Positions 1 through 64,000 are shown, counted from the first letter of the stretch. The stretch is DNA of 64,000 bases from Macrostomum hystrix (GCA_950097015.1 CATNEN010000024.1:5580001-5644000), one strand, 5' to 3'. Numbers and translations: made by a program. The notes: generated by a model from the sequence alone, not told the origin.

Positions 1-503
1 GAGTGTACACGTTGCTCGGTGCGATCCACAGCGACATGATTGCTGAAAGTTCGCTTACCGATTGGTTGCTCTGCTTTGGATTTGATTTGCTTAGGCTTGA
101 GTATGCTTGGCTACTCAAATGCTGCCTCTACCCGGAGCAGACTATTCCGCTTTTATAGACTGCTCTGAAGGAAATTTCTGGACACTTCGATTCATCACTG
201 GCTTCTGGAAATTTCTAGAAATGCAGCTATTTTCAAAAATTTAGGAATAAAATGATTGTGTTTCTACTGTAAGTAGACTAAGTGCATATTTGAATTTTAT
301 CGTTTAGAAGTTTCTGGAACATTCCATGGACAATGCCTCAAAAAGCTTATCTAAAGGTTTAGCTAACCTAAAGGTTTTAGGAAGAACAAGCGCTAGAACA
401 CCCTGGTCAAGCGGGTAAGTTCGTTGTGGTTAATTGTTCAGCGAGAGAAATATAGCGAACGAATTCGCGTCTGTAAGTTTTCACAGCGCACTTTTCCTAC
501 AAA

Positions 504-1146
504 CAGTGTTGGGCGCTTTACCAAAAAAGTAACGGCGATGGCGGCAACAGTCGCTACTGACTATTTAATAACAGGAAAGTTGGGTGACGAAAAAAAACAA
601 AAAAGCAACGGTCGTTACTTTTAATCGTTACTTTCAGTTTTTTACACTTTTACCATAAAAAAGGCAATTTTTACGTAAGCATGTTATAAAAACGTGTAGC
701 TTTGTTTATCTGTCATCACTCATATCATATGTTGTAATCTTTAATAATCTTTAAAAGTGTCGTCAGAATAAAGTAACAGACTAGTCAGTCTATGGATTGA
801 CTAATTAATATTTCGCATAATTTGAAGGTCGCAACAAAATAAAAAACGTCGAATAAAAATAAATGCAAGATGTATTAATTTAAAACAAAAAAATCGAGTA
901 ATTCGAAAAAATATACTATTTAAAGGTTTCTTCATTACAACAAAAGAAATACTTTACAGTGCTCGTAATTTCTTTAAAAAAATTCGGTAACTGGTAACGC
1001 AGGTAACGGGAAATTCACACTGTTGGTAACGAATCGTTACCATCATTTTCGTCACCAGCCCGCGGTAACGCGAAAAACTAACGTTGCAAAAAAGTAACGA
1101 TCATTACCAAATTGGTACATAGAAACGAGTAGCGCGCCTAACATGG
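504..1146. mobile_element. Degenerate non-autonomous hAT-like MITE
   Basis: Left end CAGTGTTGGGCGCTTTAC (504) versus reverse complement of the right end CCATGTTAGGCGCGCTAC (1129-1146). Many GTAAC(G)/CGTTAC subterminal motifs at both ends, AT-rich core. Flanks CCTACAAA (496-503) and TCTGCAAA (1147-1154) match at 6/8, like a decayed 8-bp TSD. Confidence 0.5.
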
Positions 1147-1488
1147 TCTGCAAACTATTACAGAAAAAACACAGTATTCTCGCTGATTTCCACTGCTATT
1201 ATTTGTTTTCGTTGGTCTCTATTTGCCTTCAGTCAATAATCGCATAGACAAAAATCGTTAATTGCAGTCAGTATTTGAGGATAGGTTGGAAGAAAAAACT
1301 ATGAAAGGCAAAACTGGAATTAATTCCCAACCCAAGGACTGATGGCGAAACAGTTACTGAGTGAATTTGCACCGCAAACATCACAAATGATGCTGGAGAG
1401 AGTTGCATTATATCAGGGTTCCAGTTTCTCTGTCGCTCTACCACACAGCATCAGTTAGTCGCGTCTCATTAACTATCGACCTGTCAAA

Positions 1489-3366
1489 ATGAGTGATTGC
1501 TTGTCGCTGCGCTCAGTCTGTCAGGAAGATTCGAGTGCTGATTGCCTGCAGGAGAGCCATGAATGCATTGATGCCATCAGCGATTCCAGCAGCCCGCTGC
1601 TAGAGCTTATGCGAACTGGAAGCTGGGACACTTTTATACAACAGATTGACGCGCTGGATCCTGATCAACTGCTGGAGCTTCTGCTACCTGACTCCGCCGT
1701 CCAAGCAGCGGCCGCTCGCTTTAGAGATAGAAATCAGTCACTGAATTTGGACGGTGCTACAACGCCTCTGGTTGAGCTTCTGCTGACGCGTCAGACACAG
1801 TCGATTACGCATGCTATTCATCTACTGATATCGCCAGATAGTGACGTTCCAACGGTGCTGCTGCAACGCGCCAGGTTCACACTGTTTCAGTTGGTCGATA
1901 TTTGCCACAAAGGAGTCGTTCAGGAGAGGCACATGGCGGAATTATTCCAGGCCGTGTCACTAGAGCATCCAAAATTTTGGGCTGCTCTACTGTCGGTGGA
2001 GGCCACTGACGAAGCGCTCACTGCACTGGAGTATGCGGCTGTGTGGCGATGCTTTCATCTAGCAAGGGCGTTCATTGAATCGCCCGGGAGCCTGCGAGAG
2101 ACCATTGTTTGTCGCACTGATCCCCGGATGCGCATAGTCAGGTATGACATTTCTCAATACCACTGGCTGTCTGGCAGCAGGTTCACTAAGTCGCCATTCG
2201 TTCAGTTGGGACGCGCCACGGTTCAACTGCTCCACGAACGAATACCGGATGGGTTCGTGAGCTTCTACCACTGTCCCGCTGTTCAGGGTTACATTCGAGG
2301 CTCAAGCAATGTCCTCCTGTCGTCGAATAGCGCCATAGTCATGATGGTGTTCTACTTACTCTACTGTCTGATCTATATCACCACCATCACTGTCCAGTTG
2401 TTTACGCGCGGTCAGTTTCGACTGGATAGCATAGTTCGAGTTGCCGACACGTCGGAAAATGACACCTCATCGTGTTATTTGGAGCTGTTACCGCAGTCAT
2501 TTCTGACGTCTTTTCGTTTCCTGAAATTTGTGCGCATCGCGCTGCAGATCGCGTCCTTTCTTACCACAGGCCTGCATCTGGTCGCTTCTTGCCTAAGCAA
2601 CTGGAGTTTACCGAGAGCATCCAGGCGGCACTGGATCGTCCTGCACTGGCTGCGCAGCACCTATACCTTTGCTTCGGATATACGCGAAGGATTATTTCTT
2701 GGGCTCATGTGTTTTCAGTTGTACTATTTCCTAAGTGAAGTAGAATTCATAATGCCAGCTAATTACATCTACGTCAATGGGACAGCTTTTGTTAATCCGC
2801 TAACATTTAAACTAGCATTTACTATGCATTCATCCTTTCTTTTGCTGATACTTACTTACTTCATTAACAGTTTGTCCTACTATCATAGGATCTTCTTTTT
2901 TCTGACTAACAGTCTTCAGGAGATGGTCAAAGTCCTGTACATCGTTCTTTTTCCGCTCTTTATAATATGCATGGCGTCGATAATTTGCTATCCGTTTTCC
3001 AATTCGAACAGCAGCAAGAGCATCATTGAGCAGGTGATTCTTTTGGTGGTCAATGCTACCCGTTTCGTGTTTTCACTGACGGACTTTGCTGACCCGAGAA
3101 ACTTAATACTACTGTGGATCCAACCATTGCTTTACGTTATAGTTTCAATATTTGTTTTGAATTTATATGTCGCCTTGCTAACAATGAGACTAACGATTTT
3201 GGAGCATGACGTGGAGCTAAAGCAGGCAATGCGAATAATTGATGTGCAGCACCAGGCCTTTCTTGGAATTCGTTACCTGCGATTTTTCGACCAGATCATT
3301 AGTCGGAAACCTAGAAGTTTAATCGCCGAAGAGATTCTATTAAGAGTGACGACGCAATCTAATTAA
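1489..3366 (+). CDS. Intronless divergent TRP-family (TRPV-like) cation channel, 625 aa
   Basis: Uninterrupted ORF. Helical/ankyrin-like N-half (LTALEYAAVWRCFHLARAFIE), TRPV-like pre-S1 segment (IVRYDISQ...), about 6 hydrophobic segments, pore-helix-like NATRFVFSLTDF, S6 VLNLYVALLT (cf. LNMLIALM), TRP-helix-like KQAMRIIDVQ (cf. QRAITILDTE). Confidence 0.7.
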   Translation: MSDCLSLRSVCQEDSSADCLQESHECIDAISDSSSPLLELMRTGSWDTFIQQIDALDPDQLLELLLPDSAVQAAAARFRDRNQSLNLDGATTPLVELLLTRQTQSITHAIHLLISPDSDVPTVLLQRARFTLFQLVDICHKGVVQERHMAELFQAVSLEHPKFWAALLSVEATDEALTALEYAAVWRCFHLARAFIESPGSLRETIVCRTDPRMRIVRYDISQYHWLSGSRFTKSPFVQLGRATVQLLHERIPDGFVSFYHCPAVQGYIRGSSNVLLSSNSAIVMMVFYLLYCLIYITTITVQLFTRGQFRLDSIVRVADTSENDTSSCYLELLPQSFLTSFRFLKFVRIALQIASFLTTGLHLVASCLSNWSLPRASRRHWIVLHWLRSTYTFASDIREGLFLGLMCFQLYYFLSEVEFIMPANYIYVNGTAFVNPLTFKLAFTMHSSFLLLILTYFINSLSYYHRIFFFLTNSLQEMVKVLYIVLFPLFIICMASIICYPFSNSNSSKSIIEQVILLVVNATRFVFSLTDFADPRNLILLWIQPLLYVIVSIFVLNLYVALLTMRLTILEHDVELKQAMRIIDVQHQAFLGIRYLRFFDQIISRKPRSLIAEEILLRVTTQSN

Positions 3367-4399
3367 TAATGACTAAGGATTGATAATTATATATTTAACA
3401 CCTCTACTTATTCTGTAATATGCTTTATATAAGGTATTCATTATGAAAAATATAGCTTCTGATATACGCTCGTAACTATAAATATATATTAAAAGCTTGC
3501 TTCAATCGTATCATATTTTTATCTATTAGAGCTAATGTAAATGTATTTGCACCCCAAATCGTTAAGTTCGACTTCTAAAACTACGAGTATTATAGTTTCA
3601 TATGGATGATTCATCATAGACTTTAATAAACGAGCAAGTTGTAATAACTAATTCTACGAGTAACGTAACGTGTTCTGTACTGGACATTTCACATTAGTCG
3701 AATACTCTATTCTACTGTATGCACAGAGCCTCAGGTTCTTTTGATGCTCTTCGTCATTTAAGGAAACCAAAAGCGATAACTATATGCATGCCGTATTATT
3801 TCTCGTACTATTAAATATTTCTAAAAGCTTCAGACGGTCGATATATCCTCCCTAGTCCTACATCTATACTTTGATAAGAACTTGGCAGTTTCGAGTCTTT
3901 TGACGTTGCATTTAAAAGTTACGCATGCAAAGAAATGGTTTTATCTCTAAAACTTACAAGTACTTAATTTAATCCAATTTAATCCACAAGGACCCCTAGG
4001 AGTAGAGCACTAGGTCCTTAGGCAGAAGAAAGAGGAGAAGACAGATTTCCTTTACAGTTACTACAGCGTTCCTTCCTTTCCGACCACCGATGCGGAGTCA
4101 CAGTTTTCAAAAACATGGTGAGGGATAATAATAAAAAACTATTTTTTCCACATATAAATAATGGAGCTGTCACTATTAAAATGTATACATCGCCGTTCTC
4201 AGTTATCGCTAATCATACTTATTGATACAAATGTAACTAACAGTTGTTAGAAATCAGCTAAATCCGGAAGAAATAGAGTGCAAGTTCAAAAGAGATTTGT
4301 AGTTGTCTAATTGAAGCCTTGCTGAAAAAAACTACTTAATCTCCAACATGCAATATGGCGGCTTAGCCTTAGCACAAGCGATAGCACAATTGACCGGTG

Positions 4400-4830
4400 C
4401 TTTAACATCTAAAATATTATTTCTACCTCATTATACAACAAACTTCCTCATCCTTGTCAGTTTTGTAGACTACAAAAAGGCATTTGAAAGTCTACACCTT
4501 GCTACTCTCTGCTCTGGTATAATTTTATAAAGTCCACAGATCTGGTATTAAAGGCAAAATGATAAACTAATTGAGAAGATGTAGGCCCTACTCAAAAGCA
4601 ACTTTCTTCCTTAGCTTGGATAAAAACAAAGTAACTTATATGTCACAAAAAGTCACAAAAGGTGTGCTCCAGGAGTCCAAGGCAACCCTCTTTCCACAAC
4701 TTTTTTGAACTTTATATTGATAGGCCTAACCCGGTGGAATTTATTAACCTCTCGGCCTACACCTATGACTCTCCTCACACCTAACCACAATGGCATTATT
4801 GAAATTTTCCACTAGGGGGCCTAGGCCTAC
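4400..4830 (+). pseudogene. Decayed non-LTR retrotransposon reverse-transcriptase fragment
   Basis: Broken frames read FVDYKKAFES (cf. FxDFxKAFD), KGVLQ...GNPL...FELYID (cf. GVPQGxxLSPxLFNxYID) and AYTYD (cf. YADD), with stops and frameshifts. Confidence 0.6.
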
Positions 4831-4999
4831 TTTTGCAAGTGCACCTACTTTAAAGACATTAGAAATAAAATCTTCAATAAGGACTCTCTGTTAAAAATAC
4901 TTCTATAAACTAGGGCTTAGATCCAACCATTCCTATATTAAAACAGACAATAAATTTGTCAATTTTTCTCTTGTAAGATCAACTTTCTATTTAAACTTT

Positions 5000-5350
5000 C
5001 TTAATTTGCCATGTCTTTTCTCCTCCTCTCTTTTTCCTTTCTTTCCCGTCCTTTCCCTTTTTCCTTTCCTGTCTTGTGCTTCTTCTCTTCTCTTTTCCCC
5101 TTGTCTTCTTTTTCTCTCTCCTCTTCTCTTTTTGCCTTTTTGCTTTTCTCACATCCCTTCTCAGTTTCCTGTTTGTGTCCTTAAGGTATCAGTGTCTAGG
5201 GCCTACCTGTTTTAGCTACTGTTTTTGTTTGCCACTTTCCCTCTTTGTTCTGCTATCTTTTTCTATTTCTTTTTTTGTTCTCTTCACTTTTTGTCATTCA
5301 TATTGCTAGGCCTATCTTTGTTTTTGTGCATTTCCAAACATTGCCAGGTA
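5000..5350. repeat. Pyrimidine-rich (CT/T) low-complexity tract
   Basis: Almost purine-free plus strand. The ORFs called here are F/L/S-rich artefacts. Confidence 0.8.
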
Positions 5351-6793
5351 TACCTCTTTTTGTATTCTTTAAAACTCCTTCTATACTTAACAGTTTGTTA
5401 AGGCTTTGCTGCTTGCCTAAGCCAAATATCAAATATAAATATATATATCAAGAGGCCTATCAAAAGCTAGTTATCTGAACTAAACACAATTAAATAGGCC
5501 AAATAGCAAATAGTAGTAATAGACCTAACACTAAATAACAATTTGCAATAGACTAGGCCCTATGTCATTATGCCAATTGAGGCAGTTAAGAAACATTTGA
5601 TAGGCCCCTAAGCCAAACTATTGAGCCAGTAGGCTGAGTAGGCCTACATAGCTATAGCCTATGGCAATCCTCTAGATTTGTACATATAATTTTTTCATGA
5701 AAGATGATGACTTTAAAAGCTAGTGCAAATGAATTTTGAATTTTGAGTGGGTTTTTGAATGATATAGCAGTGTGTGGCTACGTCTATGGCCAAAACCAAA
5801 TAGAAAGAAAGAAAAAAGCGATGGAGCATCATGAGAAGGGAAAAGTTATTTTATTATTGCCTTGCCCTGTTATCATTCTATTGCGAGTAGTTTACTACTA
5901 CACCATCTGAGCAATGTGCTTGCCTAAAATAAACTTAGGGCCTACTAGTTTTTTAGCTTTAAAAATTATTTATTAGCCTGTCCCATTTGTCACTTCTACT
6001 CCACTCTATACTTTTTATACTTATGTCCATTGTAGATGTAGATAGTAGATGGCTGAAAATAAGATAACAACAAAAATTATTCAAACAAAGTTTCTTTTGT
6101 TTCCTTTATTTAGGAATGCTGGTGCTTGTTAGTTTTCTAATTATAGCAAATAAGTATCAACTTTTGCTATAATTTATGTAAATAAGATAGGTTGCTTATT
6201 TATTATAATAAAATTATAAAATGCTGCTCTCAGATGCATATGCTTAGTTTAAGCTTTACAATAGAAGTCACTTAGATTCTGAGAAGTTTCGGTTTAAACT
6301 ATTGTGTATTATTTTTATAATTAGTTGATATGGCTTGATAAGCATTTTTAGTAGACATTGGTTATTAAATAATGAGGGCTTTTTTAGGTTTGTTCAGATT
6401 GAGCCCATCTAAGCAGAGCTAAAAATGCAACCTTATGTAAAATATCCCTGGTAAATTGATCTTACATATCTTTATTTAAGTTTTGCCTATATTTTTGAGC
6501 TATAAATAGCAGACAGTTATTTCTTGTATCCTTTTGATTTACATGAAATTTTGCTTTAGGTTTCTATTAAGCAGGATAATCATCATTTTTTGCCAATAAA
6601 TTACTACATCTAATTCATTAATGATTAGGCCTACAAGCTACAAGAGTAATTACCCCAGTAACATGTAAAAGATAGCAACCACATGACACAACTCTTCCAG
6701 GTCTGCTTGGCTGCACAGTTCAACTTACCTGCCTAATTATCTGTTCCTCCTCCATTAAGTACCCCTACCAGTCTCAGAGTCTCAGCATCTGTC

Positions 6794-7420
6794 ATGTCCC
6801 TGACCGCGTCTTTGCGCTGTTTTTCAATCCTACGGCCGGGTGCAACCGCCATCAGCCGCCAGCACCTGCCGTTGTCTATGGCTGCCTCCTGTCAGCGTCG
6901 GCTGTTGTCATCGCCGGCGCTTCAGCGTCAGCAGCCCGAGCTGCAACCGGCCGGCATCGATGGCGGCCCGCCAGCCTCTTTAACTTCTCCGGCTGTGCGC
7001 GAACTTGCCCAACGAATCTGCCAGCTGAGCCTGCTAGAGGTGGCCGAGCTCAGTCGCCAGTTGCAGTCGGATTTGGGCGTCTCGGCCCAGCCAGCCCTGC
7101 CAGCCGATGCGTTGAAAGCACTCGTTAGCGGCGCCGCCAGTGCCGGAGCCAACGCCGCAGCCGGGTCCGCCACCGACGCCGCCGGTGCCGCTGCCGCTGT
7201 CAAGACGGCATTCAATCTGAAGCTGATCAAATTCGACGCCGCCAAAAAGGTGGCCCTCATCAAGGAGTTAAAGGCGCGCAATCCCGCACTGAATCTGGTG
7301 CAGACCAAGAAGCTCGTGGAATCGGCGCCGGCTGTGGTTGTCAACGATCTCACCAAGGATGAGGCCGAGGCCATGAAGACAGCCCTGGAACAGATTGGCG
7401 CCACCATTGAGATAGAATGA
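6794..7420 (+). CDS. MRPL12: Mitochondrial ribosomal protein L12 (bL12m), intronless, 208 aa
   Basis: Arg/Ser/Leu-rich mitochondrial presequence, N-domain LSLLEVAELSRQL, Ala-rich hinge, C-domain KTAFNLKLIKFDAAKKVALIKELK...LNLVQTKKLVESAP...TKDEAEAMKTALEQIGATIEIE typical of L7/L12. Confidence 0.93.
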   Translation: MSLTASLRCFSILRPGATAISRQHLPLSMAASCQRRLLSSPALQRQQPELQPAGIDGGPPASLTSPAVRELAQRICQLSLLEVAELSRQLQSDLGVSAQPALPADALKALVSGAASAGANAAAGSATDAAGAAAAVKTAFNLKLIKFDAAKKVALIKELKARNPALNLVQTKKLVESAPAVVVNDLTKDEAEAMKTALEQIGATIEIE

Positions 7421-7734
7421 TTGGACTAAAGGAGCACATTTTAAATAGAACTCTGTAGTCATTAGTGCTTTTATTATTATTAATGTTGAAACTGTGCGTT
7501 TGCGAGGACATTGCTTGCTAATATTGAAGCTAAAATTGCGTGTACAAAAGGTTTTGCCTCCTTTTGCGAATGCTAATTTTTTAACATTATAAATATAAGA
7601 CCGGCTTCTTGTCCTTTTGTTTCCTGGCTAGTTTATTCTTTCATCTTTCGGAGATTTTTTTGCCGGTGAAGTTCTAAAAATTGCAAGATCTGTTCTCATG
7701 ACTTTCTGGCATTTATTTTATTTTATTCTGGAAT

Positions 7735-8040
7735 GTACAGTTTATAGATGTTCATTTTGGGGAATGTGCGGTTTATAGATGTTTATTTAGAGGAATTCAC
7801 AGTGCTTTAGATGTTTCTTGGGGAATGTGCAGTTTATGGATGTTCATTTTAGGGAATGTGCAGTTTATGGATGTTCATTTTCGGGAATGTACAGTTTATG
7901 GATGTTCACTTTGGGGAATGTACAGTTTATGGATGTTCATTTTGGGGAATGTACAGTTTATAAATGTTCACTTTAAGGAATGTGCAGTTTATGGATGTTC
8001 ATTTTAGGGAATGTGCCATTTTTGGGACGTTCGTTTTGTG
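7735..8040. repeat. About 31-bp minisatellite (GGGGAATGTACAGTTTATGGATGTTCATTTT)
   Basis: About 9 degenerate tandem copies read directly. Confidence 0.85.
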
Positions 8041-8346
8041 GATTGTGCCGTATATCGGATTTAAAGTGTTTTGGGATTCTACTCGTTTACTCTTTTTAAA
8101 AGCATGTAGTAAATACATTCTCTACTTTAAGTAGTCTACAGTGTAAAGCAGTCGGTCGCATATTATTAGAATATTCTTCAGCGAGCTTCAACCCCATGTA
8201 GCAATTATTCATCCCATCTGGCCAGGACACTGAGGGATGGGCGAGTGTAATTAAAGCTGCCGCTATTCCGTCATCGATTGCATTACACCAGATGGCTGGG
8301 ATCCCGTAGCAGTAATCTCGCCTATCGGTTGACTTGTCTGTGGGTC

Positions 8347-8350
<4 letters not shown>

Positions 8351-8395
<45 letters not shown>
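8351..8395. repeat. (TG)n microsatellite
   Basis: About 22 perfect TG units. Confidence 0.97.
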
Positions 8396-8398
<3 letters not shown>

Positions 8399-8912
8399 AC
8401 GGACAGGGAGGTTAAAGGGAAAACTGATTGAACGTGGTAGAAGTCGTATTGTTTTCTCCCAACCGTAAAATTCTTCCCACTTAATGAAATGCTCGCGATC
8501 ACCACAGCCGAGCCGCCACTTACCACAGTTTCTTCTTGCCAATGGCGCACACTCCATCCCTGGCCTTTCTAAGAGTGTGCACTATAACATGCGTAGTGTG
8601 CAATGAATGTGTTCCGCATGCGCTGGCGGCGATAATTGGATCCTCAGAAATTGTGTATAGTGTCCGACTTTTTTGTAGAATAGGTCTGGCGCGGACGGAA
8701 GGAAAATGGATTCGAACAGCCGATCGATGCAGACGTGCGGCAGCAGACTATCGAAGCCTCCGTCCATTCCATCAGCCAGTCTGACTAGCCGCCCACCCCG
8801 CCTCCGTGTCTTTGCGCGAGTATAACTCTTTTACTTTTCACCTCACCTCCCATGACCCTAGATTAATAGGCCTGCAGTTCGCATTATTGTTAAGCTCCAA
8901 TACTCGGTCACA

Positions 8913-9680
8913 ATGGGTAATAGCCAGGTCGCTGGTTCGAGCCGTCATCGCCCGGCCGGCTGGCCGCGCAATCAAAAATGCGTCGGCCCGGTCGACGCTC
9001 CGGCCCTAAAATCGCCAACCCGACCCGCCGAAGTAAAGCAACTGCAGAAGATTCAACAACTGATGCCTCCTTCGCCGACTATCGAACATCAACCGCGTCC
9101 GACTTCACCGCCTCCTCAACCTCCTCCGACACCTCCACCAGCGACTCCGTCCCTGCCGCCTTCCACTCGGTTTAATTCGGCTTCGTTCTGCAATGACGAT
9201 CATCTGTTTCCAGACGCCGTGACGCCAGTGAAAGTGGATCGTCGACTAGTCGACAACTACGACATCCCCTACATCGACGACTGCTTGGTCGATGCGGAAG
9301 GCATCGGTGACAAGTTCGAGCTGTCAGCGTACTACTTTGCCGAGGACCTGCGCTGGTCCCTGATCCTGCAGGACGCCGCTCCCCGACTGGCTGAGAGCGA
9401 AGAATTTCCTGCTGAGTTTGGTGAGCGTCCGATTTTGAAAACTCTGATAAGATTGTCATGCTACTTAGAGTAGATATTCTAGTTAAACTTCCTTAAAATC
9501 ATCCTGGCTTAGTAATATTTGAATCTAATTTCAGAGGCCAATTTGTACACCCCCGAGTCACACCGGTTGGTTGGAGCCACTGATTCCAGTAATGAGAAGC
9601 GCGGATTTAGAAACAGGCTGCTGCGGCTCTTTCGCAGAACCGACAGGCGAGATCCAACCCGACCGGGTGCGACAGCTTGA
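8913..9680 (+). CDS. Putative 2-exon orphan proline-rich protein (exons 8913-9420, 9535-9680)
   Basis: ORF from MGNSQ. Donor G|GTGAG at 9421 and acceptor TTTCAG at 9534 join in phase 1, and exon 2 reads EANLYTPESHRLVG...RRDPTRPGATA* (TGA 9678-9680). GC-rich coding-like composition. No recognisable domain. Confidence 0.55.
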
Positions 9681-9769
9681 CTGCAATGACCTCTGAGAGC
9701 TGTAAATACCCGACACTACAGTTGTATTTTTCAGTTCATCACCTGTATCTCTATCTCTCACCTAGCTAT

Positions 9770-10165
9770 TCAACTGTCTCACCTGTCTCTTCCACTCTCT
9801 CACCTGTCTCTTCCACTCTCTCACCTGTCTCTTCCACTCTCTTACCTATCTCTTCCACTCTCTCACCTGTCTCTTCCACTCTCTTACCTATCTCTTCCAC
9901 TCTCTCACCTGTCTCTTCCACTCTTTCACCTGTGTCTTCCACTCTCTCACCTGTCTCTTTCACTCTCTCACCTATCTCTTTCACTCTCTCACCTGTCTCT
10001 TCCACTCTCTCACCTGTCTCTTCCACTCTCTCACCTGTCTCTTTCACTCTCTTACCTGTCTCTTCTACTCTCTCACCTGTCTCTTCCACTCTCTCACCTG
10101 TCTCTTCCACTCTCTCACCTGTCTCTTCCACTCTCTCACCTGTCTCTCTCACTCTCTCTCACCTG
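9770..10165. repeat. 21-bp minisatellite (CTCTCTCACCTGTCTCTTCCA)
   Basis: About 19 tandem copies just 3' of the orphan gene. Explains the SSTLSPV and ETGERVE ORFs. Confidence 0.92.
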
Positions 10166-10426
10166 TCTCTTCCAATCTCCCCCATTCCAACTCTACTAAA
10201 TTATTTCATCTGAACAAGCCCAGCATAAAAGCCTGAAGAACTTGAAAAAGTCGTCGATGATGAAAAATGCCTCAGCTTTGCAATTTTCTTTCTAATTATG
10301 AAAAAACTTTCCATTTTGGAGGTGTTTTTTTGAAGCGAAATGTTGACCGTTTCATGAAGTTTATACAATGCATGAACATGTAAATTACCCGATTGTGACA
10401 TTTGATCGAGAATAAATTATATTATA

Positions 10427-11752
10427 AAAATAGCCATTTGATTTCGTCCATAGAAGTTGGCAGCGCGGCCATAGAGTCTATGGCAATATAGTGCCCTGTT
10501 TTCCGATTGAATTCATAACTTTGCCACTTCATTTCGACATACCCAGTATAGAAAGGCAACAGAAAAGTCGATGCGCTTGTCCATTACTGTTAACAGAAAG
10601 AACTGTTAAAAACAGAAAGCTGTGTATTTAAGTCACATGAGGAAGTAGACAGTTGCAACAGTGAAATCAGTTATGTTCCTGTTGAAGCTCCTGTTGAAGC
10701 TTCCTGTTGCTAGCTGGCGTTTTAGCGAAGCCTTGAGACAACTGTGTGCCTACTCCGCGGCGTTAATAAATGGAGAGTACGGTGGCAGAGTTCGCAGTTG
10801 AATACGATTGGCCAGCTGTTGTGGAACCTGTGCATTGCCATGAGCCCTGGCCCCATCCATGATGACAACGCATTGCTGTCCCTGTTGCAAATGCGGTTCG
10901 ATTGCTTCGCAATTTCGCACCACGAACTGCTGGAACGTCTGGGCATTCAGGGTTCTGTCCAGAAAGTCGGACAAGCGACTCCACGTGCAGAAGAGATCGC
11001 CAATAGCACAGAGACCGTCGCTTCTTTCTGTGCGTCGTACGCTTGTCCCTCTGCGGCTTCGTCCTTGTGATCGTCGGGTCAAGACGTGGAACCCTGACTC
11101 GTCCAGGAAAATAATTTCGGTTTCTTGGTCGAGATTTAGAAACCAGGTGGCAAACTCTCTTCTATGTTTTCTGGTGTGTTACGAGACACCGTGACGTCCG
11201 CATCTTTGCACATTTGCTTCAGCGTGATCAATTGTGCATACAAGTAGCGCGAGATGGTACTGAGACATGTCAGAAACGATTTCTTGTACGATTGGATCGG
11301 CCAGCTTCTTAGGATTGTTTCCTCCTTTCGGCAGCTTGTCGATGCGCCCAGTCTCTTCGTACACCTTCACTGTGGAGTACACTGTCTGTTTGTTGATTTT
11401 GAGCCATCGCGCTATGTACTCGTACGTCACTTTCTCACCCCTGTTCATTGCTTCAATGACAAGATGCCTTCTGTCGTTTCCAATAGACGCGTATGCAGCC
11501 ATTTTTAGACACACAAGGAAGGTGACTGTTGCCCAAGAAGAGGACACGTTCATATAGGCTTTTCATTTCTATGAGAGGTTTGGCCATAGATATTCACCCA
11601 CTGATATCCCAGCCAGTGTTTGAGTCACTCCGCGCGTCAAGTCGAAATGAAATGGCAAAGTTATGAATTCAATCGGAAAACAGCGCACTATATTGCCGTA
11701 GACTCTATGGCCGCGCTGCAAACTTCTATGGACGAAATCAAATGGCTATTTT
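10427..11752 (-). mobile_element. IS630/Tc1/mariner-superfamily DNA transposon with 112-bp TIRs (10427-10538, 11641-11752)
   Basis: The TIRs are near-perfect reverse complements (AAAATAGCCATTTGATTTCGTCCATAGAAG...CATTTCGAC). TA dinucleotides at 10431-32 and 11747-48 are an alternative TSD-defined boundary. Internal transposase relic on the minus strand. Confidence 0.88.
10620..11502 (-). pseudogene. Disrupted IS630/Tc1-like DDE transposase
   Basis: N-terminal HTH (EYIARWLKINKQTVYSTVKVYEETGR), IIFLDESGF (first D), VVIMDGARAH (second D), LPPYSPFINAAE (E). In-frame stops at 11179 and directly after the catalytic E (10750), plus frameshifted segments. Confidence 0.85.
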
Positions 11753-11967
11753 ATGAAATCAAACGAAAAATCCTATATTAAGGCTCCTTCCTTATTCAAT
11801 TCAGTGCATTATCTGCTGTGTGCCCTACATTTTGCACCAACAAGAGCAAACATTTCACTGGAAAACATAGACCCTTCTACAAGCAGCTACTTTTCGGCCT
11901 GCTGCACGCAAGGCTGAACCTACCGGCTAGTTCGTCAGGCGGGTCTGACTGGGGCAACAGACCCTCG

Positions 11968-12345
11968 TCCACACTTCCCTCCTCTTCCCCTCTTCCCCTT
12001 CTCTTCTCCTCTTCCCCTCCTCTTCCCCTCTCTTCCCCTCTTCCCCTTCTTCCTCTTTTCCCCTTCTCTTCTCCTCTTCCCCTCCTCTTCCCCTCTCTTC
12101 CCCTCTTCTCCTCCTCTTCCCCTCTCTTCCCCTGCTCTTCCCCTCTCTTCCCCTCTTCCCCTTCTCTTCTCCTCTCTTCCCCTCTTCCCCTCTCTTCCCC
12201 TGCTCTTCCCCTCTCTTCCCCTCTTCCCCTTCTCTTCCCCTCTCTTCCCCTCTTCTCCTTCTCTTCACCTCTTCTCTTTCTCTTACCCTCTTTCCGTGCT
12301 CTAATTCCCATCCTCTCATCTTCCCCTTCACGTCACCTCTTCCAC
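11968..12345. repeat. CT-rich degenerate repeat (CTCTTCCC-type)
   Basis: Homopyrimidine plus strand. The S/P/L and R/G/E ORFs are artefacts. Confidence 0.85.
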
Positions 12346-13867
12346 AAGGGCATTCTATATAAAAGTTTGCTAAAGTTACTGTCCAAATTTTTCTGAAACT
12401 TCTGATTTTCTTAAATATAAATGTTCTATATACACTCGTAGACTGTCTCCGGAGCAAACAAATCAGGGTTCTATGTCGCGCGACTAAATTTAGCGCAAAT
12501 ACTTTCAGAATTTCTCTATTCAAGTCTGCAAGCATAATGGATCCAGTTTAAAGCCGTGAGCTGAACACGTTAATGGTACCCAGGTGTGCCATCATGGCGA
12601 AAGCTACTCAAAGAAGACTGGCGGAGAGAGAGGACTTATGGAGAAGGGAGAAAGCAGACGCGGAGATAGAAGGGAAAATAGGAAAAGAAGTTGGAGCAAG
12701 TGTGAATCTGAGGAGGGGAGCACAAAGCAATTGTCGGATGCAGCGAGGGCGTCAGAGGACCGCTCGCCTGGATTGCTTTGGAGTTGCTGCAGGCAGTGCC
12801 TCATTCTTCTTCTGCTGTAGCAGAGCTGCATTGATGGTGCTTAAATTTCTGATCCCTAACAAAGATTATAATGCATCGAAATCTGGCTCAGAAAACTTGC
12901 TGTGCCGTGTTAAACTGAGTCTAACCGTTGTTCAGTCAGACTGAGAAGGACAACACTTAGACCTCACTTATAGCGATCAAACATGGACGAATTGGGAGTG
13001 AAATGGGTCCTTTGTTAGGCTAATGCGTAAATGCTCAGATGAAAGGATTATTTGATTCCCAGAAACTACCGGGTGATCAGGATTCTGAAATTCCTGGAAA
13101 GTAAGGTGTCGTGGGCTTAGAAGTTCCCAGAAAAGTGGGTATACAAATCCCAAAATTCATGGTTTGGGACAAAATTTCGTCGATTTAGGGACTAAATCCC
13201 TAAAAAGGATTCAGAACCCGAATTCCTTGAAAGGAACAGAGATAAATAAATTCTTGAAAGAAAGATCCGAAATCCCTGAAAAGAGATCCCGAAATTCCCT
13301 AAAGAAAGAGAGATTCCGAAATCTCTAGGTGGATGGGCATCTCGAAATTACTTAGGCTGATAATGATAATAAGGAATTTCGGAGAAATCTGTAGAGCCCC
13401 TATCAATCCAAACGGTTTTTTTCAAATATTAGCATTCTAAGTAGCATAATACGAGTAGAATTAATTCCCAGCTCATATAATTCCTTTTGCCGACAGTTTT
13501 ATAAACTTTTGTAACCTTCTCCCACAGCGCGACAGAAGGCCTTGTTGTGTCGCATCAATCGGACCTAAACTTTTTATTCAGCAAGTTCCATTGTCTGGGG
13601 CAGGAAATATGTCATCCTATTATTGTTTCACGTCAGAATCTGTCCTCATTCAATTCCATAATTCATTCATTCATTGAATTTCATTGTGCTCCGTGTTTTA
13701 TCCAGAAAAGGCAGTTCAATAGTCGTTATTGTCTTTTTTATTTGCTAAAAAACAGTGATTTTTTTTTATTTTCAGCGTCCGCTTATCTTTAGTCAGAAAC
13801 CTGCGACATGTTTTAGGCTTTGTTTAGAAATCCAAATCCAGTTCAGCATTCCTATTTCACTTAGGAG

Positions 13868-15570
13868 AGCAATCCTCACATCAAACTGAGCAATCCTCAC
13901 ATCAAAATGAGCAATCCTCACATCAAAATGAGCAATCCTCACATCAAAATGAGCAATCCTCACATCAAAATGAGCAATCCTCACATCAAAATGAGCAATC
14001 CTCACATCAAAATGAGCAATCCTCACATCAAAATGAGCAATCCTCACATCAAAATGAGCAATCCTCACATCAAAATGAGCAATCCTCACATCAAAATGAG
14101 CAATCCTCACATCAAAATGAGCAATCCTCACAGTAAAATGAGCAATCCTCACATCAAAATGAGCAATCCTCACATCAAAATGAGCAATCCTCACAGTAAA
14201 ATGAGCAATCCTCACAGTAAAATGAGCAATCCTCACAGTAAAATGAGCAATCCTCACAGTAAAATGAGCAATCCTCACATCAAAATGAGCAATCCTCACA
14301 TCAAAATGAGCAATCCTCACATCAAAATGAGCAATCCTCACATCAAAATGAGCAATCCTCACATCAAAATGAGCAATCCTCACATCAAAATGAGCAATCC
14401 TCACATCAAAATGAGCAATCCTCACATCAAAATGAGCAATCCTCACATCAAAATGAGCAATCCTCACAGTAAAATGAGCAATCCTCACATCAAAATGAGC
14501 AATCCTCACATCAAAATGAGCAATCCTCACATCAAAATGAGCAATCCTCACATCAAAATGAGCAATCCTCACATCAAAATGAGCAATCCTCACATCAAAA
14601 TGAGCAATCCTCACATCAAAATGAGCAATCCTCACAGTAAAATGAGCAATCCTCACATCAAAATGAGCAATCCTCACATCAAAATGAGCAATCCTCACAG
14701 TAAAATGAGCAATCCTCACAGTAAAATGAGCAATCCTCACAGTAAAATGAGCAATCCTCACAGTAAAATGAGCAATCCTCACATCAAAATGAGCAATCCT
14801 CACATCAAAATGAGCAATCCTCACATCAAAATGAGCAATCCTCACATCAAAATGAGCAATCCTCACATCAAAATGAGCAATCCTCACATCAAAATGAGCA
14901 ATCCTCACATCAAAATGAGCAATCCTCACATCAAAATGAGCAATCCTCACATCAAAATGAGCAATCCTCACAGTAAAATGAGCAATCCTCACATCAAAAT
15001 GAGCAATCCTCACATCAAAATGAGCAATCCTCACAGTAAAATGAGCAATCCTCACAGTAAAATGAGCAATCCTCACAGTAAAATGAGCAATCCTCACAGT
15101 AAAATGAGCAATCCTCACAGTGAAATGAGCAATCCTCACATCAAAATGAGCAATCCTCACAGTGAAATGAGCAATCCTCACATCAAAATGAGCAATCCTC
15201 ACAGTGAAATGAGCAATCCTCACAGTAAAATGAGCAATCCTCACAGTAAAATGAGCAATCCTCACATCAAAATGAGCAATCCTCACATCAAAATGAGCAA
15301 TCCTCACATCAAAATGAGCAATCCTCACATCAAAATGAGCAATCCTCACATCAAAATGAGCAATCCTCACATCAAAATGAGCAATCCTCAGATTAAAATG
15401 AGCCTTGCATTAGAATGAGCAATCCTCACATTAAAATAAGCAATTCTCTCACTATAATGAGCAATCCTTACATTAAAATGAGCAATCCTCGCATTAGAAT
15501 GAGCAATCCTCTCATTCAAATGAGCAATCCTCAGATCAAAATGAGCAATCCTCAGTAAAATGAGCAAACC
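13868..15570. repeat. 21-bp satellite (AAAATGAGCAATCCTCACATC / ...CACAGT)
   Basis: About 80 tandem units with two main variants, degenerating at the right end. Source of the MSNPHIK and VRIAHFD ORFs. Confidence 0.97.
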
Positions 15571-16185
15571 TCTCAATAAATTAATGGTTAAATTTGCTTT
15601 CTTAGAAAATAAATCACAGAGATGTATGAGATTTATGTACTAACTTTTATCTCAGTGAATTTTTGTTTTCATTATGGCTATATTATGCACTTTCAAATAG
15701 TACTGGTACAAGAAATTCGTCGTGCCTGGTTGATCGATTGATCGATTGATTGATTGATTGATCGATCGGTTAGCCTCACTGCCGGGTGTTAACTGTATGA
15801 ACAAACTGCCAGCAAGTTTTTTTACTAGAAAAAAACTTTGCCTAAAAGAAATGCGAAGATCGATTTGGTTCACAGCCTTTACCTGGCCTACGCTGAGCAG
15901 GGAAGAGAGAGGAGAGGACAGGAGAGGAGACAGGGGGAGGCCCTGAAGGACCAGAAGAAACTATGAGTGGTATGAGCAGCAGTTATGAATGAGTCTATAG
16001 TGCTAGCAGAGACAATTGCTGGGCTGCCAGAGCTACCTCAGATCGGCAGTGCGCGGCTGATTGGTCGACCTGGACACAGACGGTCTGGCCTGTGGCTGGT
16101 GGCTCTTGTGTCTAAAAAGAAGCGGAATCAGCCCACCTGGCATACCTGCCAGATAGTTCAGGTCCATCTAGTCCTACTTGAAGCG

Positions 16186-19100
16186 ATGCCGATTCCGCCA
16201 AAGGCGCCGGCCATCCTGGTGTCCGGTGTGACTCACCAGTCGATCGACCTCAGCTGGGAGCCGTTCTACGCCAAGCTGAGCGCAGCTCTTGGCGCCGACG
16301 ATGGCAAGCTGAAGGTGGAGGTTCAGCTGCGCAAAGGCGAGGCCTGGGACATGGTCTACCGCGGCTTCGACACAAAGTGCACCTGCCGCGGCCTGCAGGA
16401 CAGCGAGAACTACTATGCCAGATTCAGATTCGGCAACAACACCGGCTGGGGCGACTTCTCAGACGAGAAGCAGGTGCGAACGGAGCGGAAGCCTTTCACT
16501 GGCGAGGACGTGCACCGCTACCTACGCAGGCAGGACGAATACGAGCTGCGCCGCGTCCTGCAGACCGGGGAGGTCAGCGCAGACACGCCCGACGAGAAAG
16601 GCTTCAGCCCGCTGATGCACGCCGCCCTGGCTGGCCGGGCCGTCCTTTGCGAGCTGCTGCTGGAGTTCGGAGCCGACGTCAACTGGTGCGGCGAGAGCGG
16701 TGAGCTCGATACAGATTGGTTGTCCCGATGAGATCGCGCGGATTGCATAGATACAGTGAGATTATGGGTCAGGTGTGTGATGCTGGGATTGGTTGATACC
16801 ATCTGCTCACAGGTGTACACACATGCTGCTCACAGGTGTACACACATGCTGCTCACAGGTGTACACACATGCTGCTCACAGGTGTACACACATGCTGCTC
16901 ACAGGTGTACACACATGCTGCTCACAGGTGTACACAGAATAAACTGAAGGGTTAAATAAAGTGTGAGGTACTTTCATTGCAGCCAAATCGTAAACAACAT
17001 CAACTGACAGCTAATTGGTTCTTAGTCCAAGCTTGAATTTGAAATGCAGCATCCGCTCATTTCCCACCTCATAATAATTCAGCTGGCTGTGCTGAAAGTC
17101 CAGTCATTTTTGTCTTCAGCCTGAGCTGCTGGTTCTTCACCGCTTTCCCGTTTTGAAGAGTAAAATTCTCCCCAACCTCAACTCCGCCACCCAAGCCCCA
17201 TCAAGCAGGAGTCTCTCGGCCTCCCAGGACGAACCGATGCTTTTGGCATCCCATTTTCTGTCTCTCATTTTCCCTTAGCTGCTTAGCGACAGCTTGTGTC
17301 CCCGCGGCCTGCTGCAGCATCCGCATTTTTGTTTCATTGCTGGCCCCACGACCCCCTCCTGTGCCAGGATAGTGGAGTGGGGCGGAGAGGAGATGAGGCT
17401 GAGAAGCTGGCCCGATGATGGAGCTGCAAAACCGCTTGGCTTTGAAGTGCAGCCATTGTGGGGATGTGCAGAAGCAATGACTGCTACGGACCCACCGTTC
17501 CCTCATCGCTGGCTAACAGAACCAGAGGAGGGGGTGGCTCGGCCAGACAACCCATTGCTGATGGCGATGAGAGATACTGCGTTAAGTCCCTTCTCAATGT
17601 CCCACTCGCATTGTACTGGCCCTGCCCCCTTCCGTGTACTTGGGCTGCCCAATCACCCCCCATTCGGCCACACACAGAGACAGAAAATTTTCGCTTCTCC
17701 TGTTTAGTATTCCGAACTGGTGGGTCAAGGTTCAATGAAAACTAAATTCAGGGAATTTTGGGCCAATCGATGCATTTGATTGACAGGTTGACTTGGAATT
17801 TCAGGCCTTTTATTTATCGGTTAAGTTTTGGAAAAAAAAACTATAAGCTATGGAACATGAGAAACGGGAACTCTACTGGAATTGCAAAACGTGAAATATG
17901 ATCTCCACATATATACTATTACTCGCCTTAACTGAGTAGGACTATTGATTAGAACAGAACCAGTTTTGATTCTAAAAATAGACTACCGATGCAGTCAAAT
18001 TTAAGAGGCTCTTAAAGATTAACTATCTTGAGACAATAAAGGTTCCGGAGTAAAACTTGCCTACGTGAGCAGGTTACGCTTGGTGAGACTGAGATGAGAT
18101 GGACAGCGAGAGGTGAGATTAAGATGAGATGGTAAGCGAGGGGTGAGACTGAGATGAGATGGACAGCGAGAGGTGAGATTGAGATGAGATGGACAGCGAG
18201 AGGTGAGATTGAGATGAGATGGAAAGCGAGGGGTGAGATTGAGTTGAGATGGTAAGCGAGGTTTGAGACTGAGATGAGATGGTAAGCGAGGTTTGAGACT
18301 GAGATGAGATGGTAAGCGAGGGTGAGACTGAGATGAGATGGTAAGCGAGGGTGAGACTAAGATGAGATGGAAAGCGAGGGGTAAGACTGAGATGAGATGG
18401 TAAGCGAGGGTGAGACTGAGATGAGATGGTAAGCGAGGTTTGAGATTGAGATGAGATGGTAAGCGAGGGTGAGACTGAGATGAGATGGAAAGCGAGGGGT
18501 GAGACTGAGATGAGATGGTAAGCGAGGGTGAGACTGAGATGAGATGGTAAGCGAGGGTGAGACTGAGATGAGATGGTAAGCGAGGTTTGAGATTGAGATG
18601 AGATGGTAAGCGAGGGTGAGACTGAGATGAGATGGAAAGCGAGGTTTGAGACTGAGATGAGATGGAAAGCGAGGGGTGAGACTGAGATGAGATGGAAAGC
18701 GAGGTTTGAGACTGAGATGAGATGGAAAGCGAGGGGTGAGACTGAGATGAGATGGAAAGCGAGGGGTGAGACTGAGATGAGATGGAAAGCGAGGGGTGAG
18801 ACTGTGATGAGATGGTAAGCGAGGGTGAGACTGAGATGAGATGGTAAGCGAGGGGTGAGACTGAGATGAGATGGAAAGCGAGGGGTGAGACTGAGATGAG
18901 ATGGTAAGCGAGGGTGAGACTGAGATGAGATGGTAAGCGAGGTTTGAGATTGAGATGAGATGGTAAGCGAGGGTGAGACTGAGATGAGATGGAAAGCGAG
19001 GGGTGAGACTGAGATGAGATGGTAAGCGAGGGTGAGACTGAGATGAGATGGTAAGCGAGGGTGAGACTGAGATGAGATGGTAAGCGAGGTTTGAGATTGA

Positions 19101-22100
19101 GATGAGATGGTAAGCGAGGGTGAGACTGAGATGAGATGGAAAGCGAGGTTTGAGACTGAGATGAGATGGAAAGCGAGGGGTGAGACTGAGATGAGATGGA
19201 AAGCGAGGTTTGAGACTGAGATGAGATGGAAAGCGAGGGGTGAGACTGAGATGAGATGGAAAGCGAGGGGTGAGACTGAGATGAGATGGAAAGCGAGGGG
19301 TGAGACTGTGATGAGATGGTAAGCGAGGGTGAGACTGAGATGAGATGGTAAGCGAGGGGTGAGACTGAGATGAGATGGAAAGCGAGGGGTGAGACTGAGA
19401 TGAGATGGTAAGCGAGGGGTGAGACTGAGATGAGATGGTAAGCGAGGTTTGAGATTGAGATGAGATGGTAAGCGAGGGTGAAACTGAGATGAGATGGAAA
19501 GCGAGGGGTGAGACTGAGATGAGATGGCAAGCGAGGTTTGAGACTGAGATGAGATGGTAAGCGAGGGTGAGACTGAGATGAGATTGAAAGCGAGGTTTGA
19601 GACTGAGATAAGATGGTAAGCGAGGTTTGAGACTGAGATGAGATGGAAAGCGAGGGTGAAACTGAGATGAGATGGAAAGCGAGGGGTGAGACTGAGATGA
19701 GATGGCAAGCGAGGTTTGAGACTGAGATGAGATGGAAAGCGAGGTTTGAGACTGAGATGAGATGGAAAGCGAGGGGTGAGACTGAGATGAGATGGCAAGC
19801 GAGGTTTGAGACTGAGATGAGATGGTAAGCGAGGTTTGAGACTGAGATGAGATGGAAAGCGAGGGGTGAGACTGAGATGAGATTGAAAGCGAGGGGTGAG
19901 ACTGAGATGAGATGGAAAGCGAGAGGTGAGATTGAGATGAGATGGTAAGCGAGGGGTGAGACTGAGATGAGATGGTAAGCGAGGGTGAGACTGAGATGAG
20001 ATGGAAAGCGAGGGGTGAGACTGAGATGAGATGGTAAGCGAGGGGTGAGACTAAGATGAGATGGTAAGCGAGGGTGAGACTGAGATGAGATGGAAAGCGA
20101 GAGGTGAGATTGAGATGAGATGGAAAGCGAGGGGTGAGACTGAGATGAGATGGAAAGCGAGGGGTGAGACTGAGATGAGATGGAAAGCGAGGTTTGAGAT
20201 TGAGATGAGATGGTAAGCGAGGGGTGAGATTGAGATGAGATGGAAAGCGAGGTTTGAGACTGTGATGAGATGGTAAGCGGGGGTGAGACTGATGAGATGG
20301 AAAGCGAGGGTTGAGACTGAGATGAGATGGTAAGCGAGGGGTGAGACTGAGATGAGATGGTAAGCGAGGGGTGAGACTGAGATGAGATGGTAAGCGAGGG
20401 TGAGACTGAGATGAGATGGAAAGCGAGAGGTGAGATGAGATGAGATGGAAAGCGAGGGGTGAGACTGAGATGAGATGGACAGCGAGAGGTGAGATTGAGA
20501 TGAGATGGACAGCGAGAGGTAAGACTGAGATGAGATGGACAGCGAGGTTTGAGACTGAGATGAGATGGAAAGCGAGGGGTGAGACTGAGATGAGATGGAA
20601 AGCGAGGGTGAGACTGAGATGAGATGGAAAGCGAGGGTGAGACTGAGATGAGATGGAAAGCGAGGTTTGAGACTGAGATGAGATGGTAAGCGAGGGGTGA
20701 GACTGAGATGAGATGGAAAGCGAGGGGTGAGACTGAGATGAGATGGAAAGCGAGGGGTGAGACTGTGATGAGATGGTAAGCGAGGGTGAGACTGAGATGA
20801 GATGGTAAGCGAGGTTTGAGACTGAGATGAGATGGTAAGCGAGGTTTGAGACTGAGATGAGATGGTAAGCGAGGGTGAGACTGAGATGAGATGGTAAGCG
20901 AGGGTGAGACTAAGATGAGATGGAAAGCGAGGGGTGAGACTGAGATGAGATGGTAAGCGAGGGTGAGACTGAGATGAGATGGTAAGCGAGGTTGAGATTG
21001 AGATGAGATGGTAAGCGAGGGTGAGACTGAGATGAGATGGAAAGCGAGGGGTGAGACTGAGATGAGATGGTAAGCGAGGGTGAGACTGAGATGAGATGGT
21101 AAGCGAGGGTGAGACTGAGATGAGATGGTAAGCGAGGTTTGAGATTGAGATGAGATGGTAAGCGAGGGTGAGACTGAGATGAGATGGAAAGCGAGGTTTG
21201 AGACTGAGATGAGATGGAAAGCGAGGGGTGAGACTGAGATGAGATGGAAAGCGAGGTTTGAGACTGAGATGAGATGGAAAGCGAGGGGTGAGACTGAGAT
21301 GAGATGGAAAGCGAGGGGTGAGACTGAGATGAGATGGAAAGCGAGGGGTGAGACTGTGATGAGATGGTAAGCGAGGGTGAGACTGAGATGAGATGGTAAG
21401 CGAGGGGTGAGACTGAGATGAGATGGAAAGCGAGGGGTGAGACTGAGATGAGATGGTAAGCGAGGGTGAGACTGAGATGAGATGGTAAGCGAGGTTTGAG
21501 ATTGAGATGAGATGGTAAGCGAGGGTGAGACTGAGATGAGATGGAAAGCGAGGGGTGAGACTGAGATGAGATGGTAAGCGAGGGTGAGACTGAGATGAGA
21601 TGGTAAGCGAGGGTGAGACTGAGATGAGATGGTAAGCGAGGTTTGAGATTGAGATGAGATGGTAAGCGAGGGTGAGACTGAGATGAGATGGAAAGCGAGG
21701 TTTGAGACTGAGATGAGATGGAAAGCGAGGGGTGAGACTGAGATGAGATGGAAAGCGAGGTTTGAGACTGAGATGAGATGGAAAGCGAGGGGTGAGACTG
21801 AGATGAGATGGAAAGCGAGGGGTGAGACTGAGATGAGATGGAAAGCGAGGGGTGAGACTGTGATGAGATGGTAAGCGAGGGTGAGACTGAGATGAGATGG
21901 TAAGCGAGGGGTGAGACTGAGATGAGATGGAAAGCGAGGGGTGAGACTGAGATGAGATGGTAAGCGAGGGGTGAGACTGAGATGAGATGGTAAGCGAGGT
22001 TTGAGATTGAGATGAGATGGTAAGCGAGGGTGAAACTGAGATGAGATGGAAAGCGAGGGGTGAGACTGAGATGAGATGGCAAGCGAGGTTTGAGACTGAG

Positions 22101-24364
22101 ATGAGATGGTAAGCGAGGGTGAGACTGAGATGAGATTGAAAGCGAGGTTTGAGACTGAGATAAGATGGTAAGCGAGGTTTGAGACTGAGATGAGATGGAA
22201 AGCGAGGGTGAAACTGAGATGAGATGGAAAGCGAGGGGTGAGACTGAGATGAGATGGCAAGCGAGGTTTGAGACTGAGATGAGATGGAAAGCGAGGTTTG
22301 AGACTGAGATGAGATGGAAAGCGAGGGGTGAGACTGAGATGAGATGGCAAGCGAGGTTTGAGACTGAGATGAGATGGTAAGCGAGGTTTGAGACTGAGAT
22401 GAGATGGAAAGCGAGGGGTGAGACTGAGATGAGATTGAAAGCGAGGGGTGAGACTGAGATGAGATGGAAAGCGAGAGGTGAGATTGAGATGAGATGGTAA
22501 GCGAGGGGTGAGACTGAGATGAGATGGTAAGCGAGGGTGAGACTGAGATGAGATGGAAAGCGAGGGGTGAGACTGAGATGAGATGGTAAGCGAGGGGTGA
22601 GACTAAGATGAGATGGTAAGCGAGGGTGAGACTGAGATGAGATGGAAAGCGAGAGGTGAGATTGAGATGAGATGGAAAGCGAGGGGTGAGACTGAGATGA
22701 GATGGAAAGCGAGGGGTGAGACTGAGATGAGATGGAAAGCGAGGTTTGAGATTGAGATGAGATGGTAAGCGAGGGGTGAGATTGAGATGAGATGGAAAGC
22801 GAGGTTTGAGACTGTGATGAGATGGTAAGCGGGGGTGAGACTGATGAGATGGAAAGCGAGGGTTGAGACTGAGATGAGATGGTAAGCGAGGGGTGAGACT
22901 GAGATGAGATGGTAAGCGAGGGGTGAGACTGAGATGAGATGGTAAGCGAGGGTGAGACTGAGATGAGATGGAAAGCGAGAGGTGAGATTGAGATGAGATG
23001 GAAAGCGAGGGGTGAGACTGAGATGAGATGGACAGCGAGAGGTGAGATTGAGATGAGATGGACAGCGAGAGGTAAGACTGAGATGAGATGGACAGCGAGG
23101 TTTGAGACTGAGATGAGATGGAAAGCGAGGGGTGAGACTGAGATGAGATGGAAAGCGAGGTTTGAGACTGAGATGAGATGGAAAGCGAGGGGTGAGACTG
23201 AGATGAGATGGAAAGCGAGGTTTGAGACTGAGATGAGATGGTAAGCGAGGGGTGAGACTGAGATGAGATGGAAAGCGAGGGGTGAGACTGAGATGAGATG
23301 GAAAGCGAGGGGTGAGACTGTGATGAGATGGTAAGCGAGGGTGAGACTGAGATGAGATGGTAAGCGAGGGGTGAGACTGAGATGAGATGGTAAGCGAGGG
23401 GTGAGACTGAGATGAGATGGTAAGCGAGGGTGAGACTGTGATGAGATGGAAAGCGAGGGGTGAGACTGAGATGAGATGGAAAGCGAGGGGTGAGACTGTG
23501 ATGAGATGGTAAGCGAGGTTTGAGACTGTGACGAGATGGAAAGCGAGGGGTGAGACTGTGATGAGATGGTAAGCGAGGGTGAGACTGAGATGAGATGGAA
23601 AGCGAGGTTTGAGACTGAGATGAGATGGAAAGCGAGGGGTGAGACTGAGATGAGATGGTAAGCGAGGGTGAGACTGATATGAGATGGTAAGCGAGGGGTG
23701 AGATTCACACGAGATGGAAAGTGAGGGTGACATTTGGATGCGGTCGAAACGAGTGGGTGCGAATGAGTTATAAAAAGTGAGTTGCAGATGACAGAGAAAA
23801 GTGCTGAGTTAGATGAGATTGAGGTCAAGTCTTGAACTCAATCGTCATCAATGCTCCCGTGCAGGCAAGACGGCCCTGATGATGGTGTCCTACAAGGGCA
23901 TTCAGGACAGCGTGGAATTCCTCCTGGACCACGGCGCGGCCGTCAAGCAGCGCGACCGCAAGGGCATGTCGGCCATTCACTACGCTGTCGACGGCGAGAA
24001 AGTCGATGCTGTTAAAGCGCTTCTCGCCCATGGCGCCGAGGTAGGGTGCCGTGACGCCTCCGGCTGCAGTCCGGTGGTCCGTTGCGCCATGCTCAAGAAC
24101 AACGGCAACGCCGCCGTGGCCAAAGTCCTACTCGGCGCCGGGGCGAATCCGGACGACGCCGACGACACTCGGCAGTGCGCCCTGTTCTACTGCACTCTGC
24201 ACCGGCACGCCAAGATGGCAGAGCTGCTGCTGGAGGCCGGGGCGGATCCGCGGGCGCAGACGGAGTCGGGACTGACGGCACTGTCGGTGGCAGAGGGCCA
24301 GGACAGTCGGGTAATGCGCACCCTGCTGGAGAAGTACATTGAGAAGAGGAAGCGGGCGCCGTGA
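16186..24364 (+). CDS. FANK1: Fibronectin type III and ankyrin repeat domain protein 1 (exons 16186-16699, 23865-24364; intron 16700-23864)
   Basis: Exon 1 is an FN3 domain (THQSIDLSW...VYRG...GLQ...YYARFR...GWGDFS) plus the first ankyrins (KGFSPLMHAA). Donor G|GTGAG and acceptor GTGCAG|GC join in phase 1 to give ESGKTALMM, followed by further ankyrin repeats ending LLEKYIEKRKRAP*. FN3 plus ANK order matches FANK1. The start could lie further upstream. Confidence 0.85.
16800..16935. repeat. 23-bp minisatellite (TGCTGCTCACAGGTGTACACACA) in the FANK1 intron
   Basis: About 6 tandem copies. Confidence 0.9.
18085..23710. repeat. 5.6-kb purine-rich 29-30-bp satellite (GAGACTGAGATGAGATGG(T/A)AAGCGAGG(GG/TT)T) inside the FANK1 intron
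   Basis: About 190 units. Higher-order periodicities of 504 bp and 2552 bp are visible from recurring variant runs. Confidence 0.97.
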
Positions 24365-25104
24365 AATTTGAGTCCTGGTTTCCAATGCGGAAGATAAGAA
24401 ATATGGTGGATTCATATGTCTTGGGCCCGTCTAGTTGCTAGTGTCTCTGCGAAACAGCGAAACTTTCCATTGTTTTACTATTCATGCACTCTCAAATGCT
24501 AATTGTTAAAAGAAATTCGACAAAATCAGCCCTGTTTACCTATTCCCATTGTTTGGCAATTTTCAATTTCATTCTTTAAAGTTTATTGTATTCTCCCAAT
24601 TATACGAGCGTACTACTATAAGTAGAACTCGAGTGCCATAAAGTACAAGTTTCTAGAAAGTTCAATAGTATACACTCGAGCAGTTCATTCCAAATTGTGT
24701 CACTGAGAACTAGTCGAGTGCTTGAGATCAAGCAAAGATATGAAGGAGAGAATGGAAAAAGGGCATTGAGAATTGTAAATAGCGGAAAAATGACCGCAAG
24801 GCAGCGAATGGACAGCGAGCCCCGACGATATTAGAGTTGACAGTGGACAAACACTGAGAATGAGGTTCTCAGAAACACAGTCCAACTCACTACTTAGCTG
24901 CCCTGCCTCGCTCTGTCACTCATTGGACTCCGTGTGACAGAGCTTCGACCGGTAAACATAAAGTCGCCAAGACATTGCGAAGAAGCTGCCACCATTGACA
25001 ACAACTGTTGGGAGAGCCTGCGAGGTACGCAGATCCATTCCAAGAAATCGCTTGGACAAAACGACAGACAGAGAGACTGATAGACACCGACCAGGAAAGA
25101 AACC

Positions 25105-25845
25105 AAGAGAGAGGCAGAAACACAGGCAGAAACACAGGTAGAAACACAGGTAGAAACACAGGCAGAAACACAGGTAGAAACACAGGCAGAAACACAGGTA
25201 GAAACACAGGCAGAAACACAGGCAGAAACACAGGCAGAAACACAGGCAGAAACACAGGCAGAAACACAGGCAGAAACACAGGTAGAAACACAGGCAGAAA
25301 CACAGGTAGAAACACAGGCAGAAACACAGGCAGAAACACAGGTAGAAACACAGGTAGAAACACAGGCAGAAACACAGGTAGAAACACAGGTAGAAACACA
25401 GGCAGAAACACAGGCAGAAACACAGGCAGAAACACAGGCAGAAACACAGGTAGAAACACAGGCAGAAACACAGGCAGAAACACAGGTAGAAACACAGGTA
25501 GAAACACAGGTAGAAACACAGGCAGAAACACAGGCAGAAACACAGATAGAAACACAGGCAGAAACACAGGCAGAAACACAGGTAGAAACACAGGCAGAAA
25601 CACAGGCAGAAACACAGATAGAAACACAGGCAGAAACACAGGCAGAAACACAGGCAGAAACACAGATAGAAACACAGGCAGAAACACAGGCAGAAACACA
25701 GGCAGAAACACAGGCAGAAACACAGGCAGAAACACAGGCAGAAACACAGGCAGAAACACAGGTAGAAACACAGGTAGAAACACAGGCAGAAACACAGGCA
25801 GAAACACAGGCAGAAACACAGGCAGAAACACAGGCAGAAACACTG
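25105..25845. repeat. 12-bp minisatellite (GAAACACAGGCA / GTA / ATA)
   Basis: 60 units at 25117-25836, ending about 25 bp before the kinase ATG. Confidence 0.96.
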
Positions 25846-25860
25846 CAGAAACGCAAGCTC

Positions 25861-27677
25861 ATGTCAAGAAACTCGCCAAGCCAGCGCAGCCGCAGTCGCA
25901 GCGTCTCCGCGAACTCCTCCGCCATCGGAATCCACCGAAGAAATCGGCGAGTATTTGAGATTCAGCGAGATGTTGCTGCTGCTGCGGGCGACTTCGAAGA
26001 TGACGAAAATTCTAGCACTGTCCAGACAGGAATGGCGCGGTATCGCCTGGCGGCCCAGATCGGCGAAGGAGCGTTCGGCCGGACCTACCTGGCGTGCAAG
26101 CTGGTCAGACTCACTTGATGCCTTTGTAAACACTAGCTTGGGATCTGTGTGTACGAGCTATCCAACCGTTATAAAGTTGTTGCGCGATTAACAATATCTT
26201 GACTGCCTTGAAGTAACACGCGTCACCTATTCATCTGTTCTTGATGCATATACTAATTTCCTCTCTCACCTGTTCTCTTCTCAGTCACCCGAAGGCCCCA
26301 GTGGCAACCGCATCATGCCGCGTCAGGTGGTTGTCAAGGCCATGAAGCTACCAGATAAAGACGATGGCCTCGGTGGCGTCTATGATCTTCGCCGGCGCAG
26401 CCTGGCCTCCATGGACATTGTTCGCAGCATTGCGCACGCCGACACCTGCCGGCACCCCTTCATAGCCAAGCTGCTCGACTGGCGCTTCGCCCTGCACCCG
26501 GACGAGGCACCCCTTGAGGTGTACGAGTACTGCCAGGCCGGTGATGCCCTCGGACTTCTGGAGCACGTTGGCGCCGCTGACGAGCCGCACAAGGAGGCGG
26601 TCAACCTGCAGGCGCATGTGCTGTACCTGGGAGTGCAGGTGTGAACAGATATTATTTTAACTCGATTTAGCTCAATTGTCTTGTTAGCCTTCAAGATGTG
26701 TCGTCGGGGGGGGACTGCGGGCAATGGCATGTCATTGTGCATTGCAGGTTGGCCCTCAAGTGCACTAATTGCACGACAAGCCCCCGAGCCTTCTCTCCGC
26801 GGCTGCACGTCCAATAAATGTGGCCTCGCCGCGGAATCGAGCTTGGGGACTTTGGTGCGACAGGCGAACGGGTTAAACGCTTTGCCGCTCACCTTTAAGA
26901 GCCTTACTATTCGAACTAGTGTTCTCAAGAGAACCTTTTCAGGTTGCTGAAGCCGTCAGCTATCTACACGACAGCGGCTTCATCCACTTCGACCTGAAGC
27001 TGGACAATGTCTTCATCGATTCCCTGGGCGATGCCAAGTTGGGCGACTTCGGACTCGCCCAGCCCTGCCGACTTAGCAATCGGCTGCTGAATCCATATAG
27101 CTACTGGCGCTCCTGCCGAGATGCGCGCTCCTTCACAGCGATCCGTTGGCTGCCGCCAGAGCAACTGGCCGAGCCACCGGCTACCGTCGTCGACCACTCA
27201 GTGGACTGGTTCAGCCTGGGCGCTCTGTTGTTTCACCTGACCTTTCGCCGGCTTCCATTCGAAGAACATCGCTCTCGGGCCCTAGCCGACGACCCGGCGA
27301 CGAAAGAAAATGGCGAACAAGAAGTCGACGACAATAGCGCAAGCGATGATAGCGACGAGGTCCGCAAGAAGCGCCGTTTTCTTCGTCTATGGCGCGCCGA
27401 GCCGCGTCCTCGTGTCGATGATCGCCCGAAGCTCAATCAGCGCTTCAAGAACCTGCTCTACAACCTGGTCGCTCACGATCCAGGGCGTCGGCTCGGCGGC
27501 GGTGGCGACGGTTGTGACGCCGTTTTTCGACACCTGCACCGACTGTGCGGTGCGCTCGAGCTCGGCTGGTTCGACTCGGCCGCGGCAGACGATGTCGATC
27601 GGATGCGCCGACTCGTGCGCAGCAGGGCCCTCAGCCGGCCCTACCGGCTTCGCCTAGTGCAGCTCGGGCCGCCGTGA
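25861..27677 (+). CDS. Atypical Ser/Thr protein kinase, AGC-like C-lobe (exons 25861-26103, 26285-26638, 26943-27677; about 443 aa)
   Basis: GEGAFG Gly-loop, VVVK, HPFIAKL, YEYC, HFDLKLDN, DFG, WLPPE, VDWFSLG, RRLGGGGDG. Both introns are GT-AG, phase 0, and restore one frame. Confidence 0.85.
26700..26895 (-). mobile_element. Possible tRNA-derived SINE-like element in kinase intron 2
   Basis: The minus strand reads GGCAAAGCGTTTAAC...AGCTCGATTCCGCGGCGAGGCCA (A-box/B-box-like), followed by a GC-rich body. Confidence 0.35.
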
Positions 27678-28396
27678 TTCGCTGCACTAAGTCTGTCACG
27701 TGACAGCCTGGAGCGACTGTACATATTGCTAGACACTCTAAAATGATATTGTATCATGTGCTATTGTGGAACATCCAATCCTGTTCTAAACAGTTTGGCT
27801 GATGCTTTTTGGCTAATGCCATTGCCACTTTTATTTATTTGAGAAGCACAATGTGAAAGTAACTTTCAGATGAACTTTCAGATATTTATTTTGCTGCAAT
27901 AAATGACCAGAACATAATGAAGACGTGCTATTACTATTTTACTATTTGGGTACTATTTTGAAAGTAGACTGTGCTTCTGGACGAAAAGACGAAAATCTAT
28001 AATTTGGTGTATTGTCTCACTAGAAAATGCTTTTATGCTGTCAGATTTATCAGATCAAAAATGTGTGCATGTCCTTTGAAAATAGGCATGATTCATAAGC
28101 TAAACCGAAGTTGACTGTGACGTTGCTATGACAAACACTCCACAAAATATAGCTGCTTTTCACTGAGCTGATGAGACATACACTGCATTTGGTACGAGTA
28201 TATGCCATTATCGCGGCCAATAACTGACCAAGGTCACAGTTCGCATATGACGGTACTAGCACGCCCATTTCGGCCTTTCCGTTATCTTATCTGCAATGAG
28301 GCTTTGGTTATAATGCGACTAATCCCAACTGGCCAGCAAACTTGGCCTGCAGTCCAAGAATTCGACGGCGAAGGTACGTGCGCTCTGAAAGAAATC

Positions 28397-29369
28397 ATGC
28401 ATGCTAAACTGCTCCCACTGCTCTGCTGCCTGCTCACTGCTCAGCTGGCACTCTGCTCAGGCCAGCAACTCGAGGCCGCGGCCGACTGTGTGCCGCAGCT
28501 GCCCCCGGGCCCAGCCCCCAACACCTCGGCCCCGACTGTACTGCTGCAGGTGCACCGGTGGGTGTGGATTGAGAACCTCACCCAGCCAGACTGGGGGCCC
28601 AGGACTGAGCACAGCACCTGGGAGTACTACTTTATCAGGCCGGGCTACCTGCTGAACCTTACCGTGCCAATCATAACACTGAAGAGTATTTTTGTGAGTA
28701 AGCCCAGCAAATAAGATTTGGGTAGTTTTTTTGTTGAAATCTAATCCAGAGCACCGAAATTCACTGCAGAGGACTCGCGTCAGCGTCGTGACAGACGGCA
28801 GCACATTGTGCATGGCAGGGTTGACACTCGAACGAAATGTCACGCTGAACGTCACCGACAACAACTGGGTGTGCAACAGCACCTGCTTCGCTAATTTTAC
28901 CAGCGCTGGCTACACGGCGCACCTGCCGACGCTGCTGCTCACAGACAACAACTCACTGAAGCGGTCAACTGAGTATTTCGCCGTTGACGGCATCGATCCT
29001 GAGGAGCGGGCGTCCTACAACTGCATGGGCGAGTTTGTCAACCGAAGACTATCCAGCCTGCCCAGCATACGCAGCACGGCTCGCAACTGCCCTGCCGGAG
29101 ACATGTGCCTGTTCAACTACGACGGCAATGTCATTGACGCCGGCTGCAAGAGCACCTTCACGTTCAATTGGTGCGTCGGCAACTTCAGCCTGTGCGACTA
29201 CAGAAGCGGTCGCGATTGTCCCATCTGTTGCCGTGGCAACTACTGCAACAGGGCCGTAGCTGACGAGATCTACAAACTCTGGTCGGCAGCAAGCGATTGT
29301 CGGGCGACATCTCTGACTATGCTGATGGTTGGTGCGTTGGGCCTTCTCTGGCTGCGCTCTGCGCTCTGA
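28397..29369 (+). CDS. Secreted, probably GPI-anchored glycoprotein with a C-terminal Ly6/uPAR (three-finger)-like domain (exons 28397-28693, 28770-29369; 298 aa)
   Basis: Signal peptide MHAKLLPLLCCLLTAQLALCSG. Intron GTGAGT...CTGCAG in phase 0. Many NxS/T sequons, Cys-rich region ending CPICCRGNYCN (LU signature CCxxxxCN), then small residues and a hydrophobic tail (SAAS...LTMLMVGALGLLWLRSAL). Confidence 0.75.
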
Positions 29370-32300
29370 CCGGCGCATCACGGGCACTCGCTCAAGGCCT
29401 GTGGGACTCTAGCGTCAGCCAGAATCCCAGCATTAGTCACGTGACTGAAAATTAAACCAGCTAGTACAGCTCGAAACCCTGATTTTTGGGTCCACAAAGC
29501 AGCGGTGATTGTGGTTTAGAAAGGTGATTGGGTGCACCAAGCAGTAGGCTGCGTATAAAATGTAATCAACTGTTAAATGCTTATGTATTGTGCTATAACT
29601 GGCAAAGCTATCTCAAAGACTAATGAAGTAGATAGGTACGTCATTTTAGTAGTCCTTGTAGTACGTATCATTTAATTTCCTTTTCCTCTTACGTGATTTT
29701 CAGTTAACTGTTAAGCCTAATTTACAAATAAATATGATTTTGCAAGCTTCTACTCAAAATTAGTGATTTCGAATTTCAGTAAATCTGATAGCATTTCGTG
29801 ACTCGAGAACAATATTTGTTAAATTGAGGCAAGCAGAAATCTGCTTTCTTGCTAAAATAGACAAGTTGTTTACTTGTTGTTTACTTGTAACTCAGCAAAA
29901 TTCACCTGTCTCCTCTGCTCGATCAGCTCAAAGTAATTTGACACTACAACTGTCATTGGATGGGCTGCAATCGGGATAGTTTTTTCTGTCTATGCGATCG
30001 ATAGATTGACACAATACAATCACACACAAAAAGTGAAATACTAGATCATTGGGCTATAGACTTACAGTCTGTATTTCTGTCAGTTTATTGGCTAAATTAG
30101 CAATTAATTTTCTGTTATATTGGTTGTCTTTTGCTGTAGTACCTAAAGCCAGCCTTGGGTCGTAATGATATTCTTGCAGATAACTTTATTGCGATCATAT
30201 TAGCTGTTGACAGTGGGGCAGAAATAAGTTGCTGTTACTCTGATTGACATCTAGATTTCTTTAGGAAGCTACACTAAGAATGAATTGTTGACAATTCTTG
30301 ACATGTAATGATTTGCGTGATTAGATCACGGCTAATAGAATTCTGTGGCACTTTCCAAGAAAATTGCTTATCCGGATTGTGCAGTGGATGCTTGCCTAAC
30401 TGCTGCTCTATAGCCAATTGTTGATACATTTAAGTCAAATTGTTGATAGTAGACGATGTACCGAATAAAGCAATTATGTCATGTACTCGTATGTATGCAA
30501 ACTCAATCGTACTTAAAGTGCACACACATGTACATACGGGTTCTTTCATTCATGCTACGGGTATCGCCCCAGGTATCGTCCCAGGAAGTTAAAGTGTGAT
30601 ATCAGGTATATCACAGGTATATCACATGTTAGTTAAAGTTTTTCAATAAATGCATGGATGGTTTTTGTTATTTAGTTAGAAAACTTAGTGATTTGTGAAT
30701 CATATTTATACATACTATTGCTTGGCGATATATAGTATGTATATATTCGATATACTCGTATATAGGCGATGAGTATCGATAATCCTAGTTTCTTAGGGAA
30801 ATACTTTGACCACAAGCGTATCTACTATTGTTAAATAATTAAGGTCTACAAGGCAATTAGTTTACTTTCGTCGCATCAAATGTATTTTAAAAAACAGCTG
30901 ATGCACTTTTAGCCAGTTGTACAAGTAGCCAGTACTTGTCAAGAGAAAACTAATCTATGTGTTTCGGTTTATGTGGAAAGGTAAGTATAAATTGGACGGT
31001 GACTAGAAGTAAATGAGCCCATTCTTTAACAGGTCAGTTGGTGGGACAGGACGTGAGAGAGAAGGCGTGGGATAGAAACGGAACTGCAGAAGTGAACGCC
31101 GGCTTTCCAGTGCTATTCCGCCAGATCAAACGCTGTTTCTTTGTGTCTATGCAAACATTGCTTCTGGTTCCTTTCCGTTCTGATTTTTTCCGGCCGGGAT
31201 TTCGCATTATTATTTAGAAACCTTCCAACAGCTGCTAGTGACAGTCTTCTGAGCCAACCAGTTGCTATCTGAGCGGGGCTGTGCATTGGAAGTTCTTTTT
31301 GTTGGTGGAACGAAAAGTGATTTCCCTCGGAAAAAGTGCGATCCGCTTCTGCTTCACATTGATTGAATTGCGATTAGACAATGAAATCCTGATCTCTTTT
31401 CTCTTAAATTACCAAATTTTCAGCAACCAGCAGTCCTCTATTCATTAATTCTGTTTTATTTCATTCAGTACTCTTACTCTCATGCAGGGATGCATAATTT
31501 CATAGGACTGTCCATTGAGTTGAATTAAGACGTCGTCAGGTTCATTTTGAAAAAGATCTTTAAACGCCGAAAAAAAATAACAACACTGAAGAAACCACCA
31601 GACAAAATAAAAGAATCTCAACTCACCGATCCACAGTTTCAATGACTGTATTTAAGGTATCCTGTCATTTAATTTATAGTAATTTGATATCATTTCTTGT
31701 TAAGCATCGCTTTTATATTCCCTGTGAGCTTCCAGGAAATCAGAAACGATTGAATAATGAACTGCTCAGTTGTATCTCTTCGTTAGCTCTTTCCGTTCAA
31801 AGTTTCATTTTCCTTTTCATCTTTTGGAAATCGGATGCGCATTATCGCCTTCGATTTCAAGACGGACAGCTGCTAGGTTTTAACCTGACTCTGCTCTGAT
31901 CCATGTACGCATCGTCAATTGACATCAGCTATCGCATCATAGCTTATTTTCTGTTTTAGTCTTCTATTCGGGTGAAGAATACAAAATGACAGGGTAGATG
32001 AGGCACAAAGGGACAATGAGAAAATGAATAAAAGAAGTCGTCTCTGATCTGGCGATGCACAATGACTAGTAGAAGCAGCTCGGCACCCAGAACAAAAATA
32101 GTTTTTTCAGCAGCATGGATACCGCGGGACAAAAGAAGCTGAAAAACTGGTCCTAAGGATTGTGTCCGCAGAGAATAGTGAGCAAACTTGTGAGTTGTGA
32201 CTTGTGAGTGCCTCGCAAAGTGGAGTAGCTCAACGAGAGTGAAAGAAAGGAGGCGAAAAAAATTCTGTCGGAAGTTCAACTCCAGCCTGCCGGGCTCAAG

Positions 32301-32648
32301 TCTGCCGCAGCCTGTCGCATCCGTTTGTGTTCGCTTCGCTTTTCACCACAAGCCCCGTGGCAGTTGCGCTCTGTATAGAATTTCCACTTAGCAACCCCGT
32401 CCCTGTCGCCATTTTCTTCCCGTCCCGCAGATTTCGGCTTTCATCGCTTAGGGGTTTGGCATTCTCAATTGGGCGTCGCTTTACGAAAACATCTCATTGG
32501 TTGGCTCATCTAGCGCTTTCTGATTCCCTAGTCACTTATATGATTCAAAAAGGCATTCTGCCTTCATACCTGTTTCGCTGCCCCTATATCCCACTTCAGG
32601 CCCAGGATCGTTTTCTGTGATCCCACCGCTGCCACCATCGTCAAAAAG

Positions 32649-35543
32649 ATGGCTGCAGACTCGTCGAAGTCGACCTGGCTGCTAGAGTTTACCTGGTATG
32701 CCGCAATGATCCCAGCATGCGCTGCTGCCGCAGTCGCGTTTGCCTTCGCTGCTTGTGTGTTTTACCAGCTGGGCCGCAGGTCTGGCGACGATCAGCTCGG
32801 CGCTCTGCGAGGATTCTGCGTCCTGCTGGCCACTGAGACTCTGGTCTGCGCGAGCGCCGGTGTCTGCCTGGCTCTCAAGCTGCACTTGCTAATGCTGGTG
32901 CGTCCGACAGCTGACGTTAGCGACCCGCCGTTTAACAATGCAACCACTGGTACAACGGTTGCTCCTCCTCTACACAGCGTACAGCATCACGTGTCCCCGA
33001 TCCCTCTTCTCGTGTCCTTCTACCTGACCAACTATCTGCTGTTCGTGCGCAACTATTGCATTGTGGCCAAGACCGGCCTGGCATTGCATCACGTGGCCGC
33101 TCCGATTACGGCGCGAGTGTGCCTGACCAAGACTCGCGTGCTCCTGGCTTACCTGGCCTGCTACCTACTGGCGCTAGCACCTGTGGCAGCTCGGTGAGGA
33201 CAGATTGCTGTCATTGTTCTGCTCTCTGATCTCTGACGTCTTTCAGACTTATTATTACTTAATGGAACTAAATAATCAAGCTCAGCATTTTAAATATAGC
33301 GTTAAGCAGTGCATAAAATCAAGCAGATTCATTTTTAGCTGGCCGCATCAATGCTCCCGCCTGCTTCCTTGTGACTCCATACAACTACGAGTATAATCGC
33401 ATCCTGTTGAGGAGATGGACAGGACCAGATCTCCTTCTTCCTTCATCTTGCCCAATTTTCTCACTGCACGCGCCTCGCACAAATATCCCTGACCAGCCTG
33501 ACCGCGCCAATGCCATGGGATAACTACGGGGAGGGGAAGGAAAAGGTTGGGACGACTCTCAGACGCCTGTGTGTCTGAGATGCGGATGAGGCGAAAAATC
33601 CCACCCGAAGGGGAGGCAGGGAGATTTTTGTAGGGGAAACTTTGCCTCCTGTCGGCCAGCATTTCGTCTTGAATAATCCCAGCTTGCACAGCCGCTTCCA
33701 CCGAGTCGTGTTTGCCTAATCCCCATCTGAGTCGCTTCGGGCTCACCAGGATGGCTGAGAGACAAGCCATTTATCTCGCTGTGTCTCTGCCTGCCCAACT
33801 GTCTGTTTCAATGAATTTAGTTAAATCCTTCATTATGTTTTATTCACGCCCAATAAGTTGAGCCCTCTCAACTACTCGGCCCACAGCCGTATCTGATTGG
33901 CTAATGTGAAGTGATTTGGCTTTGCCCTATTTCCTCTCCCGAGGAAAACACCTAAATTGATTGACAGTTGCTTATATTGGGCCTTAGATTTCACATTTGA
34001 AGGCAATTATTCGTTTGATATGTATTTATATAAATGTTTTCGTACTATATTCCTTTCTTGGTTTTTCTTAAGTGACTCTGCATTAATCAAGGAATGAATC
34101 ACTGGCCTAATGCTCTGCGCCTCTGGCTCGAATGCGAATGGCGTCGATAGCACGTGGACTCAATTGAGTCGAATGCTTCTTCGGCAGACATTTATCTGAG
34201 TCCACTGAGTTATGCTGATTTTAAAAAATACATTTTTGCGATTCAATTCGTGGGAACTACAAAACCTTTCGACTTAGAGCATATTACTGGAGCCAATTAA
34301 GTCGACCGTGAAGTGATAGGCTTAGGAGTGAGGTGGCTGTGGAGTGAGGTGTCTGTGGAGTGAGGTGGCTGTAGACTGAGGTGGCTGTGGAGTGAGGTGG
34401 CTGTGGAGTGAGGTGGCTGTGGAGTGAGGTGGCTGTGGAGTGAGGTGGCTGTGGAGTGAGGTGGCTGTGGAGTGAGGTGGCTGTGGAGTGAGGTGGCTGT
34501 GGAGTGAGGTGGCTGTGGAGTGAGGTGGCTGTGGAGTGAGGTGGCTGTGGAGTGAGGTGGCTCCACAATCCAATTCAATTCAATCCACAGCCATCTCGCC
34601 CACAGCCACCTCACTCCACAGCCACTTCAATCCACAGCCATCTCACCCCACAGCCACCTCAATCCACAGCCACCTCACCCCACAGCCACCTCACTCCACA
34701 GCCACACCAATCCACACAAAAACTTCACTCCTGGACCACTTTCTTTATCTAAGAACCTGAAAATGCATCTCATTAACCTATCGCAGCTTCTCAGCGGAGA
34801 ACATCGGCGACTACGTGACATCAGACGCCCTTCCTGCCTACGCCAAGCTGCTTTCAGCTAACCACGCCCTCGTGCACACCATCGTGTTCACCCTGCAGGG
34901 CCCGCTGCCGGCAGGTGTCGCCCTGCTGCTCTCCATGGCCATCGCTGTGCACCTGCTCTTTGTGCGCCGCAGTGCCCCAACCTGGTCTGTCAGCGATGGC
35001 CGCAACAGCGTCGACGCTGCCGCCGGTTCATCAGCGAGCGATCGCCTGTCGAGGCGAGCAGCTGGACGCGTACTTTTAGTAGCCGTCGCCTTCGCGGCCT
35101 GTGAGCTACCAACGGCGACTCTAGCAGTGCTGGACGTCAACACAGAGGAGACCAACGGTGTGTTGGTGACCCGGTTGCTAGGCAACCTGCTAGTGCTGGC
35201 TGACTCCTACTGCAACCTGGCCCTGGTGGCGCTGACCAATCGGAAGTTCCTGCGCCGGGCGGGCCGCATCCTGCGCTGCAGCGGCCGACCCGCCGTCCAG
35301 TCGTCGCGCAGTCGCGGAGCCGCACAAAGTGACGGCAACGCCATTATCGATGTCGGCGTCGACGGCGCGGCCGCCACGTGGATTCGTCTTCGTCGAGTTC
35401 GACGATGGTCGGCGGCTGCGGACGGCCACGATGACATTGGCGCTGGCGGCATGGTTCCTCTAGTCGCAGAGTCAGCAGAGGCGGCTGCAGACTGTTTGAG
35501 AGCAGCTTTGCCAATGCGCGGTACGATTGTGTGCCGAGTTTGA
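32649..35543 (+). CDS. Divergent rhodopsin-like 7TM GPCR (exons 32649-33193, 34787-35543; about 433 aa)
   Basis: Four hydrophobic helices in exon 1. Donor CG|GTGAG and acceptor TCGCAG|C join in phase 2. Exon 2 gives TM5 (IVFTLQGPLPAGVALLLSMAI), TM6 (VAVAFAACELP, CxxP) and TM7/H8 (LLVLADSYCNLALVALTNRKFLRR). Confidence 0.75.
34326..34720. repeat. 16-bp minisatellite arranged as an inverted pair: (GTGGAGTGAGGTGGCT)n then (CCACAGCCACCTCACT)n
   Basis: About 15 units at 34326-34562, a short spacer, then about 8 degenerate reverse-complement units to about 34715. Confidence 0.92.
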
Positions 35544-36339
35544 GCTGCCTACTACTCACTTTGACTCTGCTAACGCTTGTGCTCATTTATTCTTGTCTAG
35601 ATAAATTAATTGCTGTTTCTGTTTTATTTCTGCTTTATTTCTATTACATTTCTAAAAGCCTTCTTTCACAATGCAAGTGAAACTTTTAATTGGAATAAAA
35701 AAACTCTCATTATTTAAATACACGGCCGCAAATAAAGAAATGGTTTCTGAGCCGGGAAAAGCAGAGACAGAGATGCTTTGTTGGTACTTTTTGCTCATTC
35801 TGCTGCGCAAATGTACTATTCCATAGCAAAGTGGGTTGTCACGCCACTCTTGCATAATCTCATCAGCGACTTGGGGCATTCCCATGCGGCACTTCTGGCC
35901 TGCAGAATAGCTTATCCAGAGACAGAACTCAACTCCACTAAGGCGCCCTGGGACCATTGCCCGGAGTTTAACGTTGCGAGCTCAACGAAAGATAAAATTA
36001 TTTTGGGACGTTAGGAAAAAAGACTATTCTATAGATCGAATTGCGTTGCACTCAGCTTGACAACTTACAGGCTATGCATGTAAATATCGATTTTAATATC
36101 ACTGGAGTGGCGAATCAAAATGATCACGAATTGATTTTGTGCTGTTCAAAGGCTGCGGCAGATTTGTTATAACGCTCATGTTCTACTGGCTGCATCATCT
36201 GGCTTTCTTATACGTCCTCACACCACTGCTCACACCTGCTGAGACTAGTTGTCGTCATGTGGGATAAATGTCCGATTTGGGGATTTAGCGGATCTAAAGG
36301 CACGATTAGCTAAGTGGAGAATAACTCGACAATTGGGCT

Positions 36340-36496
36340 GAGGGCAATGGCGCATCATTTTATACCGTAAATATTTAGTGAGGAGGCAATTCTGCCCATT
36401 CCGCTGACTTGTGAGCACACAGATACTGTACCTGCAGATGTACACACACTCAAACTGCCCTGACATTCTCATCGACAGGCAGTGTACACTCTCACT
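36340..36496 (+). repeat. Dispersed/duplicated non-coding element, copy 1 (copy 2 at 49286-49458)
   Basis: Colinear shared blocks GAGGGCAATGG, GGCA(A/G)TTCTGCCCATTCCGCTGAC, CAGATACTGTAC, TCTCATCG(A/T)CAGGCAGTGTACACT. Confidence 0.75.
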
Positions 36497-36549
36497 ATTG
36501 GGACCTTGATTAGAGAGGGACAAAATCGTTAAACCCCTCTGCCAGTCTG

Positions 36550-36880
36550 GCATTGTGGTTAGACAGCTTTGCATTGTGGTTAGACAGCTTTGCATTGTGG
36601 TTAGACAGCTTTGCATTGTGGTTAGACAGCTTTGCATTGTGGTTAGACAGCTTTGCATTGTGGTTAGACAGCTTTGCATTGTGGTTAGACAGCTTTGCAT
36701 TGTGGTTAGACAGCTTTGCATTGTGGTTAGACAGCTTTGCATTGTGGTTAGACAGCTTTGCATTGTGGTTAGACAGCTTTGCACTGTGGTTAGACAGCTT
36801 TGCATTGTGGTTAGACAGCTTTGCATTGTGGTTAGACAGCTTTGCATTGTGGTTAGACAGCATTGCATTGTGGTTAGATA
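36550..36880. repeat. 21-bp minisatellite (GCATTGTGGTTAGACAGCTTT)
   Basis: About 15 near-perfect copies. Confidence 0.95.
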
Positions 36881-36995
36881 CATAAATGGAAGATCTAGGT
36901 TTTCAATATCACAGCAGTAGCGAGGTGTGTGAACATGAAGTGATTTTACCCTTCTGATTTGAGATGTCAGACTTCATTTTCAAATGTTATTTTCA

Positions 36996-37192
36996 ACGGC
37001 TGTTCAGTCCATGGACTGGGGAGACGCCACACCCACCATCATATACCCCAGCTAATCCTGGCACCCATTTAACAGCTTTGTGAACTGAAGCACTGCAGAG
37101 TTGAGTGTGTCTCTAAAGGACGCAAATTGTTCCAGTGGAGTCTAGAATCGAACCCCCGACCATAATTCGTGAGTCCGGCGCTCTAACCAGGG
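36996..37192 (-). mobile_element. tRNA-derived SINE, family copy
   Basis: Minus strand: A-box TGGTTAGAGCG, B-box GGTTCGATTC, central GCTGTTAAATGGGTGCC, 3' CCCCAGTCCATGGACTGAACAGCCGT. Homologous copies at about 44100-44330 (+), 44700-44810 (-), 55218-55765 (-, interrupted) and 59955-60190 (-). Confidence 0.7.
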
Positions 37193-37839
37193 CTAAAATC
37201 CTTCGTAGCCTAGGTAATCTGAGCAATTAGCTAAATATGAGCCATCTAGTTAATCTGAATTCCAGAATCTCCACTTCAAAGTTTCCCAATTACGTGATCA
37301 TCTGTCAATAAATATAAAATTATATATATGAATTTACGAAGCTTAACGCCCAAATCCGGACCAATATTGGCCAGTACAACATTGTTTTGCTTTTCTGAGC
37401 ATACCGAGTACATTATTATTATGATCAGATTGCGTTTGCAATCTCAGGTGCTTAAATTTAATGATTTTTTTTCTTTGAAAGAAGTTAAATTAATAAATTG
37501 TGAAAATAGCTCACTGGTGTACATACGACACAGGTGGGCATGTTACACTATTCAGGGATTTTTATGATAGCTAGCAACTAAAGAAGGCCTGCCTTATTAT
37601 AAAAAAGCTTCAAAAGGAGTCACTTGAAATTCAGACAGTTCAAGAAGACCAAATAGATATTATTTGTAGACAACATACTACTAGTAGCTTCTGTTGTTAA
37701 TAACTTGCAGATGTGCAAAACCAATCTGAGAAATTATTTACCAGCATTAGGCAATAAATTTGAAATAGAAAAATAGCAATGCCCTGATATCGCCATGAAG
37801 GTGTTAGGGGCTGTTAGATGTGCCCACTTTCTCTGTCTA

Positions 37840-38470
37840 ATCTGTCTACTCTGTCTACTCTGTCTACTTTGTCCACTCTGTCCACTCTGTCTACTCTGTC
37901 TACTCTGTCTACTCTGTCTACTCGTCTACTGTGTCTACTCGTCTACTCTGTCTACTCTGTCTACTCTATCCATTCTATCTACTCTGTCTACTCTATCTAC
38001 TCTGTCTACTCTATCTACTCTGTCTAATCTATCTACTCTGTCTACTCTGTCTACTCTGTCCACTCTGTCTACTCTGTCTTCTATGTCTACTATGTCTACT
38101 CTATCTACTCTGTCTACTCTATCTACACTGTCTACTCTATCTACTCTGTCTACTCTATCTACTCTGTCTACTCTATCTACTCTGTCAACTCTGTCTACTG
38201 TGTCTACTCTATCTACTCTGTCTGCTCTGTTCACTCTGTCCACTCTGTCTACTCTGTCTACTCTGTCCACTCTGTCTACTCTGTCCACTCTGTCTACTCT
38301 GTCTAATCTATCTACTCTGTCTACTCAGTCTACTCTGTCCACTCTGTCTACTCTGCCCACTCTGTCTACTCTGCCCACTCTGTCTACTCTGTCTAATCTA
38401 TCTACTCTGTCTACTCTATCTACTCTGTCTACTCTGTCTACACTGTCTACTCTGTCTACTCTGTCTCTCT
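37840..38470. repeat. 9-bp minisatellite (CTACTCTGT)
   Basis: About 70 degenerate units beginning about 45 bp 3' of the iGluR-A stop. Confidence 0.93.
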
Positions 38471-38513
38471 ACTACCCTCGCTATCATGCCACTCCTGAGT
38501 TAGCAGCTAAATC

Positions 38514-41500
38514 TCAGAAGAATTTTAAATCCAGAGGTGATTTCTTGAGTCCGTGAGTCCACAGCAGCTCCAGCAGCAGCAGCAGCAGGCCGCAAGCGTA
38601 CAGGCAGCCGGTGACTATGTACGCACCGGCCACGCCGTCCATGTTAATGGCGTCAGCTTCGGCTGTGACGCCGGACACAACGCAGTCAGGATTCGAAATT
38701 GGAAAATACTTCAGGTTGAGCCGGTTACCAATGCCCGACTCCTGGGCCTTCTCAAGCCTGCGGGCGTGCGCAGAAACGAGCTTGAATCCTACCACAGTGT
38801 TTCACATCCCACAACAGTGTGTCACGTCCTACCAGTGTGTCACATCCCACAACAGTGTGTCACATCCTACCAGTGTGTCACATCCCACAACAGTGTGTCA
38901 CATCCTACCAGTGTGTCACGTCCCACCACACTGTGTCACATCCTACCACAGTGTTTCATATCCAACCACACTGTGTCACGTCCTACCAGTGTGTCACATC
39001 CCACAACAGTGTGTCACGTCCTACCAGTGTGTCACATCCCACAACAGTGTGTCACATCCCACAACAGTGTGTCACATCCCACAACAGTGTGTCACATCCC
39101 ACAACAGTGTGTCACATCCCACAACAGTGTGTCACATCCCACAACAGTGTGTCACATCCCACAACAGTGTGTCACATCCCACAACAGTGTGTCACATCCC
39201 ACAACAGTGTGTCACATCCCACAACAGTGTGTCACATCCCACAACAGTGTGTCACATCCCACAACAGTGTGTCACATCCTACCAGTGTGTCACATCCCAC
39301 AACAGTGTGTCACATCCTACCAGTGTGTCACATCCCACAACAGTGTGTCACATCCTACAACAGTGTGTCACATCCTACCACAGTGTGTCACATCCTACCA
39401 CAGTGTGTCACATCCCCCCACAGTGTGTCAAATCCTACCACAATGTCCCAGATCCTACCACAATGTTCCACATCATATCATAATTTTCAACACAATTTTC
39501 TCTCTCCATGGAGACACTTTGATACAATGTGAATTGAACTTGGAAGATGGCCTAGTGACAGAAATGGGTGTGAAGAATCCTTCGAAAGGAACTATTTTTC
39601 ATAATATTATAGTTTTTATAGTTTTTATAAAAATCATTTTTTGTTTATGGGTAATGAGATTCATAAAAATCCTATTTTTCGCTCGTGACTGGTAGAACCT
39701 GTGAGCTCTTATGCTACGGGAATACAGTGAAACTTCGATAAGTTAAGCGCGCTGAAGTGAACAATTTCTCAGAGTCAATTAGAATGCGAAGATTTAAGAT
39801 GGGGAAAAGTGGGCAGGATTCTGCAGACCCATTTCCGGAGATGATAAAATCGGGGGTTCATAAGCTGCAAAATAGCTCACATGAAGTCGAAAGCTCGTCC
39901 GTAGAACGCATCCTTTGGATAGGCGAAGCTGAGAAAGTACGGACTAAAGACTTCGTCGGCCACGTAGAGCTGGTTGCAATAAGCATTATAATAGTGTGAG
40001 TTCACATTCTGATCAGTGATGCACACCTTGTACGGGTCGGAGTCGGTCAGCAACTAAAAAGGCGTGAGAGAGGTTGCTAATCAGTAGCTTTCGGAGTCTT
40101 TGGCACATCGTTTGGTGGCAGTAGACACGCAGCCAGCGAGATTTCACAATTTCACAAGACTTTACAAGACTTTACAAGACTTTACAAGACTTTACAAGAC
40201 TTTACAAGACTTTACAAGACTTTACAAGACTTTACAAGACTTTACAAGACTTTACAAGACTTTACAAGACTTTACAAGACTTTACAAGACTTTACAAGAC
40301 TTTACAAGACTTTACAAGACTTTACAAGACTTTACAAGACTTTACAAGACTATACAAGACTTTACAAGACTTTAGAAGACTTTAGAAGAAGTAGCTTACA
40401 CTTTGGGCGCACTGCTGCATTGTGTCCACTAGAACCATCTGCCTTTGCAGTTCATAGTACGGCCCAGATGTAGCCAGACTGATCTGCGCGTGAATGCTGG
40501 TCCCCTTGGCAACCAGCACTTTGTACTGCGGATTTGCTAATAGGTCGTTTAAGCCGCGAATTTGCATAGGAGTCACCGAGACGGTTAAATAGGCGGTGAG
40601 ATTGCCTGCGGGACAGTCAAATTGCACACACGCTCAATTGGCTGCTGTTACCCCTCCCGAAACTTGTGCCTACAACAGGATGATTTGCCAACTGGGGAAT
40701 AGCTTGCCAACTGGGGAATAGCTTGCCAACTGGGGAATAGCTTGCCAACTGGGGAATAGCTTGCCAACTGGGGAATAGCTTGCCAACTGGGGAATAGCTT
40801 GCCAACTGGGGAATAGCTTGCCAACTGGGGGAGGGGATAGCTTGCCAACTGGGGAATAGCTTGCCAACTTGGGGAGGGGATAGTTTGCCAACTGGGGAAT
40901 AGCTTGCCAACTGGGGAATAGCTTGCCAACTGGGGAATAGCTTGCCAACTGGGGAATAGCTTGCCAACTGGGGGAGGGGATAGTTTGCCAACTGGGGGAA
41001 GGGATAGCTTGCCAACTGGGGAATAGCTTGCCAACTGGGGGAGGGGATAGCTTGCCAACTGGGGAATAGCTTGCCAACTGGGGGAGGGGATAGTTTGCCA
41101 ACTGGGGAATAGCTTGCCAACTGGGGAATAGCTTGCCAACTGGGGAATAGCTTGCCAACTGGGGAATAGCTTGCCAACTGGGGAATAGCTTGCCAACTGG
41201 GGAATAGCTTGCCAACTGGGGAATAGCTTGCCAACTGGGGAATAGCTTGCCAACTGGGGAATAGCTTGCCAACTGGGGAATAGCTTGCCAACTGGGGAAT
41301 AGCTTGCCAACTGGGGGAGGGGATAGTTTGCCAACTGGGGGAGGGGAAAAATTAACTACAATAGGAAGATATTTTGCCACATGGGGGCTGCTAAGAGGGA
41401 TAAATCATTTTCTATCTGTGGCTGATGATTTTGCCCATTATAGATATCACTTAATTTTATGGATTCAAGGAAGTATTTTCTTGTTTTGTAATGAGCCCAT

Positions 41501-44500
41501 TGGTCTGAGAGAACCATCCGCCCACCTGTGTAAGAGCCAAACACAATCACGGTGAACATCCACCAGAAGGCCATGACAGTTCGCGGGCTCATTGCGAACG
41601 GATAAAAGTCCTGGCCCTGCTGGAGGAAGCTGCCCACCGCGGACCAGATGTACTCCTGCAGCCAGATCTCGTCGGCGATGGCATAGTCCAGCTGCAGGGT
41701 CCAGGCAGTGAAGGGGCTGAAGTAGGCCAGCAAGAAGGTGATCACGGCCACGGCGAATAGAGAGAAGCCCAGCATGACCCACAGGTCGATGGTGAATGGC
41801 GCGAAGATGTTCCACATGCGCGACGCAGCTGGAGGTCGCTTAGCCAGGATTGTGAGGCCCGAGGAGGTCAAGGGGACGGAGAAGTCCACGACAGGTAGGC
41901 GAAGCGTTGTAATGGCGTAGATTAGCGATACGTCGGCTGTCTGTGGACAGTTTTAGTGATTGGTTTAATCAGGCGACACAGGGGACAGGTGAAAATAATG
42001 AGAAGGGCTCGAGTGACAGGTGTAAAGTCTGAAAATTTACTGGGGTCATGGATTTAAAATGGGCTAGACAGGTAAGTTATACGACTGAATTGGGGTAGTG
42101 GGTTTAATTATATAAAACAGGTGCGAGTTATGCGACTGAATTGGGGAGGTGGATTTAATTAGATAAGACAGGTGTGAGTTAAGCTAGCGAGTTGGACGGA
42201 GGGTTTAATTAAATAAGACAACAGGTGTGGGTTATACGACGGAATTGGGGTGGTGGGTTTAATTATATAAAACAGGTGTGAGTTATGCGACTGAATTGGG
42301 GTGGTGGGTTTAATTAGATAAGACAGGTGTGAGTTATGCGACTGAATTGGGGTGGTGGGTTTAATTGGAGAAGACAGGTGAGACTTAAAGTATGTAATCA
42401 ATTTAGAGGCCTGAATCAGCTTTAACGAGCCAGCAGGTGCCCACAATGCCTCACTCCTTTCTGCAGCTCTCCAATGCAGCCAGTAAACAAAGTCGAGTTG
42501 GGGATCGGGCCGCCGAACTGCAGATCCGGTGCCTGTTTAAATATCGACCTGGCAAACGACACAGAACAGGTAAGTTTTCAGTGTTCGAAGCGTTAATCAG
42601 AAATCAAAGATGCGCTGTCACTACCTGAAGTTCATATTTTGCATCAGGAAGAAGAATATCTCCTTTATCTCGCCCGTCACATTGCCGCTCATGTCTGGAT
42701 TCGTGTTTAGGTAAGCCGTAAATGGTGGCACCTGCAATTCACGTAAAGGTTGCGATCCACTACAAAACTGGGAATAAATTATTCTAAACAGAATAGTTGA
42801 AGCTAGACAGGTGTGAGCTCACGATGGGCGCGCAGACAACCAAGGTTCGATTCTTAAAGTCAACGAAGGCGTTGGCGAACACCAGACTGCGCCCGGCGAC
42901 ATGGCGTAGAAACTGCAGACTGGTGTTTCTAGGGAAATACCTGGCACTCTCAATAAAGTCCACAGGCTGGTCGGCAAGCTCATTGTAGGTGGCCGCGAAT
43001 TCAACATAGGGAGCCTCAAGGCGGTTCGAGCTGGCGTTGTAGCTGATCACTGATCGGAAGGTGTTGAAACTCTGCAGCTGTTTGAAGAGAAGTTCGGGGT
43101 GATGCTTGGTCGATTGTGCAACAGGTGAGACTTATCTTCCAACAAGTAAAACTACCTTCCAACAGGTGAGACTACCTTCCAACAGGTGAGACTACCTTCC
43201 AACAGGTGAGACTACCTTCCAACAGGTGAGACTACCTTCCAACAGGTGAGACTACCTTCCAACAGGTGAGACTACCCTCCAACAGGTAAGACTACCTGTC
43301 TAACAGGACAGGCTACCTGTCCAACAGAAGAGGCTATTAATCTAACAGGACAGCGCAACCAAGTACATTTTATTGCCAATTATACTACTGCTACTATTAA
43401 AATACTACTCACCGATCTGACAAAATTGGCCGCAGAACCTCCGCTAACCCAGGGCTGCTCAGGAAAGCAGGAGGCATTGCTGGGTGAGTAGGAGTCGGCT
43501 GTACTATTGACAAAGTTGTTGAACGCTTTGCCCAGAGCGGCCACAGCATCGGCGAAGCGATACTCCAAGCTCTGAAAATTGCAAATTGTACATTTCGCTG
43601 CTGCTCCCAATTCTATATCTACTACTGCACAAGTAACAGTTGGCAACTACCACTGTCTAACAGATGAGACTTACCTTCCAACATTTGAGGCTACCTCTCT
43701 AACAGGTGAGACTACATCTCTAACAGGTGAGACTAACTCTCTAACAGATGAGACTTACCTTCCAACATTTGAGGCTACCTCTCTAACAGGTGAGACTACC
43801 TCTCTAACAGGTGAGGCTACCTCTCTAACAGGTGAGACTACATCTCTAACAGGTGAGACTACATCTCTAACAGGTGAGACTAACTCTCTAACAGGTGAGA
43901 CTACATCTCTAACAGGTGAGACTAACTCTCTAACAGGTGAGACTACATCTCTAGCAGGTGAGAATTACTTTCCAACAGGTGAGACTACCTCTCTAACAGG
44001 TGAGACTAACTCTTTAACTAACTCTCTAACAGGTGAGAATTACTGTCCAGCAGGTAAGAATAACTTCCAACAGCGGGGGTTGTATTGTAGCCTAGCCTAG
44101 TGGGGGTTGTAGCCTAATGGTTGCTCCATACTGGAGCAATTTTCGTCTCTCAGCAAGACAATTAACTCTGTGTGGCTTCAATTCACCCAATTGCTGAATG
44201 GGTGCTGGTTGCTTATTTTGCTAATCTTGCAATTTTGCAATTAGCTGGGGTAATTGAGGGTGGGAGTGGCGTCCCCCCAGTCCATGGACTGAACAGCCGT
44301 ACGCTCTGAAATAAAATGCACAGTGACAAACACCAGCTCGAACTTCTGCTGCTGTTCCCAACTCTAGATCTAGAAGTCCTTGCTTTGCAACACTTCTTCC
44401 CATGAACCCACCGTCACCACATCCTTGTCGCAGGCGGGGAACACGTCCTGCACCGCGGACAGGCAGGAAGCGGCGGTCGAACTCAGCAGGCCGTAGGTGG

Positions 44501-47500
44501 GGTCGCGAACGACCACCAGATTCGAGGAGGTCCTGGCTGGCACGATGGATTTTAGGTCGGCGAGTTTCAGGCCTGTGTCCAGCAGCAGCCAGTGGTAATT
44601 CTGCTGGAGCACATTGGCTGTACGGGCCTGCAGAGGTGTTAAATACTGACATTAAATAGAAATAACTTAGAAGGTGTTAAAATTGACTTGCACTAAAAGG
44701 CTGTGTACAGCTGTTAAGTCCGTGGACTGACACACCCACCAAAATGTCTATCCCAGCTAATGCTGGTACAAATTTTACATTTGGGTGAGCTGAAACACTC
44801 TGAACTGAATTAGAAGACAGGAAGCCTCACCTGTTAGACAGGCAGCCTAGCTGTTAGACAGGTAGCCTAGCTGTTAGACAGGTAGCCTAGCTATTAGACA
44901 GGTAGCCTAGCTATTAGACAGGTAGCCTAGCTGTTAGACAGGTAGCCTAGCTATAAGACAGGTAGCCTAGCTATTAGACAGGTAGCCTAGCTGTTAGACA
45001 GGTAGCCTAGCTGTTAGACAGGTAGCCTAGCTGTTAGACAGGTAGCCTAGCTGTTAGACAGGTAGCCTAGCTGTTAGACAGGTAGCCTAGCTGTTAGACA
45101 GGTAGCCTAGCTGTTAGACAGGTAGCCTAGCTGTTAGACAGGTAGCCTAGCTGTTAGACAGGTAGCCTAGCTGTTAGAAAGGTAGTAGCCTAGTTAGAAA
45201 GGTACTCACAGATTCCAGAGTGCTCAGAACATTGTCTCTAGCCGCTAAAATGACGTTGAATCGCACTTGACCTTTGATTAGCAGAGAAAATATCTGCGTC
45301 AGATTTTTGCCTTCGTCCAGTTGGAAGGCCATGGCGCTCATACCGCTGGCTGTCAGCTCGTTCTGGAAGGCTTCGACCTGTGGCAGTCCTAGAATACAGG
45401 TGAGTATTTTTGTCTAACCGGTGAGCCAGTTGTCTAACAGGTGAGCCAGTTGTCTAACACGTGAGCCAGTTGTCAAAAAGGTGAGTTATTTGTCAAACAG
45501 GTGAGCCAGTAGTCTAACTGGTGAGTCAGTTGTCTAACAGGTGAGCCAGTTGTCTAACAGGTGAGCCAGTAGTCTAACTGGTGAGCCAGTTGTCTAACAG
45601 GTGAGTCATTTGTCTAACAGGTGAGCCAGTTGTCTAACAGGTGAGCCAGTACTACTACAGGTGAGCCAGTAGTCTAACAGGTGAGCCAGTTGTCTAACAG
45701 GTGAGTCATTTGTCTAACAGGTGCGCCAGTTGTCTAACAGGTGAGCCAGTTGTCAAACAGGTTAGTCAGATGTCTGACAACCTACTTTGAAATCTGTCGT
45801 AGAAGATGGCAACCGATGAGGCTCTGTGTAATTTCAGCGCCTCGACTGACGCCCGCAGCAGCAGGCGATGATCCTCGGAGCCGATGAAGTCAAAGGCTGC
45901 GAATGAGTAGATTATAAGCGAGAACTTTTCCTGATCCTGATTATCCTGAGATGGGATAATTTGCTAACTGAGATGGGATAATTTGCTAACTGAGATGGGA
46001 TAATTTGCTAACTGAGATGGGATAATTTGCTAACTGAGATGGGATAATTTGCTAACTGAGATGGGATAATTTGCTAACTGAGATGGGATATTTTACTAAT
46101 AGAAGGGGGATTATTTTCTAACTGACGGGGGTTAAATTGATGAAAGAAAAATAGACGGCGTCAATTTTTATATAAAAACTTATTAAATCACAATAAAAGC
46201 TTAATATATTTAACTGCACAGGGCTTGTTGGAAGTATTCTTTTTAAGCAAGCAAAAATAAAAATTAATGTTTTGCTACTCACCGGACTCTGAGGTCAAAC
46301 TGCAAAGATCGTTGGGGATCACAATGGTTGGCAGTGCGAGGGCTTTGCCAAGCTTCTGCAGGCTCTCCATCAGGGGACAGCCGCCGACACCGATGATGGC
46401 ATTGAGTCCAGCCTCCTGGCAGACTGCGCATTGTATGCAAAAAGATCTTGCGATATTGCACATCAAGTGCAATTCTTCCGGCATGGATTAGTCAATGATT
46501 TGGGATTCTTCAGGCATGGATTAGTCAATGATTTGGGATTCTTCAGGCATGGATTAGTCAATGATTTGGGATTCTTCAGGCATGGATTTGTCAATGATTT
46601 GGGATTCTTCAGGTATGGATTAGCCAATGATTTGGGATTCTTCAGGTATGGATTAGTCAATGATTTGGGATTCTTCAGGCATGGATAAGTCAATGATTTG
46701 GGATTCTTCAGGCATGGATTAGTCAATGATTTGGGATTCTTCAGGTATGGATTAGTCAATGATTTGGGATTCTTCAGGTATGGATTAGTCAATGATTTGG
46801 GATTCTTCAGGTATGGATTAGTCAATGATTTGGGATTCTTCAGGCATGGATTAGTCAATGATTTGGGATTCTTCAGGCATGGATTAGTCAATGATTTGGG
46901 ATTCTTCAGGCATGGATTAGTCAATGATTTGGGATTCTTCAGGCATGGATTAGTCAATGATTTGGGATTCTTCAGGCATGGATTACTCAATGATTTGGGA
47001 TTCTTCAGGCATGGATTACTCAATGATTTGGGATTCTTCAGGTATGGATTAGTCAATGATTTGGGATTCTTCAGGTATGGATTAGTCAATGATTTTGGGA
47101 TTCTTCAGGCATGGATTAGTCAATGATTTGGGATTCTTCAGGCATGGATTAGTCAATGATTTGGGATTCTTCAGGCATGGATAAGTCAATGATTTTGGGA
47201 TTCTTCAGGCATGGATTACTCAATGATTTTGGGATTCTTCAGGCATGGATTAGTCAATGATTTTGGGATTCTTCAGGCATGGATTAGTCAATGATTTGGG
47301 ATTCTTCAGGTTTAATGTGCAAGTGCTATTAGTGCTTTAATCTGTTGTGAAAGTTATGAGTCAGTGCAATATGTCTTCGTTGACACTGTTCGATCTTGTT
47401 GAAAAAATAATTATGTTACTTAATGCCTCTGGGAGATTATTGAAGAGAACGAACATGTAATTAGTCCCTCTTATCATTCTGCTTTAGCGACCAAGGAGTG

Positions 47501-48228
47501 ACCCAGAATAATTTTTTGTGTCATTTAACCTACTTCTGATTCTCTTACCAGCTTGGGTGCTCACTTGTGCTCAGGTGTGCTCAGGCGTGCTCAGGTGTGC
47601 TCAGGTGTGCTCATGTGTGCGCAGAAGTACTCAGATATGCTCAGGTGTTCTCAGGTGTGCTCATGTGTGCGCAGAAGTACTCAGATATGCTCAGGTGTGC
47701 TCAGGTGTGCTCATGTGTGCGCAGAAGTACTCAGATATGCTCAGGTGTGCTCAGGTGTGCTCATGTGTGCGCAGAAGTACTCAGATATGCTCAATTTTGC
47801 TCAAGGGTGCTCAGGTGTGCTCAGGTGTTAGTAGATAAATGTAAGCGCATGTATGTTCAGGTGTGCTCAATTGTGCTCAGGTAAATATAGGCTCAGGTGT
47901 GTTCAGGTGTGCTCAGGTGTGCTCAGGTGAATGTAAGCTCAGGTAAGCTCAGGTGTGTTCAGGTGTGCTCACCCTGTCTCACGGCGGTGACCGATTGGCA
48001 CTTGCTGACGCTGATCAGTCGATAATCCAAGCTGCGACCCGAGCCAGTTGGGAAAATTCTCCAGTTAAGATTGACCGCCCGCTTCACAGCCAGATCAACA
48101 GTTTCAGCTGGGATCAAAGCGTCTTGAATCACCACGGCAATCTTGAATGGCGCGCATTCGAACACCGGTAGCAGCAGCGGCAACAGCAGCAGCAGCAGCA
48201 GCAGCAGCGGCAGCGGCTGTGGGAGCAT
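38514..48228 (-). CDS. Variant ionotropic glutamate receptor / IR-like subunit with ATD, copy A, 13 exons, 851 aa
   Basis: Exons (high to low): 48228-47973, 46423-46283, 45896-45786, 45388-45210, 44627-44412, 43571-43413, 43077-42823, 42731-42625, 42548-42455, 41940-41526, 40605-40400, 40053-39881, 38757-38514. All introns are GT-AG with compatible phases and sum to 2556 nt. Poly-Leu signal peptide, ATD (VCQEAGLNAIIG, AIFYD, NYHWLL), S1 (VPPF, FTGCIGELQKG, ITTLRLPVVDFS), M1, M2 GSFLQQG, M3 WWMF...SYTGNLTAYLTV, S2, M4 GVAGAYIV. Confidence 0.92.
38790..39470. repeat. 20-bp minisatellite (CACAACAGTGTGTCACATCC), iGluR-A intron 12
   Basis: Tandem array read directly. Confidence 0.93.
40145..40385. 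repeat. 10-bp minisatellite (ACTTTACAAG), iGluR-A intron 11
   Basis: About 23 copies. Confidence 0.95.
40685..41345. repeat. 19-bp minisatellite (GGGGAATAGCTTGCCAACT), iGluR-A intron 10
   Basis: About 30 copies, some with GGGGAGGG insertions. Confidence 0.95.
42055..42385. repeat. About 52-bp degenerate minisatellite, iGluR-A intron 9
   Basis: About 6 copies of ACAGGTGTGAGTTATGCGACTGAATTGGGGTGGTGGGTTTAATTAGATAAG. Confidence 0.85.
43120..43330. repeat. 20-bp minisatellite (AACAGGTGAGACTACCTTCC), iGluR-A intron 6
   Basis: About 10 copies, related to the arrays in introns 3, 4 and 5. Confidence 0.9.
43655..44060. repeat. 21-bp minisatellite (CTCTCTAACAGGTGAGACTAC), iGluR-A intron 5
   Basis: About 19 copies. 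Source of the TSLTGET ORF. Confidence 0.9.
44100..44330 (+). mobile_element. tRNA-derived SINE, degenerate copy in iGluR-A intron 5
   Basis: CAGCAAGACAATTAACTCTG...CTGAATGGGTGCTGG...TTAGCTGGGGTAATTGAGGGTGGG...CCCCAGTCCATGGACTGAACAGCCGTAC matches the 36996 and 59955 copies. Confidence 0.65.
44825..45200. repeat. 20-bp minisatellite (CTGTTAGACAGGTAGCCTAG), iGluR-A intron 4
   Basis: About 18 copies. The reverse complement (CTAGGCTACCTGTCTAACAG) matches the intron 5/6 units. Confidence 0.93.
45405..45780. repeat. 20-bp minisatellite (TTGTCTAACAGGTGAGCCAG), iGluR-A intron 3
   Basis: About 18 copies filling almost the whole intron. Confidence 0.93.
45945..46100. repeat. 22-bp minisatellite (GCTAACTGAGATGGGATAATTT), iGluR-A intron 2
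   Basis: About 7 copies. Confidence 0.9.
46470..47310. repeat. 33-bp minisatellite (TTCTTCAGGCATGGATTAGTCAATGATTTGGGA), iGluR-A intron 1
   Basis: About 25 copies. Confidence 0.95.
47550..47970. repeat. 10-bp-based minisatellite (GCTCAGGTGT) with about 60-bp higher-order units, iGluR-A intron 1
   Basis: The array abuts the exon-1 donor. Confidence 0.88.
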
Positions 48229-48879
48229 GATTGTCGAATTCCGCACCAAAAGGCAACAATCTGTGCTAACGGATTGTTCGTGGGCTGAACAAATATAAAA
48301 AACTTCTCCAATAGCGACGCTCCAAGGCTGAGTCCATTTTCGCGTTGCCATGGAAACTAGTGTGGCGTCAAAGTGTAAAAGGACACTTTAGTTTCACTGA
48401 ACAAGCCGCATTGAAAATGTTTCCTTTGATCATTGGTTTTGCTTTCAACATATATAATGCCAATCAGTTTTATAATTTGCCAATTCCTGGTGAGTGCTTT
48501 TAAAAGTGAAATCCATTTTATCGACTAATTGCATTAATTAGTTTAATTAGATGAGCCACATCGGATGCCCATTTTCTAATTACCTGCAGCCATGATCATA
48601 AACTTGGCTCTGCCAAGCAAAACAAACAAACTGGTGTTGCTTTCATAGAAATTCGCATCTGATCAGTTTCACAAAGCCAAGAATAATTGATTGAATAATT
48701 TTGTGGCCAATTAGTCCATCAGATTCTCTTACTGGCGGATGACACGTTAATGAGCAGGATGACGAAAGTAGGAAACATAGCAATTTTAGATCGCTCTTAA
48801 ACTGATGAACAAGCTTTTTATTCCTATTTCGTCAGACTGATACTCTTGTCCGACTAGATATCTGAAAATTTAGGGACTT

Positions 48880-49200
48880 TCCGGAGAATCACCCACAGGA
48901 AAACACTCACAGGGAGTCCCGCAGAATCGCTCTTAATATTTTGTCCAGGATAATCACTTACAGGAAATCCCCAGCGAATCGTTTTCAATGAATTACTTGA
49001 GAATAACTTTCCCTATCTCTCGCAGGGAATCCCTGGAGAATCCCTCGCAGGGAATCCCTGGAGAATCCCTCGCAGGGAATCCCTGGAGAATCCCTCAGAG
49101 GGAATCAGTGGAGAATCTCTCACAGGGAATCCCAGGAGAATGAATCACAGGGAATCTCCAATTAATCAGTTGATAATCACTCACAGGATTCTAGGAATTC
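48880..49200. repeat. About 25-bp degenerate repeat (CAGGGAATCCCTGGAGAATCCCTCG)
   Basis: Three perfect copies at about 49020-49095 with degenerate flanks. Confidence 0.75.
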
Positions 49201-49285
49201 CCTCATAATCCTTCACTACCCTTCGGGAATTCCAGTGCAGTCGGATCAGGGATTGTGCTGTTTGTCGACCTCTTTGATATTTTCA

Positions 49286-49458
49286 GAGGGCAATGGCACA
49301 TTTGGTGATATTAGACCCGCAGCCAGTGAGAGGCAGTTCTGCCCATTCCGCTGACCCCTGAGCGCACGCGCAGACAGATACTGTACGCAGGCACACGCTC
49401 ACACAAGTGTGTACATCTGCTCTTAATTTCTCATCGTCAGGCAGTGTACACTTTTACT
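49286..49458 (+). repeat. Dispersed/duplicated non-coding element, copy 2
   Basis: See the 36340-36496 copy. Confidence 0.75.
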
Positions 49459-49838
49459 GCGCCCTTTGGAGGTTGGCCCCAGCCGAATGTGGCGCTCTGC
49501 CATTCACCCCTGATCCCAAATCTCAGTAGACAGGCAATTATAGAAACTACTGTTCAAATAAATAAATGCAAAGTCGTTCTTAAAAGCATGCACTTTGGAG
49601 TCATTTATAGATTTCATTGTTAATAAACGTGTTATTGACTCGCAAGTAAAAGAAATTAGCCTGATTAAACAAAAAACTTGTGCTTTAAATATGGTGAATT
49701 AATATTCATTTTTGTGTTTTAACGTACCTAAAATGTTTGTTAGAAAGCTAACTAGTACTCATTGTGTAGTGCTTTGGTGATTGAGAAGGCGAATTTGTAT
49801 CCTCAATTTCACGGAATCGCTTACTAATAAAGTACGCT

Positions 49839-52130
49839 CCCTGACTTCAGGTAGGGGAAGGGATCCTCCCTGACTTCAGGTAGGAGGAGGGATCCACCCT
49901 GACTTCAGGTAGGGGAAGGGATCCACCCTGACTTCAGGTAGGGGAAGGGATCCTCCCTGACTTCAGGTAGGGGAAGGGATCCTCCCTGACTTCAGGTAGG
50001 AGGAGGGATCCACCCTGACTTCAGGTAGGGGAAGGGATCCACCCTGACTTCAGGTAGGAGGAGGGATCCACCCTGACTTCAGGTAGGGGAAGGGATCCAC
50101 CCTGACTTCAGGTAGGAGGAGGGATCCTCCCTGACTTCAGGTAGGGGGAGGGATCCTCCCTGACTTCAGGTAGGGGAAGGGATCCTCCCTGACTTCAGGT
50201 AGGAGGAGGGATCCACCCTGACTTCAGGTAGGGGAAGGGATCCACCCTGACTTCAGGTAGGAGGAGGGATCCTCCCTGACTTCAGGTAGGAGGAGGGATC
50301 CACCCTGACTTCAGGTAGGGGGAGGGATCCACCCTGACTTCAGGTAGGAGGAGGGATCCTCCCTGACTTCAGGTAGGGGAAGGGATCCTCCCTGACTTCA
50401 GGTAGGAGGAGGGATCCTCCCTGACTTCAGGTAGGAGGAGGGATCCACCCTGACTTCAGGTAGGGGGAGGGATCCACCCTGACTTCAGGTAGGAGGAGGG
50501 ATCCTCCCTGACTTCAGGTAGGGGGAGGGATCCACCCTGACTTCAGGTAGGGGAAGGGATCCTCCCTGACTTCAGGTAGGAGGAGGGATCCTCCCTGACT
50601 TCAGGTAGGAGGAGGGATCCACCCTGACTTCAGGTAGGGGAAGGGATCCACCCTGACTTCAGGTAGGAGGAGGGATCCTCCCTGACTTCAGGTAGGAGGA
50701 GGGATCCACCCTGACTTCAGGTAGGGGGAGGGATCCACCCTGACTTCAGGTAGGAGGAGGGATCCTCCCTGACTTCAGGTAGGGGAAGGGATCCTCCCTG
50801 ACTTCAGGTAGGAGGAGGGATCCTCCCTGACTTCAGGTAGGAGGAGGGATCCACCCTGACTTCAGGTAGGGGGAGGGATCCACCCTGACTTCAGGTAGGA
50901 GGAGGGATCCTCCCTGACTTCAGGTAGGGGGAGGGATCCACCCTGACTTCAGGTAGGGGAAGGGATCCTCCCTGACTTCAGGTAGGAGGAGGGATCCTCC
51001 CTGACTTCAGGTAGGAGGAGGGATCCACCCTGACTTCAGGTAGGGGGAGGGATCCACCCTGACTTCAGGTAGGAGGAGGGATCCTCCCTGACTTCAGGTA
51101 GGGGGAGGGATCCACCCTGACTTCAGGTAGGGGAAGGGATCCTCCCTGACTTCAGGTAGGAGGAGGGATCCACCCTGACTTCAGGTAGGGGAAGGGATCC
51201 ACCCTGACTTCAGGTAGGAGGAGGGATCCTCCCTGACTTCAGGTAGGGGGAGGGATCCTCCCTGACTTCAGGTAGGGGGAGGGATCCTCCCTGACTTCAG
51301 GTAGGGGGAGGGATCCTCCCTGACTTCAGGTAGGGGTAGGGATCCTCCCTGACTTCAGGTAGAGGGAGGGATCCCCCCTGACTTCAGGTAGGGGGAGGGA
51401 TCCTCCCTGACTTCAGGTAGGGGGAGGGATCCACCCTGACTTCAGGTAGGAGGAGGGATCCACCCTGACTTCAGGTAGGAGGAGGGATCCACCCTGACTT
51501 CAGGTAGGGGAAGGGATCCACCCTGACTTCAGGTAGGAGGAGGGATCCACCCTGACTTCAGGTAGGAGGAGGGATCCTCCCTGACTTCAGGTAGGGGGAG
51601 GGATCCTCCCTGACTTCAGGTAGGGGGAGGGATCCTCCCTGACTTCAGGTAGGGGGAGTGATCCTCCCTGACTTCAGGTAGGGGGAGGGATCCTCCCTGA
51701 CTTCAGGTAGGGGGAGGGATCCTCCCTGACTTCAGGTAGGGGGAGGGATCCACCCTGACTTCAGGTAGGGGAAGGGATCCACCCTGACTTCAGGTAGGGG
51801 AAGGGATCCACCCTGACTTCAGGTAGGGGAAGGGATCCACCCTGACTTCAGGTAGGAGGAGGGATCCACCCTGACTTCAGGTAGGAGGAGGGATCCTCCC
51901 TGACTTCAGGTAGGAGGAGGGATCCTCCCTGACTTCAGGTAGGAGGAGGGATCCACCCTGACTTCAGGTAGGAGGAGGGATCCACCCTGACTTCAGGTAG
52001 TAGGAGGGATCCTCCCTGACTTCAGGTAGGGGGAGGGATCCTCCCTGACTTCAGGTAGGGGGAGGGATCCTCGCGGACTTCAGGTAGGAGGAGGAATATG
52101 GGGGGAGTACCCTCCCTGACTTCAGGTAGA
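49839..52130. repeat. 2.3-kb 29-bp satellite (CCCTGACTTCAGGTAGG(GGA/AGG)AGGGATCC(T/A))
   Basis: About 79 units between iGluR-B and iGluR-A. Nearly every unit carries GGATCC. Confidence 0.97.
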
Positions 52131-52236
52131 AGGGAGTACCCAGTACAGTTCCAGCCCAGCATTCCCAACAGTCTACTATTATAAGTAGTCAGTTTAGTTA
52201 ATCGCAGTCTAAAATTAGGCTAAATTGATTCCTTTC

Positions 52237-55200
52237 TCAGTAGCATGGCAGGGCCTTCGGCGCCTGGCCGCAGATTTGAGTCCACAGCAGCTCCAGGGCC
52301 AGCAGCACAATTCCACAGACGTACAGAGCGCCTGTGACTATGAATGCTCCGGCGACACCCTCGAGGGTGATGGCGTCGGCTTCGGCGGTGACGGCGGACG
52401 CGACGCATTCCGGATTGGAGCGCGGAAAGTACTGGATCTCAAGCCACTGGCTCAGGCCCGAGTCCTGCGCCTTCTCCAACCTGATGCGGGTTGTTAAGGT
52501 TTGAGCTTTTGAGCTAGAGCTCAACTCAGACATATATAGTGCGAGAGAGTGGGAGAGAGTGCGAGAGAGTGGGAGAGAGTGGGAGAGAGTGGGAGAGAGT
52601 GGGAGAGAGTGGGAGAGAGTGGGAGAGAGTGGGAGAGAGTGGGAGAGAGTATGAGAGAGTGGGAGAGAGTGGGAGAGAGTGGGAGAGAGTGGGAGAGAGT
52701 ATGAGAGAGTGGGAGAGAGTGGGAGAGAGTGGGAGAACGTATGAGAGAGTGGGAGAGAGTATGAGAGAGTGGGAGAGAGTGGGAGCGAGTGGGAGAGAGT
52801 GGGAGAGAGTGGGAGAGAGTGGGAGCGAGTGGGAGAGAGTGGGATAGAGTGGGAGAGAGTATGAGAGAGTGGGAGAGAGTGGGAGAGAGTGGGAGAACGT
52901 ATGAGAGAGTGGGAGAGAGTGGGAGAGAGTGGGAGAGAGCATGAGAGAGTGGGAGAGAGTGGGAGAGAGTGGGAGAACGTATGAGAGAGTGGGAGAGAGT
53001 GGGAGAGAGTGGGAGAGAGTGGGAGCGAGTGGGAGAGAGTGGGATAGAGTGGGAGAGAGTATGAGAGAGTGGGAGAGAGTGGGAGAGAGTGGGAGAACGT
53101 ATGAGAGAGTGGGAGAGAGTGGGAGAGAGTCGGAGAGAGTATGAGAGAGTGGGAGAGAGTGGGAGAGAGTGGGAGAACGTATGAGAGAGTGGGAGAGAGT
53201 GGGAGAGAGTGGGAGAGAGTATGAGAGAGTGGGAGAGAGTGGGAGAGAGTGGGAGAACGTATGAGAGAGTGGGAGAGAGTGGGAGAGAGTGGGAGAGAGT
53301 ATGAGAGAGTGGGAGAGAGTGGGAGAGAGTGGGAGAGAGTATGAGAGAGTGGGAGAGAGTGGGAGCGAGTGGGAGAGAGTATGAGAGAGTGGGAGAGAGT
53401 ATGAGAGAGTGGGAGAGAGTGAGAGAGAGTGGGAGAGAGTGGGAGAGAGTTTGAGCTCAGTCTGGCAACTCACAGCACACAGGTTTGAGTTCAGTCTGGC
53501 AGCTCACAGCACACAGGTTTGAGTTCAGTCTGGCAGCTCACAGCCCACAGGTTTGAGTTCAGTCTGGCAGCACAGTACTCACAGGAAGTTGAAGGCGGGC
53601 ATGTAGAAGGCGCCCTTCGGAAAAGCCATGCCCAGCGAGTAGGTGTTGAAGGTCTCGGCGGCAATGTACACGCGATTGCAGTAGGCGTTGTAGTAGTGAA
53701 TGTTGACATTCTGGTCCACAATGCACACTTGATAAGGATTGGAGTCCAATGCTACCTAGAGGTTGGAATCACGCGCTTATCAAAGTTTGTTGTATAAAAT
53801 GGAACAAAATCTTGCTTTGCTGGACATGTGAATTAATGACCAATCTAATGAAATGACCATGTGAATTAATGACTAATCTAATGAAATGACCATGTGAATT
53901 AATGACCAATCTAATGAAATGACCTTGTGAATTAATGACTAATCTAATGAAATGACCATGTGAATTAATGACCAATCTAATGAAATGACCTTGTGAATTA
54001 ATGACCAATCTAATGAAATGACCTTGTGAATTAATGACTAATCTAATGAAATGACCATGTGAATTAATGACCAATCTAATGAAATGACCTTGTGAATTAA
54101 TGACCAATCTAATGAAATGACCATGTGAATTAATGACTAATCTAATGAAATGACCATGTGAATTAATGACCAATCTAATGAAATGACCATGTGAATTAAT
54201 GACTAATCTAATGAAATGACCATGTGAATTAATGACCAATCTAATGAAATGACCTTGTGAATTAATTGTTGTAAAAATGTGAAACAAAATCAAATCTCGA
54301 GCATTACCGTCTCAGAACAGATGGGCATTGAGTCGACCACCACCATTTGTTTCCGCAGCTCATAGTACGGACCGGAAGTGTCCAATTGGATCTGAGCGTA
54401 GATGTTCGTTCCCTTGGACACGAGGACTTTGTAGTGCGGATTGGCCAGCACATCCTCCAGGCTGTTGATTGGCAGGTGGGTCACCGACACGGTCAGGTAG
54501 GCAGTGAGATTGCCTGGCGGAGTTAGGAGGAAAATGCAATTAGGGCAGCAGCGAGGAACACATTCAGACCTACCTATTTAGACCTAGAAATTTTACTAGC
54601 CTATCAAATAATTTTTATTGGAGCTTAAATGTTGCGAATTAAAAAAGAAACTTTAATCCCTGGTTCCGTTAATAAATATAAAGTAACGAAGGCGACAGTC
54701 CTGCCATCCAAATATAAATAATTATATGATTCTAACAGTAGGACTACCAAACCATTTTGCCGCCCGTGGAATTCCCCCCCTTGTAATTTTTTTGGCAGCG
54801 CCCTAATGCTAGCAGCGTTGGGTGGTGACTCATTGGTTGACAGACTATGGACTGTGTATTTTGGCCTGAGCAGTGAAATTGGAGAAATTCGCGTCAGGGT
54901 GTCCATAGTGGCCTAGGAAGACGGAGATGATGCAGGCACATTCGGGTGACATGCTGATAGATTTTGAAGGCCTGGCAAGGCCGCACTGGGGCGCAGTGCT
55001 AATTTGTGTATAGGGGTGTATAAAAGACACTAGCGCTTATGGGAATCACACCTACGGCCAGAAATAATACTTATTTTAGAAGATGCGCAACAAAAAGTTG
55101 GCCCGTGTTGTTGAGTTTCGTGTGCTTGCGTTGCTCCGTTAGGATGCAGCACAAAAAATTGTCAGGGGGGATCCCCCTTGGTAGTTCTACTGTCAATTTC

Positions 55201-58200
55201 AACTGTTAAATGTAGGCTTGCAGCCGACAGCACAGCCGCAGCTATTGCGCGGCGCATCTGAAGGCTGCTTATCGCTGTTCACCCCCCTTGCAGTGGGGGT
55301 GGCTGGAGGGCGGGTGTACACCGCCGCGCGTTTTCTGGACTTCCGTCAGCGCGATTGGATAAAGTGTACACTCATCACCCGGCCCCCCCTGAGGACTGAT
55401 TTCTTATCAGCCTTCCGCCCCGGCTTGATCTGCTCTGTGCGTGCGGGGCTGGGGTGGGGGACACTGCTGCCTATTCTGGGTGCCTCCTGCCCTCCCCGGC
55501 TGGTCTGTGCTGTTGTGTGTGGTGCCTGCTCAGGGGAGGCGGCGCGATGGGCGCTTAAGCGCCTAGTTCGCCGGTCTGGGGGCGTGCCGCTCCGTCGCTT
55601 GTGCGACAAGTGCCCCGGGCCCCCTGCAAATAGATGGATAGAGATAGAGGGGGGGACGCCACACATACCCTCAATTACCCCAGCTGGCTAAAGGTCATGA
55701 ACTGTTTAAGTGTAGTCTGGAATCGAACTCTCAACATTCAAGTCGCGAGTCCGACAGTCTAACAATAGAAAGACCAGGGGGACATTTCAAATACCCAGAT
55801 TTTTCTTCTTTCTGTATGTCAACCAATCGCCATGAAATCCAGAACACCCTCGTGGCCTTTCCCCAGAGGGGAAAATTTCCCCCAGGGGGGAAGATCTGGC
55901 GTGGTCATTCTACTGTTAATGACCAGGCTACAGCCATCTTGCTATAGTTACCTGTATAAGCCGCCAGCACAATCACGGTGAACATCCACCAGAAGGCCAT
56001 GACAGTTCGCGGGCTCATTGCGAACGGATAAAAGTCCTGGCCCTGCTGGAGGAAGCTGCCCAGAGTTGACCAGATGTACTCCTGCAGCCAGATCTCATCA
56101 GCGAACGCGTAATCGATGCCGAGGTTCCACGCGGTGAACGGACTGAAGTAGGCGAACACGAATGTGACGACGGCGACGAAGGACAGAGCTGCTAGTAGCA
56201 GCAGCCAGACATCGTAGTGCAACGGTGCGTACAGATTCCACATCCGGGATGAGGGCGGAGGTCTCCGCACCAGAATAGTGTTGCCGGATGAAGACAGCGG
56301 AAATGAGAAGTCAACCACTTGGCCACGAAGGGTGGTGATGGCATAGACGATTGACAGCTGGGCGTTCTGGAGAGGTTCGAAGGCAGCAACTTTGAATTCA
56401 CCCAGTCGAGCTCGTTTCTGCTTCCAGTCCCTGCTCCAGGGCCTGGAGCAGGGAATTTTTAACCCACCCCTTTCTGCACTTCGCCAATGCAGCCGGTGAA
56501 CAGATTGGATCCAGGAATCGGAGCGCCGAACTGTAGATCCCGGGCCTGCTTGAAGATGGAACTGGAACAATATGAACTGTCGCTTGGTCACGAGCATGCA
56601 GACTGGGATATCGTTTCTTTTCCTCTCCTCCACTCTCCTCTCCTCTCCTCTCCTCTCCTCTCCTCTCCTCTCCTCTCCTCTCCTCTCCTCTCCTCTCCTC
56701 TCCTCTCCTCTCCTCTCCTCTCCTCTCCTCTCCTCTCCTCTCCTCTCCTCTCCTCTCCTCTCCTCTTCTCTCCTCTCCTCTCCTCTCCTCTACTCTCCTC
56801 TCCTCTCCTCTCCTCTCCTCTCCTCTCCTATCCTATCCTCTCCTCTCCTCTCCTCTCCTCTCCTCTCCTCTCCTCTCCTCTCCTCTCCTCTCCTCTCCTC
56901 TCCTCTCCTCTCCTCTCCTCTCCTCTCGTCTTCTATCCTCTCATACTCTCTTCTAAAGAATGTCCCAGTTTGAGAAAGATTTCGATCACAGCTACATAAG
57001 AACAGTAAAATTTCCTTTTTAAACGATCGGCCATCTTCAAATTTGTTACTCTCCCTTCTTTTTTTAATATGTCGCTCTTGCTAATTTCAATTCACTTACC
57101 GAAATTTGAGCTTAGACTCAAAGATTTTAAACCACTCGGAGATCTCGCCAGTGACATTGCCGCTCATGTCGGGATTAACATTCAAATAGGAGGTGAATGG
57201 GGGAATCTGCAATAAAAGTGTGGTGTCTGCATAGAAGAGAGCCTGGGTAATGTTCTGATTTCCTAATGTCCTGGAACTCACGGTTGGCGCGCATACTGTC
57301 AGAGTTCGATTCTTGAAGTCCACAAAGGTGTTGGCAAACACTGGATTCCGGTTCGAGTTCGGTCTGAGAATTTGCACACTGGCGTTGCTGGGATAATACC
57401 TGGCACTTTCAATGAACTCCACCGGCTGATTGGCCAGCTCATTGTAGGTGGCTACGAATTCAACGTAGGGAGCCTCTAGGCGGTTCGAGCTGGCGTTGTA
57501 GCTGATCACTGACAGGTACGACCTGAGGCTCTGCAACTGGTAGTCGGTGATGGCGCGACGAGTTGCCGTCAAGAAATGGGGAGTAGACTGGGAAGAGATG
57601 GTGAGTAGACAGGGAGAGATGGGGAGTAGACAGGGGAGAGATGGGGAGTAGACAGGGGAGAGACGGTGAGTAGACAGGGAAGAGATGGTGAGTAGACAGG
57701 GAGAGATGGGGAGTAGACAGGGAGAGATTGTGAGTAGACAGGGGAGAGATGGTGAGTAGACAGGAGAGATAGGGAGTAGACAGGGGAGAGATGGTGAGCA
57801 GACAGGGAGAGATAGGGAGTAGACAGGGGAGAGATGGGGAGTAGACTGGGGAGAGATGGCGAGTAGAAATATGAGAGATGGCGAGTAGACTGGGGAGAGA
57901 TGGGGAGTAGACTGGGGAGAGATGGCGAGTAGAAATATGAGAGATGGCGAGTAGACTGGGGAGATATGGAGAGTAGACAGGAGAGAGATGGGGAGTAGAC
58001 TGGGGAGAGATGGCGAGTAGAAATATGAGAGATGGCGAGTAGACTGGGGAGAGATGGAGAGTAGACAGGAGAGAGATGGGGAGTAGACTGGGGAGAGATG
58101 GCGAGTAGAAAGATGAGAGATGGCGAGTAGACTGGGGAGAGATGGAGAGTAGACAGGAGAGAGATGGGGAGTAGACTGGGGAGAGATGGCGAGTAGAAAG

Positions 58201-61200
58201 ATGAGAGATGGCGAGTAGACTGGGGAGAGATGGGGAGTAGACTGGGGAGAGATGGCGAGTAGAAATATGAGAGATGGCGAGTAGACTGGGGAGATATGGA
58301 GAGTAGACAGGAGAGAGATGGGGAGTAGACTGGGGAGAGATGGCGAGTAGAAATATGAGAGATGGCGAGTAGACTGGGGAGAGATGGAGAGTAGACAGGA
58401 GAGAGATGGGGAGTAGACTGGGGAGAGATGGCGAGTAGAAAGATGAGAGATGGCGAGTAGACTGGGGAGAGATGGAGAGTAGACAGGAGAGAGATGGGGA
58501 GTAGACTGGGGAGAGATGGCGAGTAGAAAGATGAGAGATGGCGAGTAGACTGGGGAGAGATGGGGAGTAGACAGGGGAGAGATGGCGAGTAGAAAGATGA
58601 GAGATGGCGAGTAGACTGGGGAGAGATGGGGAGTAGACAGGGTAGAGATGGGGAGTAGACAGGAGAGAGATAGGGAGTAGACAGGGGAGAGATGGTGAGT
58701 AGACTGGGGAGAGATGGGGAGAAAGACAGGAAAGATGGGGAGTAGACAAGGGAGAGGTATGTTGTGGAAAATTTCTCCTATTGGACTCTATATCGATAGA
58801 GAAGAGGTGAGACAGAAGAGTGTTAAGCAAGTGATTTGAGTAAAGAATGGCCGTAGGGTATAGACAACGGACTGAGATGTGATACTCGTATAAGCTCAGG
58901 GTATTAAGGTCAAATGATGATGTCTGGCTATTAGCGTACTATTTCACACAACACATACAGACAGATTCTATAGCAATCAACATAATATACACTTGTATAT
59001 TAGCAGCATTGATTTTTGTCTGTAGCATTCGCTCGAGATTGTTGATTTATTTCTCATTACGAGTGTGCATGGCAGGCAGACTATCACCTGCGATCTCTGC
59101 AGGAGAGAGGGTGAGAGGAGAGTTGGAGAGAGGAGAGCACCTCCAATTACAGGCACTGACGCGGAAGAGAAGAAGCGCAGACGATAAATTTGAATTTGCC
59201 GATATTTAGAATATTTTAATATTCTTCGTCATGGCAGAAAAAGGAGAGGAGAGAGAGAAGAGACAGGAGGGAGAGGGGAGACACAGGAGGTAGAGAGGAG
59301 AGGTAGAGAGGAGAGGTAGAGAGGAGAGGTAGAGAGGAGAGGTAGAGGGAGAGAGGAGAGGTAGAGAGGAGAGGTAGAGGGAGAGAGGAGAGGTAGAGAG
59401 GAGAGGTAGAGGGAGAGGGGAGAGAGGAGAGGTAAAGAGGAGAGGTAGAGAGGAGTGGTAGAGGGTAGAGAGGAGAGGTAGAGAGGAGAGGTAGAGAGGA
59501 GGGGTAGAGAGGAGGGGTAGAGGGGACAGAGGAGAGGTAGAGAGGAGAGGTAGAGGGTAGAGAGGAGAGGTAGAGAAGAGAGAAGTAGAGAGGAAAGTGG
59601 AGGGAGGTTAAGCAGTGCTCCCAGATAAACTCACAGACTTGATGAAGCTTGCCGCTGAGTCGCCGCTAACCCATGGCTGCAGCGGCTGGCAGGAGGCGTT
59701 GCTGACTCGGTAGGTTGGCGAAGGGCCATCGGACATGTTCTTGTAGGTCTCGGCCAGTGTCAGCAGGGCCTCAACGAATCGAAATTCGATGCTCTGTCGG
59801 CGAGAATTTCGAATAATTTGTAAGGGTTTTTATGTAGTTAGTTTTTTATGCCTTTTGCTTTCGTTTAGACTTTTAATATATCAAATGTAATTATTATAAA
59901 TCATTATTACGCTCGTAATATTAATTGATTACACCTGCCTCAATCGGGCCAGATGTGCAGCCGACAGCACAGCCGCAGATATTGCACAGCGTATCTGAAC
60001 GCTGCGTACGGCTGTTCAGTCCATGGACTGGGGCACGTCACACCCACCCGTCAGTTACCCCAGCTAATGCTGGTACCCATTTTACAGCTGGGTGAACTGA
60101 AGCGATGCAGAGTTAAGTGTCTTGCTAAAGGACACAAATTGTTTCAGTGTAGTCGGGAATCGAACCCCCGACCTTTCAGTTGTGAGCCTATTTTGATCTA
60201 CTTCATTGCTATATTTATAAGAAACATTTTAGTAATTAACCAAATTATATGTCATAATTGTATTCCTTTTATTTAGATACAAGGCCTGTTTAGCATAAAC
60301 AAATAGATACAATTAAAGGCCTACAGCGACCAACAAGGGGGCTAGTAAATTTGCTACCAGCTAGTTTCCCATCCGACTTAATCGCTGTACTTTGTCCTTT
60401 CGTGTCACGTCTCTCAAACCACTGATTAAGTAGGCCTCCAATTACTGATTATTCTGTTAATTAACACTCGGTTTATTTTTGCCATATGATATAAATCTTC
60501 ATATTTATTGGCACAACCGACAAAAGCTTAACTGATCAATTGTGGCATCGATACAAAATATCCTTTATTGATTCAACAGGCTAATTGTTATGGACCCGCC
60601 ATACTAAGGTGTCACGATCAATAACAGAACCACAAGGTATCCGCTGCTAACTACTATTCTCTTTTCATGTGACCCGTGTGTGTGACAGCGAGAACTTTAT
60701 TTCAATCCGCAATCACAGATCCCTGATCCTCAGATCCCAGATCCTCAGATCCCAGATCCTCAGATCCCAGATCCTCAGATCCCAGATCCTCAGATCCCAG
60801 ATCCTCAGATCCCAGATCCTCAGATCCCTGATCCTCAGATCCCTGATCCTCAGATCCCAGATCCTCAGATCCCTGATCCTCAGATCCCTGATCCTCAGAT
60901 CCCTGATCCTCAGATCCCTGATCCTCAGATCCCTGATCCTCAGATCCCTGATCCTCAGATCCCTGATCCTCAGATCCCTGATCCTCAGATCCCTGATCCT
61001 CAGATCCCTGATCCTCAGATCCCTGATCCTCAGATCCCTGATCCTCAGATCCCTGATAAGCAAACTGCTGATGATAAGCTTCCTAACCGTTACGCCATTC
61101 CTGCCGCAGTCCGGGAAGACATCCCTCAGTGACGGTGGGCAGCCGCCGCCGCCGCCGCCGCCGCCCACAAGGCTGAAGGTCGGGCCGCGCACGACAGCCA

Positions 61201-62421
61201 CATTGGCGGCTCCCCAGCTGTACAGGCGGGCCAGAGCTCGCAGCTCAGGCAGCCGCAGACCCGAGGCGTCAGGCAGCAGCCAGTGATAATCTTGCCGCAG
61301 CAGACCTCCAGCAAGGGCCTGGCGGGGAACGTGTCAGGAAATTATATCATAAAAGCAGTCGCAACCTAGCATTTAGAAAAAAGCTTTAAACTTTGATAGG
61401 GTCTCCAATTAAACTGATATTAACAACCTGTAGTTCATTATTAAAACATTTTTTATCAACGAAATTAAAACTGAGAAAAGGATTTGCGATCACATTGAAG
61501 CGGCAAGTTTCAGAAGAAATTCCAATCCTTAAAGAAAATAATCCAAATACTACATGAAAATCACAATCCAAAAAGAAATCCCAATCCTAGCTCGTAAAAG
61601 ACAATCACATCCTAGAATATAATAACAATCCAATATAATAAATCCAAATCTTACAAGAAAATCCCGATCCTAGAAGAAAATCCCAATCCTACAAAAAATC
61701 CCAATCCAAACATAAAATCCCAATCCTACAAAAATCCTAATCCTACAAAAAATCCCAATCTTACAAAAAATCCCAATCCAAACATAAAATCCCAATCCTA
61801 CAAAAATCCTAATCCTACAATAAAATCCCGATCCTACAAGAAAATCCCGATCCTCGAAGAAAATCCCAATTCTACAAAAATCCCAATCCTACAAGAAAAT
61901 CCCAATCCTACAAGAAAATCCTAATCCTACAAGAAAATCCTAATCCTACAAGAAAATCCCGATCCTAGAAGAAAATCCCAATTCTACAAAAATCCCAATC
62001 CTACAAGAAAATCCTAATCCTACAAGAAAATCCTAATCCTACAAGAAAATCCCGATCCTAGAAGAAAATCCCAAGTCTACAAAAATCCCAATCCTACAAA
62101 AAATCCCAATCCTACAAGAAAATCCCGATCCTAGAAGAATATCCCGAACCTAGAAGAAAATCCCAATCCTAAAAGAAAGTTACAATACCAGAATAAGATC
62201 ACGGACTCATTCAATTTACACCTGTACAATCCGAGAACTCACCAACTCAAGAATGCTCAAAGCGTTATCTTTCGTGGCAAAGATCACGTTGAATCGCACC
62301 TGAGTCTTGGCCAGCGTGGTGAGGATCTCGCTGACATTTCTGCCAGAGTCCAGCTGGAAGGCCATCACGCTTGTGCCCCTAGCTGACAGGAGATTTTGAA
62401 AGGCCTCGACCTGCTGCAGAC
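52237..62421 (-). CDS. Variant ionotropic glutamate receptor / IR-like subunit, copy B (exons 4-13; 5' exons beyond the window)
   Basis: Exons (high to low): 62421-62243, 61318-61088, 59793-59635, 57536-57282, 57206-57100, 56561-56468, 56366-55952, 54513-54308, 53755-53583, 52480-52237. Phases match copy A, and lengths match except exon 5 (231 vs 216). Motifs IPPF, FTGCIGEVQKG, ITTLRGQVVDFS, GSFLQQG, AYTGNLTAYLTV, LEKAQDSG, GVAGAFIV. Confidence 0.92.
52543..53450. repeat. 10-bp minisatellite (GGGAGAGAGT), iGluR-B intron 12
   Basis: About 90 units, followed by 3-4 copies of a 34-bp unit (53450-53575). Confidence 0.95.
53826..54266. repeat. 33-bp minisatellite (TGAATTAATGACCAATCTAATGAAATGACCATG), iGluR-B intron 11
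   Basis: About 13 copies. Confidence 0.95.
55218..55765 (-). mobile_element. tRNA-SINE copy interrupted by an approximately 370-bp GC-rich insertion
   Basis: 55218-55281 matches 59955-60020 (GCAGCCGACAGCACAGCCGCAG...GCTGTTCA). The SINE resumes at about 55650 (GGGACGCCACAC...TTACCCCAGCT...GGAATCGAAC). The intervening segment ends in ATAG-type microsatellite. Confidence 0.6.
56625..56930. repeat. (CTCCT)n pentamer array, iGluR-B intron 8
   Basis: About 60 units. Confidence 0.95.
57575..58750. repeat. 20-21-bp minisatellite (GAGTAGACTGGGGAGAGATGG and variants), iGluR-B intron 6
   Basis: Purine-rich array with repeating variant blocks. Confidence 0.93.
59240..59600. repeat. 13-bp purine array (GAGAGGAGAGGTA), iGluR-B intron 6
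   Basis: Tandem units read directly. Confidence 0.9.
59955..60190 (-). mobile_element. tRNA-derived SINE, best-preserved copy, iGluR-B intron 5
   Basis: Minus strand: GGGGTTCGATTCCCGAC (B-box), GTGTCCTTTAGCAAGACACTTAACTC, CCCAGCTGTAAAATGGGTACC, CCCCAGTCCATGGACTGAACAGCCGTAC. Confidence 0.72.
60715..61056. repeat. 15-bp minisatellite (CTGATCCTCAGATCC), iGluR-B intron 5
   Basis: About 22 copies. Confidence 0.95.
61540..62180. repeat. About 19-20-bp degenerate minisatellite (AAATCCCAATCCTACAAGA), iGluR-B intron 4
   Basis: Tandem units read directly. Confidence 0.9.
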
Positions 62422-62454
62422 CTTGGATTTCGGGATCAGTTTTATGGGTCGAGA

Positions 62455-64000
62455 GAGATTTTGAGGCTCTATAAGTAACAATGTGAGATTTTGAGGCTGT
62501 ATAAGTAGCTATGTGAGTTTTGAGGCTCTATGAGTAACAATGTGAGTTTTGAGGCTCTATAAGTAACAATGTAAGTTTTGAGGCTCTATAAGTAACAATG
62601 TGAGTTTTGAGGCTCTATAAGTAACAATGTGAGTTTTGAGGCTCTATAAGTAACAATGTGAGTTTTGAGGCTCTATAAGTAACAATGTGAGTTTTGAGGC
62701 ACTATAAGTAACAATGTGAGTTTTGAGGCTCTATAAGTAGCTTTGTGAGATTTTGAGGCTCTATAAGTAACAATGTGAGATTTTGAGGCTGTATAAGTAG
62801 CTATGTGAGTTTTGAGGCTCTATGAGTAACAATGTGAGTTTTGAGGCTCTATAAGTAACAATGTGAGTTTTGAGGCTCTATAAGTAACAATGTGAGTTTT
62901 GAGGCTCTATAAGTAACAATGTGAGTTTTGAGGCACTATAAGTAACAATGTGAGTTTTGAGGCTCTATAAGTAGCTTTGTGAGATTTTGAGGCTCTATAA
63001 GTAACAATGTGAGATTTTGAGGCTGTATAAGTAGCTATGTGAGTTTTGAGGCTCTATGAGTAACAATGTGAGTTTTGAGGCTCTATAAGTAACAATGTGA
63101 GTTTTGAGGCTCTATAAGTAACAATGTGAGTTTTGAGGCTCTATAAGTAACAATGTGAGTTTTGAGGCACTATAAGTAACAATGTGAGTTTTGAGGCACT
63201 ATAAGTAACAATGTGAGTTTTGAGGCACTATAAGTAACAATGTGAGTTTTGAGGCTCTATAAGTAGCTTTGTGAGATTTTGAGGCTCTATAAGTAACAAT
63301 GTGAGATTTTGAGGCTGTATAAGTAGCTATGTGAGTTTTGAGGCTCTATGAGTAACAATGTGAGTTTTGAGGCTCTATAAGAAACAATGTAAGTTTTGAG
63401 GCTCTATAAGTAGCTTTGTGAGATTCTGAGGCTCTATAAGTAACAATGTGAGTTTTGAGGCTCTATAAGTAACAATGTGAGTTTTGAGGCACTATAAGTA
63501 ACGATGTGAGTTTTGAGGCTCTATAAGTAACAATGTGAGTTTTGAGGCTCTATAAGAAACAATGTGAGATTTTGAGGCTGTATAAGTAGCTATGTGAGTT
63601 TTGAGGCTCTATGAGTAACAATGTGAGTTTTGAGGCTCTATAAGTAACAATGTAAGTTTTGAGGCTCTATATGTAGCTTTGTGAGATTCTGAGGCTCTAT
63701 AAGTAACAATGTGAGTTTTGAGGCTCTATAAGTAACAATGTGAGTTTTGAGGCTTTATAAGAAACAATGTGAGTTTTGAGGCTCTATAAGAAACAATGTG
63801 AGTTTTGAGGCTCTATAAGAAACAATGTAAGTTTTGAGGCTCTATAAGTAACAATGTGAGTTTTGAGGCACTATAAGTAACGATGTGAGTTTTGAGGCTC
63901 TAAGGAACAATGTGAGTTTTGAGGCTCTATAAGTAACGATGTGAGTTTTGAGGCACTATAAGTAACGATGTGAGATTTGAGGCTCTATAAGTAACAATGT
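62455..64000. repeat. 29-30-bp satellite (GTGAGTTTTGAGGCTCTATAAGTAACAAT), iGluR-B intron 3, runs off the window
   Basis: More than 50 units with recurring variant blocks. Confidence 0.96.

Follow-up and report, generated by a model that had tools for sequence, protein, structure and literature searches.

A head-to-tail pair of iGluR genes with a YTG-type M3 gate in Macrostomum hystrix

No element of glutamate receptors is more conserved than the SYTANLAAF gate of M3, whose positions 4 and 7 are known mainly through engineered or disease mutants. In the AMPA receptor A618 acts as the gating hinge, and T617, A621, T625 and M629 form the gate constriction (PMC9068512), position 7 of the motif being the residue proposed as agonist-controlled gate (PMC3434102; PMC9068512). 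AMPA and kainate receptors (AKDF; GluA2, GluK2) are built in three layers, the ATD, an S1/S2 clamshell and the M1-M2-M3-M4 arrangement. Among the non-canonical AKDF receptors, Zeta is a mollusc-only class reported as the sister of Phi (GluF) (Ramos-Vicente 2018, PMC6307864; king scallop paper, PMC8437780), and the two occur patchily and in particular lineages, have expanded in tandem and vary at the 653/655 pocket residues (PMC6307864; PMC8437780); in some Phi proteins the gate is less conserved. Insect IRs share an iGluR origin, their M3 gates are divergent and they have expanded in tandem in particular lineages; among them the co-receptors (IR8a/IR25a) keep a full ATD, and tuning IRs have an absent or halved ATD and have usually lost the amino-acid-binding residues. 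Flatworms were unsampled in the reference iGluR classification and in a later ligand-selectivity paper.

Here we describe two paralogous iGluR genes (A and B) that lie head-to-tail on the minus strand of a 64,000-nucleotide stretch of Macrostomum hystrix DNA (GCA_950097015.1 CATNEN010000024.1:5580001-5644000; hereafter the window, with positions counted from its first base). The original prediction placed such a pair at 38514-62421, and the frames, stops and exon boundaries bear it out:

38514-48228, minus strand: gene A coding region (open frames; junctions picked against Macrostomum lignano homologues; all GT/AG)
48228-47973, 46423-46283, 45896-45786, 45388-45210, minus strand: gene A exons 1-4 (high to low)
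44627-44412, 43571-43413, 43077-42823, 42731-42625, minus strand: gene A exons 5-8 (high to low)
42548-42455, 41940-41526, 40605-40400, 40053-39881, 38757-38517, minus strand: gene A exons 9-13 (high to low)
38514-38516, minus strand: gene A TGA stop (38514 is the final stop base)
42823-48228, minus strand: gene A exons 1-7, signal peptide and ATD (local iGluR-ATD HMM; similarity to M. lignano model P0164)
41526-41940, minus strand: gene A exon 10, 415 nt, with the end of S1 (including Arg485), M1, the M2 loop FLQQGQD and M3 up to S-Y-T-G (first base)
40606-41525, minus strand: gene A intron 10, phase 1, within the Gly4 codon of the gate
40400-40605, minus strand: gene A exon 11, with the remainder of the Gly4 codon, NLTAYLTVSVT (rest of the M3 gate and M3-S2 linker) and the S2 start KGTS
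41542-41636, minus strand: 95-nt tract, gene A copy, from the M2 pore loop to early M3 (identical in gene B)
48229-52236, no strand: spacer from the gene B stop to the gene A start codon, holding a minisatellite (29 nt x 78, 49837-52094)
62421-62243, 61318-61088, 59793-59635, 57536-57282, 57206-57100, minus strand: gene B exons 1-5 in the window (high to low)
56561-56468, 56366-55952, 54513-54308, 53755-53583, 52480-52240, minus strand: gene B exons 6-10 in the window (high to low)
52237-52239, minus strand: gene B TGA stop
57282-62421, minus strand: gene B counterparts of gene A exons 4-7, the distal ~60% of the ATD (25 bits, partial domain)
55952-56366, minus strand: gene B exon 7, 415 nt, counterpart of gene A exon 10, ending A-Y-T-G (first base)
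54514-55951, minus strand: gene B intron 7, phase 1, within the Gly4 codon as in gene A
54308-54513, minus strand: gene B exon 8, with NLTAYLTVSVT and the S2 start KGTN
55968-56062, minus strand: 95-nt tract, gene B copy (identical in gene A)
62459-64000, no strand: 29-nt minisatellite occupying a gene B intron up to the window end

Gene A (48228-38514) is a complete iGluR gene of 13 exons, whose open model of 2553 nt encodes 851 aa in the order signal peptide, ATD, S1, M1-M2-M3, S2, M4 and a tail of ~14 aa. Gene B (62421-52237) is represented by ten 3' exons (partial model of 684 aa), the first of which opens at 62421; its three 5'-most ATD exons fall beyond the window end (base 64000), the intervening intron being filled with minisatellite up to that point. 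The expectation that both genes would carry full ATD exons was thus borne out for gene A, and for gene B as far as the counterparts of gene A exons 4-7. Similarly, the suggestion that the array may continue holds in so far as gene B itself passes the window end, and no third copy was found in window positions 1-38000. All nine introns common to the two genes agree in phase (0,0,0,0,2,0,1,0,2), as had been predicted, and the last eight exons are equal in length (159, 255, 107, 94, 415, 206, 173 and 241 nt). The repeat-rich surroundings, the minisatellite-filled introns (a 19-nt repeat makes up most of gene A intron 10, 40685-41316) and the incompleteness of gene B within the window are what one would expect if one or both genes were decaying duplicates or assembly/annotation artefacts. 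Against this, every exon is open and every splice site is GT...AG in both models, exon lengths are matched, dN/dS is about 0.18 (with dS saturated), which points to purifying selection on both copies, each copy resembles its own orthologue in M. lignano more than its tandem neighbour, and 91% of the sampled words of gene A's TM exon recur in a separate DNA run (possibly of the source sample). An artefactual or decaying pair is therefore already disfavoured, and we regard it as extremely improbable.

With respect to domain content, the N terminus of gene A holds an iGluR ATD homologue of about 380 aa: against a local HMM trained on 24 such ATDs it scored 79 bits over HMM positions 18-374 of 418, the best of 500 shuffled controls reaching 5.5 bits. 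Single exons yielded no Pfam ATD match; however, the gene A ATD is 70% identical over 418 aa to residues 346-769 of P0164, which narrowly pass Pfam ANF_receptor (26.0 vs cut-off 25.4), and the full-length M. lignano protein P0166 reaches 54.4 bits for the same domain, its residues 29-793 aligning end to end with GluK2 structures (E 8e-40). Gene A exon 10 contains the iGluR channel domain (Pfam Lig_chan 52.6 bits, cut-off 30.8) and matches GluA2 structures (E 7e-21). A bilobed S1/S2 LBD is present in both genes, with Arg485, an acidic residue at 705 (Asp in place of Glu) and the disulfide cysteines Cys718-Cys773 all kept. In architecture the pair is like the AMPA and kainate receptors, with which it also has in common the QQG tip and the Asp at +4, and from which it differs in its very short C-tail.

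In their gate the two genes depart from those receptors. After splicing, M3 reads S/A-YTGNLTAYLTVSVT (SYTGNLTAYL in gene A, AYTGNLTAYL in gene B), a motif that exists only post-splicing, as a phase-1 intron splits the Gly codon (...YTG|NLTAYL...); both genes have FLQQGQD as their pore sequence. The gate sequence and QQG pore tip claimed in the original prediction were thereby recovered from the spliced models. Positions 2, 3, 5, 6 and 8 of SYTANLAAF are intact and positions 4, 7 and 9 altered in both genes (6/9 positions kept in gene A, SYTGNLTAY, and 5/9 in gene B). Residues were mapped through a gap-free M2-M3 alignment to rat GluA2 (across M1-M4, gaps occur in loops only), which places Gly4 at A618 (the alanine of the gating hinge), Thr7 at the gate-lining A621, a further Thr at M629 and Tyr at F623; the ERM linker that follows M3 is replaced by SVT, and the Q/R site is Gln, with Asp at +4. 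In the ligand pocket, Thr480 (which in GluA2 contacts the ligand amino group) is Ala, and the 653-655 selectivity positions read GTS (A) or GTN (B), in an ambiguous register; glutamate itself may perhaps not be the agonist of these receptors. The YTG motif is no chance feature: of 114 representative iGluR gates, five have Gly4, and each of these belongs to an M. lignano protein of the same family. For the statement that insect IRs have YTGNL-type motifs, the literature searched offered no support.

The family is defined here by a gate of the form Y-T-G-[ND]-[LM]-T-A, a Gly4 codon split by a phase-1 intron and a QQGQDFYPFA(M/V)SPR pore. Gate and pore motifs are present in genes A and B and in M. 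lignano P0164, P0166, P0165, P0004, P0002 and P0006, and the Gly4-codon intron recurs at the same position and phase in P0165 (locus L001). Gly4 and Thr7 are invariant across family members with a readable motif, and the pore loop is the best-conserved segment (QQGQDFYPFAMSPR core invariant). When 1.84 billion representatives were searched exhaustively with HMMER, nine matches had E<1e-30 (seven of these were looked up, and all seven came from M. lignano), and a word search found members in M. lignano only, in several paralogue lineages; both are in line with the lineage-specific expansion that had been proposed. The family, so far seen in Macrostomum only, is thus real and conserved. Furthermore, P0164 is a fusion model, in which a B-like 3' half (its first half, 81% identical to gene B and 65% to gene A) is joined to an A-like 5' half (70% identical to gene A and 57% to gene B), indicating that M. 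lignano has kept the tandem order of B then A.

In the phylogenetic tree the YTG family forms a clade (support 100/99) enclosed in a flatworm-rich clade (100/99), and a 100/100 branch sets it apart from AMPA, kainate and Phi-like receptors. The label 'Phi-like', which we give to a deuterostome clade (hemichordate, echinoderm, amphioxus), is probably apt, judging by the taxa in that clade and by the fact that kainate and delta structures are equally distant from it; this clade groups with AMPA+kainate. Next outside the flatworm-rich clade branch proteins of the annelid Owenia, the nemertean Tubulanus and molluscs, auto-named 'delta-1-like', which have the S2 'GTN' motif in common with the A/B family; the molluscan ones keep YTANLAAF/Y, unlike A and B. 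Within the flatworm-rich clade (100/99), a second Macrostomum family with a rewritten gate (YTADMIGYL; P0010, P0016) shares the QQGQDFYP pore; however, it sits in another sub-clade, together with Cichlidogyrus and Spirometra proteins, and has kept Ala4 while positions 5-8 are changed. Flatworms thus hold iGluR clades of their own.

Three described classes were considered as a home for the family, and AU tests (constrained trees from LG+F+G4 searches halted at 280 s) rejected each forced grouping, at delta-lnL 111-154: AMPA (the clade of vertebrate GluA1-4) at a cost of 154 lnL (p = 6e-6), kainate (vertebrate GluK1 plus arthropod kainate-type) at 153 lnL (p = 3e-52) and Phi-like at 111 lnL (p = 1e-33). 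One could nonetheless read A and B as fast-evolving ordinary orthologues of AMPA, kainate or Phi, since their architecture and pore are AMPA/kainate-like and the closest solved structures are kainate and AMPA receptors (P0166: GluK2 140 bits, GluA2 128, GluD1 126; NMDA chains are absent from the top 60 PDB matches for P0166 and for the TM exon). Such a reading has to contend with the 100/100 branch, the AU rejections and an LBD+TMD identity of 24-30% to those classes vs 42-81% within the family; it is already disfavoured, and in our judgement very improbable. Some long-branch effect is possible. The family thus appears to belong to a flatworm-rich group of receptors that are AKDF-like and lie outside AMPA, kainate and Phi-like, as the original prediction had it for AMPA and kainate, with the term 'AKDF-like' resting on PDB similarity because the tree is unrooted and lacks Delta, NMDA, epsilon, lambda and IR anchors.

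That prediction had also held the pair to be no classical IR, and here the full ATD of gene A and an S2 free of the IR8a/IR25a-type extra-loop insertion agree with it. As IR co-receptors, A and B would be expected to show that insertion, yet relative to GluA2 or GluK1 there is none (S2 is, if anything, shorter), although an ATD is present; as tuning IRs, they would be at odds with the full ATD of gene A (which argues against ordinary tuning IRs) and with the retention of Arg485 and acidic 705. The broader proposal, that A and B are IR-like chemosensors of the environment, acting in sensory cells as tuning/co-receptor-type partners, draws on the lineage-specific, multi-copy and tandemly arrayed nature of the family, on its altered pocket (T480A, GTS/GTN) and on its divergent gate, a trait typical of IRs. 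We nevertheless consider it unlikely, given that a complete ATD occurs in gene A and in full-length M. lignano models (that of gene B being partly visible), unlike in most tuning IRs, that the extra D2-lobe helical 'beam'/loop is missing, that the amino-acid-binding Arg and acid are kept, and that 1:1 orthology, synteny in two Macrostomum species and a low dN/dS are unlike rapid birth-and-death. A conserved amino-acid-gated receptor would be no worse a fit to the orthology, the dN/dS and the binding residues than a fast-evolving chemoreceptor.

Taken together, these observations are probably best explained if A and B are intact, selectively maintained tandem duplicates that encode full-length subunits of an iGluR family so far seen in Macrostomum only and outside AMPA/kainate/Phi-like. 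Each subunit would comprise ATD, LBD and a four-segment channel domain; judging from residue identity, the subunits would form cation channels (probably Ca2+-permeable) that open in response to an alpha-amino acid or a closely similar compound, and the glycine hinge and more polar gate ring may shift the closed-open equilibrium or the kinetics as compared to AMPA/kainate receptors. Substitutions at M3 positions 7 and 8 are reported to make NMDA, delta, AMPA and kainate receptors constitutively active (PMC3434102), and the mutants concerned (GluD2 Lurcher A8T, NMDA A7Y/A7C) lie in the same three-residue stretch of M3 as the changes in A and B. Hence, if one also considers the retained ATD and the very short cytoplasmic tail, the receptors might not be ligand-gated at all: they could be constitutively leaky, or non-conducting Delta-like scaffolds for ATD/LBD-mediated adhesion or signalling. 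We give this little credence, as the conservation of the pore loop, with its invariant core, argues that ion conduction matters, and as the step to Thr is far more modest than the Tyr or MTS adducts of the mutant studies. Moreover, Thr7 occurs outside the family in five representatives with otherwise ordinary-looking YTANLTAF gates, so that by itself it is probably tolerated. In contrast to the mutants, the A/B gate is natural, is invariant in readable family members and has its Thr at position 7 rather than 8, in addition to Gly4. The family amounts to a natural experiment on the rebuilding of hinge and hydrophobic seal, and M. lignano offers a tractable model for asking where YTG receptors act.

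A further feature of the pair concerns the 95-nt tract, which comprises 31 identical codons (P about 1e-8, given an identical-codon rate of 49% elsewhere), while the M. lignano B-orthologue differs at 7/31 residues of the tract. For this reason we infer that recent gene conversion, and not constraint, best explains the A/B identity. A bolder scenario, in which YTG receptors are a new flatworm-specific iGluR class whose Gly hinge and Thr ring confer unusual gating (very high open probability, a standing leak or four-M3 opening), with A and B as obligate heteromer partners and repeated conversion keeping their pores identical, appears to us distinctly doubtful. The B-A pair with its putatively converted pore segment would nonetheless represent a small, clean case of concerted evolution restricted to the channel-lining part.

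Between 38.5 and 62.5 kb, stop-to-stop frames of the minus strand trace two colinear iGluR-like exon series. To resolve them into the head-to-tail paralogues A and B, all phase-compatible GT/AG pairs were scored against homologues from Macrostomum lignano, with one junction adjusted by eye. The spliced models were used in local alignment, HMM and tree analyses, and the database queries consisted of single exons or database proteins.

iGluR genes of the window
48228 to TGA 38514-38516, minus strand: gene A, 13 exons, predicted open model of 2553 nt (851 aa)
62421 to TGA 52237-52239, minus strand: gene B, in-window part, 10 exons (counterparts of A's exons 4-13)

In both genes every junction is of the GT...AG type, the phases of the nine shared introns are identical and the last eight exons are of equal length. 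The original prediction of a tandem pair of ATD-bearing iGluRs with an altered gate was right in its coordinates and in most of its description. Its attribution of full ATD exons to both genes holds only for A: the sequence from 62459 to the window end is occupied by a 29-nt minisatellite alone, which places the first three exons of B beyond the window. Regarding its suggestion that the array may continue, no third iGluR copy was found elsewhere within the 64-kb window, and it is gene B itself that extends past the window end.

Exon 10 of gene A passed the Pfam Lig_chan threshold (52.6 bits) and matched GluA2 structures at E 7e-21. Individual ATD exons gave no Pfam match, which we attribute to their shortness; a local ATD HMM (418 model positions, built on the N-terminal regions of 24 diverse iGluRs) gave the first 433 residues of A a score of 79 bits over model positions 18-374, the best of 500 shuffles reaching 5.5 bits. 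The N-terminus of A is furthermore 70% identical over 418 aa to residues 346-769 of the M. lignano protein P0164, a piece which reaches the ANF_receptor cut-off, and the full-length M. lignano relative P0166 combines an ANF_receptor match (54 bits) with an alignment of its residues 29-793 to full-length GluK2 structures. Relative to the matching exon of A, the second in-window exon of gene B (61088-61318) has 15 extra nt; it codes for eight consecutive glycines (SLVGGGGGGGGCPPS) within the ATD.

A and B are a real, conserved gene pair. Residues 1-345 of P0164 are 81% identical to the TM-to-C-terminus region of B (65% to that of A), and residues 346-769, which lie past a new signal peptide, are closer to the ATD-S1 region of A (70%) than to that of B (57%). 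The P0164 model is therefore a fusion in which a B-orthologue contributes its 3' half and an A-orthologue its 5' half. This shows that B precedes A in tandem in M. lignano as well, and that the A/B duplication is older than the split between M. lignano and the species of the window, another Macrostomum-type flatworm. Between A and B, dN/dS amounts to 0.18 (with dS saturated), which argues that both genes are under purifying selection.

Judged from their sequences, A and B belong to an iGluR family that is undescribed and restricted to Macrostomum, and whose hinge and gate are naturally altered (the YTG family, with Gly4 and Thr7 in the gate and the pore motif QQGQDFYP). With the TM exon of A as query, HMMER run exhaustively over 1.84 billion representatives matched 1004 iGluRs, only nine of them at E<1e-30; the seven of these whose source was checked all come from M. 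lignano. When one M. lignano YTG-family protein served as query in a word search, M. lignano alone was recovered, and a profile word search based on an alignment of mixed iGluRs (its words drawn from the first 500 residues, i.e. the ATD) returned only three close relatives of the first row. The next-closest relatives are M. lignano 'YTADMIGYL' proteins, Cichlidogyrus and Spirometra sequences, and unnamed transcript-derived proteins. Our literature search found no iGluR paper for the motifs YTGNL, YTGDL or SYTGNL and nothing relevant for Macrostomum combined with iGluR; flatworms are unmentioned in the reference classification (PMC6307864) and in a 2026 ligand-selectivity paper (PMC13648236).

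The altered gate is present only in the spliced product, because a phase-1 intron splits its Gly codon (predicted spliced gates: ...SYTG/NLTAYLTVSVT in A and ...AYTG/NLTAYLTVSVT in B, the slash marking the junction); the pore loop reads FLQQGQDFYPFAMSPR in A and B alike. A search of sequencing runs turned up no RNA run with these genes. A phase-1 intron also lies within the Gly4 gate codon of the gene encoding P0165, a distant M. lignano paralogue (locus L001, NIVC01000845.1, 11525-11665; junctions ACGG/GTGAGG ... TTGCAG/GCGACCTG), and the intron position is thus a family trait. Residues were mapped onto rat GluA2 through an M2-M3 alignment without gaps, with gate positions 1-9 counted along SYTANLAAF.

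Pore and gate residues of rat GluA2 and their state in A and B
Q586 (Q/R site), pore: Gln in both
D590 (+4), pore: Asp in both
T617 and T625, gate lining: retained in both
A618 (motif position 4), gating hinge: Gly in both
A621 (position 7), gate lining: Thr in both
A622 (position 8), Lurcher site: Ala in both, unchanged
F623 (position 9): Tyr in both
E627-R628-M629, linker after M3: Ser-Val-Thr in both

On channel opening M3 bends at the A618 hinge, and the closed constriction is formed by T617, A621, T625 and M629 (PMC9068512). In NMDA receptors a bulky side chain at position 7 keeps the channel locked open, and Thr at position 8 makes delta, AMPA and kainate receptors constitutively active (PMC3434102). 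Gly4 and Thr7 are invariant across all YTG-family members with a readable gate; among 114 representative gates Gly4 is confined to the family, and Thr7 and Tyr9 (10 gates each) are both found outside it too. Within their LBD, A and B retain Arg485, the disulfide cysteines and an acidic residue (Asp) at 705; Tyr450 is replaced by Phe and Thr480 by Ala, and the 653-655 segment, ambiguous in register, has the sequence GTS in A, GTN in B. These residues suggest that A and B are subunits of alpha-amino-acid-gated, probably Ca2+-permeable cation channels, in which the rebuilt hinge and gate should alter gating energetics. The chemosensory function and the A/B heteromers put forward in the original prediction are speculative.

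The family's position was examined in an unrooted maximum-likelihood tree (LG+C20+F+G4 PMSF, 64 rows, 444 LBD+TMD columns) comprising no Delta, NMDA, epsilon, lambda or IR rows. A and B were recovered as sisters (100/99) within the YTG family (100/99), which falls in a 17-row flatworm-rich clade (100/99). On the opposite side, the AMPA (anchored by vertebrate GluA1-4) and kainate-type (anchored by GluK1) receptors form a group (100/100) that joins a hemichordate/echinoderm/amphioxus/xenacoelomorph clade (100/100), taken for Phi as its members are equidistant from kainate, delta and AMPA structures; between the two sides stand Owenia, Tubulanus and molluscan 'delta-1-like' proteins. A row of the first tree (P0128) was the public human GRIK1, replaced in the final tree by axolotl GRIK1, and a candidate Delta anchor (P0045) was discarded since it proved kainate-like. 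Placement of the YTG family with AMPA, kainate-type or Phi-like rows cost 154, 153 and 111 lnL, respectively, and the AU test rejected all three groupings (iqtree2 under LG+F+G4; each constrained search was halted at 280 s). Against solved structures P0166 scored 140 bits with GluK2, 128 with GluA2 and 126 with GluD1, and its best 60 structure matches contained no NMDA chain. In the long-branched group beside the YTG family within the flatworm-rich clade (with gates such as YAANLF, YTANFF and YSANLF), we observed an intronless iGluR-like ORF of 753 aa (L002, Logan DRR639055 contig, 860-3121).

From the pore loop (M2) to early M3, A (41542-41636) and B (55968-56062) are identical over 95 nt, i.e. 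31 consecutive identical codons; outside this tract only 49% of the identical degenerate amino acids share the same codon (tract P about 1e-8). Some 14 nt separate the end of the tract from the donor site of its exon. Within the tract, 7 of the 31 residues are not the same in B and its M. lignano orthologue, a conservation no higher than that of the rest of the protein, which argues for gene conversion between A and B after speciation and not for constraint. An exon-intron duplex of the RNA-editing type was likewise rejected as the cause of the tract: the inverted repeats detected are weak (74% complementary, 19-23 nt), lie at sites that differ between A and B and form no shared duplex. A second stretch of raised synonymous identity connects exon 7 of A (42823-43077) with exon 4 of B (57282-57536), where one 30-codon window holds 21 identical codons out of 27 and dS is 0.65 (vs about 1.6 overall); it may represent an older conversion tract.

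The cytoplasmic tail after M4 comprises only ~14 residues (38517-38560 in A, 52240-52285 in B) and ends in PLDLKFF in A and in KALPCY in B. Three M. lignano paralogues (P0166, P0165 and P0002) share a conserved C-terminal P-L-[DQ]-C-V-[IVL]-[YF], which could be a short motif for sorting or docking. Most introns of A and B, as well as the intergenic spacer, are filled with minisatellites of their own, whose units measure 5-51 nt and occur in as many as 78 copies, and the arrays are not alike between the paralogues.

Minisatellite examples (window 38000-64000) and neighbouring genes
40685-41316, 46472-47310, 49837-52094, 52538-53450, 57572-58756, 62459-64000: minisatellites
6737-7417, plus strand: mitochondrial-type ribosomal L7/L12 (MRPL12-like) gene, unrelated to the iGluRs
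10753-11562, minus strand: Tc1/mariner-like transposase, divided between two reading frames, one with HTH and another with DDE_3
15976-24361, plus strand: ankyrin-repeat gene, two coding blocks around a skewed block
26192-27674, plus strand: protein kinase gene, unrelated to the iGluRs

Between the coding blocks of the ankyrin-repeat gene (18-24 kb) the sequence displays strong GC and AT skew (GC skew about 0.7). At 1459-3363 (plus strand) an uninterrupted open frame of 635 aa has no Pfam match and encodes many hydrophobic segments.
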